Origin: a virus
Length of the DNA stretch: 64,000 nucleotides
Reading direction: 5' to 3' (one strand)
Virus record (IMG/VR): IMGVR_UViG_3300002461_000857
Both the position numbers and the translations under genes were made by a program. Under the pieces are notes generated by a model, which was not told where the DNA came from, searched no databases, and saw only the letters and a list, made by a program, of their open reading frames with translations. How positions within the stretch are numbered: position 1 is the first letter of the stretch; every line of letters begins with the position of its first letter. Shown in pieces: positions 1 to 64,000 of the stretch.

Positions 1-14
1 GTATACTGGCCTCC

Positions 15-275
15 GTGGACGATCAGCAGCAGGGCTCTGGGAGTGACGAGGGCGAGACTGGCGCACCTGACCCGGGATCGATCGAGGAGAAGCGTCGGGC
101 AGTGTTCGAGAGCCTGCCCCCGGAGATCCAGAACGATCCCAAGGTACGAGCTCGGTTCGGACTCGGCGATCTGGTCGAGGCTGTAGCAGCCCCGTTCGCC
201 AAGGTCCTTGGCGTCCAGGGCTGCTCGTCGTGCCAACGACGCAAGGCGTGGCTCAACAAGCTCGGTCGTCGTTGA
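15..275 (+). CDS. Small phage protein with GLGD..C..C..R..LN motif (true start may differ)
   Basis: C-terminus GLGDLVEAVAAPFAKVLGVQGCSSCQRRKAWLNKL matches a short Cys-pair motif I recognise from phage hypothetical proteins. Confidence 0.6.
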   Translation: MDDQQQGSGSDEGETGAPDPGSIEEKRRAVFESLPPEIQNDPKVRARFGLGDLVEAVAAPFAKVLGVQGCSSCQRRKAWLNKLGRR

Positions 276-586
276 AACGCCTCCCTCATTTTTCGGTACG
301 ATGGGGTAGATGCCGTCCGACAATGAACCGCGCGACTCCTGGAAATACTGCGGCGTCGATCGCACGATCCACGCCTTCCCGGCCGCGCCGGTCCCCCGAG
401 TGTCCCGGTGTGGATCGGTTCAGGATCCAGGACGAAACTTCGCCATGGCGCGCCAGCGTGTACAAAATGCCTCGCTCTCACGAACAACGCTGGCCATGCG
501 CCACGGGGTCCGATGATCTTGGACCGAGCCTGACGTCGCTCCTCGATTTCGACGCACTGCGATCTGGTCTGGCATCGAGATTTTTC

Positions 587-652
587 CTTCCCCGTTCAGC
601 GAGGGCCTGCGGCACTCTCCAGGGGCATCACATCGGGCATGCCCTGCCCTAG
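587..652. repeat. Copy 1 of a duplicated structured non-coding element
   Basis: 610-652 matches 12646-12688 at 42/43 nt; 587-607 matches 12592-12612 at 18/21 nt. Confidence 0.9.
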
Positions 653-673
653 CTCGAACCGAAGATCGGTGCG

Positions 674-1030
674 CTACTCCTTCTTCTTGATCGTTGGCCC
701 GGACGAAGCTGCGGGGCCGCCCTGCATCTCCATCGCTCGCATCGCTTCGGCGAGCTCAGCGGACTGCTTGCGCTGCTCCTCGTTCTGAGGGGCCCGCTGG
801 ATCAGCATGCCTCGGAACGTGACAACGGACTGCATGAGGGGAAAGTCCGCTCCGGTGAATGTGATCGAGAAGTTCTTTCCGTCTCGACGGAGCTGGCTCG
901 TCACACCCTTTCGGAACGCATCCGAGCGGAGCTGTCGAACCACCCCGCTGAGGATTCCCCACTGCGCGTCATCCAGTTCGAAGTGGATCGTCTCGCTCTT
1001 CATTGTCTTCTTCCAGCCCGGGGCGTGCAC
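674..1030 (-). CDS. Hypothetical protein
   Basis: 118-aa ORF with protein-like composition, co-oriented with neighbours. Confidence 0.6.
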   Translation of the reverse strand: MHAPGWKKTMKSETIHFELDDAQWGILSGVVRQLRSDAFRKGVTSQLRRDGKNFSITFTGADFPLMQSVVTFRGMLIQRAPQNEEQRKQSAELAEAMRAMEMQGGPAASSGPTIKKKE

Positions 1031-1608
1031 CGCGGTGTTCGCGTCGTGAGGATGAGTTCTGGGTTTGGATCGATCTCGACCAGTTCAGTTCTCGGAATCC
1101 GAAAGACGTGCCTGATGCAGTAGATGTCGATCGGATCGTAGAACTTGATCAGTTTCAGCATCGTCTTTGCTGCTTCATGGAACGACAGACTACGCTTCTT
1201 ACCTTTGCGTACGCGACTATTGATGTCGTCGATGGTATCGACTGCAACGTTCCCTTCCTGGTCGATCGCCAGGATCATGTTCACGGCAATGTGACCTGAA
1301 GGCGCACTTCTATCGATCGGAAGACAGGATTTTTCTCGGCTCGTATCGAAGATCCGAACAAGTTCTCTCTTTTTGATTGGCAAAGGATCGGTGCCATCCT
1401 TCGGGATCTTCAAGGTCCGAGTGAGGTGATGCACCTCGACTCGACCACTCATGTCTTCGCCGATGTCGACGATGAGTCGGTCGACGTCCTCGCAACGATC
1501 GACGCTGTAGGCAGCCACTTGCCCTGTCTCGTCGACAGCGATGAGAACGTGGGCCGAGACCTCGGTCTTTGAACGAGTGAACCTGAACCTGGTCTTGGAT
1601 CTGCTCAT
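1000..1608 (-). CDS. Hypothetical protein with an internal two-domain duplication
   Basis: ATG at 1608 overlaps the upstream TGA (ATGA); HVLIAVDETGQVAAY and NMILAIDQEGNVAVD are repeated halves. Confidence 0.65.
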   Translation of the reverse strand: MSRSKTRFRFTRSKTEVSAHVLIAVDETGQVAAYSVDRCEDVDRLIVDIGEDMSGRVEVHHLTRTLKIPKDGTDPLPIKKRELVRIFDTSREKSCLPIDRSAPSGHIAVNMILAIDQEGNVAVDTIDDINSRVRKGKKRSLSFHEAAKTMLKLIKFYDPIDIYCIRHVFRIPRTELVEIDPNPELILTTRTPRCTPRAGRRQ

Positions 1609-2294
1609 GGCGTCTCCGAGGCTCCATCGGTCTGCGAGGGCTGCGCCTTGGTCTTCGATGGATCCAGACCTGGACAGATCGTGTCGTCGTCGCTCAGCCA
1701 CACATTCTCTCCGAGGCGAGGCGCATACCATGGAGCGTTCGTCGTCTCGAAGCACGATCGGCACCCTGAACTCCCCATGGCCTTGCTCTCGCCGGGGTGC
1801 GGATCGACGTGCTTTCCGCATCGGGAAGTGGAAAGGTCGTTGGACACGTCCATGATGAAGGCGTGGTAGCGACCGCAGTGATGCTTCCACGAGTCCCGAC
1901 GCTCTCGGATCCCTGCGACGATCACGTGCAGGTGATCGTCGTCGGACGGATCCCTCGTCGAACCCCACGCGACCGGCGTCTGGTACACGTCGGGCCCGAA
2001 ACCAACACAGGTCGTGTTGATCGGAGGAGACGCCTTGGCCTTCCGTGGTAGCGGCTCCGCCTTGGCGATCGAGTCCAAGCGCTCCATCGCGATGACGTGG
2101 ATCTGATCTGGACTTCCGACCCAGCGCGTGTACTCCGACCACATCATCCCGAGCCATGCATGGAGTGTCCACGAAGGATTGATGATGGCGTCGTGCCAAC
2201 GGCTGACTTCGTCGTCGATCGACGACTCGAACGATTCTGGATCGATCTCTCCGTTGACGATCCGATGCATGACGGGGACGTGGCTGAACTTCAT
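1605..2294 (-). CDS. Hypothetical protein
   Basis: 229-aa ORF with stop/start overlaps on both sides. Confidence 0.6.
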   Translation of the reverse strand: MKFSHVPVMHRIVNGEIDPESFESSIDDEVSRWHDAIINPSWTLHAWLGMMWSEYTRWVGSPDQIHVIAMERLDSIAKAEPLPRKAKASPPINTTCVGFGPDVYQTPVAWGSTRDPSDDDHLHVIVAGIRERRDSWKHHCGRYHAFIMDVSNDLSTSRCGKHVDPHPGESKAMGSSGCRSCFETTNAPWYAPRLGENVWLSDDDTICPGLDPSKTKAQPSQTDGASETP

Positions 2295-2587
2295 GACTGT
2301 GATCCTTTCTCGCCTCGACGAGACTTGATGTAGCGTATCGCGTCTTCTTCGCCATCGTCGCGGCCTATCGCTCTCGCGACATCGGTCAGTATGGGCTCTA
2401 GTTTGGACAACGCCTCGCTCAGCGATCGGGCTGAGGCACGGACGTCACGTACCGCTTGAGCCTCTTCCGAGAGGCCCTTCTCGTCCAGCCACTGCTCCGC
2501 TTCGTAGATTCCGCCATCGTCGCGCGACAGCACATCCAGGTCGTCGATGTGGATGAAGACTTTCCACCGTGAGGATGATGCGCTCAT
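2291..2587 (-). CDS. Hypothetical protein
   Basis: 98-aa helical ORF coupled to neighbours. Confidence 0.6.
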   Translation of the reverse strand: MSASSSRWKVFIHIDDLDVLSRDDGGIYEAEQWLDEKGLSEEAQAVRDVRASARSLSEALSKLEPILTDVARAIGRDDGEEDAIRYIKSRRGEKGSQS

Positions 2588-2601
2588 GGGTTCACCGATT
2601 C

Positions 2602-2796
2602 TCAGAGGTCTCGGATGCCCTCGTACTCTCGCATCAATGAGAGAGCTGTGTTCTTCTCTTCAGGCTTCGGGAGCCTGGACATGATGTGTCGGATCGAACG
2701 AAGGAGGAGAAGGCTCAGCCGGTCGTCGATCTGAGGAAGGGTCAAGTAGTGGTCGATCTCCTGCTTGATCCGTTCGGCCTCGGCGTCGAGTTTCAT
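2602..2796 (-). CDS. Hypothetical protein
   Basis: 64-aa ORF with ATGA overlap to the upstream gene. Confidence 0.6.
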   Translation of the reverse strand: MKLDAEAERIKQEIDHYLTLPQIDDRLSLLLLRSIRHIMSRLPKPEEKNTALSLMREYEGIRDL

Positions 2797-3320
2797 CTCT
2801 CACCTCGCTTCATCGCTTCAATGTGCGCGACGAAGTCCATCGCCTTCGTAGCTGCGCGTTGCGTACGGATCCTTTCACGCTCGACTTGCTGCATGAGGTC
2901 CGCCCAGAGTTCGCGGAGACTCTCGGCGGCCTTCACACGTAGCTCGCGTTTCGCCTTCAGGATCGGTCGCGTGTCCCAACTCTCAGACACGCAGTCGACT
3001 CCAGATTCGATGAACAGCCCCCACTCCCCCTCGTAGTTCGAGTACGAAAGGACTATGAGTTTATCGTGTCCATCCCCTATGCCTTCGACGTCAAGGCAAG
3101 CAGACGCGCGTAGCTTGATGCCCGTGGCACGAAGAGCCTTCTCCACTGCGATCAGGGCGGAGTTTAGAGATTCGTAGCCAGCGTTCAGATTTGCCAGAGC
3201 ACGCGACAGTTCGTCGTGATCCTCAGATTCCGTTGCGACCTCCGGATCTGTGATGTTGGCGTCTCGGGCATGCATCGTCAGGGGTAGTTCCTCGGTGAGC
3301 GTTGACTCTCCGTATTTCAC
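2793..3320 (-). CDS. Hypothetical coiled-coil protein
   Basis: 175-aa ORF with 4-nt overlaps on both sides. Confidence 0.65.
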   Translation of the reverse strand: MKYGESTLTEELPLTMHARDANITDPEVATESEDHDELSRALANLNAGYESLNSALIAVEKALRATGIKLRASACLDVEGIGDGHDKLIVLSYSNYEGEWGLFIESGVDCVSESWDTRPILKAKRELRVKAAESLRELWADLMQQVERERIRTQRAATKAMDFVAHIEAMKRGER

Positions 3321-3715
3321 ACCGGTGTCTCCAGGAGGTCGGCCGCGAGCTCGTACCCGGCGGCGAGTCGGAATCGATCAGTGTTCTCCAGATGGTCGAC
3401 GTAGGGCATCTTGCGGAGCTTTCCGGCCTCCGTACGCAGGTCTTTGATGCACTTCGAACGTTCGTCGCTCTTCACCTTCTCCTTGGCGATGCGCTCCTTC
3501 ACGTCGGCGAGCTTATCGCACTCATTCTCCTTCACGTCAGCTTTCGGTTCGGCTCCGAACTCCTTCGCGAGCAGAACGTCCACCTCCCGGCGAAGTTCGG
3601 CGAGTGATGAGGACGCGAACCTGGCGACGCTTGTTGCCAGACGGATCGATTCGAACGTCACGTCGACGCATGCGTGGAACAGATCGATGGACGCTGGCTT
3701 GATGTCTGCGATCAT
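3317..3715 (-). CDS. Hypothetical protein (MIADIKP...)
   Basis: AGGAG RBS; ATG at 3715 overlaps the tnpB stop codon (ATGA). Confidence 0.65.
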   Translation of the reverse strand: MIADIKPASIDLFHACVDVTFESIRLATSVARFASSSLAELRREVDVLLAKEFGAEPKADVKENECDKLADVKERIAKEKVKSDERSKCIKDLRTEAGKLRKMPYVDHLENTDRFRLAAGYELAADLLETPV

Positions 3716-5004
3716 GGAGATGCTCCTTGCTCTGCACTGTCTCGCCCGGACTGGAGTTGAAGCATCGCGGTATTGATCTGCCTCGTCGTCGTAATCTTGC
3801 ACGACTCACACCTGAACCGCGACGACGGATGCTCCTCGGGCTCGTTCACGTGACCGCACTTATGGCACTGAAGGTTGGTCGGGGCATGCGAATCAGTAAC
3901 GATGAGATTCGATCCGTACCACTTCGACTTGTACTCGAGCTGCAAGCGGAGCTGGCCCCATGCGGCGTCGTGGATCCTCCGTCGTGATTCCCGACGCATC
4001 TGCGATCGTGTCGATCTTCGGGGCGTAGAGTCTTCCGAGACGGTGGTCTTCCTCTTCACCAGGCTGGCGATGTTGAATCCTTCGACGACGACATGTGACG
4101 CCGTCGTGGCGAGACGCTTGCTGATCTTGTGGATCGCGTCAGTCCTCTGATCTGCGATCTCCGCGTGGAGCTTCGCGATCTTCATGCGCAGCTTCTCGCG
4201 GTTCTTGCCCTCGCCCTTGTTCTTCCCGTTCAGCTTCCTCTGGAAGAGACGCTGAAGGTGCTCGAGCTTCCGAAGCTTGGACTCGAGGTGGCGTCCGGGT
4301 TCCTCTTCGATGACCGAGCCATCACTTCCCACACACGTGAGTCGATGGTTCAGGCCCAGGTCGACGCCGATGATCGGCCCCTTAATCGGCTCGGGATCTG
4401 GACGCTCCCTTCGCACCATGATCGTGGCGTACCAATGATCTGCACGACGACAGATCGAGATCCTGAGGATCTTTCCGTCGAGGTAGCGGCCCTTGCCTGA
4501 CGCGAGTCTCTCTGCCCCCTTCGCGTCTGGAGTCGGACTCACGTACTCCGAGACGCGGACCATGCCGATCTTCCCCAGCTTGATCGATCGTGGCGTCGAC
4601 CGGAAGCTCTGGTCCTGGATCGTGAAGGCGTCCCTGGACTTCCCCTTCGCCTTGAACCGAGGATGACCAGCCTTGACGTCCGATCCTCCACGCTTCTCCT
4701 TCACGCGTCGGAAGAAGTGCTTGTACGCGTCGTCCATCGCCGTGATCGCGTAGCTCGCAACGTTGGCGATCAGCTCGCGAGACCACTCGGGCTTCTCCTG
4801 CGTCCAGTGCCGAGAGATGTCGAAGGCCGAGAGCCGAGGCTCCTTCTCTTCCTTCGGAAGATCCTTGTTCTTCTCCCACCACGCTATCCGCTTCGCGAGG
4901 GCCCAGTTGAAAATGAACCTCGCCATGCCGGCGTGCTTCCGGAACAAGACCTCTTGCTCCGGGTTGAGCTCGAGCCGATACCGGAACGCCTCGTGGACTT
5001 CCAT
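3712..5004 (-). CDS. tnpB: TnpB/Cas12f-like protein with substituted RuvC-III residue (probably nuclease-dead, TldR-like)
   Basis: N-terminal AFRYRLELNPEQ...ARFIFNWAL (OrfB HTH), RuvC-I IGVDLG, RuvC-II VVVEGF, Zn finger CHKC...CESC, RuvC-III region TRQINTA instead of DRDxNAA; alternative GTG start at 5022. Confidence 0.9.
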   Translation of the reverse strand: MEVHEAFRYRLELNPEQEVLFRKHAGMARFIFNWALAKRIAWWEKNKDLPKEEKEPRLSAFDISRHWTQEKPEWSRELIANVASYAITAMDDAYKHFFRRVKEKRGGSDVKAGHPRFKAKGKSRDAFTIQDQSFRSTPRSIKLGKIGMVRVSEYVSPTPDAKGAERLASGKGRYLDGKILRISICRRADHWYATIMVRRERPDPEPIKGPIIGVDLGLNHRLTCVGSDGSVIEEEPGRHLESKLRKLEHLQRLFQRKLNGKNKGEGKNREKLRMKIAKLHAEIADQRTDAIHKISKRLATTASHVVVEGFNIASLVKRKTTVSEDSTPRRSTRSQMRRESRRRIHDAAWGQLRLQLEYKSKWYGSNLIVTDSHAPTNLQCHKCGHVNEPEEHPSSRFRCESCKITTTRQINTAMLQLQSGRDSAEQGASP

Positions 5005-5035
5005 GGCCCCGGACCTTGTCACGGACCGTCGCTTG

Positions 5036-5064
5036 GCGCAAGGATTACTGTACGGGTAGGGAAA
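5036..5064. promoter_or_regulatory. Repeated operator-like motif upstream of tnpB
   Basis: GCGCAAGGATTACTGTACGGGTAGGGAAA is nearly identical to 18784-18813 and related to 9184-9211. Confidence 0.55.
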
Positions 5065-5415
5065 CTAGGACCTAGAGGCGGCGTCAACCGCCTTCTCAAC
5101 CGCGTCATGCATCGGATCTCCGCCCCACATCCACCACGCCTGGATCGCAGGCTCCTGCATCGCTGACTTGAGGCTGCTCCCAGATCGCTTGACGGCCTTC
5201 TGGTAGTAGCCGTGATGACGCCGGAACCAGGCTCGCAGGAGCACGGCGTCCTGCTGCTGGCCATCGACGAGCTCGTGGGCGCGACGGATCCCGGTGACCG
5301 TGCAACATCGCTTCGACGGTGTCGCGAGTCGCCTCGCCTCGATCCCCTTCGCCGCCAACGCGGACGCTTGACGAGGAACGTCGATCCAGACCTCTCCGAG
5401 TCGCGGCTTTGCCAT
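5065..5415 (-). CDS. Hypothetical protein
   Basis: 116-aa ORF with protein-like composition. Confidence 0.55.
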   Translation of the reverse strand: MAKPRLGEVWIDVPRQASALAAKGIEARRLATPSKRCCTVTGIRRAHELVDGQQQDAVLLRAWFRRHHGYYQKAVKRSGSSLKSAMQEPAIQAWWMWGGDPMHDAVEKAVDAASRS

Positions 5416-5706
5416 GGCTGCTCCAGTGTGCCAGATCGGCTACGATCCAGGTCATGTACGTCGGATCGTTCTACCCGGCCTCGAGCTACCCCCAGACCGG
5501 CCACTACAGGATCCATGGGCGGAGCGGGGTCCGGGTCTTCTCGGTCGATCCGGAGGGTCGATGCGCGACGATGAGCGAGGAGAACGCGAAGACGATTCGC
5601 GAGGCTTCGCTTCGGCGATCCTCACAGCGTCGAGTCTCAAGCGTTGCTCGATCGTCGCGTCACGAGCCGCACTGGTTGCTGGCTGCCTGCCGCTGGTGAT
5701 CCGTGT

Positions 5707-6204
5707 CTACGTGTCGAGCGACGTGATCCGGATCATCCTCGAGTCGTACTTGCCGTTGTCGTCGAGCGGACGGCATTGGAAGTAGATAGGCGCACACGTC
5801 CTGAAGTTTCCGATCGAAGAGGCCTTGTCCCGCAAGTACTGCGGACTGCACCACTGACTGAACCATTCCTCTTCCTCTCCTGCGGGCCACGGGTTCACCG
5901 GACCCGTCTTCTGCTGTCGAAGCAATGGTCCGTTGAACAGAGCGTCACGCTGCGCCTCGAAAGAGTCGTTCGCTTCCTTGATGGCTGCATCTCGACGCTC
6001 CTCGTATTGCTTGAGGAGGATGGAGAGTCGACGTCCGGTCGCCACGTCTGTGACGTGCACAGGCCTGAACATGTATCCGGGGTGGTATCCTTCCACAGAC
6101 ACAAATCCATAATCCGAAGATCCTGTGACCACCCCTGACAAGTACGTGGTCGTCGGCAGACCTGTGTACTTCCAGAAGGCGTAGCTTCCGACTTCGTATT
6201 TCAT
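5707..6204 (-). CDS. Hypothetical protein (MKYEVGSY...)
   Basis: GGAG RBS upstream of ATG 6204; coiled-coil middle and C-terminal Cys pair. Confidence 0.6.
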   Translation of the reverse strand: MKYEVGSYAFWKYTGLPTTTYLSGVVTGSSDYGFVSVEGYHPGYMFRPVHVTDVATGRRLSILLKQYEERRDAAIKEANDSFEAQRDALFNGPLLRQQKTGPVNPWPAGEEEEWFSQWCSPQYLRDKASSIGNFRTCAPIYFQCRPLDDNGKYDSRMIRITSLDT

Positions 6205-6215
6205 GATCGATCTCC

Positions 6216-7133
6216 TCAAGTGTCCCAGTGTGCCGTGGGATCGTTGTAGTTGGGGTAGTGCTTCTCGAGCCACGCGCAGCACACCTTACGTTGCTCCCCT
6301 TCGACGATCTGCCGAGCACGCACGTGTTCCGGGTCCCAGACGCTTCTGCTGCAGGGAAGGTCGACTGGCTCGGCGGAGAAGACCTCGACTCCAGCGTCCA
6401 GGACGCGCGTTCGGATCACGTAATCCTTGTCGTAGTCGCGCATCACGGAGAACCTGCGCACGAACCTCACCCATGCTTCAGAGGCGAAGACCGTGGTCTT
6501 GTAGAACATGGACAGGCGCTTGCGACCTCTCTCGTCGACGAAGTCCGAGTACATCGGATGATCGGTGGACTTCTGCTTCCAGCCCACCGGGAATCTCACC
6601 TGACGGAAGACGCCGTCCACCGCGGTCCCGAACTCGAACCCCATCGCCTTCCACACGCGAGCACACTCGATGTCCTCGGAGAGCTCCTCGATCTGGAAGG
6701 TCACGCGCCCGACATCCTCGGGCGGGAGCTCGGGATCCACGAGCCACGCCTTGAGGATCTTCAGGCGGTCCTCCGCTCCCTCGAGGACGACGGGCTCCAT
6801 GCGGCCCCTTCGCTCACGGTATCCGGGGCTCCCGTTGATCGGGAGCTGACCTCTCGCGCTGACGGAACTGCTCCCGATCTCGCACTGATCGTCGACGATC
6901 TTATCGATCGGAACCCCGTACATCGCCTCTCCCAGCATGATGGTCGCGACGAGAAACGGATCCTCGGACCTCGCCTGGGGGTGACCTGGAGTCGTGGTCC
7001 GTTTCCGAACCGACGGATCGCGCCTTCGCATCCACTCAGCCTCTTCGTCATCGTCCTCCAAATGTCCGGTGAGCACGTCGAAGGGTCGACCGGTGAACGG
7101 GTCGATCGCGAGGATCCGATTCTTTGATCTCAT
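6216..7133 (-). CDS. Hypothetical phage protein
   Basis: ~305-aa ORF with AGAGGA RBS; mixed alpha/beta composition. Confidence 0.6.
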   Translation of the reverse strand: MRSKNRILAIDPFTGRPFDVLTGHLEDDDEEAEWMRRRDPSVRKRTTTPGHPQARSEDPFLVATIMLGEAMYGVPIDKIVDDQCEIGSSSVSARGQLPINGSPGYRERRGRMEPVVLEGAEDRLKILKAWLVDPELPPEDVGRVTFQIEELSEDIECARVWKAMGFEFGTAVDGVFRQVRFPVGWKQKSTDHPMYSDFVDERGRKRLSMFYKTTVFASEAWVRFVRRFSVMRDYDKDYVIRTRVLDAGVEVFSAEPVDLPCSRSVWDPEHVRARQIVEGEQRKVCCAWLEKHYPNYNDPTAHWDT

Positions 7134-7167
7134 GACACTCAATCCTCTCGTCAGTGTGGGGTAGGCG

Positions 7168-7347
7168 CTAGAGTCGCTCGCCGTCGTTGATCGCGGCGAT
7201 GTCCAGGTAGAGATCGCCGATCCGAAGCTCGAGCTTTCGCCGACGCTCGTCGGTCTCAGGAAGGGCTTCCATGCGGGCGGTCAGCTTGATGATCTCGTCG
7301 GAGATCTGTGCCTCGGATCTCCGAGGCATGGGTTGCTTTCGTGGCAT
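7168..7347 (-). CDS. Small helical hypothetical protein
   Basis: MPRKQPMPRRSEAQIS...LYLDIAAIND amphipathic helices. Confidence 0.45.
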   Translation of the reverse strand: MPRKQPMPRRSEAQISDEIIKLTARMEALPETDERRRKLELRIGDLYLDIAAINDGERL

Positions 7348-7358
7348 GGATCCACCGA

Positions 7359-7811
7359 TCAGAGGTCGACGACCAAGTCCTGGAGGTTGACCGGAGTCTC
7401 GATCGGGACGTCGACCTTTCGACGAAGATCGACGATGATCTCCAGGCCGGACGAGGCGATCCAGTTCTCGAACATCGAGTCCCACATCGGATCGAAGGAC
7501 CCCGCCTTGGTTCTCCGGCACACGGTTCCGCTGGGGGTGACCGAGGTCTCGAACGGATCCACGGGACGTGCCGGGCCCCGCCCGCGGACGATGACGACCT
7601 CACGATCGGTCTTCACCGTCTCCTTGAAGGTGCGCTTGCGTGGCTCGAGCATGGAGACGTGGATCGCGTCGTTGTACTGCGCCCACTTGCCCTCGCGAAC
7701 CTTGGCGGTCCGGCAGTAGGTCCCGATCCACCCGAACGATCCGGAGAGGTAGACGGTGACGTCGGTGTAGAGGGTGGGCTCAGCGTCGTGGATCGGGACA
7801 GCGGTGGTCAT
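7359..7811 (-). CDS. Hypothetical protein
   Basis: 150-aa ORF with AAGGA RBS. Confidence 0.65.
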   Translation of the reverse strand: MTTAVPIHDAEPTLYTDVTVYLSGSFGWIGTYCRTAKVREGKWAQYNDAIHVSMLEPRKRTFKETVKTDREVVIVRGRGPARPVDPFETSVTPSGTVCRRTKAGSFDPMWDSMFENWIASSGLEIIVDLRRKVDVPIETPVNLQDLVVDL

Positions 7812-7829
7812 GGTGCTTTCCTTGAAGTC

Positions 7830-9089
7830 TCAGACAGCCTCGGCCTTCGCCTTGGCCTTGCGGGTCTTGCGGGGCGCGACCCAGTGGAGCGGGACGCTGC
7901 AGCGGGTCACGATGGTCTGACGGTAGCCATTGTAGGTGTCCAGTTTCTTGACGGTGGCCGCGATCTGGACCCGCTCACCCTCGACCAAGTCGTCGGTATT
8001 CCCTGACGCCCACCACACGATCTGTGCACCGGTCGCGACCTCGGTCATGACGACCTGGGTGGTCACGCCGAAATCCCCGTCGAAGTAGCGCTTGCGCACG
8101 ACCTCGACGTAGGTCGCGATCTTCTGACCGGCCGCGCCAACGACGGCGTCGGGGTTGACGACGATCCGCCGCGCGCGCTCCAGCAGCTCGCCGCGATGGC
8201 GCTGCCAGGCCGCGACCATCGAGCAGGCCAGACCGACGTGCTTGAAGGAGCACCAGCCAGCATTCGCGATCACGGCGAGGTTGTCGATGTAGTCCGAACC
8301 GGACTGCTCCTTCGCCCAGTGCATCGTTCGCTTCGCGACCGCGAAGTCACGACGCTCCATGGTGGCCTCGGGGAAGTGCTTCCGGCGGTCCTCCTGCTCC
8401 ATGTCGATCCAGAAGTTGGCACTTTCCGAAGTGCTAGGCCTGTCCTCCGACTCCGCTCGCTTGCGCGAGCACCAGCCGTAGGTGCGGATCATCATCGCGG
8501 TCACGGACAGCAGCTTGCCGAGGTCGTGGCCGCGGAAACGGCCCCCGCCTCCGCCCTCTGCGTCCGGATCGTCCGACTGCATCAGATCCACGGCGACGAA
8601 GCCGAGTTCGACGACGGACTGCGCGTTGCGACCCAGGCCGGTGAAGTCGGGAAGGCAGGTCGACCCGACCACCTTGCGCGCGCCGGTGCTGACGTTCTGG
8701 ACGAGATAGGAGACCGATCGGCGCCGCTCGGTGCGGCAGTGGTCGCAGCGAGTCGAGCGGATCTCTCGATCCACTTCGAGGCTCTCGCACCCCGGCGACT
8801 TGCTGACGATCACGCCACTCTCGCCCATGAAGTCGTACTTCGCGACGAGGGTCCATCCCGCGACGCACACCGGGGCGCCGGTCAGGACGACGTCGACCAT
8901 GACCCCGACCAGGACCTTGGTCCCGTCGCGCTTCTCCTTGTACACGGGACTCTCCGCGCCGAAGGTGAGGACGTAGGGCGCAACGCCGAGGCGGGCCGCG
9001 CGACGATTGAGGCGCTCGATGTCAGCGGCGAGCTTCTCGCGCCGCCAGATCCAGATCTTCGCTGTCCCGACCATCTTGGAGTCGCCCAT
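7830..9089 (-). CDS. Conserved phage protein with Zn-binding CDHC...C motif and probable C-terminal OB fold
   Basis: LNRRAARLG, GWTLVAK, CDHCRTERRR, VGSTCLPDFTG, and a C-terminal beta-rich segment ending TIVTRC. Confidence 0.7.
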   Translation of the reverse strand: MGDSKMVGTAKIWIWRREKLAADIERLNRRAARLGVAPYVLTFGAESPVYKEKRDGTKVLVGVMVDVVLTGAPVCVAGWTLVAKYDFMGESGVIVSKSPGCESLEVDREIRSTRCDHCRTERRRSVSYLVQNVSTGARKVVGSTCLPDFTGLGRNAQSVVELGFVAVDLMQSDDPDAEGGGGGRFRGHDLGKLLSVTAMMIRTYGWCSRKRAESEDRPSTSESANFWIDMEQEDRRKHFPEATMERRDFAVAKRTMHWAKEQSGSDYIDNLAVIANAGWCSFKHVGLACSMVAAWQRHRGELLERARRIVVNPDAVVGAAGQKIATYVEVVRKRYFDGDFGVTTQVVMTEVATGAQIVWWASGNTDDLVEGERVQIAATVKKLDTYNGYRQTIVTRCSVPLHWVAPRKTRKAKAKAEAV

Positions 9090-9098
9090 CGTTCCCTC

Positions 9099-9299
9099 GT
9101 CTCACCCGTTCGACGCGGGGGGACGCCCCGTTCTTCCACTCCCCATGCGCTGCACCGCCCGAGGAGCTCTTTGCCTTGCCGGAACCCTACCGGAAGGGTA
9201 ACTTTTCTTGCCCCCTCCTGGCAATCTCGAGCTCCCCTTGCGCCCGTGCGCATGGGGAGTGGAAGTTGGGGTGGTCCGGGGGCGTCGAACGGGTGAGAC
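9099..9299. repeat. ~70-bp imperfect inverted repeat flanking a divergent promoter region
   Basis: Arms 9099-9169 and 9229-9299 share two perfect 18-nt blocks (GTCTCACCCGTTCGACGC; CTTCCACTCCCCATGCGC). Confidence 0.9.
9176..9204 (+). promoter_or_regulatory. Sigma70-like promoter
   Basis: TTGCCG-N17-TAACTT upstream of the gene at 9300. Confidence 0.5.
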
Positions 9300-9884
9300 A
9301 TGATGGCCTCCCTTTCCAGCCCCTCTTCCTCCAAGCCGGTCGTCAAGGCGCTCGGCCGCGAGCACTTCTCGGTCCGTTTTCCCTGCGGAGGGTACGCGGA
9401 AGTCTACCGCGTCTACGATGGTGGGGTGCCGGTCGGGTACTCCTTCGAGGGCGAGAAGGCGAACGGAAAGCGCGTGGTGCGATACGGTCCGAGGTTTGAT
9501 ACCGATCATGAGGCCTTCCGTCGCGCGTGGTGCGAGGTGGTCGCGACTCCGGCCCCGCTCCCGATGAACGTCAGCGATCTCTACGAACTCGCGGCTCGAT
9601 GCGAGAACGATCGCACGCTCTTCAACAAGACCGTCAAGCGGCTCCTGTTCGAGCGTACCGGCTACCGCTTCACCGTCCGCAGCGGCCAGCGATCGTCCTA
9701 CTCCAGGATCGAGAACGACGAGAGCATCGAGCAGAGGGTCGCCATGGCGTCGGTATTCGGGGCCTCCCACGCGACCTCGATGTCCGTGAGCCCCCGCAAG
9801 AACGACCGGTTCTGGACCGTCTGCGTCGCGGCTGGGTTCCCGATGCCGGAAGGCATGCAGGTCGAAGAGCCCAACTACGACTGA
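9300..9884 (+). CDS. Hypothetical protein (putative early gene)
   Basis: 194-aa ORF, first gene of the rightward unit. Confidence 0.7.
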   Translation: MMASLSSPSSSKPVVKALGREHFSVRFPCGGYAEVYRVYDGGVPVGYSFEGEKANGKRVVRYGPRFDTDHEAFRRAWCEVVATPAPLPMNVSDLYELAARCENDRTLFNKTVKRLLFERTGYRFTVRSGQRSSYSRIENDESIEQRVAMASVFGASHATSMSVSPRKNDRFWTVCVAAGFPMPEGMQVEEPNYD

Positions 9885-9908
9885 ACGAAGGACCAGGAGA
9901 CCACGACG

Positions 9909-10136
9909 ATGCCCACGAAAAAGCCAGATCGTCGCCTGCTCCCTTTCTGTCGTCATGGAGGAGAGCACGTGATCACTTCGTCGGCGGAGCAGCGCTCTTC
10001 TTGGCGATGTGCGTGCGGGAGATCCTTGCTGCTGATACCGCAGAGGGGGACGACGTGGAGGGCGATGGTCCCAAGGCACAAGATCTCTGCGACTGCCGAA
10101 CCGATCCTTCACGCCGCCCCTACGCGCGGGCGATAG
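9909..10136 (+). CDS. Small Cys-containing hypothetical protein (starts MPTK)
   Basis: CCAGGAG RBS; FCRH...CACG. Confidence 0.55.
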   Translation: MPTKKPDRRLLPFCRHGGEHVITSSAEQRSSWRCACGRSLLLIPQRGTTWRAMVPRHKISATAEPILHAAPTRGR

Positions 10137-10156
10137 TCACCCAGGAGACCACGACG

Positions 10157-10363
10157 ATGCCCACCGAGAAATGCCCAGGATGCGACCAGGATCGGCCCAA
10201 CGTTGGGCCGTGGGATGGAAGCGGCCCCGGCGGCCATCGCCGCCTCTGCGGACCATGCAAGATCAAGATCTTTTGCGCCGGCCCCGGACCCGCTCGTATC
10301 AAGGCCGAGTTCGAGTCGCCCGAGGTTGCCGCATGGTTCGAGGGCCGCAACGAGCCGAGCTGA
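10157..10363 (+). CDS. Small Zn-finger protein (starts MPTE)
   Basis: CPGC...CGPC; RBS/start block identical to that of the preceding gene. Confidence 0.6.
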   Translation: MPTEKCPGCDQDRPNVGPWDGSGPGGHRRLCGPCKIKIFCAGPGPARIKAEFESPEVAAWFEGRNEPS

Positions 10364-10401
10364 CCGACACTTCACGAACCGATCCAGAGGAGTTCATCAA
10401 C

Positions 10402-10824
10402 ATGCCCACTGACACGCACGACTCATTCTTTGCGGCTGTCGCCGCACATCTCCCTCCCGACATCCGGGAGAACATCCGCCGCGATTCTTGGTGGAACGGT
10501 GACGACTACCTTCGTCGACTCGAATCCTATGGCCTCGCGGCGAGCTTCTTCGACGGGAAGGGTACGAAGACGATCATCACCGACTTCGCGAAGTCCGTGG
10601 CTCGGGTCCTCAGAGATCCTGGCAAGGATCCTCGCCTCGCGCCGCTGTCCAGCGCAGCTCGGTCCCTCTACCTGTCCGGCGCATACGAGCCGGTCGCTGG
10701 GGGGCAGAGAGAGCACGATGAGCTGTGTCGAGCTGGGCTGGTCTCTCGTCAGTGGGTCACACTCGATCCGAACGTGCACGGCAACGACGCTCCTGCTGGA
10801 CATTGGGTGTGGCAACCCACCTGA
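10402..10824 (+). CDS. Hypothetical protein (starts MPTD)
   Basis: GAGGAG RBS, 140 aa. Confidence 0.65.
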   Translation: MPTDTHDSFFAAVAAHLPPDIRENIRRDSWWNGDDYLRRLESYGLAASFFDGKGTKTIITDFAKSVARVLRDPGKDPRLAPLSSAARSLYLSGAYEPVAGGQREHDELCRAGLVSRQWVTLDPNVHGNDAPAGHWVWQPT

Positions 10825-10900
10825 TCGACACTCTTCGAGCCCGCCCGTAACGCAGACCCTTGGGTCTGAGCGTGCGGGCTCGAAGACGTGAAGAGACCCG

Positions 10901-11218
10901 ATGCCCACCACCAAGCTCACTTCCGACGTCTTCGTAACCGCAATGCACCCCAACGCTCACCGTGACGTCGAGACCGGCACGCTTTCCGCCGGCTCGCTTG
11001 TCCGTTGCGTCCGCATCATCCGGGGCGGGGTCGACGAGAACGGCGATCCGTGCACCTTGACACACTTCGAGGCAAGCACTGACGGCGGTGTGCACTGGTA
11101 CCCTCACCGCTGCACCGGCGAGCTTCCAACGGACGCGTTCGAGTGGGACGGACGCACGACGATGGAGGGCACAGACCCGCCCGCCAGCGCTGCGAGAAGC
11201 ACCCTCGACGATGGGTGA
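10901..11218 (+). CDS. Hypothetical beta-rich protein (starts MPTT)
   Basis: 105-aa ORF following a hairpin-like spacer. Confidence 0.6.
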   Translation: MPTTKLTSDVFVTAMHPNAHRDVETGTLSAGSLVRCVRIIRGGVDENGDPCTLTHFEASTDGGVHWYPHRCTGELPTDAFEWDGRTTMEGTDPPASAARSTLDDG

Positions 11219-11337
11219 TTTTCGAGTGGGTCTGGAGAGAAGGCTCATCCGAAGAAGACTCCGATGCACGCCTTGTCCGAGGGTGCAAGCTTTGCAACGA
11301 GGAGGTCGAAGAAGACGATCTCCTCAAAGAGTGAACC

Positions 11338-11580
11338 ATGACACGCTACAGCATCGATCAGGTCACCGCGATCTGTGCCTCTTCCCGACCCAAGGATCAC
11401 GAGAAGATCCTCGAGCAGGCGGAGTCGATCGTTCCGATCCAGGCAAGCTTCGCGATGTGGTACCTTGGAGAGCACCTCCGGGCTCGCTTCGAGAAGGATG
11501 ACGAGCTCGCCGAGTTCTACGCAGCCAACCTGCAGCAGACCCTCGAGCAGTGGGACGAGCGTCCATGGGACAGCAACTAG
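11338..11580 (+). CDS. Hypothetical protein
   Basis: 80-aa helical ORF. Confidence 0.6.
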   Translation: MTRYSIDQVTAICASSRPKDHEKILEQAESIVPIQASFAMWYLGEHLRARFEKDDELAEFYAANLQQTLEQWDERPWDSN

Positions 11581-11813
11581 ACATCGAGCCGATCTACGTG
11601 GCGCTGATGCGTCTCCACGAGCAGCGTGGATCGTTCGAGGAGGCCCGGGCCGACCTGCTCGAGTTCGTCCTGTACGCGCTTCCGAACGATCGTCGGATCC
11701 CGATCAACATCGAGGCTGCCAGGCTACTTCTCGCGTGGAAGGAGTATGAGAAGGAGCTCGTCTCCTCCCCGGACATCGACGACGATCGATCGACGTCTAT
11801 CCGATCCAGATGA
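11565..11813 (+). CDS. Hypothetical protein
   Basis: Overlaps the end of the previous ORF; helical composition. Confidence 0.55.
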   Translation: MGQQLDIEPIYVALMRLHEQRGSFEEARADLLEFVLYALPNDRRIPINIEAARLLLAWKEYEKELVSSPDIDDDRSTSIRSR

Positions 11814-11957
11814 GGACACGGACCACCGCCTCGATCGCGTATCCGATCCCTCCGAGGATCCCCACGATGAAGGCCGAGATGACGAAGATCTCCCACTTGC
11901 TCCTGAGCGGATGTTCGTGAGGTCTTGGTCCATCCGTCTTGACTGATCCATCCACAG

Positions 11958-12452
11958 CTGGCACCTGATCCTGCTCTTCCGACCCGATACGAGTGTATTC
12001 CGCGACGACCCGTGGCACTGGGTTCTGCTCTTCCGACCCGATGCGAGCGTGTGGTTCCGATTCACATCGTCGACTAAACCCCTTCTGGCACCGTGTCCTG
12101 CTCTTCTGATCCGGTGCGAGAACACCGCTCGATCGACCTCCGCGCGGGATTGAAGGACCCTGGCACTGGGGCGACAGCTTCCGAGCGCGAGCGGCACTCT
12201 CGGTCTGGCACCTGATCCTGATCTTCCGACCCGGTACGATGCGCGCCGCACCCGAAGTGCAAGCGATCGGGGACCCTGGCACCGGGTCCTGCTCTTCCGA
12301 CCCGGTACGAGGACGATGCCGGCGCTCGACCTCGAGCGACTTGAGCCTGGCACTGGGTCCTGCTCTTCCGACCCGGTGCGAGGGGGTGCTGGGAGGGGAC
12401 CGTGAACCTGCAACTCCTGGCACTGGGTCCTGCTCTTCCGACCCGGTGCGAG
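11958..12452. CRISPR. Orphan CRISPR-like array: 8 x 36-bp hairpin repeats, no cas genes in the window
   Basis: Consensus CTGGCACTGGGTCCTGCTCTTCCGACCCGGTGCGAG; repeats start at 11958, 12012, 12085, 12160 (degenerate), 12205, 12276, 12347, 12417; spacers 18, 37, 39, 13, 35, 35, 34 nt; the two rightmost repeats are identical and degeneracy increases leftwards. Confidence 0.65.
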
Positions 12453-12591
12453 GGTCACGTTTGGGCTCGGATCACGGTACCGCATGGTCAAGTTCGAGGT
12501 CAGGATCTCGCACGCACCTCGGCGCGTGGACGATCCCCGGTCTTGCGTGCGTTGCTCCATTCGTCTCGCGTCGGATCGGAAGTTCAGGACA

Positions 12592-12688
12592 CTTCCCCGT
12601 TCGTAGAGGGCCACCTCGATCCGAAAGACTCGGGTCGAGGTTTGACGGCACTCTCCGGGGGCATCACATCGGGCATGCCCTGCCCTAG
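12592..12688. repeat. Copy 2 of the duplicated structured element, with an extra 29-nt hairpin
   Basis: Matches 587-652; insertion 12613-12641 ACCTCGATCCGA-AAGAC-TCGGGTCGAGGT folds on itself. Confidence 0.9.
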
Positions 12689-12788
12689 ACCAGCTCAATG
12701 CCGGCGACGTCGACCCTGCCACGGATCGGCATCTCTCGGCAAGGGAAAAGTTTCCGGACCGGCACCGTGATCGGGTTATCCTAGATCG

Positions 12789-13322
12789 ATGCGAATCTCC
12801 GCCATCAGCCCCGAACTTCTCCCTCCTCTCGATGCCAGGCTCATGGAGCTCGGCCTCGTTCCGATCCAGGCCGTGGTGACACCCAACTGCGGGGATTACG
12901 GTCATCCCCTTGATCTCGAACTGAAACCCGATCGGGAGCTTCGACTGATCGGAATCTCGAGTCATGCCGATCCGAACATCTACTGGATCAATCAGATCTG
13001 CGTGAACGACAGAGTCATTCTCAAGGAGATCGATCTGTCAACCTTCTGCTGCAATCACATCGTTCCGTTTGCATTCGGAGACAACTCCGTCGTCGCTCCT
13101 TGCGATCGACCCGCTCCGATCACTTTCCGAATCTCTTTCATGTGCCACCCGTCCGCGCCTCCGACGTTCAGCTTGACGCTCTGGGGATGTGTCGAAGGCG
13201 ACGAGACCAAGAAGGTCGATCCTCGGCTCGTTCGGGTGCTTCGGGAACTGAAGGCGTCCTCGTACAAGGTCACCGATCCGCAGATCCTTGCGATGTTCGA
13301 CAAGTACGCGGAGTGGATCTAG
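12789..13322 (+). CDS. Hypothetical beta-sandwich-like protein
   Basis: 177-aa ORF with alternating hydrophobic strands ending FSLTLWG. Confidence 0.6.
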   Translation: MRISAISPELLPPLDARLMELGLVPIQAVVTPNCGDYGHPLDLELKPDRELRLIGISSHADPNIYWINQICVNDRVILKEIDLSTFCCNHIVPFAFGDNSVVAPCDRPAPITFRISFMCHPSAPPTFSLTLWGCVEGDETKKVDPRLVRVLRELKASSYKVTDPQILAMFDKYAEWI

Positions 13323-13717
13323 TCGAGCGTCGAACCAGACATCTTCGGATCTTCGGAGGTGTCTGGTTCGAGCGCGACTGCGAAGTTGGCTAGTGTCTTG
13401 GCGGACGTCTCCCATTCTTTCGATTTGGCGACAGCGATCGCGATCCATTCGCGGAGCTCTCCGTCCCAGATCTTCTCTGCGGATTCGCCGTTGTTCGCAG
13501 TCCTGTAGACCTCCTCTGCCCACGCACGCCACTGTTCGTGGTGTTTTTCGCGACGAAGGATCGGCACGAGGTCTGGTGGTTGAAGACCGAGTGATTCGGA
13601 GACCTCGATACACCACGCGCTCAGATCTAGGCGAGGACTCGTGCTCTCGTCATGGTCCTTGGTGCGGCTCACGAGCTTTCTGAACATGTGACGGATGGTG
13701 AGGAGAAGGTTCTTCAT
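13319..13717 (-). CDS. Hypothetical protein
   Basis: ATG 13717 overlaps the HNH stop (ATGA). Confidence 0.6.
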   Translation of the reverse strand: MKNLLLTIRHMFRKLVSRTKDHDESTSPRLDLSAWCIEVSESLGLQPPDLVPILRREKHHEQWRAWAEEVYRTANNGESAEKIWDGELREWIAIAVAKSKEWETSAKTLANFAVALEPDTSEDPKMSGSTLD

Positions 13718-14043
13718 CTTGTCAGTCCTTCGGACAGGATCATCGATCGTCTCGACACCAGTACGTGCCAACACGTACTGCGTCGGTTGTTCTCGCTCTT
13801 GGTCACCGGCTCGAGGTGGTCCGGGTTGACGCAGCACCTGGTTCGGCACAGGTGGTCGAGGTCCTTCTTTCTAGGGATCTTGCGGCGCATGAGCTCGAAG
13901 ATGACCCTGTGGGCCATCCTTGCCTTGCCCTTGACGCGGATCGATCCGTAGCCCTGGCTGGATGTGGCCCCGATCCACAACCAGCACCCGCTGTTGGGTT
14001 CGATCGAGATCCTTCCCTCGTAGCGATGGATCGGCGACGTCAC
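13714..14043 (-). CDS. HNH endonuclease (HNH_3 type)
   Basis: GCWLWIG...GYG...AHRV...DHLCRTRCCVNPDHLEPVTKSEN; GTG start overlaps the upstream TGA. Confidence 0.85.
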   Translation of the reverse strand: MTSPIHRYEGRISIEPNSGCWLWIGATSSQGYGSIRVKGKARMAHRVIFELMRRKIPRKKDLDHLCRTRCCVNPDHLEPVTKSENNRRSTCWHVLVSRRSMILSEGLTR

Positions 14044-15107
14044 GGAATAACATCTCCCTGCATCGCAGCGATCCACGGGTTCATCGACCGACCGTCGGGC
14101 CCGGGCGACGATTGCAGCGACACGCACCGCAGGCCGTCCATCGACTCCGCAGCCTTCTGCGTGATCCCGGACTCGTAGAGCAGGTAGATGAGTCGATCCG
14201 ACCACTTATCCCGAGACGCGATCCCTCGAATCGTTCGAAGCAGTTCGATCGCGTACTCCGACCACAGCTCTGGATCCTTGCCGTCGAAGATCTTCGTGAT
14301 CCGATCGTACCCTTCGCTTCCGACGTCGTAACCTGCCCTCACCTGCTCCCAGTTCGCGCGATCGTTGTACGGTTCCGCCCACACCGTCACGCACCGACGG
14401 GGACGAATCGCCTCGATCAGATCCGCGACGCCGCTTCCGTCCATGCTCATGGCGTCGGGGAAGATCGGGCAGAGCATGCCGTAGGTCAGGATGCCGGCGT
14501 CCTGAAGCCGATGCAGTGCCTTGATCCTCTGAGAGGGTGGCGATGTGTTGATCTCGACCCGCTTCGCCCACGCGTCGTCCAGGGTGCCCGTGCTCAGGCC
14601 GACCAAGAACCGATCTCTGTGGTAGCCGAAGAAGTCCAACCACTCCGAGCTCAGTCCGACGCATGCATTCTTGGTCAAGACTCGGATCTTGAACCTGGTC
14701 CGCTTCAAGACCATCTCCAGGATCCTCCGCGTTATTCCTCTCGCAATCATGCCAGGCGAGAATCCGTCCGTCAGCATCGAGAAGACCAAGATCTTCCCCT
14801 CTCCCCACCTGGCGTCGTGCTTGTCCAGTTCCGAGCCTAGTCTGGTCTCGATGTCGGACCAGTGGAACGTCAGCTCCGGGCTGGTGGTCGGATAGACCCG
14901 CTCGCCGAGCTGCTGCTCAGTTGCATCCGCGAACTTCTCCCGGTTGATCCGCAGGAAGTTCCCGGAGTTGCTCGAGCAGTAGCGGCATCCGTACTCGCAC
15001 AGACCCATGATGTCGAGGGCGTGCGTGCTCAGGCCCTTCTTCTCGAACCCTGGAGACCTTCGAAGCGGAGACTGGATCGCGGGTAGGTTGACGACGCGGA
15101 GCTTCAT
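14040..15107 (-). CDS. Radical SAM protein, spore photoproduct lyase-like family
   Basis: CEYGCRYC (CxxxCxxC), followed by FSMLTDGF, VLTKN, VGLSTGT, SQRIKALHRL and LCPIFP segments typical of SPL-like enzymes. Confidence 0.8.
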   Translation of the reverse strand: MKLRVVNLPAIQSPLRRSPGFEKKGLSTHALDIMGLCEYGCRYCSSNSGNFLRINREKFADATEQQLGERVYPTTSPELTFHWSDIETRLGSELDKHDARWGEGKILVFSMLTDGFSPGMIARGITRRILEMVLKRTRFKIRVLTKNACVGLSSEWLDFFGYHRDRFLVGLSTGTLDDAWAKRVEINTSPPSQRIKALHRLQDAGILTYGMLCPIFPDAMSMDGSGVADLIEAIRPRRCVTVWAEPYNDRANWEQVRAGYDVGSEGYDRITKIFDGKDPELWSEYAIELLRTIRGIASRDKWSDRLIYLLYESGITQKAAESMDGLRCVSLQSSPGPDGRSMNPWIAAMQGDVIP

Positions 15108-15949
15108 GGTTTTGCTTTCGGAAAGAGGAACAGCTTCCCACTGACTTTTCTCGTCTCACACCCTGGGATCAGGTCCTTCTTCATCGCTGCGACCAGGCCC
15201 GGCTTGAGGTAGGCGTCCCGGCTGTAGTGGTGGTTGGCGCCGATCTTCTTGGCCACGTCGGAGATCGAGATCCCATCGGGGTGTTCCGAGACGATCGAAA
15301 CGACTTTCCAGACCGTGCTCTTGAAGGGCGTCCAGTGGCCACCCCTTGCGGATCCAGCCTTCGCTGCCACCTTCTGCTCCGGTCGGAGCCATGTCCCGAG
15401 ATGTCCCCAGACGAGGGTGCGGAATAGCCTCGCCGAGATGTCTGGACGACCAATCGATGCATACGTTCCATCCTCGAACTCGACGTCGGAGATATCCTGA
15501 CGCCGGTCGTGGAAGTTGATCGTGATCAGTCCGATCCCGAGATAGGAGAAGATGTCTCGGATCAGTTCGATCCTTCGCTCCCCGCTCGACTGGACGACGA
15601 CCCACGATCGGTTGGCTCTCCCCCTCCAGTGCCTTGCCTGAGCGATCACGTCGAAGCTCAACGACCTCTTCACCTCGAACGACCAGATCTCCGAGTGGAC
15701 CCGAGCGACGATGTCCGCCCTTGGGTTCGTTGGACCCGTGAACACTTCTTGGTACACGTCAGCCTCGAGGTCATCGAGCCACGCGACGACGACAGAGGCA
15801 AGATCTGACTCGGTTCGGTTCGTCTTCTTGGATCGTGTCTTGGGCACGGGTGCACTGATCAGTGTCTCGAGCGCGTGCGCCCGCAGCGATTCGCTTCTCA
15901 GTCGAAGCGACTCTGCTCTGGCCACCACACCCTTTGGTCGATTCACCAT
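15104..15949 (-). CDS. PD-(D/E)xK nuclease-fold protein with a C-terminal wHTH-like region
   Basis: YQEV...RADIVA...SFEVKRSLSFDVIAQA motif. Confidence 0.7.
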   Translation of the reverse strand: MVNRPKGVVARAESLRLRSESLRAHALETLISAPVPKTRSKKTNRTESDLASVVVAWLDDLEADVYQEVFTGPTNPRADIVARVHSEIWSFEVKRSLSFDVIAQARHWRGRANRSWVVVQSSGERRIELIRDIFSYLGIGLITINFHDRRQDISDVEFEDGTYASIGRPDISARLFRTLVWGHLGTWLRPEQKVAAKAGSARGGHWTPFKSTVWKVVSIVSEHPDGISISDVAKKIGANHHYSRDAYLKPGLVAAMKKDLIPGCETRKVSGKLFLFPKAKP

Positions 15950-16170
15950 GCGTGTCTGGATCTTCTATCAGCCAGGGACCTGGATGCGATATCGATCTCT
16001 CGTCGGAGTTCGACGATGGCCTTGATCTCCTCACCGAGTCGATCGGTTGCGTTGTTCCCCTGCTCGATCAGCTTGTCGGCGAAGTCGATCGATGCCGACT
16101 CGAACCTTCGCTTCAGTTCGATGAGCCTGGCCTGGAGGTCCACCTCTGCTTGACGGGAGAAGTTCTTCAT
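15943..16170 (-). CDS. Small coiled-coil protein
   Basis: MKNFSRQAEV...; ATGA overlap. Confidence 0.55.
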   Translation of the reverse strand: MKNFSRQAEVDLQARLIELKRRFESASIDFADKLIEQGNNATDRLGEEIKAIVELRREIDIASRSLADRRSRHAW

Positions 16171-16994
16171 CGGGACGACTCGTCGATGGCATCGGCAAGT
16201 ACGCGGAGGATCGGGTCGTTCTTCAGATCCGCAGACGCTCGGATATTCGACGCGATCGCGGCGGTGATGTTCCGGAGCTTTGCTTCCAGACGCTGGCGCT
16301 CTTCTCTTTCCTTCTTCAGCATCGTCGCTGCGTCCGACCATCGGTTTCTCTCGATTTCGGATCGACGAAACAGGTCGAGACAGTACCTCGAGAGCGCCTG
16401 GTTCTTGACCTTCGTCTCGTCTCTCTGATCGGACAGCGTCCGGATCGTGTCTCCGTAGTAGCGCTCGTCGTCCGGGAGTTCGAGGCCAGAATCGACGATC
16501 GCGCCAGAGACGTTGGACAGCGCAACTCTTGCCTCGTCGAACAGGCGGTCCTCGAGCTGCCTGGTCTCACTCCCGAACCAGTCGTCGGACTTCCTCTCGT
16601 CGAACTCGGAGGAAGGAATACGATAGGCGATCATCCTAGATCCGTCGGGCTCCGAATCCTGAACCCCTCTCTCGCAGATCCAAGCCGTGAGGAACAGGTC
16701 ACTCCCTGCCTGACTCTGAACAGCGCTGACCACGATCGTTGTGTTCTTCGAGAATATTCGGTTGATGATGAGACCATCGGTCACCGGACACTTTTGGAAC
16801 TCAACCGATGTTCCTCCTCCGGACTCCAAGGCATCGATCGACTTGACGGTCCATTCGCTGTGCACCGAGACCTCCATCAGGCGACACGCTGGGATCTCGA
16901 AGCTCAGATGGATCAACTCTTCTTGGCTCTCCGCCGATGGATAGCAGACTTCAATGGGCTTGATGGTGGACATGAGTTGGATCCTCGGGCTCAT
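16167..16994 (-). CDS. Hypothetical protein (beta-rich N-terminal half, coiled-coil C-terminal half)
   Basis: 275-aa ORF coupled to neighbours. Confidence 0.6.
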   Translation of the reverse strand: MSPRIQLMSTIKPIEVCYPSAESQEELIHLSFEIPACRLMEVSVHSEWTVKSIDALESGGGTSVEFQKCPVTDGLIINRIFSKNTTIVVSAVQSQAGSDLFLTAWICERGVQDSEPDGSRMIAYRIPSSEFDERKSDDWFGSETRQLEDRLFDEARVALSNVSGAIVDSGLELPDDERYYGDTIRTLSDQRDETKVKNQALSRYCLDLFRRSEIERNRWSDAATMLKKEREERQRLEAKLRNITAAIASNIRASADLKNDPILRVLADAIDESSR

Positions 16995-17440
16995 CGGGTG
17001 GTGTCAGCGTCGAGTGCTGCCTGGATCCTCAAGATCAGATCCTCTGCTCCGTCGCGAGTCATGGCACGTTCTTCTCCTCCGATCGGGACGACGATCGTAT
17101 GACGGTTTCCGTCGTCGACGTCGGCTGGGGCAGATCGTGGACCTGTCATCTCCTCGAGCGGAGGAAGAGGGTTCCAGTTGTTCCTTGTCCTCCACGCCGC
17201 GATCGCGTCGTACATCACCTTCATGTGACGTTCACAGAACGACACCGCGGATGCTCCATCCTCATCCATGATGATCGCGGTCATCCTGAGCGGTGATCGG
17301 CACGGCCCAAGACCGGCATCGAACCGGCAGGAAGAGTCGCTGTGGACGATTGCGACGCACTTCAGTGGCCCGAAGTTACTCGCAAGAAGGATCATCGCGT
17401 GCTCGAGATCAGGAGTGCTCATGGCTCCTCCGGTCTTCAC
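16991..17440 (-). CDS. Hypothetical protein
   Basis: 149-aa ORF with GTGA/ATGA overlaps. Confidence 0.55.
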   Translation of the reverse strand: MKTGGAMSTPDLEHAMILLASNFGPLKCVAIVHSDSSCRFDAGLGPCRSPLRMTAIIMDEDGASAVSFCERHMKVMYDAIAAWRTRNNWNPLPPLEEMTGPRSAPADVDDGNRHTIVVPIGGEERAMTRDGAEDLILRIQAALDADTTR

Positions 17441-18279
17441 ACCGCGATTTCGCCCTTGAGCGCGGGGTGGTGGTCGTAGTCGACGATCGTTGCCTTCTCG
17501 AAGGTGAAGTCGTCGATCTCGTGCAGGTCATCGGCAAGCTCGAGGGTTGGGAGTTTTCGAGGGACTCGAAGCAGCTGCTCCCTGACCTGGTCGACGTGGT
17601 TCACGTAGATGTGAGCATCACCCGCGTTGACCACGAGCCTGTGCGGAACCAGACCCGAGACCTTGGCGAGGATGTGGGTCAGCAGCGCGTACTGGGCGAT
17701 GTTGAACGGGGCGCCGAGGAACAGATCCCAGCTCCGGATCGACATGATGCAGGTGAGGCCGTCGCTGTTGTCGACGAGGAACTGGGCCGCGTAGTGACAC
17801 GGAGGGAGCTTCATCTCCTCGATCTGGGCCACGTTCCAAGCCGACAGGATGATCCTGCGGTCGTCGCGGTGATGCCGGAGCTTGTCGACGATCATCGCGA
17901 TCTGGTCGATCCATCCGCTCCAGGTATTCCAGTGGCGCCACTGTACGCCGTAGATCGGACCGAGATCCCCTTCGGGAAGACCCATCTCGGGTCGGTAGCT
18001 GGCTCGCGACCAAGCGTCCCAGATCTTGACCCCGTGCTGCTGCAGGTACGCGACGTTGTTGCTGCCCTTCAACATCCAGTCGAGTTCGACCGCGACCCCC
18101 TTGAACCACACCCTCTTGGTCGTCATGAGAGGGAAGCCGGATCGGAGATCGATGCTGAGCTGTGGTCCGAACAGCGAGATCGTATCCGTCCCGGTTCGGT
18201 TCGTCCGACGCTCTCCGTGCTTCAGGACTTCCGAGAGAAGGTGGAGGTACTTGTACTCGGTCTGGATCGGCATGGGCAT
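17437..18279 (-). CDS. thyA: Thymidylate synthase
   Basis: RTNRTGTDT, FPLMTTKRV, LGPIYGVQWR, RRIILSAWN, LPPCH, RSWDLFLGAPFNIAQY, GDAHIYVNH. Confidence 0.97.
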   Translation of the reverse strand: MPMPIQTEYKYLHLLSEVLKHGERRTNRTGTDTISLFGPQLSIDLRSGFPLMTTKRVWFKGVAVELDWMLKGSNNVAYLQQHGVKIWDAWSRASYRPEMGLPEGDLGPIYGVQWRHWNTWSGWIDQIAMIVDKLRHHRDDRRIILSAWNVAQIEEMKLPPCHYAAQFLVDNSDGLTCIMSIRSWDLFLGAPFNIAQYALLTHILAKVSGLVPHRLVVNAGDAHIYVNHVDQVREQLLRVPRKLPTLELADDLHEIDDFTFEKATIVDYDHHPALKGEIAV

Positions 18280-18770
18280 TGGTCTTTCTTTTGGGGATCG
18301 GCGTGGAGTTTGGCGTGATCAAGGACGAGGAGAGACGCTAGGAGGCCCGTGATCCAGAACATGGCTGATCCGTCGCGACTCTCGTCTAGATCCTGAAGCG
18401 CAAGATCGGATGAGCCGACGACGTTGAAGATCGCTATCGCGAGAGCGATCACGACGGGTGCCGAAGGTCGCGTCGTCAGGACGAGGATCGCTCCGCCCAG
18501 GACGAGGTTCCACTCCACGATCGGCCACGCCATGATCGCGGTCGCGAGCACGACCAGGCGGCTCGCTTCATCCCTCGAGAGCATGAGCTTCACGAGCGCG
18601 AGGGAGATCACTGAAGCGGTGGCGAGGAACGCAAAGAGGGACCCTACGAAGAGCAGGGTCGGGTGGTACACGGCGCTGCGGATCGCGACCGTCACGAACA
18701 CGAGCAGCATTACGCGGAGCATGGACAGGCGCATCGTCTCGGGGAGCCTCAGGACTCGGGACTGTGCCAC
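18222..18770 (-). CDS. Multi-pass membrane protein
   Basis: Several long hydrophobic segments. Confidence 0.6.
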   Translation of the reverse strand: MAQSRVLRLPETMRLSMLRVMLLVFVTVAIRSAVYHPTLLFVGSLFAFLATASVISLALVKLMLSRDEASRLVVLATAIMAWPIVEWNLVLGGAILVLTTRPSAPVVIALAIAIFNVVGSSDLALQDLDESRDGSAMFWITGLLASLLVLDHAKLHADPQKKDQCPCRSRPSTSTSTFSRKS

Positions 18771-18783
18771 AGCGGCACTGCTC

Positions 18784-18813
18784 GCGCAAGGTTACTGTTC
18801 CGGTAGGGTAAAA
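18784..18813. promoter_or_regulatory. Repeated operator-like motif at a divergent junction
   Basis: GCGCAAGGTTACTGTTCCGGTAGGGTAAA, nearly identical to 5036-5064. Confidence 0.55.
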
Positions 18814-18906
18814 CGACCCAGGCGCGTCGCTTGGGCTCTAGGTTGACTTGCGGACGGAGCAGGTCCACCCTCCCGGTCGACGCAGCGGTACCCATGGAAG
18901 ATCCAG

Positions 18907-19233
18907 ATGAGCAAGGTCTACTCCGAGGCGACGAAGAAAAAAGCGATCGCGCTGTACTGCAACAAGAAGAAGCCGATGCCGATCGAGCAGATCATCAAGG
19001 TGCCCGGCATGCCCAACGCGAAGACGCTTCGGAAGTGGCTCGCGGACGCCAAGGTTCCGATGCGTCCGCATCATCAGCAGGTCTATCCGCGGGCGGAGAT
19101 CCTCGAGATCCTCAAGAAGAAGAGCATGACCAGGGCGCAGATCCAGGAGAAGTACGGGTGCTCCAAGAAGTACCTCTCCGACCTCGCGAGCGGAAAGATC
19201 GCCCCGCTCAAGAAGAAGACGAGTCGATCGTGA
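18907..19233 (+). CDS. Tandem helix-turn-helix DNA-binding protein
   Basis: YSEATKKKAIALY...IEQI...KTLRKWL and MTRAQIQEKYGCSKKYLSDL. Confidence 0.7.
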   Translation: MSKVYSEATKKKAIALYCNKKKPMPIEQIIKVPGMPNAKTLRKWLADAKVPMRPHHQQVYPRAEILEILKKKSMTRAQIQEKYGCSKKYLSDLASGKIAPLKKKTSRS

Positions 19234-19430
19234 AGTCGGCGGCAAGGGTCACAGCGGCCATCGCCGCTGTGACGAACGAGCTGGCTGTACTCACCAGCGC
19301 GCTCGTCGATGAGCTCAACAAGGAGATCGGACCGATGGCTGGAGCGATCTTCCGAGAGCGATCGCGTCCGGTGCTGGACAGGTTCCGTGAGTGCATGGAC
19401 GAGGCAAGGCTTCTTGGACTGATCCCGTAG
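19230..19430 (+). CDS. Small helical protein
   Basis: GTG start overlaps the upstream TGA. Confidence 0.5.
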   Translation: MKSAARVTAAIAAVTNELAVLTSALVDELNKEIGPMAGAIFRERSRPVLDRFRECMDEARLLGLIP

Positions 19431-19440
19431 GAGGCTCACG

Positions 19441-21120
19441 ATGAAAGATGTCATCACGCTTGGACCTGGTGTTTCGATTCGTCTCAGCGGCGTCCTCGAG
19501 GACAAGCTGCTCATCGTTGGAAACAGCAACAGCGGCAAGTCGAGACTGATCAGGGGCATTGCGGAGCAGGCAGGGGAGAGGCTGCCGATCTTCGTGTTTG
19601 ATCTCGAAGGAGAGTTCAGCTCCCTGCGGGAGTATCTCTCGATCTTGATCGTGGGCGACGACGGCGAGATTCCTCTGAGGGTCGACACTGCGGCGAAGTT
19701 GTCGAGGAGGCTTGTCGAACTTGGTGCCAGTGCAGTGCTGGACATGTCGAGCCTGCCCAAGATGAGCAAGCGCCTGTTCCTGAAGAACTTCCTTCAGGCC
19801 ATGATGGTGCTGCCTCGGAAGCTCTGGGGTCCACGTCTCACCTTCATCGACGAACTCCACGAGTTCTGCCCTCAGTCAGGAAGCGACGCTGAGGCACGGG
19901 AGACCGTGAACGAGTTCATGGCCCTGGGTCGCAAGCGTGGGTTCGGTCTTGCTGCTGCAACGCAGCGGATCGCGAAGATCCACAAGGACTCGGCGGCGGA
20001 GTTCAACAACGACTGCATTGGTCGTTGCCGTCTCGATCTCGACGTTGCTCGAGCCTGTGAACGTCTCGACTTTGGTCGTGACCGCCGAGGTGAGCTGCCT
20101 CGACTGAAGCCTGGACAGTTCTTCGCCCAGGGCCCGTCGTTCGAGCACGAGGACGTAGTCCTGTTTCGCAGCGGTCCGGTTCGGACCACGCACGTCAAGG
20201 CAGGTGGCGAGCGGCGGACGATGAAGCCGCCTCCGCCGAATCGCCAGGTCTTGAAGCTGGCGAAGGATCTCCAGGACCTGGACGTGCAGAAGGTCCAGGA
20301 GCAGACCGAGATCGAGCGCCTGAAAGCAGAGATCGAGCGCCTGAAGTCGAAGCCATCGGCAAAGTCGACCCCTGTCGTCGCTCCCAAGGTCGTCGAGAAG
20401 ATCGTCGTCGATCATAAGCTGATCGATGCCGCTCATCGTCGAGGAACCATCGAGGGATCGATCGGAATGGCGAAGCTTCTCATCGCGGCGATCGAGGAGA
20501 TTCGTGTCCCTCTCGACGCTGCGCTCAAGGTCGCTCGATCCAAGGCGAAGGAGGCGCCGCCAGCTGCGCCAAGGCTTCCGAATCCGATCGCGTCTCGCGA
20601 ACCCAATCCGTCGAAGATGACGAAGTCGACCGTGGCCCCCACCTCTGGATCCGACCTAGGCTCGGGGGCGCCCTACAAGGTCCTGATGGCCTTGCTGATG
20701 TACGACGGTGCCGTGAACCGATCGAGGATCGCGATCCTTGCCGGCGTATCTCCGAAGGGTTCGACGTTCCGAAACGCCATCAGCTTCCTTCGAGTGAGAG
20801 GCCTCATCGAGGATGCGGGATCGGACATCCAGGCGTCGGCACTGGCGAGAACGACATATCCTGATGCACCTCGCCTTCCCACCGGCGACGCCCTTCTCGA
20901 GTACTGGCTATCCGAGCTTGGGACGTCCAGTGCCGAGAGAAGGATCTTCGCCATCCTCGCCGAGGCGAAATCTCCCCTCGACGAGAAGATAGTCGCCGAC
21001 CGTGCTCTCGTGAACTTCGGAAGCACGTGGAGAAATGCCAAGAGCCGACTCACGACGATCGGTCTGCTCGGGAAGTACGGGAAGGGCAAGATCGGTCTCG
21101 CTTCCGAACTCTTCGAGTAG
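19441..21120 (+). CDS. HerA/FtsK-superfamily ATPase with C-terminal wHTH-like domains
   Basis: Walker A VGNSNSGKS, Walker B TFIDELHEF, GRKRGFGLAAATQR motif. Confidence 0.85.
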   Translation: MKDVITLGPGVSIRLSGVLEDKLLIVGNSNSGKSRLIRGIAEQAGERLPIFVFDLEGEFSSLREYLSILIVGDDGEIPLRVDTAAKLSRRLVELGASAVLDMSSLPKMSKRLFLKNFLQAMMVLPRKLWGPRLTFIDELHEFCPQSGSDAEARETVNEFMALGRKRGFGLAAATQRIAKIHKDSAAEFNNDCIGRCRLDLDVARACERLDFGRDRRGELPRLKPGQFFAQGPSFEHEDVVLFRSGPVRTTHVKAGGERRTMKPPPPNRQVLKLAKDLQDLDVQKVQEQTEIERLKAEIERLKSKPSAKSTPVVAPKVVEKIVVDHKLIDAAHRRGTIEGSIGMAKLLIAAIEEIRVPLDAALKVARSKAKEAPPAAPRLPNPIASREPNPSKMTKSTVAPTSGSDLGSGAPYKVLMALLMYDGAVNRSRIAILAGVSPKGSTFRNAISFLRVRGLIEDAGSDIQASALARTTYPDAPRLPTGDALLEYWLSELGTSSAERRIFAILAEAKSPLDEKIVADRALVNFGSTWRNAKSRLTTIGLLGKYGKGKIGLASELFE

Positions 21121-21124
21121 ATCG

Positions 21125-22006
21125 ATGCCGATCGTCGCCAACAGGTATCACTACCTCCCTGTTCCGGGATGGGGTCCTGAACAAAAACCTCTCACCGGCA
21201 GAGAGCGTCGTCCGTCCATGCCGAAGGATGCGATCTACATCGGCAGGGGTACGCCTCTGGGAAATCCGTACCGAAGAGATCAGTACGGACCGATGGCGCT
21301 TCATCGCTACAGGGACTGGTTGTTCGGGAAGATCAAGAGACGGGACCCCGATGTAATGGCTGCGTTTCGTCAGATCGGGCCCGAAACGCTCCTCGTATGC
21401 AGCTGCAAGGCGGCATCCGGGGACTTCGTGTCGCTTCGGGCGATGCCCATCATCGTCTTCTACGACAACACGGCATGCCTCGACATGGTCCTCGACGGAT
21501 CGGAGGGGGACATCCCGGACCAGGCAGACGCTGGCACCGGTGCTCCTCAGGATCCTTCCATCACCCCGGTGTGGAAGATCCGACTCGGATCAGGGATCGA
21601 TGCGTTTGCCTTCATCCCGCTCGTCCACTTGTCGAAGAAGGTCGCGGACAAGGTCCGAGGCGCCCTCGCTCCTTTCACCTTGCCTCCCAAGAGGATCATC
21701 CATCCGATCCTCGATCGACTCATTCCATCCCGAACGTCTGAGGTCTTGGAACGTCTCCGATCTTGTCGAGCCTCGAACTCTACCGGTCTCGGTGAGTCTG
21801 CTGAGATCTCGGCTCGAGCGATCGGGACGCAGCCCGGTCTACTAGGATCATCGTCGCCCGAGAGAAACGCCCTCTCGGACGAGCTCGGACTTCCACTTGT
21901 CGACCTTCGTGTCCACAGCTTGGGTCTGAAGGCCCGATACAACGCGTGCCATGGCGACATCGCCTTGTCGGCATGGCACTGGCTCAAATCGATCGGAGAA
22001 ATATGA
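21125..22006 (+). CDS. DUF4326-like protein with a large internal insertion
   Basis: IYIGRGTPLGNPY, YRDWL, LVCSC...(180 aa)...CHGDI. Confidence 0.7.
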   Translation: MPIVANRYHYLPVPGWGPEQKPLTGRERRPSMPKDAIYIGRGTPLGNPYRRDQYGPMALHRYRDWLFGKIKRRDPDVMAAFRQIGPETLLVCSCKAASGDFVSLRAMPIIVFYDNTACLDMVLDGSEGDIPDQADAGTGAPQDPSITPVWKIRLGSGIDAFAFIPLVHLSKKVADKVRGALAPFTLPPKRIIHPILDRLIPSRTSEVLERLRSCRASNSTGLGESAEISARAIGTQPGLLGSSSPERNALSDELGLPLVDLRVHSLGLKARYNACHGDIALSAWHWLKSIGEI

Positions 22007-22632
22007 AACGCGGAAAGTTCATCGTCATCGACGGGATCGATGGTTCTGGAACCACAACAGCGACCGAAGGGCTCATCGCGGCTCTCGGCGATCTGGGCAT
22101 CTATGCCATTGGCACGTTCCAACCGAGTAGTCGCCCTATCGGGGCTTCGATCCGGGGCTACCTTCGTCAGGTCGAGGACCCGATCGATCCGAAGGCGCTC
22201 GCTCTCCTCTTCGCCTCAGATCGCCTTGACCACGTTCACTCGGTCATCGAGCCGGCACTCAAATCGGGGACATGGGTGATCTGCGATCGATACCTGATGT
22301 CGTCCTGGGCCTACCAGGGAGAGTCGTGCTCTTCGTCATGGATCCGAGAGATCAACCGATTCGCCCCTTGGCCCGACATGACGTTCGTCCTGCTCATCGA
22401 TGCCGATCTTGCAGCTCAGCGCATCGATGCTCGAAAGCGATCGGGAAGCTCTTCCGAATCCGAGATCTTCGATGCCGTCGAACTACAGCGGCGCCTCGCC
22501 GAGAGGTACTCGTCCTACACGAAGGACGTTTACGCGTCGGGAATCGTCGCCATTGATGCGACGCTTCCGCCGGAATCGATCGTCGTGTCAATCCTCGAGT
22601 CGATGCGAGCGAGAAGGCTCATGGATCCTTAG
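22003..22632 (+). CDS. tmk: Thymidylate kinase
   Basis: FIVIDGIDGSGTTT, LLFASDRLDH, VICDRYLMSSWAYQG, PDMTFVL. Confidence 0.9.
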   Translation: MKRGKFIVIDGIDGSGTTTATEGLIAALGDLGIYAIGTFQPSSRPIGASIRGYLRQVEDPIDPKALALLFASDRLDHVHSVIEPALKSGTWVICDRYLMSSWAYQGESCSSSWIREINRFAPWPDMTFVLLIDADLAAQRIDARKRSGSSSESEIFDAVELQRRLAERYSSYTKDVYASGIVAIDATLPPESIVVSILESMRARRLMDP

Positions 22633-22697
22633 GACACAACTCGCGCTGCTCTCGCTCGTGGATCCGATGTTCCAGATCTTCTAGGATCAAGGTCATC

Positions 22698-23171
22698 TTG
22701 AAACGCTCCATAAACCCGACGCGCGCGTCTCGGACCGACGTCAACATCGGAAAGCTCCTCTATCCAGAACACGTCGATCGACCTCCTCCACGTTCGGAGT
22801 GCAGAGGTGGTCATCGTCCGTGTCCTCTCGTCTCGTGCCGGTGGAACCTCTACCTCGACGTCAACGAGTCGACAGGTTCGATCCTCTACAACTTCCCCGG
22901 GATCGAACCGTGGGAAATGGAAGTGAGCTGCGCGTTGGACGTCGCAGAGTCAGGGGAGATGACCCTCGAGGAGGTCGGAGCGCTGATGAACCTCACCAGG
23001 GAGAGGATCCGGCAGATAGAGAAATCTGCGCTTCGGAAGCTGTTCCGACTCGATCAGATCCTCCGTCTACGAAACGACGCCAGGGACTCAGAGGGTCGAT
23101 CGACTGGCCATGAGATCGCGGAGATTCAAGAGGTTGATCGGTTCGATGATCCTGTTGGTGATATGCTCTGA
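22698..23171 (+). CDS. Cys-rich sigma70 region-4 HTH protein
   Basis: CRGGHRPCPLVSCRWNLY...SCALDVA...MTLEEVGALMNLTRERIRQIEKSALRKL. Confidence 0.85.
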   Translation: MKRSINPTRASRTDVNIGKLLYPEHVDRPPPRSECRGGHRPCPLVSCRWNLYLDVNESTGSILYNFPGIEPWEMEVSCALDVAESGEMTLEEVGALMNLTRERIRQIEKSALRKLFRLDQILRLRNDARDSEGRSTGHEIAEIQEVDRFDDPVGDML

Positions 23172-23174
23172 GGC

Positions 23175-23618
23175 ATGTCCCAGATCATCATCGCGAGGCG
23201 AAGGTCGGAGCAGAACCAGGCGTGGATCGACCCGTACACGGCAGTCCACACCGCGGTGGGTCTCGCGTTTGGTCTGGTCGGAATCCGATTCGGGCCCAGC
23301 ATCATCACCGCGATCGTCTACGACGGGCTCGAGCAACTTCTCGAGCGCAGCGAGGTCGGCCAGAAGTTCTTCAAGACCTCCGGGCCAGAGACGATCGGAA
23401 ACGTGGTCGTGGACATCCTCTCCTTCGCCGTAGGGTGGAAGCTCGGACAGCTCTGGAACTCGACCGGAGATGCAGTGACTGAGACGGCCGAGGCGCGCCA
23501 AGAGAACCCGCCGACGAGACAAGCTCGAGCCCCGAAGAGGAAGGTCGCCAAGCGAACAGCGCCCTCCTCGAGGCCTGCTACGAAGCGACGGCCCCTGCAT
23601 CCGGATGCTTCGCTTTGA
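23175..23618 (+). CDS. Membrane protein with a basic C-terminal tail
   Basis: DPYTAVHTAVG, hydrophobic helices, PETIGNVVVDIL. Confidence 0.7.
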   Translation: MSQIIIARRRSEQNQAWIDPYTAVHTAVGLAFGLVGIRFGPSIITAIVYDGLEQLLERSEVGQKFFKTSGPETIGNVVVDILSFAVGWKLGQLWNSTGDAVTETAEARQENPPTRQARAPKRKVAKRTAPSSRPATKRRPLHPDASL

Positions 23619-23926
23619 CGCTCGAGGCCGCTCCGTCGAGCTGCTTTCGTCGAGCGAGTTCCTCGCGAACCGATGCCATCGCGAGGGTTCGACTCCTGAA
23701 CCCGATCATCGTCGTGATGTGAAGCGGGTCATCGCTCGGTTTGTTCTCCCGCCACTTCCAGACTCTTCTGTGGCGGCAGAACGCGACCGTGAATCCGGAT
23801 ACGCCTTCGCCCTCTTTTCGACTGTCTGATCCTGAGATCATGGTCCACCTCTTTGTTTCGGATCCTTCGATCCGAGAAAACGGGGATCAGCGAGCGATCG
23901 TCATTCGATCGCTCGCTGATCGATGT

Positions 23927-24346
23927 TCAACGCCAGCCGATTCCGGGCCCGTAGTAGTTGTAGCCGTACCCCGGACCTGCGCTCCAACCGGGCCAGAGGT
24001 AGCCGGGGTAGTAGGGCGCCGTGTAGGTGGGATAGGCGGCCCAGGGGTAGCCCCATCCCGCCCATCCGTTGCCCCATCCCCATCCGCCCCAGCCCGGCCA
24101 CCAGCCCCCGCGTCCTCCGACGACAACACGGGTCCCTGGGGCCGACCCAGCTCCGTGGACGGTTCCGCCTCCACCGATGACGCGGGTCCCATTCTCCACC
24201 CTCTGCGGCGCGGGGGTCGGAGCCGAGCGGATCCTGGGAGCCGGATTGCTCTGCGCCATGGCCCTCTGGACATCGCGAAGACGGACCGCCCTGCGAGCGG
24301 CCGGTTTGAGAGAGGAGTACCTGGGGACGGCGACGAGTTCGGACAT
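23927..24346 (-). CDS. G/W/Y/P-rich low-complexity protein
   Basis: GGWWPGWGGWGWGNGWAGWGYPW... tail; AQSNP motif. Confidence 0.6.
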   Translation of the reverse strand: MSELVAVPRYSSLKPAARRAVRLRDVQRAMAQSNPAPRIRSAPTPAPQRVENGTRVIGGGGTVHGAGSAPGTRVVVGGRGGWWPGWGGWGWGNGWAGWGYPWAAYPTYTAPYYPGYLWPGWSAGPGYGYNYYGPGIGWR

Positions 24347-24364
24347 GACGATTCCCTTTCAGCT

Positions 24365-24793
24365 TCAGCGTAGCAGCTTGGCTTGCAGCCTCTTCTCTCG
24401 ACCCCATCGCTTCTCGGCGAGTCTACGAGCGGCCTCTGCTGCTTCGGCCGCTGCCTCGGGGCTATCCGGAGCCGTTGCCCACTTTCCCAACGCGTAAGCG
24501 TCAGGATCAGGTGGGGCACACTCTCGAGGTGGATTCGAGTTTCGACCCGAGACAACGCCTTGGACGACGGGTCGGATCTGCTCGAGGACTTGCTCTTTGA
24601 CCTCGGAAGGATAGGCACCCCAAGGATGCGAACCTGTCGAGGTGCTGTCGACGATCACGACTCCGTTCTGATAGACGTAGGCGTGGATGGCGTCCGCGTA
24701 GAACTTTGGTACGGAGATCCCGTAGAAGGTCCCGTACCACCACGTCTCTCCGCGGTTCCAGGTCTCTGAGATCTGTCTCCACTTGACGGTCAT
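24365..24793 (-). CDS. Hypothetical protein
   Basis: 142-aa ORF, ATGA coupled. Confidence 0.65.
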   Translation of the reverse strand: MTVKWRQISETWNRGETWWYGTFYGISVPKFYADAIHAYVYQNGVVIVDSTSTGSHPWGAYPSEVKEQVLEQIRPVVQGVVSGRNSNPPRECAPPDPDAYALGKWATAPDSPEAAAEAAEAARRLAEKRWGREKRLQAKLLR

Positions 24794-25278
24794 GATCGCC
24801 TCATCGTCGAAGGATTGACTTTCCGACGCGTCGACTTCTCTTTCGCATCAGATCCGAACTTCCAGATCTCCACTCCGATCGATCCGATCGACACCACGGT
24901 GAGTGCGGTCAGGAGCTTCTGGCCGACCGTCTTCCCTGTGAAGTAGGTGACCATGAAGAGCGCCATGTACCACGCCACGTCCCATCCGTAGTAGTTCAGG
25001 TACTGGTAGAACCAGAACTTGTGATCGGAGAGGGATTCGCGATGCGCGTCGAGCCACTTCTGCGTGTAGAAGTATCCGACGTCTGTGGGGATCGGGACTG
25101 CGTCCAAGACACCGAAGAGAAGGAACGCAGCTGGGACAGCGGTCGCCCCTTGCTCGAGTCGAAGGATCTCCTTGATCCCATCGATCCCAGACTTCAGGTT
25201 CCTTGGAGGATTCTGAGATCGCGAGGACGCATAGGCGGATGTCAGCCTCTTCGCCAGCTCTGTTTCATGAGCCGGCAC
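24790..25278 (-). CDS. Membrane protein
   Basis: Three hydrophobic segments; RSQNP motif. Confidence 0.7.
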   Translation of the reverse strand: MPAHETELAKRLTSAYASSRSQNPPRNLKSGIDGIKEILRLEQGATAVPAAFLLFGVLDAVPIPTDVGYFYTQKWLDAHRESLSDHKFWFYQYLNYYGWDVAWYMALFMVTYFTGKTVGQKLLTALTVVSIGSIGVEIWKFGSDAKEKSTRRKVNPSTMRRS

Positions 25279-25623
25279 TCACCGAGTCTCCCCACGCGAA
25301 AGCCTCTTCGCGAGGCTCTGAGGATTCGGAAGGATTGAGATCGCGCTCGATCCGATCTCATTCGGATCGCGGTAGCGCTTGGAAACACGCCGCGCGACTT
25401 CATCGAACCCTCTGGGCTTCTTTCCTACCGAGGCGACCCATACCTGGGTAGGGAACACGACCCTTGACGCAAGGCTCTCCGCCGCCGCCTCGATCTCTTC
25501 CAGAGAGGAGATCGTGACCGTCTCGTTCACCTCTTCCTTCGAGAAGAGAGCGACTTGGACTCCTCCGTCGGTGAGGTAGGCGGGCTTGGCAGAGAGTCGG
25601 ATCTGGGTCGTCTTCATGATCAT
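25279..25623 (-). CDS. Protein with the shared C-terminal tag (LAKRLSRGETR)
   Basis: 114-aa ORF; tag at the extreme C-terminus. Confidence 0.7.
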   Translation of the reverse strand: MIMKTTQIRLSAKPAYLTDGGVQVALFSKEEVNETVTISSLEEIEAAAESLASRVVFPTQVWVASVGKKPRGFDEVARRVSKRYRDPNEIGSSAISILPNPQSLAKRLSRGETR

Positions 25624-25647
25624 GCCCTCCTCGAGGGTCGATTCGGA

Positions 25648-25854
25648 TCAGCGACGGACCGACACGGGGAGGCGAGCGTAGGATCGCGCGGTCATGGGCT
25701 CGAACCCGGACTGCGACGCCCTGCTGACGGCGCGAGCACCGATCGCGGCGACGACACCTACGATGACGAGCGGCATGCCGATCGCGACTGCACCCACGAT
25801 GAGAGCGACCTTCGCACCATCGCTCATGTTCTTCTTTCGTCTGTTCTTCTTCAT
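25648..25854 (-). CDS. Small single-pass membrane protein
   Basis: Basic N-terminus followed by VALIVGAVAIGMPLVIVGVVAAIG. Confidence 0.65.
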   Translation of the reverse strand: MKKNRRKKNMSDGAKVALIVGAVAIGMPLVIVGVVAAIGARAVSRASQSGFEPMTARSYARLPVSVRR

Positions 25855-25875
25855 GATCGTTCTCTCTTCCGTTGG

Positions 25876-27348
25876 TTACTCGGCCGACGTTCCGGTGTAC
25901 TGGATCTTGATCTTGCACTGCAGGCCGGGGCTGACGTCCAGACTCGCCCGAGCCTCGTCGCCGTCCTTCTTGAATCTCGGAAGTCCGGAGTACTCGATCT
26001 CGGCATAGAGCGCGTCTCCGACCGCCTTGACTCGCTTGAGGCGAGGAAGCGGGTTCCACATCCTCTCGTCATCGTCCTGTCCGACGACGAAGTAGTAGTA
26101 GTTCGGAGACAGCGGCCAGTGCTCTTGCTTCTGAGGACACGGGTCGATGCTCGGGTCCTGGATCGTCGAGAGCGGAGCTCCGGGATTGAGGATCGAGACC
26201 TTGCCGTTGACGAACCGGATCCGAAGCTTGTACTTCGCCTTCCACCAGATCGGAACACGGAATCCCTGCCACTGGTCGTAGTCGATCGGCTGGAGTTCGT
26301 CTGCGTTTCGGATCTTGAAGCTGACCTCTCCGACGTCGTCGGGAGGGTTTCCGCTGACGTACGGATCCAGATCGCCGAAGCTCGCCGAGTCCGTTCCGAT
26401 GCAGATCCCGAATCGGACCTCGAACTCGTCACATCCTGGTTCGCCAGACATGAGCTTGATCGATGCGGTCTTCCGCTCGTACCAAGTCGCCTGAGGAAGG
26501 TACTGCGTCGATGTCTTGACGATGGGGTTGTCGAGACAGGTCGGAACCCATCCACCGGCATCCGGCTGTTCTGGGCTTCCGGCTGGTCCGACTGGCCCAT
26601 CGCCGAGATCGATCAGTCCACCTTGGGGAGGCTCTGGCTCGTCGAAGTCGATGCCTCCGATCCCCGGAAGCTCGATCTCTGGAACGATCGACGGATCGTA
26701 GTCGTCCAGGCCCATGTCCTCGATCTGCGACACGACGAGCTCGTCGACCGACTGAGCGTCGGAGGTTCCGAAGACTTTTCCTCCACCGAGGACGATCCGC
26801 CTCCCGATGAGCAAGGCCAGGCTGATGAACAGCTGCTGGATCCGAGACGAAGCATCCGGAGATGGAGGCCACTGGCAATCGGGCCACTGCATCGAGAGGA
26901 ACTTCGTCGCGATCTCGATCGGGTCGGTGAGGACCTTCGTCGTGGCAAAACCGCCGATCCCTGGCGCGAGCCCTGGACCTTGGGGTTCGTCGGGGAGCGA
27001 CTTGCTGCGATTGATCGCAGCGGTGATCATCCGGCTCAGTTGCTTCGCCTGGTTGCTCTTCGAACCGGGAACGAACGCGAAATCCTGGCAGTCGTCCAGG
27101 ACGTAGATCCCGGGTGGGGTCTCTGGAGTTGGTACGATCCCGGAGTCCGTCGACTCGAAACCCGGGTATCGAGGATCGGAGACAGAGGCACCCTCCGGAG
27201 GAGGAGGAAGGATGCTCTTGCCCTTCTTCGCAGGTCGGCGGCTGACCGCCTCGGAGATCCCGTAGCCAACGACGAGCGCGCCCAGGCCCACCGCGGCAGC
27301 GATCGCGATCTGCCGATTCGTGGGATTGTTCCGGCGTTTCCGGCTCAT
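25876..27348 (-). CDS. N-terminally anchored virion-like protein, paralog of 44013-45635
   Basis: MSRKRRNNP then a TM segment; C-terminal beta-rich domain sharing IRNAD, PR(L/F)K and YSG(L/F)P with 44013-45635. Confidence 0.75.
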   Translation of the reverse strand: MSRKRRNNPTNRQIAIAAAVGLGALVVGYGISEAVSRRPAKKGKSILPPPPEGASVSDPRYPGFESTDSGIVPTPETPPGIYVLDDCQDFAFVPGSKSNQAKQLSRMITAAINRSKSLPDEPQGPGLAPGIGGFATTKVLTDPIEIATKFLSMQWPDCQWPPSPDASSRIQQLFISLALLIGRRIVLGGGKVFGTSDAQSVDELVVSQIEDMGLDDYDPSIVPEIELPGIGGIDFDEPEPPQGGLIDLGDGPVGPAGSPEQPDAGGWVPTCLDNPIVKTSTQYLPQATWYERKTASIKLMSGEPGCDEFEVRFGICIGTDSASFGDLDPYVSGNPPDDVGEVSFKIRNADELQPIDYDQWQGFRVPIWWKAKYKLRIRFVNGKVSILNPGAPLSTIQDPSIDPCPQKQEHWPLSPNYYYFVVGQDDDERMWNPLPRLKRVKAVGDALYAEIEYSGLPRFKKDGDEARASLDVSPGLQCKIKIQYTGTSAE

Positions 27349-27402
27349 GCTTCGTCTTCGTCGTGGCACGGGCATCTCCTTGGGGATCGTTCGACCAGAG
27401 TC

Positions 27403-28272
27403 CTACGGGTTCGCGAGTCTCTTGTAGAGCTCGCGATCCCGCTCGGGGTTCGACTGGCGCGGCGGGTTCTGATGCACCGGACCGTAGTCCGGGTTCGAGG
27501 TGCGCGGTCGATTCGCGGCGAGGTACGCCGCGTTGCTTCTGCCGCCGAGGCTCGCGAACTGACCGACGTCGCGATCGCTGGCTCCGCAGTCCTTCCTCGC
27601 CTGCCTCGAGGTCTTCGTCTTCGAAGCACCGGCCACGCAGGCACCGCGCTCCGCCGACCTGGTCACCCGCGGAAGCTTCTTCGGCGCCTTGCGGTACTTC
27701 GGCTTCGGCGTCGCCTTCGGCGCAGGCTTGGTCTTCGGAGCCTTTCGCTTCGGAGCCATGGCCTTCGGGGACTTCTTGGCCTTGCGCTTCTTGCCCTTGC
27801 GCTTCGTCGCGGCCATGGCCTTCGGGGCCTTCTTGGCCTTTCGCTTCTTGCCCTTGCGCTTGGCCTTCTTCGGAGCCGGAGCCTCGGCCGTCGCCTCGGT
27901 CTCCCCGGCGAGACGCTTCTCGTAGGCCTCGTTGGTCTCGCCGACGCGACGACCCGGAACGCCGGACTTCGCCGCTGCCGACTTCGCCGACTTCTTGCCG
28001 CGCTTCTTCGACGACTTCTTCTTGGCGCGCTTCTTCTTGGCCTTCTTGGCGACCTTCTTCACCGCCTTCGCGACCTTCTTCTTGGCGCGCTTCTTCTTCG
28101 CCTTCTTGGCGACCTTCTTCACCGCCTTCGCGACCTTCTTCTTGGCGCGCTTCTTCTTCGCCTTCTTGGCGACCTTCTTCGCCGCCTTGGCGACCTTCTT
28201 CGACGACTTCTTCTTGCCGCGCTTCTTCTTGCCGCCCGCGGCCTTGGCGGAAGTCTTCTTTGCTCGTGCCAT
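27403..28272 (-). CDS. Histone H1-like K/A-rich protein (putative genome-condensing core protein)
   Basis: KKVAKAVKKVAKKAKKKR repeats; four NP motifs near the C-terminus. Confidence 0.85.
   Translation of the reverse strand: MARAKKTSAKAAGGKKKRGKKKSSKKVAKAAKKVAKKAKKKRAKKKVAKAVKKVAKKAKKKRAKKKVAKAVKKVAKKAKKKRAKKKSSKKRGKKSAKSAAAKSGVPGRRVGETNEAYEKRLAGETEATAEAPAPKKAKRKGKKRKAKKAPKAMAATKRKGKKRKAKKSPKAMAPKRKAPKTKPAPKATPKPKYRKAPKKLPRVTRSAERGACVAGASKTKTSRQARKDCGASDRDVGQFASLGGRSNAAYLAANRPRTSNPDYGPVHQNPPRQSNPERDRELYKRLANP
28018..28200. repeat. ~3 x 60-bp tandem repeat coding a 20-aa Lys/Ala unit
   Basis: The 60-nt blocks beginning at 28021, 28081 and 28141 are nearly identical. Confidence 0.9.
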
Positions 28273-28376
28273 GGTTGTCTCGTTTCTCGGTTTCCCCGCG
28301 GACGGGGTTGTCTGTGGCTTACCCTACCAAAATGTGATCCGGATGGAATCTAACCGGTGTTTTTCTTGACACCGGA

Positions 28377-28649
28377 CTAGCGGCTCTCGCCTCTGGAGAG
28401 CCGTCGGGCCAGGATCACCATCTCTGGGGCCTTCTGGCTGGCTCTCGCGATCGCGGCTGCCTTCGTCGGGAAGCTCCTCGTCTCCCCGATATCGATCCAG
28501 GCTTCCGGGTCGACGGCGTTGGCGACCTCCCGGATCGCCTCGCGCTGGGACTTGCTGCGGGCGATGTAGACCGTCTCGTTGGTTCCGTCTCCGTCCGCGT
28601 CGACAGGGATCGCGGAGTACCGGTACTGGGGGTTTCTGGACCTGGCCAT
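28377..28649 (-). CDS. Protein with the shared C-terminal tag (LARRLSRGESR)
   Basis: MARSRNP start, GAGGAG RBS, tag at the C-terminus. Confidence 0.7.
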   Translation of the reverse strand: MARSRNPQYRYSAIPVDADGDGTNETVYIARSKSQREAIREVANAVDPEAWIDIGETRSFPTKAAAIARASQKAPEMVILARRLSRGESR

Positions 28650-28653
28650 CTCC

Positions 28654-28950
28654 TCAGTCCTCCTCTTCTTCAAGAACTTCGGCAAGGCCTTCTCGCATCA
28701 GATCGAGCATCTCCTTGGTCTCTCCAAGCGCGATCTGGGCCTCCTCGACCTGGCCGGGGCTCATCATCGCCGCGTAGTGCAGGTGGGTCGCGGCTTGGCC
28801 GATGAAGAAGTGAGCTGCCATCCCTGCGGCAACCCTCTCGCATCGATCCTCGAGCATCATGGCTCTCGAGATCTGCCCTCGGGCCAAATCGATCGACTCC
28901 CTCGCCAGGCTGACGGACTCCGATGGGTCGTGAGTGTTTTTTCTCCTCAT
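28654..28950 (-). CDS. Small helical hypothetical protein
   Basis: MRRKNTHDP...; ATG overlaps the upstream TGA. Confidence 0.6.
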   Translation of the reverse strand: MRRKNTHDPSESVSLARESIDLARGQISRAMMLEDRCERVAAGMAAHFFIGQAATHLHYAAMMSPGQVEEAQIALGETKEMLDLMREGLAEVLEEEED

Positions 28951-29915
28951 CGGGATTCTCCTCGGGCGAGTCGTCTCGCGGTCGCACACTTGATAGTGTC
29001 GACGCCTTGGATCCTCCTCAGGATGCACAGCGTGGTCTCGACACATGATCGATCCTGAACCTGCTCGAGGAACAAGATCGCGTCGATGTCCGTCGTTCCA
29101 TCCGTGGACATCATGCGCTCGATGTCCTTTCGGAGAGCCAGATCATCTGTGCTGTCCCTGAGCTCCTCGATCGCCGCGTAGGTCCTCTGATCCATCGACC
29201 CCGGATTGTCGCGATGCATCTTCTTGAGCTTGTCGTAGTACTTCCGATCCTCTGCGAGGTGATCCATGGCGATCTCCATCGCGATCAGAGGATCGGTCGT
29301 GTGCTCGAGCTCGACGACGATCCCATCGATCAGTGACGATGGGCAGAAGTCTCTCGGAAACATGCCATGGGCAACTCCACCTCGGATCCTCTGCCTCCAG
29401 GTCGATCGATTTCCGTACTTTCGAACCGTATCCTCAGCGATTCGAAGACGCTTGGCGTGGCTGAGTTCCTCGCGTTCAGGGTTGGACTTCTTCTTCGACT
29501 TCTTCTTCTCTAGCTTCGCATTCCAACCATCCGTGTATCCCCACCACCACTCGTCGATATGCGATGGGTGCTTCTTCCCTGGATCCTTGGGCTTTCGCTT
29601 CTCATCGATCGCGGTTACGAATCCTCGGAAGTTCTCGTTCGAGCGAGACGTAGGCTGCCACAAGATTTTCGCCTCTAGCAGCTGCGTGTCTCGGTACGGG
29701 TCTCCGATGATCAACCGGTCCCCATCGATCGATCCGATCCCTTCGTAGTTGAGAGACGTTGGGGCTCCGTCGGTCGAGAAGATCTGATACTCGAGGTTCG
29801 GAGAGTCGTACTCATTCCCGTCCGGCCCAGTGATCGTGCGAGACACGAGGAGGTAGCCGCGGTTGATGAACAAACGCTGCGTGGTACCGGACGGGTTTTT
29901 CTTCGAAGCGTTCAT
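28947..29915 (-). CDS. Multidomain protein with a DUF5661-like domain and the shared C-terminal tag (TARRLARGESR)
   Basis: LIDGIVVELEHTTDPLIAMEIAMDHLAEDRKYYDKL; domains separated by KKNP, KSNP and RDNP. Confidence 0.7.
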   Translation of the reverse strand: MNASKKNPSGTTQRLFINRGYLLVSRTITGPDGNEYDSPNLEYQIFSTDGAPTSLNYEGIGSIDGDRLIIGDPYRDTQLLEAKILWQPTSRSNENFRGFVTAIDEKRKPKDPGKKHPSHIDEWWWGYTDGWNAKLEKKKSKKKSNPEREELSHAKRLRIAEDTVRKYGNRSTWRQRIRGGVAHGMFPRDFCPSSLIDGIVVELEHTTDPLIAMEIAMDHLAEDRKYYDKLKKMHRDNPGSMDQRTYAAIEELRDSTDDLALRKDIERMMSTDGTTDIDAILFLEQVQDRSCVETTLCILRRIQGVDTIKCATARRLARGESR

Positions 29916-29961
29916 GGACGGGGCCTTCTCGTTCCCCGTTCTACGGGGGAGGCGATCACGT

Positions 29962-30834
29962 CTATCGGCTCTGACCCGACGCGAGACGACGAGCGACGCT
30001 GTTCGACGTGGGAACGTGGCCTGGGTTCGAGATCCGGATCTCTTGAGCGATCGCATCTCCAGCGATCGATCCGATCGTCTCCTCGAGACCGTCGATGAAA
30101 CCGTCCTTGTTGCGCCGGATCTGGTCTCCCGACGCGAGCATCGCTGCTCGGACATACTTCCTGATCTCCTCCTTGAGCATCCTGGCACGCTCCTGGAGGC
30201 GCATGCTGTATGCCTCGGACTGCGAGATCTCGTCGGGATACAAAGGGTTGCGCTTGTACATCCCGTCGGACTCTTCGTAGCGATCGGATCTCTTCACAGA
30301 TCCTGATCCTGCGTGAGACGACACTGCCGTGGCGCGGCCCTTGTCCATCGTCCCATCGGAGTCCTCATACCGATCGGTACGCTTGACTCTCTGACGACCC
30401 TCGAACTGGACCGCTGGCTTCGTGTTTCGCTTCCTCATGACGTTCTTCTCCTTGGTGGCGTTTTGTTCCGATGCGCAGACGACCTGGAGGCCTTTTCCGG
30501 GCCAGTCGTGGTCGTAGCAGATCTGTGTTCCGAGAACTTCTCTAGCCGCACGATCAGCTCCATCCTCGCTCAGATCATTCCACCGCTGGTATGCGATGAC
30601 GTGGCCGACCTCATGGGCGACCAGAGCGCGGAGATGTTCTTCGTTCAGGTCAGATGTTGCTCGAGCAAATCCGAAGTCGAGATCTTCAACTCCGACAGAT
30701 GCGTATCGCCTCCGGCTGTTCCGGTGATCCTCATCCTCTCGTTCCGACCACGACACGCTGGCAGGAGACGGATCGATGCCTGCTCTGCGCAGGGCGGAGC
30801 GGATCATCCTGTCGATCTTGGCCAGCGATGCCAC
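29962..30834 (-). CDS. Zincin-like (HExxH) domain protein with the shared C-terminal tag (VARRLASGQSR)
   Basis: LRALVAHEVGHVIA...EDGADRAA. Confidence 0.7.
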   Translation of the reverse strand: MASLAKIDRMIRSALRRAGIDPSPASVSWSEREDEDHRNSRRRYASVGVEDLDFGFARATSDLNEEHLRALVAHEVGHVIAYQRWNDLSEDGADRAAREVLGTQICYDHDWPGKGLQVVCASEQNATKEKNVMRKRNTKPAVQFEGRQRVKRTDRYEDSDGTMDKGRATAVSSHAGSGSVKRSDRYEESDGMYKRNPLYPDEISQSEAYSMRLQERARMLKEEIRKYVRAAMLASGDQIRRNKDGFIDGLEETIGSIAGDAIAQEIRISNPGHVPTSNSVARRLASGQSR

Positions 30835-30837
30835 AAG

Positions 30838-31803
30838 TCACCGACTTCTGCCCTGGGATAGCCTTCGCGCGAGCTCGACGGGGTTGGATGCTCTCGTCGG
30901 AGCCACGCGAGATGGGTTCGAGTCCCGGGTGTAGTCGAACTCCGAGAGGTCATAGCCTCGCATCATCCCGAACTCGTACGGATCGATGAGCTTGAGCATG
31001 CCTCGGCCGTGGACGTTCCTTGCCTCGTCCTTGTCCAAGTTGTTCTCGATCCACTCATCCGCTCTCCAGTCCTCGAGGAAGACCTCCGAGCCTCTCTCTC
31101 CGAACATGGCCAGGTGCTCCTCGATCCTGCGGCGGATCTCGGCATCGGTCGGTCGGATCGTGAGAGCCCCGGTCGGATCCATCTTGATCTCGACCTCGAT
31201 CAGATCTTCCGGGTTCTTGCGCTTCGCCTGAGCGGTCACGGGGTACTTTGGAACCTTTCCAGTCGTCAGGTAGGCGTCGATCGACTTGATCGTCTTCTTC
31301 GCCGGTGGGAACTCCGGATCGAAACCATTCTTGATCGCCGACTTCAGGGCTTCGATGTTCTCCCTCCCTGAAGAGTCGAGCTTGCTCGACATGGAATCTT
31401 CGATCTTCTGCGCCGCTCCGAGCAGGTGGCCGAGCCGGTAGTAGTTGATCGAACCTCGCTTGGCCTCTCCGGCGCTCACACGCATGTCGTACTGCGTCAG
31501 GTTCGCAGTGAGGATGGTGAGAAATCCTCGGACGGTGGGCTCGACTGGATTGACGTTCATCGACTCTCTCCCTGCGGTCCGGATCTTCTCACGCTTGAGC
31601 GACACGATCGAGATCGGCGCAGATCCGCCACCGAAGGCGACCGATCCGGTCCGGGATAGCCCCTCGACGACCTCCGTGGAGATGTCGTCGTTCTCGTCGA
31701 GAAACTCGCCGAGCGGGCCTTCCCACTCGATTTTCCCGTCGCCGTCCTCGAGCTGGACCATCGTGCTCATGTCGAGGATCGTTCCGACCTGCGATCTCTT
31801 CAT
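30838..31803 (-). CDS. Multidomain protein with the shared C-terminal tag (LARRLSQGRSR)
   Basis: ATGA coupled; modules separated by VNP, KNP and SNP. Confidence 0.7.
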   Translation of the reverse strand: MKRSQVGTILDMSTMVQLEDGDGKIEWEGPLGEFLDENDDISTEVVEGLSRTGSVAFGGGSAPISIVSLKREKIRTAGRESMNVNPVEPTVRGFLTILTANLTQYDMRVSAGEAKRGSINYYRLGHLLGAAQKIEDSMSSKLDSSGRENIEALKSAIKNGFDPEFPPAKKTIKSIDAYLTTGKVPKYPVTAQAKRKNPEDLIEVEIKMDPTGALTIRPTDAEIRRRIEEHLAMFGERGSEVFLEDWRADEWIENNLDKDEARNVHGRGMLKLIDPYEFGMMRGYDLSEFDYTRDSNPSRVAPTRASNPVELARRLSQGRSR

Positions 31804-33218
31804 CGGGAGGCTCCTCGAGCGAGTCGGCTCGCCAGGACGTGTGGGTTCGCAGCGGCTCGGATCTGGGACTCGTCCATGGACTCGGAGTCCTCTGTGTCCG
31901 GCTGGTCTCGAGGGACGAGAGCTGCGACCAGGTGGCCGTCGAGCTCGTGGACCGGGACCACGAAGAGGTTGTCGGTCTTCGACACCTTCTCGGCTCCTCG
32001 TTGGCGAGGTGCCTTGTAGGCGAGGCCCACCACCACCTGCTGAGGATCCAGTGGCCTCGCGTCGCTGAGATCTCCGTCGACGACAGGGACGCCGAGGAAC
32101 TCGGAGGGAAGGCGATGCCTCTGCGTCAAGAAGACGACCGCGACGCGTCGACCCCTGTCGAGCTCGTCGTTGACATCTTCGAGGTTCCGACCGCTGTACG
32201 AGAAGGTCAGATCGTAGTTGGCTGGGTTGTCCCGGTGAGGAACCTTCGTGTAGTCGTAGTACTGACCACTGGCCATCTCGAACAGCTCCGGGAACACCTT
32301 CTCCCATGGGACGTCGGAGAAGACATTCAAGCGGACCATGCGAAGGTTCTCGCTTCTGGCTTGAAGGTGACGACGGCAGGATTCCAGGAGGATCCTCCCG
32401 AAGGCATCAGGCTCCTCGATGAGCGCAGAGAGCTTCGCGGTCTTGATCACCGTGTTGTACGGATCCGCCTCGTTCCTTCCGCTGTAGACGAGACACGACT
32501 CTGCACACTCTCGGCTCGCGCCGACGCAGGTGTTGAACCCGATCGTTCCTGTGATCTTCGACCACACCACGTTCGTAAGCATGGTCAGGCCTTGGACATC
32601 GATCCCGGTCCGACCGTACTTCGCCGCGAGAAGTCGCTTCTGGCCTTCGGAGATCGTCGTCTTCGACGTCTTGTAGTTCTGCCCCAGAAGACTCTGGATC
32701 ATCGACGACGGTGTCGCCCACGCCTTGAGCGGTGCTCCACCCTTCGATGACGGGAAGATCCTAGAGACTCGATCGAAGGCTTCCTGGATCGACATCGCCT
32801 CAACCGCCGAGGCGTTGACGCGGAGCTTCTTCATCGCGCGCCAAGAGACCTCCGGACCGCGTCGACCCAACGGGTTCTGAGCGATGATCTCCCCGAGGTC
32901 GATGCTCCGATCGACGATCACGCGCTCGGAGATTCCAGAAGCGAGTCGAACCGCGTCCGTCTCCGATCGTTTCGTGTCGATGATCGATCCAGAGCTGTCG
33001 ACGACGGCGAAGATCTGCGACTGAGGATTCGCGAAGTTTCGCTTCCGCCCTCTTCCCGATCCGCTCAGCTTTCCACCGCCGTCTTGACGGTTGACCGTCG
33101 CCCAGGCTCGGCCCGCGGCCTCCTCGGCCGGAACACCGGCATCTCGGTAGCTCTGCTCGATGTGCTGAGCTTTCCGTTTCTGCTTGTCGGTGTAAGCGTC
33201 CTTGGAACCTCGCGCCAT
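31800..33218 (-). CDS. Gp88-like domain protein with an N-terminal YTDKQKR domain and the shared C-terminal tag (LASRLARGASR)
   Basis: CVGASRECAESCL, VRLNVFSDVPWE, YYDYTK, YDLTFSYSG (Gp88-like); N-terminus AYTDKQKRKAQHIEQSY...AWATVN resembles a small bacterial protein family. Confidence 0.75.
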   Translation of the reverse strand: MARGSKDAYTDKQKRKAQHIEQSYRDAGVPAEEAAGRAWATVNRQDGGGKLSGSGRGRKRNFANPQSQIFAVVDSSGSIIDTKRSETDAVRLASGISERVIVDRSIDLGEIIAQNPLGRRGPEVSWRAMKKLRVNASAVEAMSIQEAFDRVSRIFPSSKGGAPLKAWATPSSMIQSLLGQNYKTSKTTISEGQKRLLAAKYGRTGIDVQGLTMLTNVVWSKITGTIGFNTCVGASRECAESCLVYSGRNEADPYNTVIKTAKLSALIEEPDAFGRILLESCRRHLQARSENLRMVRLNVFSDVPWEKVFPELFEMASGQYYDYTKVPHRDNPANYDLTFSYSGRNLEDVNDELDRGRRVAVVFLTQRHRLPSEFLGVPVVDGDLSDARPLDPQQVVVGLAYKAPRQRGAEKVSKTDNLFVVPVHELDGHLVAALVPRDQPDTEDSESMDESQIRAAANPHVLASRLARGASR

Positions 33219-33221
33219 GAT

Positions 33222-34040
33222 CTACCTCGACGATCCGCTCGCGAGTCGTCTCGCAGCGCTGCTCGGGTTCGCGGAGCGTTGGTTCCACTCCGCGGTCCGT
33301 TGCTCCCACCACGGCTTGTAGGCATACGGGATGTCGAACCACTTCTTCCCGTCTCGTCCCGTGAACACGTCCGGCTTCGACACGTGGCCGCGATGGACCG
33401 CGTACCAATCCTTCACGATCTTCTTCGTGGTCTCGTTGTACGGAACGTAGAGATCCGATTCGCGGTTTTCGATCGGGACTCCGGCCTCGAGCATCTTCTC
33501 GTAGATGTCGAACTCCTTCCCCGTCGTCTCCACGTTCCTCTTCCTCGATCCTCTCCTTGGGTTCTCCAGGACGAGGTCGTCGAGGGCGACGAGGCTATGG
33601 CTCTGCCCGTTGACGGGATCCTCGAGCTCGATGTGCGCCGCGTCGATCCCCTTGACCACGACGATCTCCACGATCTCGCCGCAGATGCTGTGGCCGGGGT
33701 AGCCCTCGGCGTTGATCCTCACCCGCTGCCCGGGCCCGAGGTTCGATCGTCTTCGTCGGCCCGGGTTGTTCCGCCTCGACCTGGCCTCGTCGGGCTTCCG
33801 ATCTCCGACGTACCCGCCCACCGCAGATCCGAGCGGACCGAGGATGACTGAGCCCACGCCGGCCCCGATCGCGCCCCGACGCTTCCGATCCGCAGGGGCC
33901 CCGACCTGTCCGCCGATGGTTCCGCCGACCACGCTGCCGATGTAGCCGCCGGCCGGGCCCGCGATGCTTCCCAGCAAGAGTCCGATCATCGAGCCGAGGA
34001 ATCCGCCGAGGCCGGCGCCGTTTCTCTTTCTTCGTGCCAT
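33222..34040 (-). CDS. Membrane-anchored multidomain protein with the shared C-terminal tag (AARRLASGSSR)
   Basis: Gly-zipper hydrophobic N-terminal half; ENRESDLYVP...WFDIPYAYKPWW domain. Confidence 0.7.
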   Translation of the reverse strand: MARRKRNGAGLGGFLGSMIGLLLGSIAGPAGGYIGSVVGGTIGGQVGAPADRKRRGAIGAGVGSVILGPLGSAVGGYVGDRKPDEARSRRNNPGRRRRSNLGPGQRVRINAEGYPGHSICGEIVEIVVVKGIDAAHIELEDPVNGQSHSLVALDDLVLENPRRGSRKRNVETTGKEFDIYEKMLEAGVPIENRESDLYVPYNETTKKIVKDWYAVHRGHVSKPDVFTGRDGKKWFDIPYAYKPWWEQRTAEWNQRSANPSSAARRLASGSSR

Positions 34041-34048
34041 AGATCACC

Positions 34049-34540
34049 TCAGAGTGTTTCGAGATCGACGCCCTGGGCCGCGGCCCAGGTCCACATCATG
34101 GAGTTCCAGGTCGTGCCCTGCTGGCCGCTGATCAGGTTCTGCGAGTTCGCGGCGTTGACGACGGCCATGAACGTCTGGGCGTAGAACTTCGCCTCGCCGG
34201 GGTTTCGCGTGTCGGCGGGATACACCGTGCAGGTGGTGGCCTGGGATCGGATTAAGGCGGAGGTCGTCTCGAACGGATCGAAGGTCCCCAGGGCCGCGGC
34301 CTGGCGGACGCCGACACGGATCCGCTCGAGCCACGCCGGGTTGTCGGTGATCGACGGCATCGAACAGGAGGCATCGGCTTGGACCAGGCGTCGCGGCGGA
34401 GTCTTCTTGCTCGAAGCCGAGACCACCGCCGCCGTGGTGAGCAGCACGACGATCCCTCCGATCCCGTAGAGGATGTACTTCTGACCCTGTGTGATCGGCA
34501 GATCCAGGGGGTTCTTCCGGCGATGTCGACTTCGTGCCAC
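34049..34540 (-). CDS. N-terminally anchored virion-like protein
   Basis: MARSRHRRKNP followed by a TM segment. Confidence 0.7.
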   Translation of the reverse strand: MARSRHRRKNPLDLPITQGQKYILYGIGGIVVLLTTAAVVSASSKKTPPRRLVQADASCSMPSITDNPAWLERIRVGVRQAAALGTFDPFETTSALIRSQATTCTVYPADTRNPGEAKFYAQTFMAVVNAANSQNLISGQQGTTWNSMMWTWAAAQGVDLETL

Positions 34541-34567
34541 TTGGAGATTCCTCTTCGAGGTGAGAGA

Positions 34568-34717
34568 TCAGGATTCGGCGGCCCGCCGCTGCTGGGCCTT
34601 GATGCGTCGCTCTTGGAACCGCTTGGCTTCACGATAATCGACGATCCTCCAGCCAGCGTAGGCGACGACCATGGTGGCCCCGAGCGTGATGAGGATCTTG
34701 GTGGATGGGTGCATCAT
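34568..34717 (-). CDS. 49-aa single-pass membrane protein (below the ORF-track cutoff)
   Basis: MMHPSTKILITLGATMVVAYAGWRIVDYREAKRFQERR...; fills the intergenic gap, AAGGA RBS. Confidence 0.55.
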   Translation of the reverse strand: MMHPSTKILITLGATMVVAYAGWRIVDYREAKRFQERRIKAQQRRAAES

Positions 34718-34730
34718 CTGGTCCGTCCTT

Positions 34731-36599
34731 TCATCGGCTCGAGCCGCGGGCGAGCCTTGCTGCGATGCTTCTCGGATCTCGGGATGGGTTCGCGGCGATG
34801 TCTGCGGTGGCCGCGTCCCGGAGCTTCAGGGTTCCGACGATCTTGCGGATCTTGCGGAACCCGTCGGCGCACCGCGCCATGTTGTTGGTCATGGCCGCCG
34901 CGAAGCTCTCATCATGGTAGTCGATTCCGTCCGCGAGGTGGGTGCACTCGTGGATCGCCAGCGCGTAGAGTCTCTTCAGGTCGGTCTGGTCGGTGGGGGT
35001 GAAGGTGTCGTCTCGTCTCCGGGGCGACGTGTAGGGGTTCAGGAGGAGCCACTTGTCCTCCTCCTCCTCGAGGAACGCCGCCTGGAAGTCCGAGGAGAAG
35101 ACCCATCCAACGCCGAAGGGTCGGAAGTTTCCGAGCTGCATCAGCACGAACCTGCAGAGCTCCGTCCACGTCCGGGCCAGCTTCATCGGCTGCGGCTTCA
35201 TCGTCTCCGGCATGAACTTCGACGGGACCTTGAAACCTTCGATCTCGTTGACGACGAAGAAGTCCGGCGACCAAGCGAGCTGACGGACGCTCTCCTCGAC
35301 ATGGTGAGCACCTGCGAAGTCGATGCTTCGAAGCAGCTCCGATGCCAGATCAGCATCGGGGAGCTCGGAGATCCGACCAGACTCGGTAACCCTCGACTGA
35401 GAGAGGAGAGACATGACCCTGGAGATCGCCAGGATGTCCGAGTCGGATATCTCGGTCCGACCATCTCGAGTCGGAGGGATCGACGTGATCTGCGAAAGGA
35501 GGTCGGCCTGGTCTCGACGAGCCTGGAACTTTCCGGCCCCGCTGTACTTCTTTCGAATCAGGCCCTTCTTGCTCCGAAGCGCGGACAGGACGTCCTTCGC
35601 CATGCGGCTGGTGAGATCGCTGATCGCACGACGGATCTCGTAGCTCCTGAATCCGTCACGGTTCGCCGTGAGCACCTGGATCGATGGTGCGATGATCTCG
35701 GCGAGGACCTGCTTCTTCTCGAGAGAGGAGACCCACTCCGAGAACATGAACAGGCCGTTCACACGCACATAGATGTGATTCGAGTCGTAGTCCACGTTGG
35801 CCGTGTAGACCTGAACCGATCCTTCCACCTCTTCGATCAGCGTGTCTCCACGAAGGATCGCCTTAGGATTTGCGATCCTCGTCGTTCCATCAGACGACCG
35901 CTTCGTGACGCGGAAGTTGATGTTGGGAAGGTAGCACTTCGAGATGAACGAGATCGCTGCAGCGTCGCTCGTCGCCTCATCGGCGGGCATCACGACCTCG
36001 AGCCTTGTTCCGTTCAAGTACGGCGCATCTCTGGTCTCGTATCCGACGCCGACGCCATCCACCCTCTTGTTTCGCGTGTGGACGGACCATGAGAGCCAGG
36101 GAAGGATCAGGAGTTCCTTCGCCTTTCCGAACCCTCCAGAGGCTCCGCTTCCCAGCGTCTTGGTCGATCCACCGAGCATCAGGAACTTGTTGATCAGGAC
36201 GTCCTCGGACATCCCGCCGCCGTTGTCTTGCATCGATACCGTGAAGGTCCCATCCTCGTTCTGGGCAACCTCGCAGAGGATCTCTGTGGCCCCTGCGTCG
36301 GCGCTGTTCTGGATCGCCTCCCTCCACCACTTCTCTTTCCAGTCGACGTAGTCCTTGAGTACCGTGGTGAAGAACTCACGACTGATCCCGATCGACGGGT
36401 TCATTCGTCGACCCTTGGGACCGACGAATGCCGCAACCATCTTCACACCGTCCTCATCGATGTGCTCGCCGAGGTAACGAGCACGATCGATGGAGATCGC
36501 AGCGAGGAGGTCTCCGTACGCGTCTGTAAGAGACGACGCTACGTAGACGCCGTCTCGAAGAGATTCGGGGCGGAACGAGTCGATCAGTTCGGTCGCCAT
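34731..36599 (-). CDS. GHKL (Hsp90/MutL/MORC-type) ATPase with a C-terminal HExxH segment and the shared tag (IAARLARGSSR)
   Basis: REAIQNSADA, DNGGGM, GGFGKAK; AIHECTHL...YHDESF. Confidence 0.85.
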   Translation of the reverse strand: MATELIDSFRPESLRDGVYVASSLTDAYGDLLAAISIDRARYLGEHIDEDGVKMVAAFVGPKGRRMNPSIGISREFFTTVLKDYVDWKEKWWREAIQNSADAGATEILCEVAQNEDGTFTVSMQDNGGGMSEDVLINKFLMLGGSTKTLGSGASGGFGKAKELLILPWLSWSVHTRNKRVDGVGVGYETRDAPYLNGTRLEVVMPADEATSDAAAISFISKCYLPNINFRVTKRSSDGTTRIANPKAILRGDTLIEEVEGSVQVYTANVDYDSNHIYVRVNGLFMFSEWVSSLEKKQVLAEIIAPSIQVLTANRDGFRSYEIRRAISDLTSRMAKDVLSALRSKKGLIRKKYSGAGKFQARRDQADLLSQITSIPPTRDGRTEISDSDILAISRVMSLLSQSRVTESGRISELPDADLASELLRSIDFAGAHHVEESVRQLAWSPDFFVVNEIEGFKVPSKFMPETMKPQPMKLARTWTELCRFVLMQLGNFRPFGVGWVFSSDFQAAFLEEEEDKWLLLNPYTSPRRRDDTFTPTDQTDLKRLYALAIHECTHLADGIDYHDESFAAAMTNNMARCADGFRKIRKIVGTLKLRDAATADIAANPSRDPRSIAARLARGSSR

Positions 36600-36603
36600 G
36601 GGT

Positions 36604-37443
36604 CTACCGACGCATCTGGATCGGCTGCGGAACGGGGACGTTCAAGGCCTTCTTGTTCCAGTACGACTGGGCCGCGACGGTTCCCAGAAGGTCCACGGCA
36701 TCCCACAGGATCGCGACTGGATCGTCCGCGGCGGCGGTGAGCGGCTTCGTGGACTTCCAGTCGACCTCGGGGGCGAGCCCGGCCAGGATCTTGTAGATCG
36801 CGGCGGTTCTCTCGACCTCATCGTTCCATCTCGTACCGTTCGCGACTCGGTACAAGGCGTCCTCGGAGATCTGCCGAGCCGTCTCGCCGCTGACGTTCAA
36901 GACCAGAGCTCCAGCTGCCTTGCCGTCAGCGACGGTGGACGACTGGAACGTGGTCAGTCCCTCGTTCGCAGCCCCGATCATCGAATCCGACGAGTTCGCC
37001 AGGCCTTGCCCGCCCACGCTGAACTTGGCCCCGAGGATGAGCAGGTCTGGCCGGGTCGGGATGTTCGGGCTCGAGACATCGAGGCGGTTCACGTAGTCGA
37101 AGACGAGCGGAGTTGCCGGCGGCTCAGGGGTACTGCGCAGAAGGATCGGCTGCATGATGTCCGACAGCACGTCGGGGGAGTCGGCGAGCGTCGCACCCAT
37201 GTCGAGGTAGCTGGACAGATCCAGCTTCGCGTCGGTCAACGCCTTCTTCTCCTTGCGGCTCCGGACGATCTTGCGGATCCCGAGGCCGCCCGCGATCCCG
37301 ACCGCTGCCAACGCCACCGCGCCGAAGATCGTGGACGCGGCGGGGTTGCCTCGGAACGGGTTCAGCTTCCGGATCATCCCGATCGGGTTCATGCTTCTGC
37401 GGCCCTTGGCCTTCTTGCTCTTCGACTTCTTGTTCTTCGCCAT
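36604..37443 (-). CDS. N-terminally anchored virion-like protein
   Basis: Basic leader with three NP motifs, then a TM segment. Confidence 0.75.
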   Translation of the reverse strand: MAKNKKSKSKKAKGRRSMNPIGMIRKLNPFRGNPAASTIFGAVALAAVGIAGGLGIRKIVRSRKEKKALTDAKLDLSSYLDMGATLADSPDVLSDIMQPILLRSTPEPPATPLVFDYVNRLDVSSPNIPTRPDLLILGAKFSVGGQGLANSSDSMIGAANEGLTTFQSSTVADGKAAGALVLNVSGETARQISEDALYRVANGTRWNDEVERTAAIYKILAGLAPEVDWKSTKPLTAAADDPVAILWDAVDLLGTVAAQSYWNKKALNVPVPQPIQMRR

Positions 37444-37485
37444 GGTCTTGCCTGTTCTTCGTTGAGGAGTGATGGATGTCGCAGA

Positions 37486-37845
37486 TCAGTAGATGCTTCT
37501 GATCACCCAGGGCTTGTGCGATCGCTTTCCGGTCGCTGCAGGGTTCATCGACTTTGGCTTCCCGAGCCTTGGGGTTCCGTTCCGATCCAGGATCTCTTTC
37601 TCCGCCAAGAAGAGTGCTCCCTGCTCGGTGATGGTGCTGTTGAGCTCGTAGATCTCACCGGTCGATGCGTCCTGGATCATCGGGATCCAAGAACCGCTGC
37701 TCTCCTCAGCCCAGTAGTTGTAGATCTTGTTCAACACAAGATCCCGTTTCATGGCTGCGGTCGCGATCGCCCCACCGACAAGAAATCCTCCGATGCCGAT
37801 CAGAGATGCGACGATCCAGGACGGGTTGCTCTTTCTTCGACTCAT
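37486..37845 (-). CDS. N-terminally anchored virion-like protein
   Basis: MSRRKSNP followed by WIVASLIGIGGFLVGGAIA. Confidence 0.7.
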   Translation of the reverse strand: MSRRKSNPSWIVASLIGIGGFLVGGAIATAAMKRDLVLNKIYNYWAEESSGSWIPMIQDASTGEIYELNSTITEQGALFLAEKEILDRNGTPRLGKPKSMNPAATGKRSHKPWVIRSIY

Positions 37846-39194
37846 GACATCTCCTCTTCGAGGCTTGGAAGCGTGAACGCGAGATCGATCCAGTCCGCAG
37901 CGTCGCGGCTCGCCAGCTGTGCGGCGGAAGGGATGACCCATTCTTCGACCAGTGCCTTGAACGGACCGGCCTTGATCCGACCCTCCGAGTCGAGTGTGTC
38001 CTCGAAGGCTGCAGCGCAGCCTCCAAACCCACCAGGGATGAACCATGTCGCCTTGTTCTCGGTACACTCGATCGTGACGGATCGATCCATCACGCCCTGT
38101 GCGATGTAGGTGTGGTTCGCGACGACGATCGTCCATCGGAACTGGTTCGGAGAGACCGTAATCGATGCTGCCGAGTCCATGTTGGATCCGAACACATCAT
38201 CGTGTCGCTTCAGGCTCTCGATCGTGCCTCCGGGTCCCGCGGTGTATCCCTTCCAGTCGACACGGATCCACATCTTCTGTGGGGCAGCGCCTGTGTAGCT
38301 GTACCAGCCGTAGAACTTCCACGGATCCGCAGGAGGCGTCGGGATGACGACCTGCTTGACCTCGCTCGGAACCGTCGCAGGCTTGATCGGGGCCGGGGAA
38401 GGCTTGTTGTCCGCGCGTGGTGGAAGCCCAGCTCTGCGCTTGGTGGAGAAGTAGTAGAAGCCGCCGATGAGGAAGACGATCGATGCGATCCCCAGCGCGA
38501 TGGCCGGAAGTCCAAATACGGCACGAATGTTGGACGCCTCTTCAGAGGTCGGATTGGCCATTCGCTTGGCCTTCGATCGAGCCTTGGACTTCTTCTTTGG
38601 AACGCCCTTGTTCTTGTGACCGTGGTTCATGGCGACCTCGACGTACTTGGTCTTCGCTCTCGGGCCTGATGCATCCACGACGACGATCTTCCCTGATCGG
38701 ATCAGATCCTGGACATCTTCCCACTCCGGATCGGAGTCGTAGTAGACACGAGTCGCGTCGATGTCTCCGGCATCGAGCTGTGCCGACTCGATCGACTCGA
38801 TCACACCAATCCGTACTCTCTTGGGAGGATTGGTTGCCTTGACCCTGGAAGGACCCTGTCCTCCGCTCTTGTGAAGGATGACTCGGCCTTCATCCGTCAT
38901 GAAGGTGATGCCGTTCAGCCACAGCTCTGCGGCTTTCTTCGCTTCGCTTTCGAGAAGCGGTGACCCGGAGATCGTCGCGTGGTTCGCGTACTTGTCGGTG
39001 GCGACAAACATTACGGTGTACGCCTGCTTCTTTCCGAATCGAACCGGCTTGGTCTTTCCCCTCGGCGTCGTTTCATGGGCCGGGGACAGGCGGATCACGC
39101 CGTCTCCGCGAACGACGCTGATCGGATCACTCTCGACGTATCTGGATCCGAGCACCGTTGACTCGTTCCAGTTCAGCGTTGGCGTCATGTTCAT
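37842..39194 (-). CDS. Multidomain membrane-anchored protein (possibly two in-frame products)
   Basis: Internal basic-ANP-TM block after about residue 190. Confidence 0.65.
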   Translation of the reverse strand: MNMTPTLNWNESTVLGSRYVESDPISVVRGDGVIRLSPAHETTPRGKTKPVRFGKKQAYTVMFVATDKYANHATISGSPLLESEAKKAAELWLNGITFMTDEGRVILHKSGGQGPSRVKATNPPKRVRIGVIESIESAQLDAGDIDATRVYYDSDPEWEDVQDLIRSGKIVVVDASGPRAKTKYVEVAMNHGHKNKGVPKKKSKARSKAKRMANPTSEEASNIRAVFGLPAIALGIASIVFLIGGFYYFSTKRRAGLPPRADNKPSPAPIKPATVPSEVKQVVIPTPPADPWKFYGWYSYTGAAPQKMWIRVDWKGYTAGPGGTIESLKRHDDVFGSNMDSAASITVSPNQFRWTIVVANHTYIAQGVMDRSVTIECTENKATWFIPGGFGGCAAAFEDTLDSEGRIKAGPFKALVEEWVIPSAAQLASRDAADWIDLAFTLPSLEEEMS

Positions 39195-39207
39195 CGTTCG
39201 AGTCTTT

Positions 39208-40017
39208 CTAGTGGATCAGGCCCTTGGCGTGCATGTCGAGACGACCACCATGGATCATGATCACCTGAGGAAGACCGTCGTCAGGATCGTCGTCCTGCCA
39301 CGTCCACACCTTGGGACCATGATCGTGGATGTAGGTCGCGCCGTCGATCATGCCCTTGGAGTTGCTTCGCTTCTCCCACTTGTCGCTCCGGTACGTGATC
39401 GAGTCGGACATTCCGACCGGAACGATGAGGAGATTGTCCGGAATCTCGATCTCGTCGTAGCACTTCGCCTCTCGCTTCGACCATGTCTTGTAGTGCTCTG
39501 CGGCTCCGCGAAGCTCATTCGGAATCCTGCTGCAGGAGGTCTGTCGGAGATGAGGGAAGCAGTAGATCCTCTTGTTCTTGTGATCCCAGTAGACCTCAGG
39601 GGGATCGTCGTCCGATGCGAAGCTCCTGATCTGCAGGTTGCCGATCGAGTCGATGAACGCGTATTCGATCATTCGACCGAGTCCGATGCATGGACCTGGC
39701 TCTGGCAACATCTGGTCTTCGGGCCAATCCGACTCCAGCGCGTCGAGGCTTCTCCACGCCGATCGCCTCGAGACCTCGTCGAGGTTCGGGATGGTGTCTC
39801 CGACGCCGCCGTACATGGACTTCGCCCGGCGGTACCCGTAGTCCCACTGCTTCCTCGCGTTGCCTTCCAGGGAGTCAGGGCTCTTCGGACGCGGCTCGTA
39901 CAGCGAGGAGTTGAAGAAGTTCGGCTGACGACGTACGGACGTCGGTCCAGCGACTGGCATCGAGAGACGAAGCGATCCGTGCGTGGTCCGGATCGGAAGT
40001 GTTCTACCTCTGGACAT
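39208..40017 (-). CDS. Hypothetical protein
   Basis: 269-aa ORF within the operon. Confidence 0.7.
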   Translation of the reverse strand: MSRGRTLPIRTTHGSLRLSMPVAGPTSVRRQPNFFNSSLYEPRPKSPDSLEGNARKQWDYGYRRAKSMYGGVGDTIPNLDEVSRRSAWRSLDALESDWPEDQMLPEPGPCIGLGRMIEYAFIDSIGNLQIRSFASDDDPPEVYWDHKNKRIYCFPHLRQTSCSRIPNELRGAAEHYKTWSKREAKCYDEIEIPDNLLIVPVGMSDSITYRSDKWEKRSNSKGMIDGATYIHDHGPKVWTWQDDDPDDGLPQVIMIHGGRLDMHAKGLIH

Positions 40018-40020
40018 GGC

Positions 40021-40539
40021 TCAGTCGTCCTCCTCGTCCTCGTCTTCGTCCTCGTCTTCGTCCTCGTCTTCGTCCTCGTCTTCGTCCTCGTCTTCGTCCA
40101 TCTTCTCGACCCTCTTCTTGAGGCTGCCCAGATCGCTGATCATGGACTTCTGAGCACGATCGTACTTGGCGAACCATGCCGGCGGCTTGGAGTCGTCGAC
40201 AACCTTCGGTGCCCTCGAGCGAGTCTCGTGCTCCATCAGCATGGGATGCGGCATGGTTGGGATGAACCCAGTCGGGACTGGAACCGGATCAGGAGTGGAG
40301 GGACTCGGCTGGACAACGAACACTGGCTGAGGTGGAGGAAGCGCTTGCTGAGGATTCACCTTCGCGGCAGCCTTCGACCACATCGCCTCGACGACCTTCG
40401 TCAGAATGATGCCGACGCCGGTCATGATGATCGACGTCATCGCAACAGCGCCGTAGGGGAACCCCTTCTCCTTGACCTCAGGTTTCGAAGGGTTGTCTTT
40501 CACGACGCTCAGGTTTCCTCTTCGTTGGGTAGGTCTCAT
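40021..40539 (-). CDS. Membrane-anchored protein with a poly-(ED) tail
   Basis: KDNP, TM segment, Pro-rich linker, EDEDED... C-terminus encoded by a 12-bp repeat at ~40024-40100. Confidence 0.7.
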   Translation of the reverse strand: MRPTQRRGNLSVVKDNPSKPEVKEKGFPYGAVAMTSIIMTGVGIILTKVVEAMWSKAAAKVNPQQALPPPQPVFVVQPSPSTPDPVPVPTGFIPTMPHPMLMEHETRSRAPKVVDDSKPPAWFAKYDRAQKSMISDLGSLKKRVEKMDEDEDEDEDEDEDEDEDEDEDEEDD

Positions 40540-40545
40540 GGATCC

Positions 40546-41340
40546 TCATGCGGCGATCGATCTTCGCCGAACAGAGATGAGCCTTGGGGCTCTTCGTGAT
40601 GGATTGGAGAAGATCGATCCGAGTGACTTTCTCACCGCAATCGCTCCGGGGTAGTCGCCCACCGATGGAGTCGCATACATGATGCTCGGATCATCGCCGT
40701 TGCTGACGAGATCTTCCTCGAGGCGAACCCGAACGGCGCCAGCTCTGTCTCCCTCTTCCTTCCAGTCGAACATCGTCTTCAGGCTCGCCATCGATCTTCG
40801 GATCGAGAGCCAGTTGCGAGCTTGAGGTGGAAGATCGGGGAAGTAGTTGCGAACGATCCTGACCACATAGTCAGCGAACATCGCGGTGGCATCAGGAGCG
40901 CTGAAGATCAGGTAGGGATCGGCGTTGTGGTACCCGTCGGCCTTGAGCGCAGTTGCGGGAAGGAAACCGTACAATCCTCCTGATCCGAAACAGAAACGAC
41001 TGGCTCCGTAAGGATTGTTCTTCAGGTACGTCGACCTGGCGGAGTTGTAGAGCGAGCATGCCGCTTCCGCCTCCGACGGATCATTGTTGGACGCCTGGGA
41101 ATCCCACTTCGACTCTCGTCTCGCAACGGCCATGCCGATGATCGGAAATCCTCCGCCGATCTGTGCCGTCGTCGCCGCAGTGCTGAGCATCGATCCGACC
41201 CGACACGCCTGATCACTCAGGTGGTCGGGGCATCGATACCCTCCGTCGCTCGATGCGGCGACGACGATCATCGACACCGCCGCGGCCACCGACACGGCGA
41301 CGAGCGATGCCGGAAGCACCCATGGCGGAGCATCCCGCAT
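40546..41340 (-). CDS. Membrane-anchored lytic transglycosylase (SLT-like)
   Basis: TM N-terminus; VARRESKWDSQA (catalytic ES motif) and GLYGF (GLMQ-like motif). Confidence 0.6.
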   Translation of the reverse strand: MRDAPPWVLPASLVAVSVAAAVSMIVVAASSDGGYRCPDHLSDQACRVGSMLSTAATTAQIGGGFPIIGMAVARRESKWDSQASNNDPSEAEAACSLYNSARSTYLKNNPYGASRFCFGSGGLYGFLPATALKADGYHNADPYLIFSAPDATAMFADYVVRIVRNYFPDLPPQARNWLSIRRSMASLKTMFDWKEEGDRAGAVRVRLEEDLVSNGDDPSIMYATPSVGDYPGAIAVRKSLGSIFSNPSRRAPRLISVRRRSIAA

Positions 41341-41891
41341 CAGCCATGGCCCCCGGCGAAGCGAAGGGACTGAGCTCGTGGTCGCTTCGGAGAAGCCTGG
41401 CGTGCTGCAGGTGCTGGGTTCGACGCTGGTCGAGGAGGTACTGGGTCCTTCGCCGACGACTGTGGGGAAGACGATCCGCTGCTCGCGTCCGTGTCGACCT
41501 TGGGCTTGGCCGAGGCGGACGGGTTCTTCCGACTCGGACGCTTCGCTTGCTTCTTCGCGAGTTTCTCGAAGAAGTTCCAGCCCTTCTTCCCGACCTCGGC
41601 GATCCCCTCTGCTGCCATGCGACCGATCGCCGGAGCGTAGTCCTTCATGTGCTCGGGAACGAGACGCTCCGTGACGAGATGGATCGTGGCCTGCTCGAGC
41701 GCGGAGAATGCTCCGTCCTCGGTCTTGTAGGCGGGGATGTCCTCGTCCTGGGTCAGTCTCTCGATCGTCGATCCGAGATCAACGGCGTCGTGGGCGTAGT
41801 GGGTTCTCCCGAGCGCGTCGAGTACGATGAACCCGCCAGTTTCACGACGGCTGACGATCACACCGATCTTGTGAGATGCATCCATTGGCAT
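41340..41891 (-). CDS. Hypothetical protein with a basic Pro/Ser-rich tail
   Basis: TGATG coupling on both ends; SRKNP and ASNP motifs. Confidence 0.6.
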   Translation of the reverse strand: MPMDASHKIGVIVSRRETGGFIVLDALGRTHYAHDAVDLGSTIERLTQDEDIPAYKTEDGAFSALEQATIHLVTERLVPEHMKDYAPAIGRMAAEGIAEVGKKGWNFFEKLAKKQAKRPSRKNPSASAKPKVDTDASSGSSSPQSSAKDPVPPRPASNPAPAARQASPKRPRAQSLRFAGGHG

Positions 41892-42370
41892 CACCACCAG
41901 ATCGACTTGGATGACGATCTCCGTCGGACCGAAGGCATGGTCAGTCCGAGCTGGAGTCGGACGAGTGAGGGCTGGCAGGTGGTCGTTCCGTTGATCGTCA
42001 CGCACTTCGGGAACGACTTCTTCTTGCGTGCCGATCCTCTTCCGGCACCCGTGATCGAGAGCGGGCCGACCGGTGCCATGCCTGGCTGGCAGGTGGTCAC
42101 GCCGTTGATCGTCACGCACTTCGGGAACGACTTCTTCTTGCGCGTCACTCGTGGACTCGAGACCATGCTCGGGTTGACGGCACGAAGCATCGGAGGCGAA
42201 TACGCCATCCCGATCGAACCCATCGCCCTAGACCACCACGAAGGCTTCGGGTTCAGTTCTGCCTGGACGACTCGGCACCACTTGCCGGTGCAGTTCTTCG
42301 GATTTCGAACCGGACCATTCCACCGTCGGGTGCTCGAGTCAGGCGACTCGTTTGATTCTTGCTGTCTCAT
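41891..42370 (-). CDS. Small basic protein with a duplicated RKKKSFPKCVTING(V/T)TTCQP motif
   Basis: 59-bp direct repeat at 41970-42028 and 42084-42142. Confidence 0.65.
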   Translation of the reverse strand: MRQQESNESPDSSTRRWNGPVRNPKNCTGKWCRVVQAELNPKPSWWSRAMGSIGMAYSPPMLRAVNPSMVSSPRVTRKKKSFPKCVTINGVTTCQPGMAPVGPLSITGAGRGSARKKKSFPKCVTINGTTTCQPSLVRLQLGLTMPSVRRRSSSKSIWW

Positions 42371-42413
42371 GGATCCTTGCTCCGGATTCTGATCTTACCG
42401 CGTTGTTGAGGAT

Positions 42414-42839
42414 CTAGGCCCATCCCAGTGTCAGGGCCCGGATCCATGGGGTCTGTCGCCTCGGCCACGGACGGGGCCGGGGCGTCGCAGGGTGGGGTGG
42501 GTACGGGGTCGGGATTCCTTCGGCGTTGAGGAGGACCGAGGTGGCGAGATCGATCCTTCGCCGAAGCTCCTGCTCTGCCGCCAGCTTGGGGGCGCCGAGG
42601 CTCGAGGTTGGCCTGAGCTCGAGCATCAGCTCGGATGCGATGGCGGGAGCGTTGCCTCCCCATCGGGCCCGAGCTCGACGATACGCAGGCATGAAGCAGA
42701 CGATCGCCCACTTCGCCGAGACCATCAGTCGGCCGTCGTCGCTCACGGGAGCTCGACACTTCTCGGTACGAAGACGTGGCGACTGCACCACGACGTATCC
42801 GTAGCGACTCAGCCGGACAGGGATGGGATTGATGTTCAC
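42414..42839 (-). CDS. Hypothetical protein
   Basis: GTG start overlaps the upstream TGA; begins MNINP. Confidence 0.55.
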   Translation of the reverse strand: MNINPIPVRLSRYGYVVVQSPRLRTEKCRAPVSDDGRLMVSAKWAIVCFMPAYRRARARWGGNAPAIASELMLELRPTSSLGAPKLAAEQELRRRIDLATSVLLNAEGIPTPYPPHPATPRPRPWPRRQTPWIRALTLGWA

Positions 42840-44011
42840 CCGACTCCTGGAAGCGAGACGCCGTTCATGTCATAGCCCAGGGCCTGAACGGCGGGAGGGG
42901 GATTGATCGTGGACGACCCATCGGACCACAGCATGGTCTGGATCTCTGGGACCGTCTTGGCGAGCGGATTGAGGTCGAACGCCGGTGCGTAGATCAACAT
43001 CTGACTCGAGGCTCCGGTCTGACCCTGGATCCGGTTCCCCCTCAGCGTTGTCGTTCTCAGGATCGGGAGCCCGGACTGGATCCGGCTGACCATGTCGGCG
43101 TGCCTTGGGTACCAGTTCAACCCACGTCCCTCCGAGTTCAGGATGTAGAGCGGGCCCTTCGCCTTGTTCGGATTTCCACCCGGCTCATCGGGATCGTTGC
43201 CACCGGCGAAGTTCAGGTTGGTCTGCCCGTACATCAGGTCGTTGAATCCTCCGGGAGCGATGACGGCCTGACGGACCGACTTGCGAAGCGAGCGTCCGAG
43301 AGAAGCGTTCGGATCTTGACCAGACGCCGAAGCGATCTTCGGATCTTGTCCGGCCATCGACAGCGCCGATGCGAGCAACGCGATGATGAACGCATCGAAT
43401 CCGCTCGCTGGATTGAACGACACGTTCTTGTTCCCGTCGAAGAACATCCCTGGCGTGGGATAGTTCTGCGCGTGAAGTGTGGGCTCCTCCCACGGGTAGC
43501 CCGGATCGCTCGCGGTATGCACGACCCAGTCCGTGGAGATCTCGTCTTCCGGATCGGACGGTATGCCTCTCTCCGCGAAGACTTCGTTCACGATTCTCAC
43601 CGTCGTCGACCAGACGCAGTCCACGCCGCTGATGTCGAGATCGAAGAAAGGAAATGTGATACTACCACCCTTCGGATACTTTCCGAACAGAGTGTTTGCG
43701 ACCTGCGCCGATACGCTCTCTGGATCGTCATCTCCGGCATCGATGATAATCTCTGCAGCGGATCGGATCAGCTGAGGATCGATCGGTGGATAGGGACTTG
43801 GATCGCAGTCCGTGACGCTGGGAACGTCGATGACGTTGTCGTCGGAAGGCTTCTTCTTCTTGGGCTTGTTCCGACTCGCAGCCCATGCCGCAGTTCCGAT
43901 CCCGAGTGTCAGCGCAGCAGCTCCGGCAGCAAGCGCCCACGTCGTCGCGGTCGGGTTTCTTCTGCGCCCCGGTCGGCCATCTCTGAATGGGTTGATGATG
44001 CGAAGTTTCAT
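42836..44011 (-). CDS. N-terminally anchored virion-like protein
   Basis: MKLRIINP...RRRNP followed by a TM segment. Confidence 0.75.
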   Translation of the reverse strand: MKLRIINPFRDGRPGRRRNPTATTWALAAGAAALTLGIGTAAWAASRNKPKKKKPSDDNVIDVPSVTDCDPSPYPPIDPQLIRSAAEIIIDAGDDDPESVSAQVANTLFGKYPKGGSITFPFFDLDISGVDCVWSTTVRIVNEVFAERGIPSDPEDEISTDWVVHTASDPGYPWEEPTLHAQNYPTPGMFFDGNKNVSFNPASGFDAFIIALLASALSMAGQDPKIASASGQDPNASLGRSLRKSVRQAVIAPGGFNDLMYGQTNLNFAGGNDPDEPGGNPNKAKGPLYILNSEGRGLNWYPRHADMVSRIQSGLPILRTTTLRGNRIQGQTGASSQMLIYAPAFDLNPLAKTVPEIQTMLWSDGSSTINPPPAVQALGYDMNGVSLPGVG

Positions 44012-44012
44012 G

Positions 44013-45635
44013 TCACGTGCCTGTGCCGATCGCTTCCACCTTGACGTGGAGCTTGAACTGGGCCTCGGTGTTCCTGGCGTAGAACCTGTCGTCCTCGCCG
44101 CGAACGAAGATCGGAAAACCGGAGTAGGTGATCCTCAGCAAGATCTGGGAGCCGTTGTGGATCAACTTGAAGCGAGGGACCGAGTCCCACTTCCTCCACA
44201 GGTCGGGTTGGGTCTCGGATGCGACAAGGAATCCCGCGGTCGTCCTTGGCGTCGGCCAACGGTTCTCGAGGTCTGGACACACGTCGAAGTCGGGAGTGAG
44301 AAGATTCTCGGAGAGCTGCTTGGTGATCTTCGTCGTGACGTGACGCTCGAACTCCCCCTTGAACTCCCCCTTGAACGCGAGGGGAGTGACGAAGGTGTCG
44401 AAGTTCATCGGCGCCTGATCTGCGTTCCGGATCATGATCCGCATCGTCACGTCCTCGAACTGATCCTCTGGGATTCCCCAGTTTCCAGTGTTGATCCCAT
44501 TGGACAGGGCTCCGAACGGTGTGTTTCCGGGTGGCGCCTTCAAGCAGAGACCAATCCTGATCGTCCAGTCCTTTCGCAGTCGGTTCTGGCCGGTCTTGAA
44601 GTCGAACACGACGATGTCTTGCTTCGACCGTTCCGCGAACGTTCCGGTAATCGAGTACACCTTCGTTTTTGGAGCGTAGATGATCGGATCAGGATTCCAA
44701 TCCGGGATCGCGACCGAACTATCGCCTCCCGTCCCTGCGATGTCTCCAACGCTTGGAGGAGGAACGACGGACAGCTTGGTCTTCGCCTTCGCGATCGTCG
44801 ATGCGATCGTTGCTCCCGAAGGCATCAGGTAACGGTGCAACGCATGGTCGTCGTAGCCTCTCATGGCTCCGTTCCAGATCAGGTACTCCATCCTCGAGCT
44901 CAGGTCAGGAGCGAGGCCACCTTGCTGTCCGGACACGATCGCGGGACGTGCGAGGATGACGTGTCCCTTGTAGGCAAGGAACTCGCTGTCGTCAGGAATG
45001 AGATCTTGCCCGACCAGGATCGCGGCGATCCTCGAGTCGGGCGAAGCTGCGGCCAGGTACGTCTTGTTGCGAACCCGATCGATGAACGCCTGAACCTTGG
45101 TCCTGACGTCGGACAAGGTCTTTCCGTTCAGCTTGATCGAAGGAGGAAGGTCTCCCGGAAGAACTTCGATCATGACCTCCGAAGCACTCGCATCCGAGCC
45201 TTCGACCATCTCCTTGACTTTCGGAGATGCGTAGACGATCCACTTCTTGAGATCGTTGGTGACGATCTTGCTTCCGAAGTTGATCACGCCCGGTGCGGAC
45301 TCGTGCTTGACGATCGACCCTCCTACCGTGGGATCCAAGGATGGTGGATCCTTCGGCGGGATCGGAGCAGGGGGTTCGATCGGAGGACGAACCGGAGGAA
45401 TCGATCCTCCCGACGATCCGGTGAGTGGATCCCAGATCGAAGAGCCTCCAAGCCCCGTCGACTTGGCCTTCTCGATCCTCTCCTTGATCTTCTTCGCTTC
45501 GACGACAGCGATGACGGTTCCGATCGCGGCGAGTCCGATCCCAACGATCCATGCCGTATGGACCGGATTCGATTTCCTACGCTTGGCCTTGGCTCGTCGA
45601 CGAGGCGCAGGGTTGATGACTCGAAGCTTTCCCAT
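44013..45635 (-). CDS. N-terminally anchored virion-like protein, paralog of 25876-27348
   Basis: MGKLRVINP...RRKSNP followed by a TM segment; beta-rich C-terminal domain. Confidence 0.75.
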   Translation of the reverse strand: MGKLRVINPAPRRRAKAKRRKSNPVHTAWIVGIGLAAIGTVIAVVEAKKIKERIEKAKSTGLGGSSIWDPLTGSSGGSIPPVRPPIEPPAPIPPKDPPSLDPTVGGSIVKHESAPGVINFGSKIVTNDLKKWIVYASPKVKEMVEGSDASASEVMIEVLPGDLPPSIKLNGKTLSDVRTKVQAFIDRVRNKTYLAAASPDSRIAAILVGQDLIPDDSEFLAYKGHVILARPAIVSGQQGGLAPDLSSRMEYLIWNGAMRGYDDHALHRYLMPSGATIASTIAKAKTKLSVVPPPSVGDIAGTGGDSSVAIPDWNPDPIIYAPKTKVYSITGTFAERSKQDIVVFDFKTGQNRLRKDWTIRIGLCLKAPPGNTPFGALSNGINTGNWGIPEDQFEDVTMRIMIRNADQAPMNFDTFVTPLAFKGEFKGEFERHVTTKITKQLSENLLTPDFDVCPDLENRWPTPRTTAGFLVASETQPDLWRKWDSVPRFKLIHNGSQILLRITYSGFPIFVRGEDDRFYARNTEAQFKLHVKVEAIGTGT

Positions 45636-45641
45636 GGTCTG

Positions 45642-46115
45642 TCACCTTCGACGTACCGAGTTGATTCGAAGCGCCTTGCGACCCTGTCGATACATCGACA
45701 CCGGAACCTTCACCGGGCATCCGTTGGTCGTGATCGACCGGCTTGCTTGATACCCAAGGATCGTCCACAGCGTGGATACCGACGGATGATCGCCGGAGAT
45801 CGGAGGCCATGGAAAATCCGGAAACAGCTTCTTCGCCGCGCAGAGCTGAGTCTCTTCGACGATCGTCTCCGGAGTCGCACCGGTGATCATGGAGACGCAC
45901 TCGCACACGATCTGATCGATGATCTCGTAGTCCTCTGGTTCCTCAGGAAGCTTCATCGCGAAGTCAGGCTGAGGAAGACGGAGATCCGTGATCTGCGAAG
46001 GCAGCTGCTTCATGGCAGCGCTCGTGAGCTCGCGTATCTTACGATTCTGGATGACGCCGTAGCCGACGATAGCTCCGGCGACGAGGCCTCCGGCGATCCA
46101 TAGGATGGGAATCAT
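45642..46115 (-). CDS. N-terminally anchored virion-like protein
   Basis: MIPILWIAGGLVAGAIVGYG...; FPDFPWPP resembles WPDCQWPP in 25876-27348. Confidence 0.7.
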   Translation of the reverse strand: MIPILWIAGGLVAGAIVGYGVIQNRKIRELTSAAMKQLPSQITDLRLPQPDFAMKLPEEPEDYEIIDQIVCECVSMITGATPETIVEETQLCAAKKLFPDFPWPPISGDHPSVSTLWTILGYQASRSITTNGCPVKVPVSMYRQGRKALRINSVRRR

Positions 46116-46807
46116 CGACGAACTCCTCTTGATCGGAGGCAAACAGGAACAGCAGCTCCGTTGATCGTTCGGGCCCAGGACCCGTGGCGAGAACGATGGA
46201 TCGGACCTAAGATCTGCTCTCTCACGCCGTGAAGACTAGGAACCGATGGGCAGTGCCATCTTCCACTCTGATCGATGCAGCAACGATCGTCCTCGTCGTC
46301 GCAGAGGACACGACCGTCTTGGATCCTGCAGGATCGGCCCTCGACCCTCGACCTTGGATTCGCCCGAAGGCTGGGTCCACCCTTCGCGCCAAGGTATCTC
46401 GCGACAGGATCGACAGCTCCTTGCGGGGCGACGTAGATCCCGTGGTAGTCGCCGGTCATGTCACCCTCGCCCTGATCGACGCCGAGGCACTCCGTGGGGA
46501 TTCCGTACTTCTCCGTCTGCACCGCAGCCTCGTACGAGCATGCGTCTCCGCAGCTGAACGTTCCTCGATCGAGCATGGCTCGGAGTCCATACATCGAGAT
46601 CGTTGGCTCTCCGGAAGGATCGACGCGATGCCACTCGGGGACGTATTGAAGTCCAAGGTCCTCGACACGATCCGCGACCTCGAGGCCTTCGCGGAGCATC
46701 GCCGCGATCACCATGCGATTGTCTTCGCGGACGAGCTGGCACAGCCTCGTCCACTCGTCACGCATCGGTTCGCCCTCGGGCATGCACAGGTGGAGTACGA
46801 CGATCAT
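46112..46807 (-). CDS. Transglutaminase/papain-like Cys-His-Asp protein
   Basis: GTFSCGDACSY...DYHGIYV...AVDP spacing resembles transglutaminase-like triads; ATGA coupled. Confidence 0.55.
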   Translation of the reverse strand: MIVVLHLCMPEGEPMRDEWTRLCQLVREDNRMVIAAMLREGLEVADRVEDLGLQYVPEWHRVDPSGEPTISMYGLRAMLDRGTFSCGDACSYEAAVQTEKYGIPTECLGVDQGEGDMTGDYHGIYVAPQGAVDPVARYLGAKGGPSLRANPRSRVEGRSCRIQDGRVLCDDEDDRCCIDQSGRWHCPSVPSLHGVREQILGPIHRSRHGSWARTINGAAVPVCLRSRGVRR

Positions 46808-47709
46808 GTCTGAAGCATCTGGATGATGGAGATCGCGCCCTGTTGCCCGTTGTTGTTGAACGTGAATGCGTTCGCAGCACCAGGGATGGGCGTCCACGTC
46901 GTCTGCGTCCGCCCTGACGTCGTCTCCACGGTTCCAACGTTGATCGCTGGGAGTGGAAGCGCGTACTGGGCAGCGAATGGCCTCGCCATGACGTTCTGAT
47001 AAGAAGCTGATGCTGCAGCGTCGAACGGGGTCTCCGAGATGACGAACAGCTCCTTCGCACTTGCAACGATCGGAACCGAGATCGAGCTCTGGCTCTCCAA
47101 GGCGGAGAGGTAAACCGTGTCGGTCCAGTAGAGGGGCTCGAGCGGGGTGCACGATGCGACCTCACAGTGGATCCACGCGTTGATCTCGGTCGATACCTGC
47201 TGCGTTCTCGACATCCCCTCTGGAAGATCGGTGGGGATCGTCGTTATGTCAGGAACCAGAACCTGGACCGAGTTCACGTACCTCGCGGACAGGAAGGTGT
47301 TGATCCCTGCGCCGATGTCGAGATCGATGGTTCTCGTCCTGCTGTAACCGAGCGAAAGTTCGAGGCGGAGCTTCAAGATCGACGATGGAAGGCCCTGGCT
47401 CTTGGTCAGGATCTTGAGCTCGTCGAGCGTCGGGTTCACGACCGCCGGATCGTAGGTGTACTCGCGTGCCTGGACGACGAGTTGGTACCATCCTGTGGGG
47501 CTGATCCTTCCGCTATTTGGGCTGTTACCTCCGTGGATCTGACCGTGAACCCGAGGTCGATCGTTTCCCTGCGTCAGGTTGTACACCACCGACGCAGGGA
47601 CCCATCGCGTCACGAACGGAACACCCGACGCGATGACCAGGCTTCCCTGGGCGTCTGGATTCGGGTTGAACGCCGACGGATCAATCTGCGGTCGGATCGG
47701 AGGAGACAT
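46804..47709 (-). CDS. Beta-rich protein, candidate second/minor capsid protein
   Basis: 301 aa, strand-like composition, no TM, close to the capsid candidate. Confidence 0.5.
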   Translation of the reverse strand: MSPPIRPQIDPSAFNPNPDAQGSLVIASGVPFVTRWVPASVVYNLTQGNDRPRVHGQIHGGNSPNSGRISPTGWYQLVVQAREYTYDPAVVNPTLDELKILTKSQGLPSSILKLRLELSLGYSRTRTIDLDIGAGINTFLSARYVNSVQVLVPDITTIPTDLPEGMSRTQQVSTEINAWIHCEVASCTPLEPLYWTDTVYLSALESQSSISVPIVASAKELFVISETPFDAAASASYQNVMARPFAAQYALPLPAINVGTVETTSGRTQTTWTPIPGAANAFTFNNNGQQGAISIIQMLQT

Positions 47710-47712
47710 GGA

Positions 47713-49131
47713 TCAGCGCACCGCCCTGACCGAGATCGGACGACGACGACGACGAGCCTGCTGACCCGGCTGCGACGTCACGACGACTGGGGTGCAGTTG
47801 ATCGCGCCCTGCGGGTCGACGCAGCACAGGTGACTGCCGGTTCCCCAGCAGATGTAGTCGCCGATCGCTCGCGGAGCCGTGGAGATGCGACCCATGCCTC
47901 GAAGGCCCATGGCTTGGGCTCCAGCACGAAGCTGGGGTCCGACCGGAGACCAGGCGGGGTTCTCGCGGTACGACTCCATTCTCGGGACGACCGCGCGTGC
48001 CGGGTACCCCGAGCATCTTGGAATCCAGCGGTCGATCCCTTGGGGCGCGTTCGCCTGTGGAGACGCGACCACGTGGCAGAGCATAGAGCCGCCCTTCTGG
48101 TTCTTGCACTCGACGACCTTGACGGGGATCACGTTGGGCTTGACCTGATTCGCGCTCTTCCAGAAGAGCATCACGGTCTGACCATCGATCGTGGCGACGC
48201 AGTCCTGTCGAACGACACGCGTCGGATTCGATCGAGTTTTACCGCAGCATGGCGTCGCGCTCGGATCGTTCGCCATCGCCTGCGCGCACTCGTCACAGCA
48301 TGGCTCGGGGTTGGCTCGGGCCCCGCCGCATGGCGTCGCGCTCGGGTTCGCCATCATGGCGATCGCGCACTCGTCGCAGCACGGGTCGGGCTCGCAGTCG
48401 TCGCCTGGAGGTGGAGGTGGAGGTGGAGGCGGGATGCACTCGCCGGTCGCGTCGACGAGATAGCCTGGCGGACACGGGGTCTTGCTCGGAGGATCGTCGC
48501 ACAGCGGGACCGTCAGCTGCGTCGAGTCCGGAAGGGCCACGATCACCAGCTCTCCGGCCTGCGTCGGCGCCGAACCGATCAAGACGGCCGTCATGCCGTC
48601 TCTCGGATCTCCCGGGCATACCAAGACGCCGGAGATCGCGTCGTAGCAGCAGTTCTGAGGAACACCGTCTGGGCAGAGCGGAAGTCTCGTGTTCTTCTCG
48701 AACCCGTCGTTCGGATCGATGAAGCTGATCGTCACCAGGCCTCCGGCGTGGATCTCCATGATCTCGGTGACCTCAGCGTCGTGCAGCGATGACGTGGTGT
48801 CGCTGCACACCAGTCGCATGCTCTGAGCGTCGACGCAGCACTGAACTGTTCCGAGATCGGCGACGAGCGTGTCGTCTCCTGCGGTCGGACCCGGATTGGA
48901 GAACGCGATCGGACCTGCCCCGATCTTGACCAGCGTTCCCGATACGCCGCCGGGCTGTGTCGCAACGATCGAGACCAGGCGAGGAACTCCTTCGCCGTAG
49001 AGCCATCCGGACCCTGATCCTGTCGCGACCACGTATCTCGTCGTCCCGGGCGGGGCGACGTTGAAGGTCACGAGAGGAATCCACGGAGTTCGCGACGTGA
49101 TCGAGCCTTGGAAGACGGGGTTGGCGAGCAT
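47713..49131 (-). CDS. Cys/Pro-rich multidomain virion-like protein
   Basis: Many CC pairs, poly-Pro, duplicated PCCDECA.AM.AN(D)PSATPC unit, five NP motifs. Confidence 0.7.
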   Translation of the reverse strand: MLANPVFQGSITSRTPWIPLVTFNVAPPGTTRYVVATGSGSGWLYGEGVPRLVSIVATQPGGVSGTLVKIGAGPIAFSNPGPTAGDDTLVADLGTVQCCVDAQSMRLVCSDTTSSLHDAEVTEIMEIHAGGLVTISFIDPNDGFEKNTRLPLCPDGVPQNCCYDAISGVLVCPGDPRDGMTAVLIGSAPTQAGELVIVALPDSTQLTVPLCDDPPSKTPCPPGYLVDATGECIPPPPPPPPPGDDCEPDPCCDECAIAMMANPSATPCGGARANPEPCCDECAQAMANDPSATPCCGKTRSNPTRVVRQDCVATIDGQTVMLFWKSANQVKPNVIPVKVVECKNQKGGSMLCHVVASPQANAPQGIDRWIPRCSGYPARAVVPRMESYRENPAWSPVGPQLRAGAQAMGLRGMGRISTAPRAIGDYICWGTGSHLCCVDPQGAINCTPVVVTSQPGQQARRRRRPISVRAVR

Positions 49132-49165
49132 GATCGATTCCTCAGCGATGGAACTTGGGTTCTCG

Positions 49166-49205
49166 AAACAAGAGAAGGGGGCCGGGGCGTGGCCCAGCCC
49201 CCTTC
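49166..49205 (-). terminator. Rho-independent terminator downstream of the capsid candidate
   Basis: Minus strand GAAGGGGGCTGGG-CCACGC-CCCGGCCCCCTTC followed by TCTTGTTT. Confidence 0.7.
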
Positions 49206-49237
49206 GGCTCTGGCAGCTCGGTGTCCGAGCTTCTACG

Positions 49238-49972
49238 TCAGCCGACCGGGATGTTCGAGGGCGGCGGCGTCCCCGGGCCGAAGAACGGCGGGGGGAAGCA
49301 GGCGTTGGTCTCGTACTTCATGCCGACGATGATGAAGTTGAACACCGGGATCGTGCTCGCCGTGGTGATCGGCGAGAAGGTCAAGATCAGCGGCGCCCCG
49401 GTCCAGAAGCAGCCGAAGTCGAACGGGCAGAAGCACTGGTCGGTGCGGAAGAACGCCACGTCGACCGTGCTGTCCGGGCAGACGAGGTTCAGCGAGTTGA
49501 AGCCCGAGGTGATCGAGTTGAACCCGTACTCGCCCTCCTGGTTGAAGCTCCGACCGCCGATGCCCTGGTAGATCGAGCCGCCGCAGGCGACCTCGAGGGT
49601 CGTCGAACCGGTGGTCGTCGGCGTCACCACGACGCCGAGCAGCGAGCACTGCTGGACCCAGCTCCACAGGTTGTTGGTGGACGACATCGCCATCATCGGC
49701 TGGATCGGGCCGCACGAGCCCGGCATCGAGGGCCAGTTGCCGCCGCACCCGGCGAGCGCGCCCTGATCGGCACCCTGGGGCACCGGGGCGTAGCCCTGCT
49801 GCGGCACCGCCGGGGCGTAGCCGTAGCCCTGCGCGGCGAGGGCCGCCGCACCTGCGATCGCACCCGAGGGCGCGCCGCGGGGGACGAGCGCCTGGGCCTG
49901 CTGCTGCTGCTGCTGGCGGAACTGGGCGTTCACTCGCGCCTGGGCCGCACGGAGTTGCTGTGAGTTGCTCAT
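49238..49972 (-). CDS. Candidate major capsid protein (single jelly-roll-like)
   Basis: GAAGGA RBS, strongly C/G-ending codons, own terminator; ~90-aa low-complexity N-terminal arm plus ~150-aa beta-strand domain ending FNFIIVG; fold is inferred, not shown. Confidence 0.5.
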   Translation of the reverse strand: MSNSQQLRAAQARVNAQFRQQQQQQAQALVPRGAPSGAIAGAAALAAQGYGYAPAVPQQGYAPVPQGADQGALAGCGGNWPSMPGSCGPIQPMMAMSSTNNLWSWVQQCSLLGVVVTPTTTGSTTLEVACGGSIYQGIGGRSFNQEGEYGFNSITSGFNSLNLVCPDSTVDVAFFRTDQCFCPFDFGCFWTGAPLILTFSPITTASTIPVFNFIIVGMKYETNACFPPPFFGPGTPPPSNIPVG

Positions 49973-50135
49973 GGTGTTGTCCTTCGAACGGGCTCGTGTA
50001 GAGCCCACGTCTCATCTCTTCTCGTGCCCAGATCGGATCCCTCGATGCTTCTTGGGTCGATCGTACGCCGCGTCCGCTACTCGGAATCCTTCGGCGATTG
50101 CCGTCGGTGCCGCGACGTCAGGGCTGGGAACTCGA

Positions 50136-50729
50136 TCACGCCGCGGCTTCGTCGATCGCGGCCTGCTCCATCTTCTTGCGCGCGCGAGCTCGGCCCATGT
50201 TGGCGCCGATGTTCGCAAGGAACACGCCGACGTTCAGGAACGCGGCGTCGCGGAGAAGGCGGTAGCCGAAGTTGTCGGTGCCGGTCTTGGCGATCATGCC
50301 GACGGCGCCGGCCAGGATCGCGAATCCGACGGTCGTGGCGAGCGGCTTGGGGATGATCTTCAGGATCTTGCGGGGATCCTTCACGCCCTCGGGATGATCC
50401 CAAGGCGCTGGGTACTGCTCGATGTCGGCGCCGATGCTCGCCGCACCGCTCATCTCCCAGTCGGTGATCATCGCCTGGGCCTTCTCCTCGTCGCTGCCGA
50501 TCCAGTTGCCGACGCCGAGCATCATGACCGAGGCGAGGGTGCCGCTGATGATGCCCATCGTCGCCTCCTGACCGTCGCTCAGCTCTCCCTCGGCCGCGTT
50601 CTTGGTCCGCGCCAGCTTCGTCATGGCGTCCGCGGCGAGTTCCGGGTTCGAGCGCATGAGCTCGAGGGCGTCCGTCTTGTACTCCTTGGGGTTGAAGCGA
50701 CGTGCGAGGGCTGCTTTTCCGGACGACAT
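50136..50729 (-). CDS. Membrane protein immediately upstream of the capsid candidate
   Basis: RRFNP and RSNP motifs, three hydrophobic segments. Confidence 0.7.
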   Translation of the reverse strand: MSSGKAALARRFNPKEYKTDALELMRSNPELAADAMTKLARTKNAAEGELSDGQEATMGIISGTLASVMMLGVGNWIGSDEEKAQAMITDWEMSGAASIGADIEQYPAPWDHPEGVKDPRKILKIIPKPLATTVGFAILAGAVGMIAKTGTDNFGYRLLRDAAFLNVGVFLANIGANMGRARARKKMEQAAIDEAAA

Positions 50730-50880
50730 GGTGATCTTGAATCCTGGGTTGGGGTTCGGCTCGTTCTTCGGTTGACCCGTTCGAACCGTTGCCCGTTGAC
50801 CCAACCAAAAAAAAATGGGTTCCGCAAGTCGCTTGCATTTCATCGCCTTGCTAGCCCGTCCGTGGCTTTACCGAGGAGAT

Positions 50881-51027
50881 GTGCAAGATGTGATCATCGA
50901 GCGTGAACAACTCGATCGTGTTCCGAGTATGGCGTTCGATCTCGGGTGTGAACCCAAAAATCGTGGCGTTGTCATCGACGTGATCAGACCGCCTGGTCTC
51001 GGTGCGTCCTGTCTTCGGTTTCTATGA
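50881..51027 (+). CDS. Small hypothetical protein
   Basis: GAGGAG RBS before GTG 50881; ends in an ATGA overlap. Confidence 0.4.
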   Translation: MQDVIIEREQLDRVPSMAFDLGCEPKNRGVVIDVIRPPGLGASCLRFL

Positions 51028-51142
51028 AACTGAAGTGGTTTCAAGAATGTTCGATGTGCAACGAAGGTCTATCCTGGCCCCACGTCAACCGGTATTGCAC
51101 AGATCTGTGCAAGACCGGTCGACTTCGTAGACACTGCTGTGC

Positions 51143-52825
51143 ATGGGCAAGTCCTTCCCCGAAATCACATCCGACCCGGTCTACGACATCCCATCTGGAG
51201 AGCTCCTCAGTTCGATTCCGGTCATGGTGGATCTGAGGTCGAAGATCGAAGACGACTGCATGGTCGGACTGAAGTCGTTCTGGATCGACGCGAAGTACAA
51301 AAACTCGGATGGCGAGTTGATCAAGGACAGTGGCTTCCAGAAGTGGCATGTCCGCAACGGTGGAAGAGGAATGGTCCCGTCGACATCGCCTGAAGATCTC
51401 ACCAAGATCGTCTGGCTCCGTTGTCGTTCCTACGCAAACGAGAAGAGACTGAGAGTGTCGTTTCGCGTGTGGTTCTACGTCGAGGATGCGAACGAGACAC
51501 CCGATCGTCCATCGAAGAGCTTCACGTTGGATGGAGAACCAGACCAGATCCCGGAGTCAAAAATGACCATCGAACCACCTCCACGGATCGACACGACGGG
51601 GCTTCGTCAAATCAGTGCTGGTCCGATTCTTCCGAACCCGGACGACGAAAGGCCTCGAGATCGAGCTGCGGCTGATCTGATGCCGATGTCGAGCCCTGCT
51701 GTGATGCTCGACTCATCCACGCCTCCATGGGTGGTCACCCTCGTTCAACAGGCGATGGGTTCGATGTCGGCGGTGTCCGAGCGGATTGCGATTCAGGCAT
51801 CGGCCCTGCTCGAGCAGTCGCGTAACAACCACGGCAAGGAGATCCATGACACCTCCGCGTTGGCCCGAGATGTCGTAGAGAGGACCGGCGTCGCGATGTC
51901 TGGAGTGATGTCCGCCAATGCTGCGGCGATGCAGGCCATCATGGACGCTTCGACCAGGAATACCCAGATCTTGATCGCTGGAATGCAGGGCGTGATCTCC
52001 GATCAGGGAAAGGCTTCGGATCGTCGTGTGGATACGACCATGGATGTCATAAGCCTTCTTAGCGAAGAGCTTCGTGCGTCCAACAAGAGGGCAGCTCTGG
52101 CAGAGACGAGGAACTCAGAGAACCGCCAGGATGAGTCCGAAGGATCTCGTCGCACCGCATGGGCGGCCTTCGAGCACAGCATGAAGATGAGGCTCGAGAC
52201 CGAAGAGATCGTTCGTCAGCGTCTTGCCGAAGAGATGGCCGCTGCTGCGCTCGACGCTCCTCCTCCTACGGAGGAGCCAAAGAAAAAATCGATCGGACAT
52301 AAGATCTACGAAGATCTCAAGCCTCTGATCCCGATCGGACTCAGTCACCTCATGCAGTCGCTCGGGAACCGAGATGCTGCCCAGGCGTCGATCAGACATG
52401 CGGAGAGCCTGTCTTCGCAAGAAGAAGGCGACGGTGGTGACGAAGACGATGAAGATGATCATGAGGAGGATGAGGAGGAGATCCCGCAACCAGATCTCTC
52501 CACGATCCACGGCAAGCTCTTCGCGATGGTGCAGATCCTGTCCAAGGATCAGGTGTCGAGGCTCGTGCAGACGATCGGTCAGTCATCCTGGGATGGGATC
52601 GTCGCCGCATCGCAAGCCTCGAGCGATGATGACGCGATCCCGTCTCTTCTTCCGTTGGCGATGCAGCTGAGGATGAAGCCTGACCTCGAGGTCCAGGTGA
52701 AACAGATCTTGGATCCTCGTCAGCGCACGCTTCTTGGAGGCGTCGTCGCGTCGTTGAAGGCGAAGTTCGGTGGAGGCGATGCCAAGAAGGCTCCATCGCG
52801 TCCTCCGTCTCAACCGAAGGGCTGA
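51143..52825 (+). CDS. Large hypothetical protein with coiled-coil and acidic linker
   Basis: 560-aa ORF with protein-like composition. Confidence 0.75.
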   Translation: MGKSFPEITSDPVYDIPSGELLSSIPVMVDLRSKIEDDCMVGLKSFWIDAKYKNSDGELIKDSGFQKWHVRNGGRGMVPSTSPEDLTKIVWLRCRSYANEKRLRVSFRVWFYVEDANETPDRPSKSFTLDGEPDQIPESKMTIEPPPRIDTTGLRQISAGPILPNPDDERPRDRAAADLMPMSSPAVMLDSSTPPWVVTLVQQAMGSMSAVSERIAIQASALLEQSRNNHGKEIHDTSALARDVVERTGVAMSGVMSANAAAMQAIMDASTRNTQILIAGMQGVISDQGKASDRRVDTTMDVISLLSEELRASNKRAALAETRNSENRQDESEGSRRTAWAAFEHSMKMRLETEEIVRQRLAEEMAAAALDAPPPTEEPKKKSIGHKIYEDLKPLIPIGLSHLMQSLGNRDAAQASIRHAESLSSQEEGDGGDEDDEDDHEEDEEEIPQPDLSTIHGKLFAMVQILSKDQVSRLVQTIGQSSWDGIVAASQASSDDDAIPSLLPLAMQLRMKPDLEVQVKQILDPRQRTLLGGVVASLKAKFGGGDAKKAPSRPPSQPKG

Positions 52826-53134
52826 GGATCCGTCCGTGACGCTGGGCCTCGGGGATCGAGGCCCAGCGTCACCGTACCGTGATCCAGGTGAGCGTCGTCG
52901 CTCCGTCGACGACGGCCATGAAGTGGGGTGTTGGCCACCATGGAGTCGCGAGTTCGGTTGCGAGCTCGGGTAGAGTTGCGAGCTCGACGACGGTGCGCTT
53001 CGAGGAACGACCCCGGATCTGGCTCTCGTCGCGTCGTAGGAACGCCCCTGGCGTGGGCTTCTGCGCCGTGGGCAACCGCAGCATCGTGACGAGCCTAGCC
53101 GATCCTGAACCTACGCCTGCGACGCAGCGAGATG

Positions 53135-53435
53135 GTGACTTTTGTCATGCTTATTTCACGGTATTAGGACGTAAAAATATCGGGCGATGACGCTGGCTCG
53201 TCCCCGGTCGCCCCCGGTCCGACCCCGGTCATCCCCGGTCGAGCCCGGGGTCGGACCGGGGGCGAGGATGCAGCGTCTCTCAGAACCATTGGAGTTTTCT
53301 TGGAGATCTCCAAGGCTCAGACCTTTCAGCAAGCATCGAGCCAGAAAAGAAAACCCTGTCGCCCCCTATGAATCCCACTTTTAAGATCCACTTCTCATTA
53401 AGAGAGAGAGAGAGCCGCGCTCTCCCTCTCCGGCC
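53135..53435. other. Putative replication origin
   Basis: Perfect 21-bp inverted repeat (53208-53228 / 53245-53265), CCCCGGTC iterons, AT-rich flanks and an (AG)n tract in a long non-coding gap. Confidence 0.45.
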
Positions 53436-53647
53436 TATGGGTAGGGTCTTCAGGACTGGGGTTCAGCGGGGGCAACTTCACTTTTAGACTTGGCATGATC
53501 CATGTAGTGTCCAAGTGCTCCCCGGGAAGAGATCTCCTCATGGAGCGTCGAGCCTCAGGTCCCCTGAGTCATGGCCGCGGACGCGTCCGTAGGGCTCCCC
53601 TTCCCCGGAGGTTGCGAACCCCTCGGAGCCGATGCGAGGATGTGGGC

Positions 53648-53723
53648 AAGCCGCTAGCTCAGCAGGTAGAGCATCGGACTCCAACTCCGGTGGTCGGCGG
53701 TTCGACTCCGCCGCGGCTTGCCA
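53648..53723 (+). tRNA. tRNA-Trp (CCA)
   Basis: Acceptor AAGCCGC/GCGGCTT, D-arm GCTC/GAGC, anticodon loop CT-CCA-AC, T-loop TTCGACT, encoded 3' CCA. Confidence 0.92.
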
Positions 53724-53731
53724 AGGGGCCC

Positions 53732-54157
53732 ATGCCCTCCCATGCTGGTCACGTGCCGTACAAGAGCATCCAGTTGATCTACGCTCGCGCTGCAAGGTGC
53801 AAGTGCGGCGCGGGCCTTGCCTATCCGAACGACGGTGATATCCGCGGCGCTTGGTCGTGCTCCGCGGTCCTCCGCGGCGACTCCTCGCCCGACGCTGTAC
53901 ACGACGAGCCCTTGCCGTTCGCCTTCTACGAAGTGAAGTCGGAGCACTCGACACCGGGCATGACGGAGACGACCCGTCCGGAGGGATTCGTCCCACTGGA
54001 CGCCGTCGAGTACGTCGGCCCCGAGAGGGTCGAGCGACCATGTCCGAACTGCAACGGCACGGGGAAGTTGACCTCGGCGCCCATATGCGGACGTGATAGT
54101 GTGGTGAACGATCTGCCTCCAACCCCAGGCGCATCCCCGGAGTGGGACCGGGCGTAA
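53732..54157 (+). CDS. Zn-binding hypothetical protein
   Basis: CKCGAGLAY...WSCS and CPNCNGTG motifs; starts just after the tRNA. Confidence 0.65.
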   Translation: MPSHAGHVPYKSIQLIYARAARCKCGAGLAYPNDGDIRGAWSCSAVLRGDSSPDAVHDEPLPFAFYEVKSEHSTPGMTETTRPEGFVPLDAVEYVGPERVERPCPNCNGTGKLTSAPICGRDSVVNDLPPTPGASPEWDRA

Positions 54158-54160
54158 CCC

Positions 54161-54193
54161 ATAGAGCCCGCGGGCATCGTCCGCGGGCTCTAT
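54161..54193. terminator. Strong hairpin, probable terminator
   Basis: ATAGAGCCCGCGG-GCATCGT-CCGCGGGCTCTAT, 13-bp stem directly after the stop codon. Confidence 0.65.
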
Positions 54194-54515
54194 CTTGCCT
54201 CCGTCTCGTGGTACCCTCCTGAATAGGCGGGCGCACACGAGGAACGCTGTTCATCACCGATCCCAAGGTCGGTTTCCTCGTGTGCGCAACGCCACTTCAA
54301 GGGTCGCCGTGCTATAGTCCCGATGGGCACGCGGTTCCCTGTGCACGAGGGTCCGCATAAGCGCACGCGAGGAGCTCTTCGCGTGCGCCCAACGCCCCTT
54401 CCTGGATCTCAAGGGTTCCAGGGTCTCTACTCCCCCAGAGTCTGATCTTCCGAGGTCACACGCTGGGGTTTTTCTTTGGACAGAAGAGCGATCGGAGAAG
54501 TAGCCTGTCCTCCTC

Positions 54516-55154
54516 ATGGGAAGACTCGCCAACAAAATCTCCGACATGTTCAACGCGATCCGAGACGTCACGACCGACATCGTCGAACGCTTCGAAGATC
54601 CTTCTCCATCTCCTTCCCCTTCCGATCTGAGCTGCTCGTCGTATGACGACACTCGGTTCTACATCGAACCGGTCATCTTCCCCTTGAACAATGAAACCGG
54701 AGAGGTCGAGTTCAAAACACGTGATGACAGCTCACGTGGTCCGAGGGTGCTCGTCGGAGCCTTGAGTCGTGTAGATGAGAACGTTGTCATGTTGACGTCG
54801 ATCCAATCGAAAGGCCCGCGCGAGCGCCTCGACGAACTCGGATCATCAGGTAGCTATCAGGATCTCATCTGTCCCGGGAGAGAGATCGATCTCGCCTTCT
54901 TCAAGGACGAGTCTCAACTCTACGTTCCCTTCTACTTCGGCGAAGGATCGGTCAAGTTCTCCTTCAGAGTCGTCAACCCGGGCCGAGACTTGCTTCCGAT
55001 CTCCATGGATATGGTCTCCGTGGATCGCTCGAAGTGCCCACGAGGATCGGGTCAGTTCAACCTCGATCGCATCGTCAAAGCGTCCGAAGGATGGGCGTCC
55101 TTCGAGCACAGCATGGAGAAGCGACGCGAGACCCTCAACGTCGACAACAGCTGA
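54516..55154 (+). CDS. Hypothetical protein
   Basis: 212-aa ORF; alternative start at 54546. Confidence 0.6.
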   Translation: MGRLANKISDMFNAIRDVTTDIVERFEDPSPSPSPSDLSCSSYDDTRFYIEPVIFPLNNETGEVEFKTRDDSSRGPRVLVGALSRVDENVVMLTSIQSKGPRERLDELGSSGSYQDLICPGREIDLAFFKDESQLYVPFYFGEGSVKFSFRVVNPGRDLLPISMDMVSVDRSKCPRGSGQFNLDRIVKASEGWASFEHSMEKRRETLNVDNS

Positions 55155-55584
55155 AAGTGATCAGGCATGAGCAACGAGCGATTCGTGCGCATAGCGTTCG
55201 AAGGGGCATCTGGAGGGGCGACGACTCGGATCTTGTCGTCGCCCTAGACATCTCCCCTCGCGATCGTTTTTTTCAGTTGCGCATGCGGCGCTGTCGATGC
55301 TATGGTCCTCTTCGTGAGGATCTCGCCGTGCCGAACGATCGACGAAGTACCGAGCCGACCCCTGTCGGCGCCAGCCTCCGCGTTCGAGGCGTGATCTGGC
55401 CGATCCGGATTCCTGCGATCGCTGGACTTTGCGCGTGCGAGTTCTCCGCTGGAGCGGTCAGCAGTTGCGGTCGTTTGCTGTGCCTCTCGTGCGGCCAGGA
55501 GATGAGCACGGATCCGCGTGCGATCCCTGCGATCGGTTGACCTCGTCTTGACCACTCGAGCTCGACCAGGGTAGCTTCGACGGC

Positions 55585-55658
<74 letters not shown>

Positions 55659-55833
55659 TATCAATCAACCCAGGCGGCCTCTCTCGCAATGGCGAGGCGG
55701 AAAAATAGGGGGCCCTGCACGGACATCCCGGCAGGGCCCCCTGCTTCTTTCACCTACTCGAAGGTTGCGAAAACGCGACGTCATTTTGGCCATGGAGCGC
55801 TCCTTGTTAGGATGCGGTCTCGAAAGGATCTCC

Positions 55834-56955
55834 ATGAGACACATCCTGCGTCTTCTGTCGAACCCGGTGCTGTGGTTCGTCGTCGCGATCATGATCGCGA
55901 TCAGTCTTCTCCTGTCCTGCGACGGTGAAACGATCCACGACGATGTCGAGGATCGCATCAACATCGGCGTACCCACGCCCGGACCTTCCGGATGGGGCGT
56001 CAATGATGAGCGTGGCAACGGCAACACGCAGAGCTACGGAACTCGTCTTCGATGTGCGGTCCACCTCGCAGATCCGAGTGCGAAGGTCTACGAGCTGAGC
56101 CACGAGTTCAGCTCGAGCATGCCTCAGAACATCTTCGCCGCAGCTCCGGTGTCGGTCAGCCCATTCCCGACGTTCGGTCTTCCCTTCGTGTCCCAGATCG
56201 GAAACGGAGAGGTGGTGTCCGGAGAGATCGGTCAGCAGGGCACCCAGATGGATGCCCTCGGGCACTTCGGGATCCTTCCATCTCCGTGGATCCCTGGCGT
56301 CGACGCTTACCCACCTGTGGATCTTGCGACCTACTACAACGGCTACACGCAGCAGCAGGTCAAGCCGGATCCTTCGGGCGCGCTGCAGCTCCTGGGGATC
56401 GAGAATGCTCCGCCGATCATCACGACCGCGGTCGTCCTCGACGCGCAGGAGCTACTCGGATCTCCGATGGAAGCTGGCGATCTCGTGACGGCGGAGATGA
56501 TCGACGACATGCTCGATGCGAGGTCGTCGACGAGATGGAGAGGGATCCTCCCAGGCGACGCTGTCTACATCCGGACCGGATGGGGCGAGCGATGGACCGA
56601 TCCGCAGACGGATCCTTCGTACTACGTAGGAAGCCCTGGCCTCTCCGCCGACGCCGTCGAAAGGCTCGCCGAGGACTATCCGGTCCTGGTCGCGCTGGAC
56701 AACGCGTTCACGGATGCGTTCGAAGGACCATGCGAGCTCGACGGCAGCTGTGCCGTTCCAGACAGCTCGATCCCTGGTATTCCTCTCCCGGCCCACCATC
56801 TCGATCTCGTCGTCCACGGGATCCATCAGGTACAGAACGCTGCCCTCAAGAAGGCCGCAGACGACAACGTGGCGCTCGGATGCACCATGGTGCTTCCGCT
56901 GAAGGTCCGCGGAGGTTCGGGATCACCGGTCCGGATCGTTCTCGTCGGCCGCTAG
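55834..56955 (+). CDS. Cyclase-family (kynurenine formamidase-like) metal hydrolase, probable lipoprotein
   Basis: Signal peptide ending LLLSC; GTQMDALGHF, PPIITTAVVLD, PGDAVYIRTGW, PGLS, DN motifs. Confidence 0.85.
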   Translation: MRHILRLLSNPVLWFVVAIMIAISLLLSCDGETIHDDVEDRINIGVPTPGPSGWGVNDERGNGNTQSYGTRLRCAVHLADPSAKVYELSHEFSSSMPQNIFAAAPVSVSPFPTFGLPFVSQIGNGEVVSGEIGQQGTQMDALGHFGILPSPWIPGVDAYPPVDLATYYNGYTQQQVKPDPSGALQLLGIENAPPIITTAVVLDAQELLGSPMEAGDLVTAEMIDDMLDARSSTRWRGILPGDAVYIRTGWGERWTDPQTDPSYYVGSPGLSADAVERLAEDYPVLVALDNAFTDAFEGPCELDGSCAVPDSSIPGIPLPAHHLDLVVHGIHQVQNAALKKAADDNVALGCTMVLPLKVRGGSGSPVRIVLVGR

Positions 56956-57165
56956 CAGCCTCTGAGCCGCATCGCCCAGCGCTCGGGCCTCGTCGATCAT
57001 CGAATCGGCGAGCGTCCCGATCCGCTGGGCTTCAGCGTTTTTCTCTACCGCTTCGATGAGAAGCAGAGACGCCATCGAGAGGAGCATCTCCGCCTTCTGC
57101 TTCCGAGTCATCTTGGAACGATGAATCCGATCAGTGGTTCCATGCCCCATCGTCTTCTCCGACAT
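56923..57165 (-). CDS. Small helical hypothetical protein
   Basis: Follows the helicase gene; start uncertain. Confidence 0.4.
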   Translation of the reverse strand: MSEKTMGHGTTDRIHRSKMTRKQKAEMLLSMASLLLIEAVEKNAEAQRIGTLADSMIDEARALGDAAQRLLAADENDPDR

Positions 57166-59191
57166 CGTTCCAGATCGTCCCAGTCATCTTGACCACGCAC
57201 ATCCTCGGACCGTTCTGAGTTCCATCGCAGCGAGGCTTCGTGGTGAGACGACCCTTCTCTGCGCACAGAACGCCCTTGTCTCTCCACGTGCGCATGATGG
57301 CGTCCGCGGGATAGCCGAGGTCCTGAAGCGCTTTCTTGAGATGGTGTGGGAACCAGGCGAGAACCTGGCATCCAAGCGCGAACTTGTCCCCTACCTCAGG
57401 GTCAGCGATCCTCCTCCATCCGAGGTAACCGCCGTACCCATCAGCGCCTGACTTCAGCACGTTTCCCCAGACGCACCACCGAGACGGCTGAGACTCCGCG
57501 AATCCGAGCACATCCTCCCAGGCCTTCTTCGCCTTGTTCGAGTTGTTCTCCGACTCTCCGATCGCATCCTCGAGGCTTGCGATCAGGGATCGATCGGCGA
57601 TCAGGGACTTGTGGGCCCATGGAAGGTTGAAGATCTTGTGGGCGAGACGAGACGCGATCTCGAGCAACGCAATCGCAGGGGCGAGTCGAACACCGGGCGC
57701 TGTGTGACTGAGTTGGCGAACAACCGCGGTGCACTCTTGGTATTGCCTGCGAAGCTCATCCCACTGCTCACGGTTCGCACACAGCCACTCGATGAGTGCA
57801 GGGCCAGCCACGCCGTAGTTGTCACGAAGCTTGTCGAACACTGTTGCGAGGAGCTTGGCTTTCTCATCCGAGTACTCGCCGAGAGGAGCTCCCCAGAAGG
57901 TCAGGACGCGAGCCGCAGCACCGCCGGTTCCAGCGTAGTCGGAGAGGGTGTACTCACCGGTCGATAGGACGATGGTCCGCCATTGCTTCGACGCGGCTTG
58001 GGTGAGGCTCTTGTTGCTTCTCGTTCGCGAGTGACCAGACTCGAGCATGTACACCGCAGCCGTCAGAAGATCAGCTCGCTTGTGCTCGGGGATCTCTGCC
58101 GTGTCATCGATGATCATGGGAAAGTCGTTGAGCACCTGGGCCTTGGCTTCAAGGCCAGTGATCGTCGTGTTCCATGTCGGAAGCCGATCTTCGGCGCTCT
58201 TCCACACCGTGTTGGCAAAGATCAGGGCGGTCGACTTTCCCTTCGTCGTCTCACCGCACCACTCCACGATGACGTTTGGCGCTCGGAGAACGGCGATGAG
58301 CGGCGAGCACAAGCTGGCGTAGATCGCGACGCGAACCATGGGGAACTGATCGAGAGGAGCGATCGCATCGCACCACCCCTGGATAGTTCCTCGACTTGAG
58401 ATCTCTCGGATCGATCGGTCTTCTCCTCCGTCGCCATAGAAGACCTCGATCGATTTTCCATTACCGCCGATCTGTCGATGCCCACAGAGGAACCCGTGAG
58501 CTGTAGGATCGGTATCGCTTCCGTGCCAACCCATCGTTGACGTGACGAAGCCCCTTTTGATCACGGATCGGTTGGCGTGCTCGTAGGACTCGAGATAGTG
58601 GACGAGGTCCTCAGCGTTGATGCTGGACACCGGAAGATCCTGAGCCGAGCACGCAACGATCTTCTGCTTGGACATGATCGTCGAGCGTTCGTAGATCTCC
58701 TTCTGCCACGCGCCGCAGTTCTTGTGCGCGATCTCGAGGAGCACCGTGCTTCGATCCAAGTATTGAAGTCGCCTCGTGATCAGGATCGGGTCTCGGCAGA
58801 TCAGCTTTCGGTTGTCGATCTTGCCCTCGCTCGACGGGAGCTTGCGATACACAGCGGCTCGAGGATCTCCGATCCCGTAATGGGTGGGGACCGTCGCCTC
58901 TTCGCTGACCTCTTCAGGAGCATCATCCCAGACGCTTCGGACGGACTGCGCCGATGCGTCCATGTCGCCGATCGATGGAACCTCCCTGAGACGATGCGCA
59001 GTCTTCTTGACCTCTTTCTCTACGAGCTGAGAGACGCCTGCAGCAACGAGGAGCTCGTGAACCTGAAGCCATACGCGAGAATCGAAGTTGTAGACATCGG
59101 CAAGATCCTTCAGCCAGGAGTCTGTCATCACGGCGGACTTGTCGCCGAGGAGAGCTGCTTGCAGCCGAGTGATCAGTTCGTTCTTGGCCAT
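57131..59191 (-). CDS. DUF927-family replicative helicase/ATPase
   Basis: KRGFVTSTMGWH, GTIQGW, Walker A GETTKGKST, IIDD, GHSRTR, LSTGE, NYGVAG. Confidence 0.85.
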   Translation of the reverse strand: MAKNELITRLQAALLGDKSAVMTDSWLKDLADVYNFDSRVWLQVHELLVAAGVSQLVEKEVKKTAHRLREVPSIGDMDASAQSVRSVWDDAPEEVSEEATVPTHYGIGDPRAAVYRKLPSSEGKIDNRKLICRDPILITRRLQYLDRSTVLLEIAHKNCGAWQKEIYERSTIMSKQKIVACSAQDLPVSSINAEDLVHYLESYEHANRSVIKRGFVTSTMGWHGSDTDPTAHGFLCGHRQIGGNGKSIEVFYGDGGEDRSIREISSRGTIQGWCDAIAPLDQFPMVRVAIYASLCSPLIAVLRAPNVIVEWCGETTKGKSTALIFANTVWKSAEDRLPTWNTTITGLEAKAQVLNDFPMIIDDTAEIPEHKRADLLTAAVYMLESGHSRTRSNKSLTQAASKQWRTIVLSTGEYTLSDYAGTGGAAARVLTFWGAPLGEYSDEKAKLLATVFDKLRDNYGVAGPALIEWLCANREQWDELRRQYQECTAVVRQLSHTAPGVRLAPAIALLEIASRLAHKIFNLPWAHKSLIADRSLIASLEDAIGESENNSNKAKKAWEDVLGFAESQPSRWCVWGNVLKSGADGYGGYLGWRRIADPEVGDKFALGCQVLAWFPHHLKKALQDLGYPADAIMRTWRDKGVLCAEKGRLTTKPRCDGTQNGPRMCVVKMTGTIWNDVGEDDGAWNH

Positions 59192-59194
59192 GGG

Positions 59195-60121
59195 TTACCC
59201 GAAAAGGTCCGCAGGATCTCGGGCGCCAGGCCGTGGCAGTGGAACGATGCTGATCTTGATGTCAGGCCGGGTCTGTTCGACCCGTGCGTTGAGGCGATAC
59301 AACGCCTTCCTTCCTGGGTCGTCTCGATCGTAGGCGACGAGCAACCTCTTGACAGTCTTGGGTATGGCGACGTCTCCGAGGCCCTTCGCGTTCAGGCAGC
59401 TCCACGCCGGCTCTTGAACCTGATGCGACGCCGCGAGTGCACTCTCGATCCCTTCGGCAAGCACCAAGGTGCTGTGGACCTCACCAAGCCAGACCGCGTT
59501 GCCCGAGAGAACACCGATCGACATCCTCGGCTGGTTCACAGGGGCTTTGCCCCCGGGAGGGATCGGCCTTCCTGATTCGTCGAGCTGGATCCCGCCAGGA
59601 TCGAGGTAGGTCCGGTGGGCAGCGACGATGGATCCGGAGATGTCCCGGACCACCGCGATCATGCAGGGCCATGGGGCCCCGCGATGAGTTCGAGGATCCG
59701 TCGTCTCAGGATGTTGGAGGCTGGTGAACCGGAGGTCGGTTGGCCACTCGGATCCGACAGGCTCGAGGCGCCGTCCGCGGAGGTACCGATCTACGATGTC
59801 GCCTCGGCGAAGGAACCGAGCTTGGTCGATCAGAGACGCTGCGTACTGGCGCCTCCGCTCCTCATCACGCATCTCGGCAGCTGGGTCTCGAGGTTTGAAC
59901 TCGGCCTTGGCGTCGCCCTTGTGGGTCTTCTGTGCTTCGCACCGGAAGCACCCCCAGCCCTTGGGGCTGCCCCAGAGCGTAGGGTTCCGGCTCTTGCGAC
60001 CCTGAGGGTCACAGTAGGGACACACCGCGTGAACGTACGCACCACGCTGCCGCCCAGAGCGGAGCGCTTCGACGACGACAGGTGGGGCGGTCCAGCTAGA
60101 ATACTGGGTCGTCGCACCCAT
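59195..60121 (-). CDS. Zn-finger plus TOPRIM primase
   Basis: CPYC...CFRC; YLRGRRL; AAHRTYL; LAEGIESAL; AYDRDDPG. Confidence 0.88.
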   Translation of the reverse strand: MGATTQYSSWTAPPVVVEALRSGRQRGAYVHAVCPYCDPQGRKSRNPTLWGSPKGWGCFRCEAQKTHKGDAKAEFKPRDPAAEMRDEERRRQYAASLIDQARFLRRGDIVDRYLRGRRLEPVGSEWPTDLRFTSLQHPETTDPRTHRGAPWPCMIAVVRDISGSIVAAHRTYLDPGGIQLDESGRPIPPGGKAPVNQPRMSIGVLSGNAVWLGEVHSTLVLAEGIESALAASHQVQEPAWSCLNAKGLGDVAIPKTVKRLLVAYDRDDPGRKALYRLNARVEQTRPDIKISIVPLPRPGARDPADLFG

Positions 60122-60487
60122 ACGATCTCCAGGATCGGGGTTTCACGGGGAGGGGACGTCGGTTGTAGGCCCTGGGTCGGTTCAGGGTCAAGGCCCAAGC
60201 ACTTGCGTGTCGCCAAGGATCTGGAGTAGCTTCGAAGCGCCGGCCGCCCCGGTTCATGCTTCGACAGTCGATCCTAGGATCGGTTTTCGCGGCGAGGGGG
60301 CGGGGGCCGTGGGCGGCCACGGCTCCCGCAATCAACATGGACCCCCTCCGCCTCTTCGATGCACAACATCTAGTGATGCGCAGCTCGCTGCACTTGGACC
60401 TGAGTCGTGGCACGATGAGATGCGCGACTCGACTCCGAACGGAACCGAGCGCGATGCAGACGACCTCGACGAAGGAGATCTGAGACG

Positions 60488-60757
60488 ATGCCGATCTACG
60501 TCTACCGGTGTTCACGATGCAGCCGAGAGGTTGAGGAGCTTCAGAAGTTCAGCGACCCCGCGCCGATCACGGAAGATCCGTGCGGAGAAGACCCAGCACA
60601 GACCTGCGACCTCCACCGAGCTCCCACGACGTTCACGCAGCGATGGGTCGGCGACTATTCGAGCGAGGGTCGAGGTGGATGGCAGCGCCAGGGAGAGGCG
60701 ATGGTGCGTCAGGTGCCCGGGGCCAACACGACGACCTACGGCGACGGATCGGTGTGA
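60488..60757 (+). CDS. FmdB-family zinc-ribbon protein
   Basis: MPIYVYRCSRC...EELQKFSD...C motif; AAGGAG RBS. Confidence 0.8.
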   Translation: MPIYVYRCSRCSREVEELQKFSDPAPITEDPCGEDPAQTCDLHRAPTTFTQRWVGDYSSEGRGGWQRQGEAMVRQVPGANTTTYGDGSV

Positions 60758-60758
60758 C

Positions 60759-61172
60759 ATGCTCTCGCGAGGACCACTCGATACAGTCCTGTGCTTCTAC
60801 GGTACGGATTCGAGATCCGCAGCGATCCGACACCTCAAGGAAGGATTCCCTGAGCGTTCGTCCTTCGCGAGACATCTCGAGGTTGCTCTCACGCAAGGAC
60901 CCATGGTCTTCAGCGTGATCCTCCCGCAGAAGTACGACGAGGTCTTCGATCGAAGGCCCGCCGACGAACGAAGCATCTTCGTTGTCGACGAAGCCGTTCC
61001 AGCAGCGCACATCCTCGATCTCGCGACCTACTCGAGGAACGCCCTGTACTCGAATCAGGCACTTGGAGAGGAGCTCCAGCGTCGGTTCGAGGAGTGGAAG
61101 AAGCGGTACGACGACCGCATGGAACGTCGCAGCCTCAACCCGTCCACGAGAGGCCCGAGGCCGTCGGAGTAG
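60759..61172 (+). CDS. Hypothetical protein
   Basis: ATG 2 nt after the FmdB stop; helical composition. Confidence 0.55.
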   Translation: MLSRGPLDTVLCFYGTDSRSAAIRHLKEGFPERSSFARHLEVALTQGPMVFSVILPQKYDEVFDRRPADERSIFVVDEAVPAAHILDLATYSRNALYSNQALGEELQRRFEEWKKRYDDRMERRSLNPSTRGPRPSE

Positions 61173-61291
61173 ATCTGGATCGGCAGAGGCTGGGCCCGAG
61201 GAAGAGAAACCGCCCACCCCCTGAGCGCAAGGGCGCGCCCGCCGGGCGCATCGGCACCATGTCTTCGCGCTCAGCCTCTGCCGAGTCCAGA

Positions 61292-63931
<2,640 letters not shown>

Positions 63932-64000
63932 CGTCCTACTCCCCTTCCATGTCGCCAGATCCACGAGTTCGACGAGTTCCCCACGGCGCCGCCGAGGTCC

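What the first reader, a model, noticed from the sequence alone, without database searches (positions are those of the whole stretch)
587..12688. Structured non-coding element present twice, 12 kb apart, bracketing tnpB; one copy abuts the repeat array
Seen: 610-652 and 12646-12688 match at 42/43 nt. Homology continues (587-607 vs 12592-12612, 18/21), and copy 2 carries a cleanly inserted 29-nt hairpin (12613-12641), the kind of indel tolerated by structured RNAs. The core contains GGGCAT...ATGCCC stems. Read on the minus strand (the tnpB strand), copy 2 leads through ~140 nt into the first array repeat, which ends TGCCAG. Copy 1 is followed by CTCGATGCCAG (569-579), i.e. the two ends of the repeat with its hairpin missing. 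Inference: a guide-RNA scaffold used once as a single guide and once in front of an array. An alternative is recombination boundaries of a 12-kb module.
Basis: partly seen in the sequence, partly recalled or inferred. Interest (0 to 1): 0.75.

Follow-up and report, generated by a model that had tools for sequence, protein, structure and literature searches.

The report
Viral dead-TnpB guide-RNA scaffold, duplicated
The sequence found twice is the protein-binding scaffold of the guide RNA of a small virus-borne CRISPR-like system built on a probably non-cutting TnpB protein: one copy leads into a spacer array, and the other looks like the same scaffold collapsed into a single fixed guide.

Summary
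Window 610-652 and 12646-12688 match 42/43, and 587-607 and 12592-12612 match 18/21.

In six relatives, the same element lies directly 3' of the orthologous tnpB-like gene, on its strand. There it is followed by a 28-nt anti-repeat and a CRISPR-like array of 36-nt repeats homologous to the window's array.

Twelve copies support a four-helix fold: 93.7% of cells are paired against 37-50% in slid controls, and 11 pairs show compensatory change. The anti-repeat co-varies with each locus's own repeat. The effector clade carries Gln in place of the RuvC-III Asp, so it probably binds DNA without cutting it.

- **Copy 2** is a tracrRNA-like gene with its array.
- **Copy 1** sits at the 3' end of the tnpB operon. 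It keeps the core helices but lacks the peripheral hairpin and the anti-repeat. It runs through a 9-nt linker into a repeat 3' tag (CGATGCCAG). It is either a collapsed single guide or a relic; this is unresolved.

No target was found for any spacer, and nothing shows transcription. The element matches no Rfam family.

This is a new variant of a known kind (TranC, type V-U, TldR, dCas12f). The scan has noted similar virus-borne dead-TnpB array systems on other DNA, but not this sequence family.

The parts
12689..12762 (-). Conserved upstream region of the copy-2 cassette. It includes hairpin P0 (12689-12705) and is a possible promoter region. Cassette homology ends at 12762.
   Evidence: Homology to L006, L008 and L009 stops at 12762 in all three (alignment). 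P0 folds in every copy. No sigma-70 consensus was found.
12592..12688 (-). Copy 2 scaffold. Block A is 12688-12646, with P1 at 12685-12671. The peripheral hairpin P3 is about 12640-12614. Block B is 12612-12592. P2 and P4 join blocks A and B.
   Evidence: Alignment A4 and covariation counts. The covariance model scores 129 bits. The minimum-energy fold recovers P0, P1, P3 and P4, z = -2.1.
12564..12591 (-). Anti-repeat: 28 nt that pair with nt 1-27 of the 36-nt repeat.
   Evidence: Duplex energy is -41.7 kcal/mol, against -20.4 +/- 3.6 for shuffles. Each locus's own repeat generally gives the strongest duplex.
12453..12563 (-). Stretch between the anti-repeat and the first repeat. It holds a conserved GCACGC...GCGTGC hairpin.
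   Evidence: Alignments A2 and A3. The stretch is about 70 nt shorter in L006, L009 and L008.
11958..12452 (-). CRISPR-like array of 8 repeats of 36 nt (CTCGCACCGGGTCGGAAGAGCAGGACCCAGTGCCAG). Repeats degenerate away from the scaffold. There is one irregular half-repeat unit at 12161-12204.
   Evidence: The repeats are homologous to those in L002, L003, L004, L012, L006 and L009.
3712..5004 (-). TnpB-like effector, 430 aa from the ATG at 5004. RuvC-I Asp and RuvC-II Glu are kept; the RuvC-III Asp is replaced by Gln (TRQINTA).
   Evidence: Pfam; NCBIfam guided_TnpB at 235.7 bits; alignment to ISDra2 TnpB structures; clade alignment.
674..3715 (-). Seven small ORFs with overlapping stops and starts, between tnpB and copy 1. 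None has a family assignment.
   Evidence: Gene calls on L014. No Pfam, PHROG or NCBIfam hits. Codon-position GC pattern.
587..670 (-). Copy 1 scaffold. P0 is 658-670, block A is 652-610 with P1 at 649-635, and block B is 607-587. A short GCA turn replaces P3. There is no anti-repeat.
   Evidence: The covariance model scores 81.5 bits. Duplex with the repeat is only -16.8 kcal/mol.
569..586 (-). Linker GAAAAATCT (586-578) followed by the repeat 3' tag CGATGCCAG (577-569). The tag matches 7 of 9 nt of the single-stranded end of the repeat (CAGTGCCAG).
   Evidence: Sequence. Chance estimate about 0.008. Similar half-repeats occur in L004 and L002.
534..568 (-). Putative fixed guide of copy 1. 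Its length is assumed from the array's spacers, and no target is known.
   Evidence: Inferred from position only. No match in the window, the fetched loci or the public collections.

Best explanation
The repeated element is the effector-binding scaffold of the guide RNA of a virus-borne, TnpB-derived CRISPR-like system. It is read on the minus (tnpB) strand.

**Fold.** The RNA forms a 5' hairpin (P0), then a 5-bp hairpin with a conserved GGGCA loop (P1). Two nested long-range helices (P2, P4) close a variable peripheral hairpin (P3).

**Copy 2.** This is a tracrRNA-like gene. Its scaffold is followed at once by a 28-nt anti-repeat that pairs with the first 27 nt of each 36-nt repeat of the array downstream. 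This leaves a 9-nt tag (CAGTGCCAG) and the spacer single-stranded, to be loaded as the guide.

**Effector.** The partner is inferred to be the 430-aa TnpB-like protein at 3712-5004. Gln replaces its RuvC-III aspartate across the whole clade. The complex therefore most likely binds target DNA without cutting it, silencing or excluding targets as TldR, Cas12m or dCas12f do. The system has no adaptation genes.

**Copy 1.** This is the same scaffold at the 3' end of the tnpB operon. The two peripheral duplexes (P3 and the anti-repeat:repeat duplex) are removed, and a 9-nt linker joins block B to a repeat 3' tag and one fixed sequence. It reads as an omegaRNA-like single guide made by collapse of tracrRNA plus half a repeat.

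**Shown.** Conservation, position, covariation, anti-repeat matching, and the residue substitution.

**Inferred.** Protein-RNA partnership, transcription, lack of cleavage, and function of copy 1. I put about 0.8 on the scaffold identity and about 0.45 on copy 1 being a working guide.
For: **1. Position next to the effector gene.** In L002, L003, L004, L011, L012 and L013 the element lies directly 3' of the orthologous tnpB-like gene, on the same strand, and an array follows or begins at the contig end. L005 shows the P0 start before its contig ends.

**2. Structure.**
- In alignment A4 (12 copies), 93.7% of cells are paired, against 36.5-49.8% when partners are slid.
- 11 pairs change on both sides, against 0-3 in the slid controls.
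- No shuffle in 500 reaches the covariation score.
- P1 and P2 are 100% paired, with 5 co-varying pairs between them.
- G-U pairs at two P4 positions fit only the tnpB strand.

**3. Anti-repeat.** The window duplex is -41.7 kcal/mol, against -20.4 +/- 3.6 for shuffles. The cognate energies (-32 to -46 kcal/mol) are generally the strongest, while other repeat groups give about -20 to -30.

**4. Array homology.** Repeats share their ends across loci (GTCGCAGCGG...GGTGCCAC; in the window CTCGCACCGG...AGTGCCAG). They degenerate away from the scaffold.

**5. Effector clade.** The window protein, P0001-P0015 and P0028 have RQxNTA and EGF/EGY. All more distant homologues have DRDxNAA and EDLN. In the alignment to ISDra2 TnpB, the query's RQ lines up with the chain's RD of the DRDxNAA RuvC-III motif.

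**6. Copy 1.**
- All P1, P2 and P4 pairs are kept.
- In relative L001, copy 1 is the last 32 nt of the contig, matched by the covariance model, of which the final 30 nt are identical to the window's copies. The surrounding region is about 80% identical.
- P0 differs in sequence between the two but still folds.
- A repeat tag follows (chance about 0.008).
- Copy 1 lies on the tnpB strand at the end of a tightly coupled operon. This is the same relative place as in the tnpB-linked loci.

**7. Published precedent.** The collapse route (tracrRNA fused to a half repeat, keeping the repeat's 3' end) has been proposed for another dead lineage (PMC10691335, section 12). Single guides beside arrays are reported for dCas12f (PMC13472631).
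Against: - There are no expression data, and no promoter or terminator consensus near either copy.
- No protospacer was found for any spacer or for the copy 1 guide. I searched the window, all fetched loci, public genome and viral contigs, and deposited phages and plasmids.
- The window's tnpB is 3 kb from copy 1 and 7 kb from copy 2. Four cassettes in relatives (L006, L009, L008, L010) have no tnpB within the DNA held. The partnership therefore rests on the six linked loci.
- Conserved substitutions in RuvC can leave activity (caveat in PMC10691335, section 8).
- Copy 1 on its own does not fold better than shuffles (z = +0.97), and its minimum-energy fold lacks P1.
- Copy 1's near-identity to copy 2 could come from gene conversion rather than selection on copy 1.
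Confidence: 0.72

Rival explanations
1. Copy 2 is the working tracrRNA-like gene, but copy 1 is only a decaying relic of a second cassette or of an ancestral tnpB-adjacent scaffold. On this view its array and anti-repeat were deleted and it has no guide function.
For: - Copy 1 lacks the anti-repeat, P3 and the conserved 74-nt upstream region.
- Its fold is not significant on its own.
- No target was found.
- Arrays in this group are visibly eroding, with short spacers and half repeats.
- A relative (L009 plus L006) has a full second cassette downstream of a same-strand operon, a position that parallels copy 1's.
Against: - The final 30 nt of L001's copy 1 are identical to the window, in a relative that is about 80% identical around it.
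- Both deletions remove exactly the peripheral duplexes and keep every core pair and the guide-adjacent tag.
- P0 is replaced by a different hairpin rather than lost.
Confidence: 0.4
2. The two copies act mainly as direct-repeat recombination boundaries. They would allow the 9-12 kb module between them to be deleted, circularised or swapped between co-infecting viruses.
For: - Two viruses each have two same-strand copies bracketing unrelated cargo. In the window the cargo is the tnpB operon and other genes. In LNFM01000697.1 it is a glycosyltransferase, DegT and GNAT module.
- The cassette is shared at 75-92% identity between contexts with no protein homology.
- L008 diverges from the window exactly at the cassette edge.
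Against: - The element is a structured RNA with covariation and an anti-repeat, and in six loci it occurs once, next to tnpB.
- Only 43 + 21 nt are shared in the window.
- No recombinase lies between the copies.
- Recombination would be a by-product of carrying two cassettes, not the reason for their sequence conservation.
Confidence: 0.12
3. The copies are the left and right ends of an IS200/IS605-type transposon, or attL/attR of an integrated element that carries tnpB.
For: They are direct repeats holding a hairpin on the tnpB strand, on either side of tnpB. IS200/IS605 ends carry similar subterminal hairpins (general knowledge of the family).
Against: - There is no tnpA, integrase or other recombinase between the copies.
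- Relatives have only one copy per tnpB within 10 kb, always 3' of the gene and followed by an array.
- The tnpB gene is translationally coupled into a viral operon.
- The homology boundaries of the two copies differ.
Confidence: 0.03
4. The repeat is a duplicated protein-coding 3' end. Plus-strand ORFs 230-652 and 12239-12688 both stop at the TAG inside the element.
For: Both ORFs appear in the mechanical ORF list.
Against: - The second ORF runs through the repeat array.
- Codon-position GC gives no coding signal at 451-750 or 12151-12750.
- Changes among relatives are compensatory in RNA helices, and indels of 30-50 nt occur inside.
Confidence: 0.02

Closest known systems
TranC (transposon-CRISPR intermediate) systems and type V-U* groups: TnpB-sized effectors with a tracrRNA and a CRISPR array but no adaptation genes (Jin et al. 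2025, as cited in 10.64898/2026.09.14.751636; Altae-Tran et al. 2023, PMC10691335)
   Same: - The effector is TnpB-sized (405-436 aa) and closest to typical IS605-type TnpB.
- The array lies downstream of the gene in the linked loci.
- A tracrRNA-like scaffold carries an anti-repeat.
- No cas1, cas2 or cas4 lies near the locus.
   Different: - The RuvC-III Asp is replaced by Gln throughout the clade.
- All members found are in virus-like contexts.
- In the window and in four relatives' cassettes, the RNA cassette is unlinked from the effector gene.
- A second, array-less copy is present.
- Whether this clade is one of the catalogued V-U6 to V-U45 groups was not tested.
Cas12f (type V-F) tracrRNA:crRNA dual guide
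   Same: A long scaffold RNA pairs through an anti-repeat with the 5' part of the repeat. The repeat's 3' end and the spacer form the guide, which sits at the 3' end.
   Different: - No significant sequence match to solved Cas12f proteins; the best matches are TnpB structures.
- Below the NCBIfam cut-offs for Cas12f2 and C2c8.
- The scaffold matches no Rfam family.
- The effector is predicted not to cut.
Re-emergence of a single guide from tracrRNA plus a half repeat in dead Cas12f / sigma-factor-linked TnpB (PMC10691335, section 12; PMC13472631)
   Same: Copy 1 has exactly the proposed product architecture: scaffold, then the 3' end of a repeat, then one guide. It stands beside a lineage with an altered RuvC-III. 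Single guides and arrays coexist in one locus.
   Different: - The protein lineage is different (typical TnpB, not Cas12f).
- No conserved sigma-factor link. Only L004 has a sigma-70 gene beside its array.
- Here both states use a near-identical scaffold in one viral genome.
TldR, TnpB-like nuclease-dead repressors (10.1101/2023.11.30.569447)
   Same: A TnpB homologue with an altered RuvC site, carried on mobile or viral DNA, expected to bind DNA under RNA guidance.
   Different: - TldRs use one omegaRNA-derived guide aimed at a specific host promoter; this system has multi-spacer arrays and a tracrRNA-like RNA.
- No target was identified.
- Membership of the fliC or oppF TldR clades was not tested.
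TnpB omegaRNA (OMEGA system, e.g. ISDra2)
   Same: The RNA is encoded at the 3' side of tnpB on the same strand, with the guide at its 3' end. Copy 1 resembles this layout.
   Different: - No transposon ends and no tnpA.
- The scaffold starts after the stop codon rather than inside the ORF.
- Most guides come from an array through an anti-repeat.

Membership tests
Type V CRISPR-like system with tracrRNA (V-U / TranC / Cas12f-like) | Single effector with a TnpB/Cas12 RuvC-type fold | tested here: met
   Pfam OrfB_IS605, HTH_OrfB_IS605 and Cas12f1-like_TNB. NCBIfam guided_TnpB at 235.7 bits against a cut-off of 100. Solved TnpB structures match at E = 1e-28.
Type V CRISPR-like system with tracrRNA (V-U / TranC / Cas12f-like) | Array of direct repeats separated by unique spacers, conserved next to the effector gene | tested here: met
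   8 repeats in the window. Arrays of 4-13 repeats with unrelated spacers lie 3' of the gene in L002, L003, L004 and L012. In the window itself the array is 7 kb from the gene.
Type V CRISPR-like system with tracrRNA (V-U / TranC / Cas12f-like) | tracrRNA with an anti-repeat complementary to the repeat | tested here: met
   A 28-nt anti-repeat gives -41.7 kcal/mol against -20.4 +/- 3.6 for shuffles. It co-varies with the cognate repeat across loci. This is computational only; there are no RNA data.
Type V CRISPR-like system with tracrRNA (V-U / TranC / Cas12f-like) | Adaptation genes (cas1, cas2, cas4); absent in V-U and many V-F loci | tested here: not met
   None among the ORFs of window 1-13849 or the precomputed Pfam tables of L002, L003 and L004. 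The rest of the 175-kb genome was not scanned.
Type V CRISPR-like system with tracrRNA (V-U / TranC / Cas12f-like) | RNA-guided DNA cleavage through an intact RuvC triad | tested here: not met
   The RuvC-III Asp is Gln in the window protein, P0001-P0015 and P0028. Activity itself cannot be tested here.
TnpB omegaRNA / IS200-IS605 element | Guide RNA encoded at the 3' end of tnpB on the same strand | tested here: inconclusive
   Met in six relatives. In the window, copy 1 is 3 kb downstream, behind seven ORFs, and copy 2 is 7 kb upstream.
TnpB omegaRNA / IS200-IS605 element | Transposon ends, tnpA or signs of mobility | tested here: not met
   No tnpA or recombinase. There is one scaffold per tnpB in relatives. 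The gene is translationally coupled within a viral operon.
TldR (nuclease-dead TnpB repressors) | TnpB homologue with a disabled RuvC site | tested here: met
   RuvC-III D to Q, conserved across the clade. RuvC-I Asp and RuvC-II Glu remain, so inactivation is predicted, not shown.
TldR (nuclease-dead TnpB repressors) | Single guide matching a promoter of a host or neighbouring gene | tested here: not met
   No match for the copy 1 guide or any spacer. Host genomes from the same sample were not available.
Integrated element with attL/attR | Recombinase inside, identical core at both ends, empty site in relatives | tested here: not met
   No recombinase between the copies. The shared sequence is an RNA scaffold that occurs singly next to tnpB elsewhere. 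Empty sites could not be searched.
Any Rfam family | Match to a curated covariance model | tested here: not met
   No match at the gathering threshold in the window. Nothing credible at E <= 10 in 11900-12800.

The most novel reading that the evidence does not exclude
One viral genome runs the same non-cutting TnpB with two guide formats at once. One is a tracrRNA plus multi-spacer array cassette with its own upstream region. The other is a naturally minimised single guide, co-transcribed at the end of the tnpB operon, made of the scaffold core, a 9-nt linker, a 9-nt repeat tag and a fixed guide. On this reading the array serves conflict with other mobile elements, and the fixed guide controls one particular host or viral gene. 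It would be a living snapshot of interconversion between an omegaRNA and a split tracrRNA/crRNA. It would also be a natural blueprint showing which scaffold parts are dispensable.
Probability: 0.4. Interest if true: 0.75.

Novelty: new variant of a known kind. Interest (0 to 1): 0.58.

Why it matters
**A new RNA family.** The finding defines a structured RNA family that is not in Rfam. It ties that family to a rare clade of TnpB homologues: about 16 clusters among 5.8 billion, all from metagenomes, and those with neighbouring genes to read lie among virus-type genes. This clade has a fixed change in the cutting site and uses CRISPR-like arrays without adaptation genes.

**Evolution of guide RNAs.** The two copies show the split form (tracrRNA plus array) and the collapsed form (single guide) of one scaffold side by side. 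This bears directly on how omegaRNAs became tracrRNA and crRNA, and how they reverted.

**Engineering.** The natural deletions in copy 1 point to the parts of the scaffold that may be dispensable in a very small programmable DNA-binding system.

**Annotation.** Gene callers place false ORFs over these arrays and scaffolds.

Tried and rejected
- **Exact-pattern scans for the element core and the repeat core.** Nothing in genome contigs or viral contigs. A degenerate core pattern again found nothing there, but gave 5 loci in metagenome contigs.
- **Relatives of the phrog_2319 protein in viral contigs.** None.
- **Megablast of the 12.5-kb region against deposited phages.** No match. The best deposited-phage TnpB is only 31% identical.
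- **Protospacer searches.** All were negative or at chance level: window self-matches, all relatives' spacers against all held DNA, exact 24-mers in genome and viral contigs, and blastn of the array against phages and plasmids.
- **Whole-genome access.** The remaining ~105 kb of the 175-kb contig, the rest of LNFM01000697.1 and the host genomes could therefore not be searched.
- **Homologues of the ORF next to copy 1.** This returned only the window's own sequence and near-identical contigs, so no distant orthologue of copy 1 was obtained.
- **A distant clade member.** P0028 (locus L017) has no scaffold or array, only a weak 11.7-bit hit inside its ORF and a plain terminator.
- **Promoter and terminator consensus scans.** Nothing found near either copy.
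Rejected, because changes in relatives break it, while GGGCA/TGCCC co-varies.
- **att-site, IS-end and coding readings.** Considered and rejected; see the rival explanations.

Full report
**1. The observation**

The window is a 61% G+C piece of a 175-kb contig from an activated-carbon metagenome. Earlier notes of this scan describe it as a large uncultured virus.

- Positions 610-652 and 12646-12688 match 42/43. No third copy exists in 64 kb, and no shuffle produces a match.
- A second block, 587-607 against 12592-12612, matches 18/21.
- Between the blocks, copy 2 has 33 nt and copy 1 has 2 nt.
- The 36-nt repeat array lies at 11958-12452 and degenerates leftwards.
- A TnpB-like gene lies at 3712-5004 on the minus strand.

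**2. Relatives give the element its identity**

The closest homologues of the TnpB-like protein are all unnamed metagenomic proteins. I fetched their contigs.

- In L002, L003, L004, L011, L012 and L013 (protein identity 45-61%), the same two blocks sit directly 3' of the gene on its strand, 37-43 nt after the stop where the stop is clear.
- A hairpin of variable length and sequence lies between the blocks.
- An array of 36-nt repeats follows, or begins at the contig end.
- The repeats share their ends with the window's repeat read on the minus strand: GTCGCAGCGG...GGTGCCAC against CTCGCACCGG...AGTGCCAG.
- Gene callers had placed false ORFs over these arrays and had extended the TnpB ORF over the scaffold in L012.
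- L001, whose TnpB is 96% identical, is syntenic with window 623-9114 and ends inside copy 1.

**3. Structure**

I aligned twelve copies (A4).

- RNAalifold and a hand-completed structure give four elements: P1 (GGGCA, a GGGCA loop, TGCCC), a long-range P2 (CCCC with GGGG), P4 (GAGAG.GCC with GGC.CUCU) and the variable P3.
- 93.7% of cells form standard pairs, against 36.5-49.8% when the 3' partners are slid by 1-3 columns.
- 11 pairs change on both sides, against 0-3 in the slid controls.
- None of 500 shuffles reaches the covariation score.
- P1 and P2 are never broken.
- Frequent G-U pairs in P4 fit only the tnpB strand.
- A further hairpin, P0, precedes P1 in every copy with a different sequence in each.
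- A covariance model built from A4 finds exactly these copies and no others in 161 kb of held DNA.
- Rfam has no matching family.

**4. The anti-repeat**

- The 28 nt directly after block B pair with repeat nt 1-27.
- In the window the duplex energy is -41.7 kcal/mol, against -20.4 +/- 3.6 for shuffled tails.
- Across loci, the cognate combination is generally the strongest (-32 to -46 kcal/mol), and other repeat groups give about -20 to -30.
- The last 9 nt of the repeat (CAGTGCCAG) and the spacer stay unpaired.

Copy 2 is therefore a tracrRNA-like gene followed by its array.

- In the unlinked cassettes (window copy 2, L006, L009, L008), a further 74 nt upstream are conserved, and homology ends at window 12762 in all three relatives.
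- This suggests these cassettes carry their own expression signals, though no sigma-70 consensus is present.

**5. The effector**

- Aligned to ISDra2 TnpB structures, the protein keeps the RuvC-I Asp and RuvC-II Glu.
- It has Gln at the RuvC-III Asp position: TRQINTA where the canonical motif is DRDxNAA.
- The window protein, P0001-P0015 and P0028 all read RQxNTA and EGF/EGY. Every more distant homologue reads DRDxNAA and EDLN.
- I infer loss of DNA cleavage. The caveat, from PMC10691335 (section 8), is that conserved substitutions sometimes retain activity.
- No adaptation genes lie near any locus.

**6. Copy 1**

Features that fit a working single guide:
- It keeps all P1, P2 and P4 pairs. 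P3 is replaced by a short GCA turn that caps P4.
- It has no anti-repeat; its duplex with the repeat is -16.8 kcal/mol, which is background level.
- After block B come GAAAAATCT and then CGATGCCAG, which matches 7 of 9 nt of the repeat's single-stranded tag. TGCCAG within 30 nt is expected by chance about 0.8% of the time.
- Half repeats that keep only this 3' end also occur in the arrays of L004, L002 and the window.
- Copy 1 lies 22 nt after the last of seven translationally coupled ORFs that follow tnpB. It would therefore be co-transcribed with tnpB, as in the linked loci.
- L001 is about 80% identical in this region, yet the final 30 nt of its copy 1 are identical to the window and its P0 is a different hairpin.
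- L001 and L015 (a second assembly of the window's own sample) break at the same base. That base ends the 30-nt stretch shared by the two copies. This suggests the L001 virus also has two copies.

Features against:
- Copy 1 alone does not fold better than shuffles.
- No target is known.
- Its identity to copy 2 could reflect gene conversion.

I rate a working single guide at about 0.45 and a relic at about 0.4.

**7. Two copies bracketing a module**

- A degenerate core pattern found LNFM01000697.1, where L009 and L006 are contiguous.
- That record holds two complete cassettes 9.7 kb apart on one strand.
- They bracket glycosyltransferase, DegT aminotransferase and GNAT genes.
- The 12 kb held has no tnpB and no protein homology to the window.
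- L008 is 92.5% identical to window 12535-12762 and then diverges.

The cassette therefore moves or persists independently of its neighbours. Paired cassettes could promote module exchange, but I treat that as a side effect.

**8. Targets and role**

- No spacer and no candidate guide matched anything searched.
- By analogy with TldR, Cas12m and CRISPR-linked dCas12f (10.1101/2023.11.30.569447; PMC10442227; PMC13472631), the likeliest role is RNA-guided binding that silences rival mobile elements or host genes.

**9. Comparison with the literature**

- PMC10691335 describes many TnpB-derived V-U groups with arrays but no adaptation genes. It also proposes the same collapse route: tracrRNA fused to a half repeat, keeping the repeat's 3' end.
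- PMC13472631 reports single guides beside arrays for dCas12f.
- Earlier notes of this scan describe other virus-borne dead-TnpB or dead-Cas12f array systems on unrelated DNA. None shares this sequence.

I therefore class this as a new variant of a known kind. The split and collapsed guide forms on one genome, and the unlinked cassettes, are its distinctive points.

Noticed in passing
L009:1-1148 plus L006:1-10987 (LNFM01000697.1, record 58665-70799): A second virus-like contig has two complete scaffold-plus-array cassettes 9.7 kb apart on one strand. They bracket a sugar-modification module (GT2 and GT1-like glycosyltransferases, a DegT aminotransferase, a GNAT acetyltransferase). No tnpB lies in the 12 kb held.
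   Followed up: partly
window 12161-12204 (minus strand); L004:3640-3700; L002:12265-12285: The arrays contain half repeats that keep only the 3' end (...GTGCCA[G/C]). In the window, one such unit reads GAGAGTGCCG, identical to the 3' end of scaffold block A.
   Followed up: partly
window 610-620 and 12646-12656, compared with the repeat 3' ends: The 3' part of block A (G[A/G]GTGCC) tracks the 3' end of the locus's own repeat. It is AGTGCC in the window and GGTGCC in L002, L003 and L004. The repeat tag could therefore compete with block A for pairing to block B. This was not tested.
   Followed up: no
L001:8293-8322 and L015:2869-2898: Two Logan contigs from different samples end at the same base inside copy 1, at the end of the 30-nt stretch shared by both copies. 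This looks like an assembly-graph branch, and hints that the L001 virus also has two copies.
   Followed up: partly
L004:3716-4864 (minus strand), 8011-9078, 9586-10635: In one relative, a sigma-70 family gene (regions 2, 3 and 4) abuts the end of the array. The same contig carries a tyrosine integrase and an AcrVA2-like protein. The sigma link is not seen in the other loci.
   Followed up: no
L002:11780-12376, L003:5236-6144, L004:2874-3701, L012:5331-6806: Public gene calls place ORFs of 198, 302 and 275 aa over the repeat arrays. In L012 they extend the TnpB ORF to 491 aa across the scaffold.
   Followed up: yes
window 7830-9089 (minus strand): A 419-aa protein matches phrog_2319 (function unknown, E = 8e-64) over its full length. 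It is the only other ORF in the 12-kb interval with any family hit.
   Followed up: no
window 430-500: A long imperfect inverted repeat (GCGCATGGCCAGCGT ... ACGCTGGCGCGCCATGGCG) lies about 70-140 nt downstream of copy 1, between convergent genes. It may be a terminator without a U-tract.
   Followed up: no
L017:2433-4244: The most distant RQxNTA clade member (P0028, 603 aa) has a long low-complexity C-terminal tail, a plain intrinsic terminator, and no scaffold or array.
   Followed up: partly

What the first reader, a model, noticed from the sequence alone, without database searches (positions are those of the whole stretch)
11958..12452. Orphan virus-borne CRISPR-like array with an unusual, fully self-pairing 36-nt repeat
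Seen: 8 repeats with periods 54, 73, 75, 45, 71, 71, 70 nt. The intact periods are not multiples of 3, so the array is not coding. The repeat folds end to end (10-bp stem plus two terminal pairs, 10-nt loop) and lacks a GAAAC/GAAAG-type end. Degeneracy increases leftwards, so the leader side is probably the right. Wobble-compatible substitutions are split between strands, so orientation is unresolved. No cas gene is in the window. Several spacers share GACC next to the repeat. Inference: a mini-array hijacking a host effector, or the guide source for the dead TnpB. A non-CRISPR alternative is a protein-sponge RNA, since the minus-strand loop region carries two GGA motifs like CsrA/RsmA sites.
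Basis: partly seen in the sequence, partly recalled or inferred. Interest (0 to 1): 0.8.

Follow-up and report, generated by a model that had tools for sequence, protein, structure and literature searches.

The report
Cas-less CRISPR-like arrays with structured leader
The repeat array is real and is one of five near-identical "array plus 230-base conserved leader" modules in a 175-kb phage-like element that has no cas genes, so it looks like a CRISPR array whose machinery lies elsewhere, and how it works is unproven.

Summary
Observation confirmed. Window 11958-12452 holds eight copies of a 36-nt, almost fully self-pairing repeat, with unique spacers and degeneracy increasing leftwards.

New findings:
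- The array is one of five paralogous modules on a single 175,068-nt contig from an activated-carbon metagenome.
- Each array abuts the same ~230-nt structured flank on its well-conserved side. The flank starts with a conserved 36-nt linker and an inverted, degenerate repeat copy (an "anti-repeat").
- Fourteen of 24 spacers are 34-39 nt and they are unrelated to each other.
- A ~92%-identical soil relative keeps the repeats and neighbouring DNA at this locus but has different spacers.
- I read 96% of the contig and found no cas gene. The only RNA-guided-type protein is a TnpB with its RuvC-III Asp replaced by Gln, a change conserved across its clade.
- A tRNA-Glu gene sits inside one repeat of another module, pointing flank-to-array.
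- No protospacer, no Rfam family, no similar repeat in 185,579 species genomes (one exact 20-nt word) and no RNA data were found.

Best reading (about 0.45): orphan CRISPR-type arrays with leaders, served in trans, probably transcribed on the window's minus strand. Rivals are a Cas-titrating decoy RNA, guide arrays for the dead TnpB, and a REP-like or DNA-level hairpin element. The scan had already noted the partial flank copy and the dead TnpB on this window.

The parts
11958..12452 (-). Array of eight 36-nt hairpin repeats (starts 11958, 12012, 12085, 12160, 12205, 12276, 12347, 12417) and seven spacers of 18, 37, 39, 9, 35, 35 and 34 nt. The strand is inferred, not shown.
   Evidence: The hairpin pairs in 88% of cells on the minus strand and 81% on the plus strand.
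12453..12528 (-). Segment found only in this module: a 35-nt spacer-like stretch plus a heavily decayed repeat copy. In the other four modules the last repeat joins the flank directly.
   Evidence: Alignments. Contigs of soil relatives cover it with 2-12 differences per 81-127 nt, unlike the true spacers (table 8).
12529..12564 (-). Conserved 36-nt linker, spacer-sized and nearly identical in all five modules, between the array and the inverted repeat copy.
   Evidence: It has no other copy in the window.
12565..12600 (-). Inverted, degenerate copy of the repeat, including its loop ('anti-repeat'). In the other four modules, where the last repeat joins the linker directly, it is predicted to pair with that repeat over about 26-27 bp.
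   Evidence: hits on the opposite strand in every module. Minimum-energy folds of both strands of module M4 form this long stem; M1 itself was not folded.
12592..12688 (-). Most conserved core of the flank: a long imperfect helix capped by a 29-nt hairpin (12613-12641), followed by a G+C-rich palindrome.
   Evidence: One compensatory A-T to C-G change in the hairpin. A covariance model finds only 5 full copies and 1 partial copy in 250 kb.
12689..12770 (-). Outer part of the conserved flank (further hairpins). Conservation stops near 12765-12770, 24 nt before the start codon of the plus-strand gene 12789-13322.
   Evidence: Single-base indels between copies argue against coding.
587..652 (-). 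Sixth, partial copy of the flank core, without the 29-nt hairpin and without an array. It lies 22 nt after the stop of the minus-strand operon that contains the dead tnpB.
   Evidence: 72 bits.
3712..5004 (-). TnpB homologue (430 aa) with RuvC-I Asp and RuvC-II Glu kept and RuvC-III Asp replaced by Gln. It is the only RNA-guided-type protein on the contig. A link to the array is not shown.

Best explanation
The array is one of five paralogous, cas-less CRISPR-type arrays on a 175-kb phage-like element. Each array has its own conserved ~230-nt leader.

Inferred mechanism:
1. New repeat-spacer units are added at the leader-proximal intact repeat by an integrase that works with a length ruler. 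This is most simply the Cas1-Cas2 of the unknown host, or of another replicon.
2. That mode of growth keeps the proximal repeats identical, makes the spacers unique and about 35-38 nt long, and leaves the far end to decay by point changes and small deletions.
3. The module is transcribed from the leader into the array, on the window's minus strand.
4. Each repeat folds into a 13-pair hairpin. The leader's inverted repeat copy can pair with a repeat, as a tracrRNA anti-repeat does.
5. The resulting guide RNAs are used by an effector that the element does not recognisably encode, for example against competing elements.

Shown: the anatomy, the five copies, the polarity, spacer uniqueness and turnover, and the absence of recognisable cas genes on the contig.

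Inferred: the acquisition mechanism, the transcribed strand, RNA processing, and the use of a trans-acting effector.
For: - Eight repeats with polar decay; chance expectation is zero.
- The same flank adjoins the conserved end of all five arrays at 92-95% identity, while DNA beyond it is unrelated.
- All five modules and one partial core lie on one contig.
- Fourteen of 24 spacers are 34-39 nt, and no spacer-spacer homology exceeds shuffled controls, although neighbouring repeats are 36/36 identical.
- Spacer G+C equals genome G+C.
- A soil relative covers the left unique flank with 22 differences in 294 nt and keeps the repeats, but its mismatches pile up in the spacers and part of the array is missing (tables 3, 5, 8).
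- The repeat hairpin keeps pairing through double changes at two stem positions.
- A tRNA-Glu gene inside module M3 points flank-to-array, and four of five modules point the same way as their neighbouring genes.
- Virus-borne arrays without cas genes are documented (PMC6858448, PMC10651486).
Against: - No cas gene was found in 96% of the 175-kb contig, from precomputed Pfam tables and from PADLOC and NCBIfam scans of the ten largest unknown proteins.
- No spacer matches the element itself or cultured phages and plasmids. Two spacers tried against IMG/VR also gave nothing.
- The repeat's 20-nt core occurs in none of 185,579 species genomes, and no Rfam CRISPR-DR family matches.
- Ten of 24 spacers have odd lengths (6-27 nt, and one of 64).
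- The repeat is a complete hairpin with no free handle, which no well-studied type uses.
- Five dispersed arrays and an inverted repeat copy in the leader are not standard.
- The leader is G+C-rich and has no recognisable promoter.
- In this module the leader-adjacent repeat is decayed, yet turnover occurred beyond it.
Confidence: 0.45

Rival explanations
1. RNA decoy or sponge. The modules are expressed as multi-hairpin RNAs that titrate an RNA-binding protein. The target could be a host Cas6-type or crRNP component (an RNA anti-CRISPR built from captured arrays) or another hairpin- or GGA-binding protein. Only the hairpins matter and the spacers are filler.
For: - About 30 hairpins per genome in five modules.
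- The loop is the most invariant part of the repeat.
- Spacer lengths are poorly kept in 10 of 24 cases, as expected if the spacers are not used.
- No cas genes and no protospacers were found.
- Racr-type repeat mimics in viruses are documented (PMC10651486).
- The minus-strand loop carries GGA motifs.
Against: - This does not explain the tight 34-39-nt mode, nor why spacers are replaced while repeats and flank persist in a relative.
- No known CRISPR repeat family resembles the hairpin.
- The 165-nt structured part of the flank has no role in this model.
- No csrA-like gene was noted on the contig.
Confidence: 0.17
2. Guide-RNA modules for the nuclease-dead TnpB. Read on the minus strand, each module is a scaffold of about 165 nt, an anti-repeat, a 36-nt loop, a repeat and then a spacer. 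That is an omega-RNA or tracr-like single guide extended into an array. The RuvC-III-mutated TnpB would use these guides as a programmable DNA binder (TldR- or Cas12m-like).
For: - The TnpB is the only RNA-guided-type protein on the contig.
- Its RuvC-III Asp is Gln in all 13 clade members at 45-96% identity, while canonical outgroups keep Asp, so the clade is domesticated.
- Its stop overlaps the next gene, leaving no usual 3' space for its own guide.
- The scaffold-before-guide order and the size fit type V and omega-RNA logic, and the repeat/anti-repeat stem is predicted on both strands.
- A partial flank core closes the tnpB operon.
- TldR proteins in phages are documented (10.1101/2023.11.30.569447).
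Against: - No module is adjacent to tnpB. The nearest is 7 kb away and the other four are 15-100 kb away.
- Described TldR and TnpB guides are single and encoded next to the gene. A 2026 TldR preprint that I searched does not contain the word 'array'.
- No spacer end matches the element beyond chance.
- The wobble pairs of the repeat/anti-repeat stem fit the plus strand better than the minus strand.
- Co-occurrence in relatives could not be tested.
Confidence: 0.1
3. A non-CRISPR structural or mobile hairpin element. This could be REP/BIME- or BOX-like intergenic modules that stabilise or terminate transcripts. It could also be strand-specific DNA signals (priming, recombination or partition sites). 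The hairpin copies would multiply locally by a CRISPR-independent route.
For: - The modules sit in intergenic gaps. In four of five, and at the partial copy, they start 4-22 nt after a stop codon.
- The hairpins form on either strand.
- Module 1 points the opposite way to modules 2-5, matching the prevailing gene direction of each arm.
- An unrelated metagenome contig carries spacer-less tandem hairpins with the same 20-nt loop-and-stem core and a GTAG-type 5' end typical of REPs.
- A tRNA gene could insert into a repeat without harm.
Against: - All copies in an array are direct, not alternating as in BIMEs.
- No Y1/RAYT transposase appears in the Pfam tables.
- Identical repeats beside unrelated 35-38-nt spacers, polar decay and spacer replacement are not explained by duplication and drift.
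- No target-site duplication was seen at module ends.
Confidence: 0.18

Closest known systems
Orphan and mini CRISPR arrays carried by viruses and other mobile elements (Sulfolobales viruses, huge phages)
   Same: Direct repeats with unique spacers on a virus-like element that has no cas genes. A leader-like conserved flank and polar repeat conservation. Spacer content differs between close relatives.
   Different: There are five arrays of 4-8 repeats per genome rather than 1-2 spacers. The repeat matches no known host repeat. No spacer has a known target. The repeat is a full 13-pair hairpin. The leader is G+C-rich, highly structured and contains an inverted repeat copy. Many spacers are truncated.
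tracrRNA with array (types II, V-B/E/F) and the TnpB omega-RNA
   Same: A structured RNA-like region of about 200 nt lies next to the array and carries a stretch of about 26 nt complementary to the repeat. On the minus strand the order is scaffold, then anti-repeat, then repeat, then spacer.
   Different: No Cas9, Cas12 or TnpB gene is adjacent. The repeat can also fold on itself. Neither strand reproduces every feature of a known tracr/crRNA pair. Expression is unknown.
RNA anti-CRISPRs (Racr, solitary repeat units)
   Same: Repeat-derived hairpins on a viral genome without cas genes, and many copies.
   Different: Racrs mimic an identifiable host repeat and usually stand alone with a promoter. 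Here the repeats are in polar arrays with ruler-length unique spacers, and no mimicked repeat is known.
REP/BIME and BOX-type intergenic repeat modules
   Same: Intergenic position, imperfect palindromes of about 36 nt, modular build with a variable number of hairpin units, multiple copies per genome.
   Different: All units are in direct orientation. The spacers are unique and of a preferred length. A conserved 230-nt flank lies on one side only. No RAYT-type transposase was found.
Type III toxin-antitoxin RNA arrays (ToxI-like)
   Same: A 36-nt repeat unit in a phage context, and a non-coding repeat RNA.
   Different: ToxI units are contiguous without spacers and are followed by the toxin gene. 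Neither holds here.

Membership tests
CRISPR array | Near-identical direct repeats of 23-47 nt, regularly interspaced | tested here: met
   36-nt repeat, 8 copies here and 28 usable copies in five arrays, mean column identity 92%.
CRISPR array | Unique spacers of nearly constant length | tested here: inconclusive
   Spacers are unrelated to each other. Fourteen of 24 are 34-39 nt, but nine are 6-27 nt and one is 64 nt.
CRISPR array | Conserved leader on one side, with the best-kept repeats next to it | tested here: met
   A ~230-nt flank, 92-95% identical in five modules, always on the side of the intact repeats. It is G+C-rich, unlike typical leaders.
CRISPR array | cas genes nearby, or a cas locus that uses the same repeat in the same cell | tested here: not met
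   None in 168.9 kb of the 175-kb contig. The host is unknown. The 20-nt repeat core is absent from 185,579 species genomes, but only as an exact word.
CRISPR array | Spacers match protospacers in mobile elements | tested here: inconclusive
   No match in the element, in cultured phages or plasmids, or in IMG/VR for two spacers. Large metagenome sets could not be scanned for spacers.
CRISPR array | Transcribed and cut into unit-length crRNAs | not testable with these tools
   No RNA run holds the locus.
tracrRNA / omega-RNA-type guide scaffold | Anti-repeat complementary to the repeat within a structured RNA | tested here: met
   An inverted repeat copy is present in every flank. The long stem is predicted on both strands, z about -3.6.
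tracrRNA / omega-RNA-type guide scaffold | Encoded beside its effector gene (Cas9, Cas12, TnpB, IscB) | tested here: not met
   The only candidate, tnpB, is 7 kb from this module and 15-100 kb from the others.
RNA anti-CRISPR (Racr) | Sequence and structure mimic of a known CRISPR repeat | tested here: not met
   No Rfam CRISPR-DR hit even at E up to 10. No genome hit with the core word.
REP/BIME | Alternating orientation of palindromes, a 5' GTAG-type motif and a RAYT transposase | tested here: not met
   All array copies are direct. The repeat (window 12417-12452) does not begin with GTAG. No Y1 transposase appears in the Pfam tables.
Type III TA antitoxin array | Contiguous tandem repeats followed by an endoribonuclease toxin gene | tested here: not met
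   Unique spacers separate the repeats, and the downstream genes differ between modules.
TldR-like nuclease-dead TnpB (applies to the neighbouring gene, not to the array) | TnpB fold with RuvC active-site loss conserved in a clade | tested here: met
   RuvC-III Asp to Gln in the query and 13 relatives. Asp is kept in canonical outgroups.

The most novel reading that the evidence does not exclude
The five modules are self-contained guide genes for the conserved nuclease-dead TnpB clade. Each would be an omega-RNA or tracr-like scaffold with an anti-repeat, grown into a spacer-acquiring array. That would be a living intermediate between a single-guide TnpB and a type V CRISPR system, used by a phage-like element as a multi-guide DNA-binding regulator.
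Probability: 0.1. Interest if true: 0.92.

Novelty: new variant of a known kind. Interest (0 to 1): 0.6.

Why it matters
If these are working CRISPR arrays, a large phage-like element keeps five of them, each with its own leader, and no cas gene. That implies heavy reliance on machinery supplied in trans. It also implies a repeat and leader design not seen in studied types: a repeat that is a complete hairpin and a leader that carries an anti-repeat.

If they instead serve the conserved nuclease-dead TnpB, they would show how a single-guide transposon nuclease acquires an array. That step in the origin of type V CRISPR systems has so far only been inferred.

If they are decoys, they would be the largest RNA anti-CRISPR load described on one genome.

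Each outcome can be tested with RNA-seq and a few sister genomes that are already known to exist.

Tried and rejected
**Coding repeat.** Rejected. The long minus-strand ORF is not kept in the paralogous arrays, and the flank copies differ by single-base indels.

**Known RNA family.** Rfam gave nothing, either at gathering scores or at E up to 10.

**Sigma-54 promoter array.** The repeat starts with a -24-like hexamer, but the GC of the -12 element is one base out of register. Rejected by reading the sequence. The sigma-70 and terminator scan also found nothing.

**Relatives and targets**
- IMG/VR has no repeat core, no flank core, no match to the two spacers tried, and no close relative of the glycosyltransferase or of the sister contig's transposase.
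- The species-genome collection has neither the repeat core nor the flank word.
- Cultured phages and plasmids have no related DNA and no dead-clade TnpB.
- Contigs carrying the closest radical-SAM homologues (61-64% identity) are different phages without modules.
- A literature search by repeat sequence gave no hit.

**Expression.** No RNA holder is listed for the locus.

**Self-targeting.** Only chance-level partial matches, and the two best lie at opposite spacer ends.

**Proteins**
- No paralogous protein recurs next to the modules.
- The 890-aa protein gave no usable Atlas match.
- PADLOC and NCBIfam scans of the ten largest unknown proteins found nothing Cas-like.

**Other**
- The covariance model of the flank core found no further copies.
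- Cumulative GC skew gave no clear origin or terminus to relate to module polarity.
- Whole-genome and host searches were not possible because no genome is held for the window or the loci.

Full report
**1.

Window 11958-12452 contains eight copies of a 36-nt repeat with periods 54, 73, 75, 45, 71, 71 and 70.
- Six copies match the consensus at 3 mismatches or fewer, against none in 100 shuffles.
- The two rightmost copies are identical, and decay grows leftwards. The copy at 12160 is barely recognisable.
- The repeat (reference copy window:12417-12452) folds as two terminal pairs, a constant G/G mismatch, ten further pairs and a 10-nt pyrimidine-rich loop.
- The loop is the most invariant part across 28 copies.

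The region 11814-12788 is non-coding by third-position G+C.
- A 413-aa minus-strand ORF runs across it because the repeat has no stop codon in any minus-strand frame.
- That ORF is broken into different frames in the paralogous arrays.
- No Rfam family matches the region.

**2. The array is one of five modules**

A scan of metagenome contigs with the 20-nt core found further arrays. Each is followed on its well-conserved side by the same ~230-nt sequence that follows the window's array.

Look-ups by exact protein showed that all of these lie on the window's own source contig. It is a 175,068-nt contig of an activated-carbon metagenome, and the window is its reverse complement from 864 to 64863. 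I walked the contig until 96.5% of it was read.

The contig holds exactly five full modules and one partial flank core:

| Module | Location |
|---|---|
| M1 | the finding, window 11958-12770 |
| M2 | L012 9282-9773 |
| M3 | L012 14297-15001 |
| M4 | L010 1680-2360 |
| M5 | L010 11370-11913 |
| Partial core | window 587-652 (already noted by the scan, e1-5344155) |

**3. Anatomy of the flank**

In M2-M5 the last repeat is followed directly by three elements:
- A 36-nt linker that is nearly identical in all modules.
- An inverted, degenerate copy of the repeat that includes the loop.
- About 165 nt of conserved, hairpin-rich sequence.

In M1 an extra 76 nt (12453-12528) separates the last intact repeat from the linker. 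It consists of a spacer-sized stretch plus a decayed repeat.

Folding either strand of M4 pairs the proximal repeat with the inverted copy in a stem of about 27 bp, while the next repeat folds on itself. The z-score is -3.6 against shuffles.

The five flanks are 92-95% identical, so covariation is thin.
- There is one clean compensatory change in the 29-nt hairpin.
- Wobble-type changes point to different strands in different helices.
- Single-base indels between copies exclude a coding role.

**4. CRISPR-like behaviour**

Twenty-four spacers were recovered. Fourteen are 34-39 nt, nine are 6-27 nt and one is 64 nt (it contains a repeat remnant).
- Their G+C (0.617) equals that of the genome (0.611).
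- Their best pairwise similarity does not exceed shuffled controls, although neighbouring repeats can be 36/36 identical.

Identical repeats beside unrelated, ruler-length spacers, with decay away from a conserved flank, is what leader-end acquisition produces. Tandem duplication followed by drift does not produce this pattern.

Contigs of soil metagenomes from other studies were laid on the locus.
- One 1,675-nt contig matches the unique left flank with 22 differences in 294 nt. It keeps the first repeat, lacks 211 nt of the array, and then aligns through four repeats, with its mismatches concentrated in the spacers.
- So spacers turn over much faster than the surrounding DNA.
- By contrast the M1-specific 76 nt and the flank are conserved in those relatives.
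- Depth over the flank core is about ten times that of the unique DNA, consistent with many copies per genome.

**5. What is missing**

No cas gene was found.
- The evidence is Pfam on about 40 window ORFs and 20 ORFs from the loci, precomputed Pfam tables for every locus fetched from the contig, and PADLOC and NCBIfam on the ten largest unknown proteins.
- No protein family recurs next to the modules.

No spacer matches anything accessible.
- Nothing in the element beyond chance.
- Nothing in cultured phages or plasmids.
- Nothing in IMG/VR for two spacers.

The repeat core is absent from 185,579 species genomes and from IMG/VR, but this was tested only as an exact 20-nt word. No RNA run holds the locus.

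The element is phage-like. It has dense small genes, five tRNAs, an integrase, HNH endonucleases, a primase-helicase and a terminase-like ATPase hit. No capsid gene was recognised, so 'virus-borne' is likely rather than shown.

**6. Strand**

Three observations favour the minus strand (flank to array):
- Hairpin pairing is 88% on the minus strand and 81% on the plus strand, with a slightly lower mean folding energy on the minus strand.
- A tRNA-Glu gene inserted inside a repeat of M3 points that way.
- M2-M5 are co-directional with the surrounding gene clusters in that sense.

Two observations go the other way. The two wobble pairs of the repeat/anti-repeat stem work only on the plus strand. 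M1 is anti-directional to its immediate neighbours. I put the minus strand at about 65:35.

**7. The TnpB**

The 430-aa TnpB at 3712-5004 keeps RuvC-I Asp and RuvC-II Glu but has Gln in place of the RuvC-III Asp (aligned to the ISDra2 structure).
- The same Gln is present in all 13 relatives at 45-96% identity. Canonical outgroups keep Asp. It is therefore a domesticated, probably nuclease-dead clade, like TldR (10.1101/2023.11.30.569447).
- Its stop overlaps the next gene, so the usual 3' guide region is missing.
- This makes a trans-encoded guide attractive, and the minus-strand order of the module (scaffold, anti-repeat, repeat, spacer) fits type V logic.
- However, no module is next to the gene. 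Described TldRs use one adjacent guide, and a 2026 TldR preprint I searched does not contain the word 'array'.

**8. Verdict**

The best-supported reading is a family of orphan CRISPR-type arrays with an unusual structured leader, dependent on machinery encoded elsewhere (0.45). The rivals are:
- a multi-hairpin decoy RNA (0.17);
- a REP/BOX-like or DNA-level hairpin element (0.18);
- guide arrays for the dead TnpB (0.10).

Membership in 'CRISPR array' is met for repeats, leader and polarity. It is inconclusive for spacer regularity and protospacers, and not met for cas association on the element. I therefore describe it as working like a CRISPR array without filing it under any type.

It is a new variant of a known kind. 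It becomes more than that only if the TnpB link or a new acquisition route is shown.

Noticed in passing
L012 14842-14914 (+), inside module M3 (same contig as the window): A tRNA-Glu(TTC) gene is inserted inside one array repeat, between its left arm and its loop, with a 5-nt duplication in the right arm. It points flank-to-array. It is the only one of the element's five tRNA genes that lies in a module.
   Followed up: partly
window 3712-5004 (-): TnpB with RuvC-III Asp replaced by Gln. The same change occurs in 13 relatives at 45-96% identity, and canonical TnpBs keep Asp. The clade also shares an Arg-rich insertion after RuvC-II and a short C-terminus. The nearest cultured relatives are IS607-type TnpBs at 31% identity or less.
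   Followed up: yes
window 587-652: Partial copy of the flank core without array or anti-repeat, 22 nt after the stop of the tnpB operon. The 310 nt to its left hold only faint repeat and anti-repeat remnants, so it may be a decayed sixth module.
   Followed up: partly
L003 1090-1249 (contig ORJL011614428.1, another metagenome): Four tandem hairpin units of about 40 nt without spacers share the same 20-nt loop-plus-stem core as the repeat and have a GTAG-type 5' end typical of REP elements. This may be chance or a distant relative of the hairpin.
   Followed up: no
window 12789-13322 (+): The start codon of this 177-aa gene of unknown family lies only 24 nt beyond the outer end of the conserved flank. 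In the other four modules the same flank end abuts a stop codon instead.
   Followed up: no
L044 10405-11601 (+) (contig position about 110.9-112.1 kb): An IS4-type DDE transposase. Its best relative (P0122, 81% identity) lies on a 176,152-nt JGI contig, which is probably a sister genome of the same size. A named hit at 60% identity is from a Polyangia (Myxococcota) MAG, and radical-SAM relatives include Sorangium and Planctomycetes. These are weak hints about the host.
   Followed up: partly
window 11797-12423 (-); L010 1940-2188; L012 14223-14972: Public gene calls place 'genes' of 82-249 aa across the arrays. These are artefacts of a repeat that lacks stop codons. Only the last ~35 codons of the window ORF (11797-11900) look like a real small membrane peptide.
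   Followed up: partly
L006 19743-20501 (+) and L006 17078-18064 (+), just beyond the window's left end: A small RelA/SpoT-domain protein and an M23 peptidase lie in the same operon. A second M23 peptidase paralogue lies near the contig's far end.
   Followed up: no
window 13777-13861: The only nucleotide-level similarity of this region to cultured phages is an 84-nt stretch (79% identity) of an HNH endonuclease gene of Mycobacterium phages.
   Followed up: no

Follow-up and report, generated by a model that had tools for sequence, protein, structure and literature searches.

A predicted double jelly-roll capsid candidate in a conserved gene block of a 175-kb uncultured bacterial element

Tailless viruses of the Tectiviridae and STIV type (PRD1 P3, PR772 P3, STIV B345; kingdom Bamfordvirae, class Tectiliviricetes) are small, and all prokaryotic viruses of this type covered by a published survey have genomes of 7-18 kb (PMC5894146). 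Viruses of the Sphaerolipoviridae / Matshushitaviridae type (SH1, HHIV-2, P23-77; kingdom Helvetiavirae), which are likewise tailless with a protein-rich internal membrane, use two single jelly-roll coat proteins and a neighbouring packaging ATPase, and have genomes of 16-31 kb. At the other end of the size range, giant eukaryotic viruses and the adenovirus-polinton group share the Bamfordvirae morphogenesis module, comprising a double jelly-roll capsid protein, a penton, an A32 ATPase, and a cysteine protease. Here, we examine a 27-kb gene block within a 64,000-nucleotide window of a 175,068-bp contig, which a sequence-only reading had described as a virion-like module without recognisable tail, portal, or terminase genes and interpreted as possibly belonging to an unusually large tailless, membrane-containing phage. 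We find that the block is a conserved, particle-building-like module of a rare family of roughly 170-kb uncultured bacterial elements, and that its best capsid candidate is predicted to adopt the two-jelly-roll fold of small tailless phages and giant viruses. The element may therefore be a tailless bacterial virus about ten times larger than any published one, although particle formation and DNA packaging remain inferred.

The observation itself is confirmed. All 34 genes between window positions 50729 and 23927 lie on the minus strand. The one apparent exception, a plus-strand 186-aa open reading frame (ORF) at 46253-46813 called by the ENA annotation and by our own gene caller, is an antisense artefact, since the minus-strand 231-aa ORF at 46112-46807 is 43-49% identical (E 1e-54 to 1e-72) to intact ORFs in five related contigs, against 28-35% for the plus-strand ORF. 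With this gene corrected, 17 of 33 junctions are 8 nt or less, and 9 of them are overlaps of 1-4 nt. A hydropathy scan finds a membrane segment in 15 of the 34 proteins, mostly just after a basic N-terminus, and several of these are conserved in relatives. The histone-like protein, the beta-rich gene with its own terminator, and the HerA/FtsK-superfamily ATPase nearby that had been noted from the sequence alone are likewise present. The weakest item is the proposed SLT-like enzyme, probably the 257-aa membrane-anchored protein at 40546-41319, which contains RRESKWD and GGLYGFLPATAL, i.e., ES and GLYGFLPATA-type motifs, but is not supported by any Pfam model, including that of the SLT domain, even at E 1.

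The gene order is conserved beyond chance. The series 197 / 244 / variable large protein / 301 / 231 / 157 / 391 / 141 / 183 / 250 / 279 (protein lengths in aa) is kept in five independent metagenome contigs of 13.7 to 172 kb, the largest of which, Ga0075423_10000001, measures 172,068 bp. Two of the five also share the upstream Toprim and DUF927 genes. The block opens with a 197-aa protein (50136-50729, minus strand, as are all genes of the block) that carries two basic-x-Asn-Pro motifs near the N-terminus and one membrane segment and is conserved in all five related contigs (32-38% identity, E 1e-13 to 1e-32). It is followed by a 244-aa protein (49238-49972) with an N-terminal helix, a Gln/Ala/Gly-rich linker, and a roughly 115-aa Cys-rich beta domain with 8 invariant Cys. 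This gene has the strongest codon bias of the block, with a third-position GC of 0.94 against 0.72-0.88 for its neighbours, and is followed by an intrinsic-terminator-like hairpin at 49205-49174 (13 pairs, 10 of them G-C). Homologues at 33-44% identity occur in the five contigs, and the protein is a candidate abundant shell protein (second capsid, penton, or cement protein). However, a single-sequence AF2 model reached a pLDDT of only 40, the ESM Atlas model a pLDDT of 0.33, and a profile comparison with the 301-aa family found nothing. The next gene (47713-49131) encodes a 472-aa Cys- and Pro-rich protein of which only a roughly 130-aa N-terminal domain is conserved, with homologues ranging from 461 to 1337 aa, making it a candidate spike or host-recognition protein.

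The fourth gene (46804-47709) encodes a 301-aa protein that we consider the major capsid protein candidate. Structure prediction of this protein had been proposed as a test of the sequence-only reading. With 30 distant homologue clusters added to the alignment (31 sequences in total), AF2 gave a confident model (pLDDT 89.3, pTM 0.87) with 8 strands plus a helix in residues 20-153 and 8 strands in residues 171-299, i.e., two consecutive eight-stranded jelly rolls in one chain. Foldseek ranked capsid proteins of STIV, phiCjT23, PRD1, and PR772 among the top ten hits in the PDB (E 4e-4 to 1e-3, TM 0.22-0.25). In VIA-align comparisons, the only solved chains that aligned across both domains were capsid proteins of PRD1 (P3; Z 6.4, 203 residues, rmsd 6.4), STIV (Z 6.4 and 6.1), PR772 (Z 6.3), and phiCjT23 (Z 5.9), plus DUF2961 (Z 6.1), with values against P3 and B345 spanning Z 6.0-6.4. 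These matches are weak (rmsd 6-7 A), as all fall below the Z of 8 under which a match can reflect only a common arrangement. Taken separately, each domain matches jelly-roll proteins at Z 6-8, and the C-terminal domain alone matches single jelly-roll capsid proteins of nanovirus and picorna-like viruses at Z 6-7. At the sequence level, none of the 31 family members hit a capsid family in Pfam or PHROGs at E up to 1, and the family profile found nothing among PDB sequences.

The 301-aa protein is also predicted to form a homotrimer. The prediction supports binding but does not show it: the score was 0.69 against 0.01 for the best of 3 controls, a mark reached by 20 of 30 proteins solved as pairs of one chain and by 1 of 23 solved as single chains, although these counts hold only roughly because our own alignment and three copies were used. 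The runs agreed in at least 67% of contacts, partner pLDDT was at least 76, and each copy used two different faces, as in a closed ring. Since trimers of such capsid proteins are solved, this result may partly come from memorised structures. Two-domain beta-sandwich trimers also occur in tail fibres, and matches of the model in BFVD include tail proteins. Moreover, DUF2961 belongs to the published cellular double jelly-roll homologues (PMC8812541) and matches the whole model as well as the capsid proteins do. It is thus conceivable, though in our view unlikely, that the element is a non-viral plasmid-like or integrative element whose block builds a cell-envelope or vesicle-associated structure from membrane-anchored proteins, with the two-jelly-roll protein being of the cellular type. 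In line with this alternative, we found no packaging enzyme, the element carries integrase, transposase, and sugar-modification genes, and the lineage is not classed as viral in IMG/VR. It was absent from IMG/VR, INPHARED, PLSDB, and GTDB species genomes, so that these searches give no independent sign that it is viral. On the other hand, the 301- and 244-aa proteins have no signal peptide or membrane segment, no conjugation, partition, or plasmid replication families appear in the Pfam lists, and there is no match in 72,556 plasmids. A predicted ring trimer, a putative high-dose gene with its own terminator, a hypervariable neighbour, and tagged enzymes (see below) fit a particle better.

Downstream of the capsid candidate lies the 231-aa gene (46112-46807), whose start and stop overlap its neighbours by 4 nt. 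It is one of the two best-conserved core genes and encodes a protein with invariant Cys86, His122, and Asp133 and a Cys-rich tail, a candidate cysteine protease or transglutaminase-like enzyme without Pfam or PDB sequence match. A 157-aa membrane protein (45642-46115) is again conserved in all five relatives. It is followed by a 540-aa protein (44013-45635) with a basic N-terminus and membrane anchor that was not found in the relatives' loci and whose C-terminal 210 aa are paralogous to 25876-27375, and by a 391-aa membrane-anchored protein (42836-44011) whose C-terminal 230 aa, without known domain, are the most conserved part of the module (46-55% identity). Positions 39208-42839 comprise six genes for proteins of 141, 159, 183, 257, 160, and 250 aa, of which the 141-, 183-, and 250-aa proteins are conserved in relatives. 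Positions 34049-39194 encode membrane proteins of 450, 119, 279, 49, and 163 aa, plus a 622-aa protein with a GHKL ATPase domain.

The 622-aa protein ends in a C-terminal tag, (R/K)RL(A/S)xGxSR, that is shared by a subsequent run of proteins at 28377-34040: a 272-aa glycine-zipper membrane protein, a 472-aa GP88-domain protein, a 321-aa protein, a 290-aa HExxH protein, a 322-aa DUF5661 protein, and a 90-aa protein, all candidate packaged cargo. The Lys/Ala-rich, histone H1-like protein follows at 27403-28272 (289 aa; 28.7% Lys, 19.4% Ala, 9.7% Arg) and is a candidate DNA-condensing protein. The block ends (23927-27375) with a 499-aa membrane-anchored paralogue of the 540-aa protein and proteins of 68, 114 (tagged), 162, 142, and 139 aa (Gly/Trp/Tyr-rich). 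In total, nine proteins in the block end in this tag, as do at least two outside it with the full tag (a RelA/SpoT enzyme and a 422-aa protein), and two further proteins carry weaker variants. Together with the lack of a detected packaging motor, this could point to a particle whose main job is to deliver proteins rather than the whole genome, a jelly-roll analogue of an encapsulin or a gene-transfer-agent-like device loaded through the tag. We regard this as very unlikely, because the module sits in a self-replicating element with its own primase-helicases and includes a DNA-condensing-type protein, while tagged internal proteins are also compatible with an ordinary virion.

To assess whether the element might instead be a tailed phage, we searched for head and tail genes in the 159 of 175 kb (91%) that could be read, i.e., excluding 15.9 kb at record positions 159,997-175,068 and 1-923. 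Precomputed Pfam annotation of all called genes at record positions 9289-30911 and 49860-159996, our own Pfam and PHROGs searches of most of the proteins in the stretch between, and PHROGs searches of 53 large and 98 mid-size proteins (151 proteins of 95 aa or more, E 1e-4) gave no portal, HK97 capsid, tail tube, sheath, tape measure, or bona fide terminase, although HK97 folds can escape sequence profiles. A large tailed phage with strongly diverged head and tail genes, or with these genes in the remaining 9% of the contig, would make the block an accessory module for, e.g., envelope remodelling, superinfection exclusion, fibres, or injected proteins. Features shared with tailed phages are the ATPase, the GP88 domain, and a RecT-like 419-aa protein, and an S49/ClpP-like protease gave weak 'head maturation protease' hits (E 1.5e-6). 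We nevertheless consider this scenario unlikely: terminases are rarely missed by such profiles, the protease stands alone next to an insertion sequence rather than between portal- and capsid-sized genes, and the larger excluded stretch starts inside a 683-aa glycosyltransferase gene, which by our estimate leaves about 13 kb, too little for a myovirus or siphovirus gene set for a 175-kb genome.

The ATPase at 19441-21120 (plus strand), on which the sequence-only reading leaned as a possible packaging enzyme, does not support that role. This 559-aa protein with a coiled coil and a C-terminal winged-helix-like region gives a weak DUF87 hit, and its family profile matches solved HerA chains at E 3e-21 to 1e-13, placing it in the HerA/FtsK superfamily. 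However, it lies 26 kb away in a plus-strand operon with DUF4326 and thymidylate kinase. Full-length homologues (31-43% identity over residues 1-559) occur in 402 IMG/VR loci, the family is found widely in tailed phages, and both complete (terminal-repeat) genomes checked also carry TerL, portal, and HK97 capsid genes. In Blautia phage Montmirail, the homologue lies in the replication block. The protein accounts for the single 'terminase' hit of our searches, as its family, phrog_2666, is labelled 'terminase large subunit', a label that therefore looks wrong. A six-frame Walker A scan of the 159 kb found, besides this ATPase, only two DUF927 helicases, an AAA+ protein, and a PIF1 helicase, and hence no A32/P9-type packaging ATPase in the module. 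The 19441 protein is probably a replication-type or other accessory protein.

Other features of the contig point to a bacterial virus-like element. Shine-Dalgarno-like sites lie before 71% of genes against a 23% background, though our choice of start codons favoured such sites, and the contig encodes TnpB, an M23 peptidase, RelA/SpoT, an integrase, tRNAs, thymidylate synthase, and thymidylate kinase. Compared with the tectivirus and STIV type, the element shares a roughly 300-aa protein modelled as two eight-stranded jelly rolls, a predicted ring trimer, a late operon rich in small membrane proteins, one of them membrane-anchored with muralytic-type motifs, and the absence of detected tail, portal, or terminase genes. 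It differs in genome size, in lacking sequence similarity to any capsid family, in having no packaging ATPase next to the capsid gene, and in its additional Cys-His-Asp protein, histone-like protein, and tagged enzymes. As in the Sphaerolipoviridae / Matshushitaviridae type, two beta-rich candidate coat genes (244 and 301 aa) lie close together and many membrane proteins sit in the same operon, yet here the larger protein is itself a predicted double jelly roll. With giant eukaryotic viruses and the adenovirus-polinton group, the element shares a large genome, a capsid candidate with two predicted jelly rolls, a cysteine-protease-like gene beside it, a basic putative DNA-condensing protein, and candidate proteins packaged with the genome. 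In contrast, its gene organisation is bacterial (overlapping starts and stops, Shine-Dalgarno-like sites, TnpB, M23 peptidase, RelA/SpoT), the capsid candidate is of the small prokaryotic size, no A32 ATPase was found, and no family B polymerase or RNA polymerase appears in the family lists.

Taken together, the data partly support the interpretation drawn from the sequence alone: the predicted fold of one of the two proteins it singled out, the lack of detected tailed-phage genes, and the conservation of the module in similarly large contigs agree with it, whereas the ATPase does not. We consider it probable, though at no more than about even confidence, that the block is the late, particle-building module of an uncultured bacterial virus or virus-like element of about 175 kb that builds a tailless jelly-roll shell rather than an HK97 head and tail. 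What our analysis establishes is the gene layout, its conservation, and the search results, while the fold and trimer rest on prediction, and the particle, its membrane, and every step of the following scheme are inferred. In this view, the operon would be transcribed leftward from about 50.8 kb, and the terminator after the second gene would give a high dose of the 244-aa protein. Read-through would make the variable spike-like protein, the 301-aa protein, whose ring-like trimers would be the shell building blocks, and the Cys-His-Asp enzyme, which would process or cross-link components. About 15 membrane proteins with basic N-terminal tails would mark a lipid layer, the Lys/Ala-rich protein would condense the DNA, and nine to twelve enzymes ending in the common tag would be taken along as cargo.

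More tentatively, the evidence leaves room for a lineage of bacterial viruses of about 170 kb with a double jelly-roll shell, a prokaryotic case of gigantism in the PRD1-adenovirus realm. Such viruses would carry features otherwise known from giant eukaryotic viruses, namely a cysteine-protease-like gene beside the capsid gene, a histone-like DNA condenser, and a set of enzymes loaded into the particle through a shared C-terminal tag. They would lack the canonical A32-type packaging ATPase, which would imply a different way of filling the shell.

To place the window in a larger genomic context, we compared it with metagenome records and found that it is near-identical, in reverse complement, to positions about 924-64,900 of a 175,068-bp contig from an activated-carbon metagenome (ENA ERZ922818, k127_126615). 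The two sequences differ by at least one single-base change (window 38570) and by a 60-nt length difference in the stretch between window 5004 and 45635, and the window therefore comes from a slightly different assembly or variant of the same element. From this contig we assembled 159,133 bp, spanning record positions from about 864 to 159,996, so that statements about the element as a whole exclude record positions 159,997-175,068 and 1-923. GC content is about 60% throughout.

The gene organization described in the sequence-only reading, a co-directional, translationally coupled block rich in membrane-anchored proteins, was confirmed. All 34 genes from 50729 down to 23927 lie on the minus strand, half of the junctions are 8 nt or less by our count, and many of them are 4-nt overlaps. 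The ENA annotation and our own gene caller placed one gene, a 186-aa ORF at 46253-46813, on the plus strand. Comparison with relatives shows, however, that the real gene in the region 46112-46813 is the minus-strand 231-aa ORF at 46112-46807, which is 43-49% identical at E 1e-54 to 1e-72, against 28-35% for the antisense ORF; the public gene call is thus on the wrong strand. Fifteen proteins have a predicted membrane segment, typically after a basic N-terminus carrying a basic-x-Asn-Pro motif, and the 540- and 499-aa membrane-anchored proteins are paralogues. The proposed histone-like protein is encoded at 27403-28272 and contains 29% Lys and 19% Ala, while the proposed beta-rich, highly expressed gene, encoding 244 aa, has a third-position GC of 0.94 and is associated with a strong terminator at 49205-49174. 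The “SLT-like” enzyme, in contrast, is only a motif resemblance in 40546-41319. Pfam and PHROGs are blank for nearly every protein of the block, the exceptions being a GP88 domain, DUF5661, a GHKL ATPase domain, and a glycine zipper. A conjugation or type IV secretion reading of the block was also considered but was dropped because the block has no transfer ATPase and the contig, as far as it was read, no relaxase family.

We next asked whether the block encodes a plausible capsid protein. Word-index homology searches with the 301- and 540-aa proteins recovered only the proteins themselves, whereas an exhaustive HMMER search with the 301-aa protein found 30 clusters of 265-364 aa that align along the whole length. 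With this alignment, AF2 gives a model with pLDDT 89.3 and pTM 0.87 that contains eight strands plus a helix in residues 20-153 and eight strands in residues 171-299. Foldseek against the PDB ranks the capsid proteins of STIV, phiCjT23, PRD1, and PR772 among its top ten hits, albeit at weak scores (E 4e-4 to 1e-3, TM 0.22-0.25). VIA-align returned many single-domain jelly-roll matches to the C-terminal domain (Z 6-8), including nanovirus and picorna-like capsid proteins. The chains that align across both domains are PRD1 P3 (Z 6.4, 203 residues, rmsd 6.4), STIV (Z 6.4 and 6.1), PR772 (Z 6.3), phiCjT23 (Z 5.9), and DUF2961 (Z 6.1), a family published as a cellular double jelly-roll homologue. 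Since these scores are below the level that the method regards as safe, we treat the fold (two jelly rolls, as predicted) as shown and the capsid-type arrangement as likely but unproven. Hits in BFVD mix capsid proteins (Wip1, an asfarvirus-like capsid homologue, picornaviruses) with tail proteins, and a fold search of the ESM Atlas with the same model gave TM 0.32 or less. At the sequence level, no family member hits a capsid family in Pfam or PHROGs.

Folding three copies of the 301-aa protein with the alignment gave a model that supports binding but does not show it. The score was 0.69 against 0.01 for the best of 3 controls, a mark that was reached by 20 of 30 proteins solved as pairs of one chain and by 1 of 23 solved as single chains; these counts hold only roughly here because we used our own alignment and three copies. 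The runs agree in at least 67% of contacts, partner pLDDT is at least 76, and each copy contributes two different faces, as expected for a closed ring. As trimers of this fold are present in the PDB, the pass may partly reflect likeness.

For the 244-aa protein, AF2 without an alignment gave an unusable model (pLDDT 40), and the ESM Atlas models of the 301- and 244-aa proteins are poor (pLDDT 0.44 and 0.33), with uninformative neighbours. A profile comparison of the 244-aa family with the 301-aa family found nothing, as did PDB sequence-profile searches for the 244-, 301-, and 231-aa families. The 231-aa protein has invariant Cys86, His122, and Asp133 but no detectable family. In its C-terminal 60 aa, a short Cys-rich motif (C-x-x-DGRV-x-C ... 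C-x-VD-x-x-G-x-W-x-CP) occurs that recurs weakly (E 0.1-0.5) in the variable spike-like proteins of relatives (counterparts of the protein at window 47713-49131; positions 5793-9806 of relative L014 and 7532-9979 of relative L020), and this motif may be a shared docking module.

To examine whether the block is conserved, we scanned JGI and other metagenomes with the motif FDxDIGAGVE and found eight loci, five of which are on contigs of 13.7, 38.4, 51.5, 80.6, and 172.1 kb with a GC content of 61-68%, the largest being JGI contig Ga0075423_10000001. All five keep the same gene order: a divergent large gene, the 197-aa membrane protein, the 244-aa Cys-rich protein, a large protein of very variable length (461-1337 aa) that shares only a roughly 130-aa domain with the 472-aa protein, the 301-aa protein, the 231-aa Cys-His-Asp protein, the 157-aa membrane protein, the 391-aa protein, whose C-terminal 230 aa are 46-55% identical, and then the 141-, 183-, 250-, and 279-aa proteins. 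Two contigs also share the upstream Toprim and DUF927 primase-helicase genes. The block is therefore the conserved core of a lineage of large elements and not a chance run of ORFs. In contrast, searches for relatives of the capsid candidate and of the 391-aa protein in IMG/VR, GTDB species genomes, isolate phages (INPHARED), and plasmids (PLSDB) were all empty, the full 31-row alignment being too variable to scan with.

A second cluster of potential relevance lies just beyond the window start (positions 15067-20501 of contig segment L002) and encodes proteins of 284, 344, 46, 328 (M23 peptidase), 559, and 252 aa (RelA/SpoT). In relative L014, a homologue of the 559-aa protein sits directly after the capsid candidate, and this second cluster may therefore also be particle-related. 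Nine proteins of the block end in a C-terminal tag, (R/K)RL(A/S)xGxSR (window 25279-36599), which is not confined to the block. At least two proteins outside the block carry the full tag, the RelA/SpoT enzyme (L002:19743-20501) and a 422-aa protein next to a PolA fragment (contig segment L010:15250-16518), two further proteins carry weaker variants, and a relative has a similar tail on its copy of the 434-aa protein (L014:415-1791); the tag or its close variants are often preceded by Asn-Pro. We consider the tag a candidate cargo-loading signal. That the block makes a particle for protein delivery is a further reading, which we regard as very unlikely.

For the rest of the contig, precomputed Pfam annotations show TnpB, HNH and an IS4 transposase, an M23 peptidase and RelA/SpoT, a tyrosine integrase, DUF927 primase-helicases, a PIF1 helicase and an AAA+ protein, an RNA-ligase-like protein and a small PolA fragment, an S49/ClpP-like protease, a Laminin_G_3 protein, and a sugar-modification cluster. 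The latter, located at record 149,993-159,996 (segment L012:1-10004), is unusual for a phage-like element and comprises two epimerases/dehydratases, a DegT aminotransferase, an acetyltransferase, and a 683-aa glycosyltransferase. PHROGs searches with 53 large and 98 mid-size proteins add thymidylate synthase, HNH endonucleases, a methyltransferase, and a sigma factor. Hits labelled “virion structural” and “baseplate” all come from the Laminin_G_3 domain, and the “head maturation protease” hits are weak and belong to the stand-alone protease. A 419-aa gene at 7830-9089 with strong codon bias (GC3 0.88) was initially suspected to be an HK97 capsid gene. However, it matches phrog_2319 over its full length, is shared with T4-like Aeromonas phages and with Streptomyces and Vibrio phages, and the one annotated relative is labelled RecT-like, so that this candidate was rejected. 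Overall, no portal, HK97 capsid, tail tube, sheath, tape measure, or true terminase was found in the 91% of the contig that was read. A tailed phage with undetected head and tail genes, or with such genes in the unread part, is an alternative that we consider unlikely.

The sequence-only reading had leaned on a nearby HerA/FtsK ATPase, and we examined this protein in detail. The product of 19441-21120 has an N-terminal P-loop domain, a coiled coil, and a C-terminal winged-helix-like region, some homologues of which carry HTH Pfam domains. Its family profile matches solved HerA chains at E 3e-21 to 1e-13, while STIV B204 scores only 0.02 and FtsK 0.4. The protein hits phrog_2666, labelled “terminase large subunit”, but in Blautia phage Montmirail the gene with that label lies between an exonuclease and replication genes. 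The family has 402 relatives in IMG/VR, full length at 31-43% identity, and two complete genomes with terminal repeats that carry it also have a canonical TerL, a portal, and an HK97 capsid gene, more than 20 kb away from it. The label therefore looks wrong, with members sitting in replication blocks and coexisting with canonical terminases in complete tailed phages (phrog_2666; ON453898.1 8617-10164). Moreover, five large IMG/VR genomes (143-221 kb) that carry the ATPase family do not carry the 301-aa family. In our contig, the gene heads an operon with DUF4326 and thymidylate kinase, and a six-frame Walker A scan finds no other HerA/FtsK-type ATPase in 159 kb. The ATPase is thus real, but it is not evidence for PRD1-type packaging.

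Taken together, the interpretation of the block as the virion module of an unusually large tailless, membrane-containing phage is partly supported. We consider the best reading, held with about even confidence, to be a virion module of a very large tailless virus with a double jelly-roll shell and a lipid layer. What the analysis itself establishes is the predicted fold of one protein, its predicted self-association, the conservation of the module, its membrane-protein content, and the absence of tailed-phage families in 91% of the contig. That the protein forms a capsid, that membrane proteins end up in a particle, and the roles of the protease-like, histone-like, and tagged proteins are in contrast inferences. 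A non-viral element whose block builds an envelope structure also remains a possible, though unlikely, explanation.

A survey of prokaryotic double jelly-roll viruses found genomes of 7-18 kb only (PMC5894146), and full-text literature searches found no report of a prokaryotic virus of this build above 100 kb; large genomes in this realm are known only from eukaryotic giant viruses. The lineage described here offers a foldable capsid candidate with 30 homologues, a conserved 10-gene core, and a candidate cargo-loading tag as concrete handles. A bacterial lineage of about 170 kb with this shell type would show that capsid build does not limit genome size in bacteria. It would add a missing size class to the tailless phages that metagenomic pipelines overlook, this lineage being absent from IMG/VR, and would also bear on how giant viruses arose.
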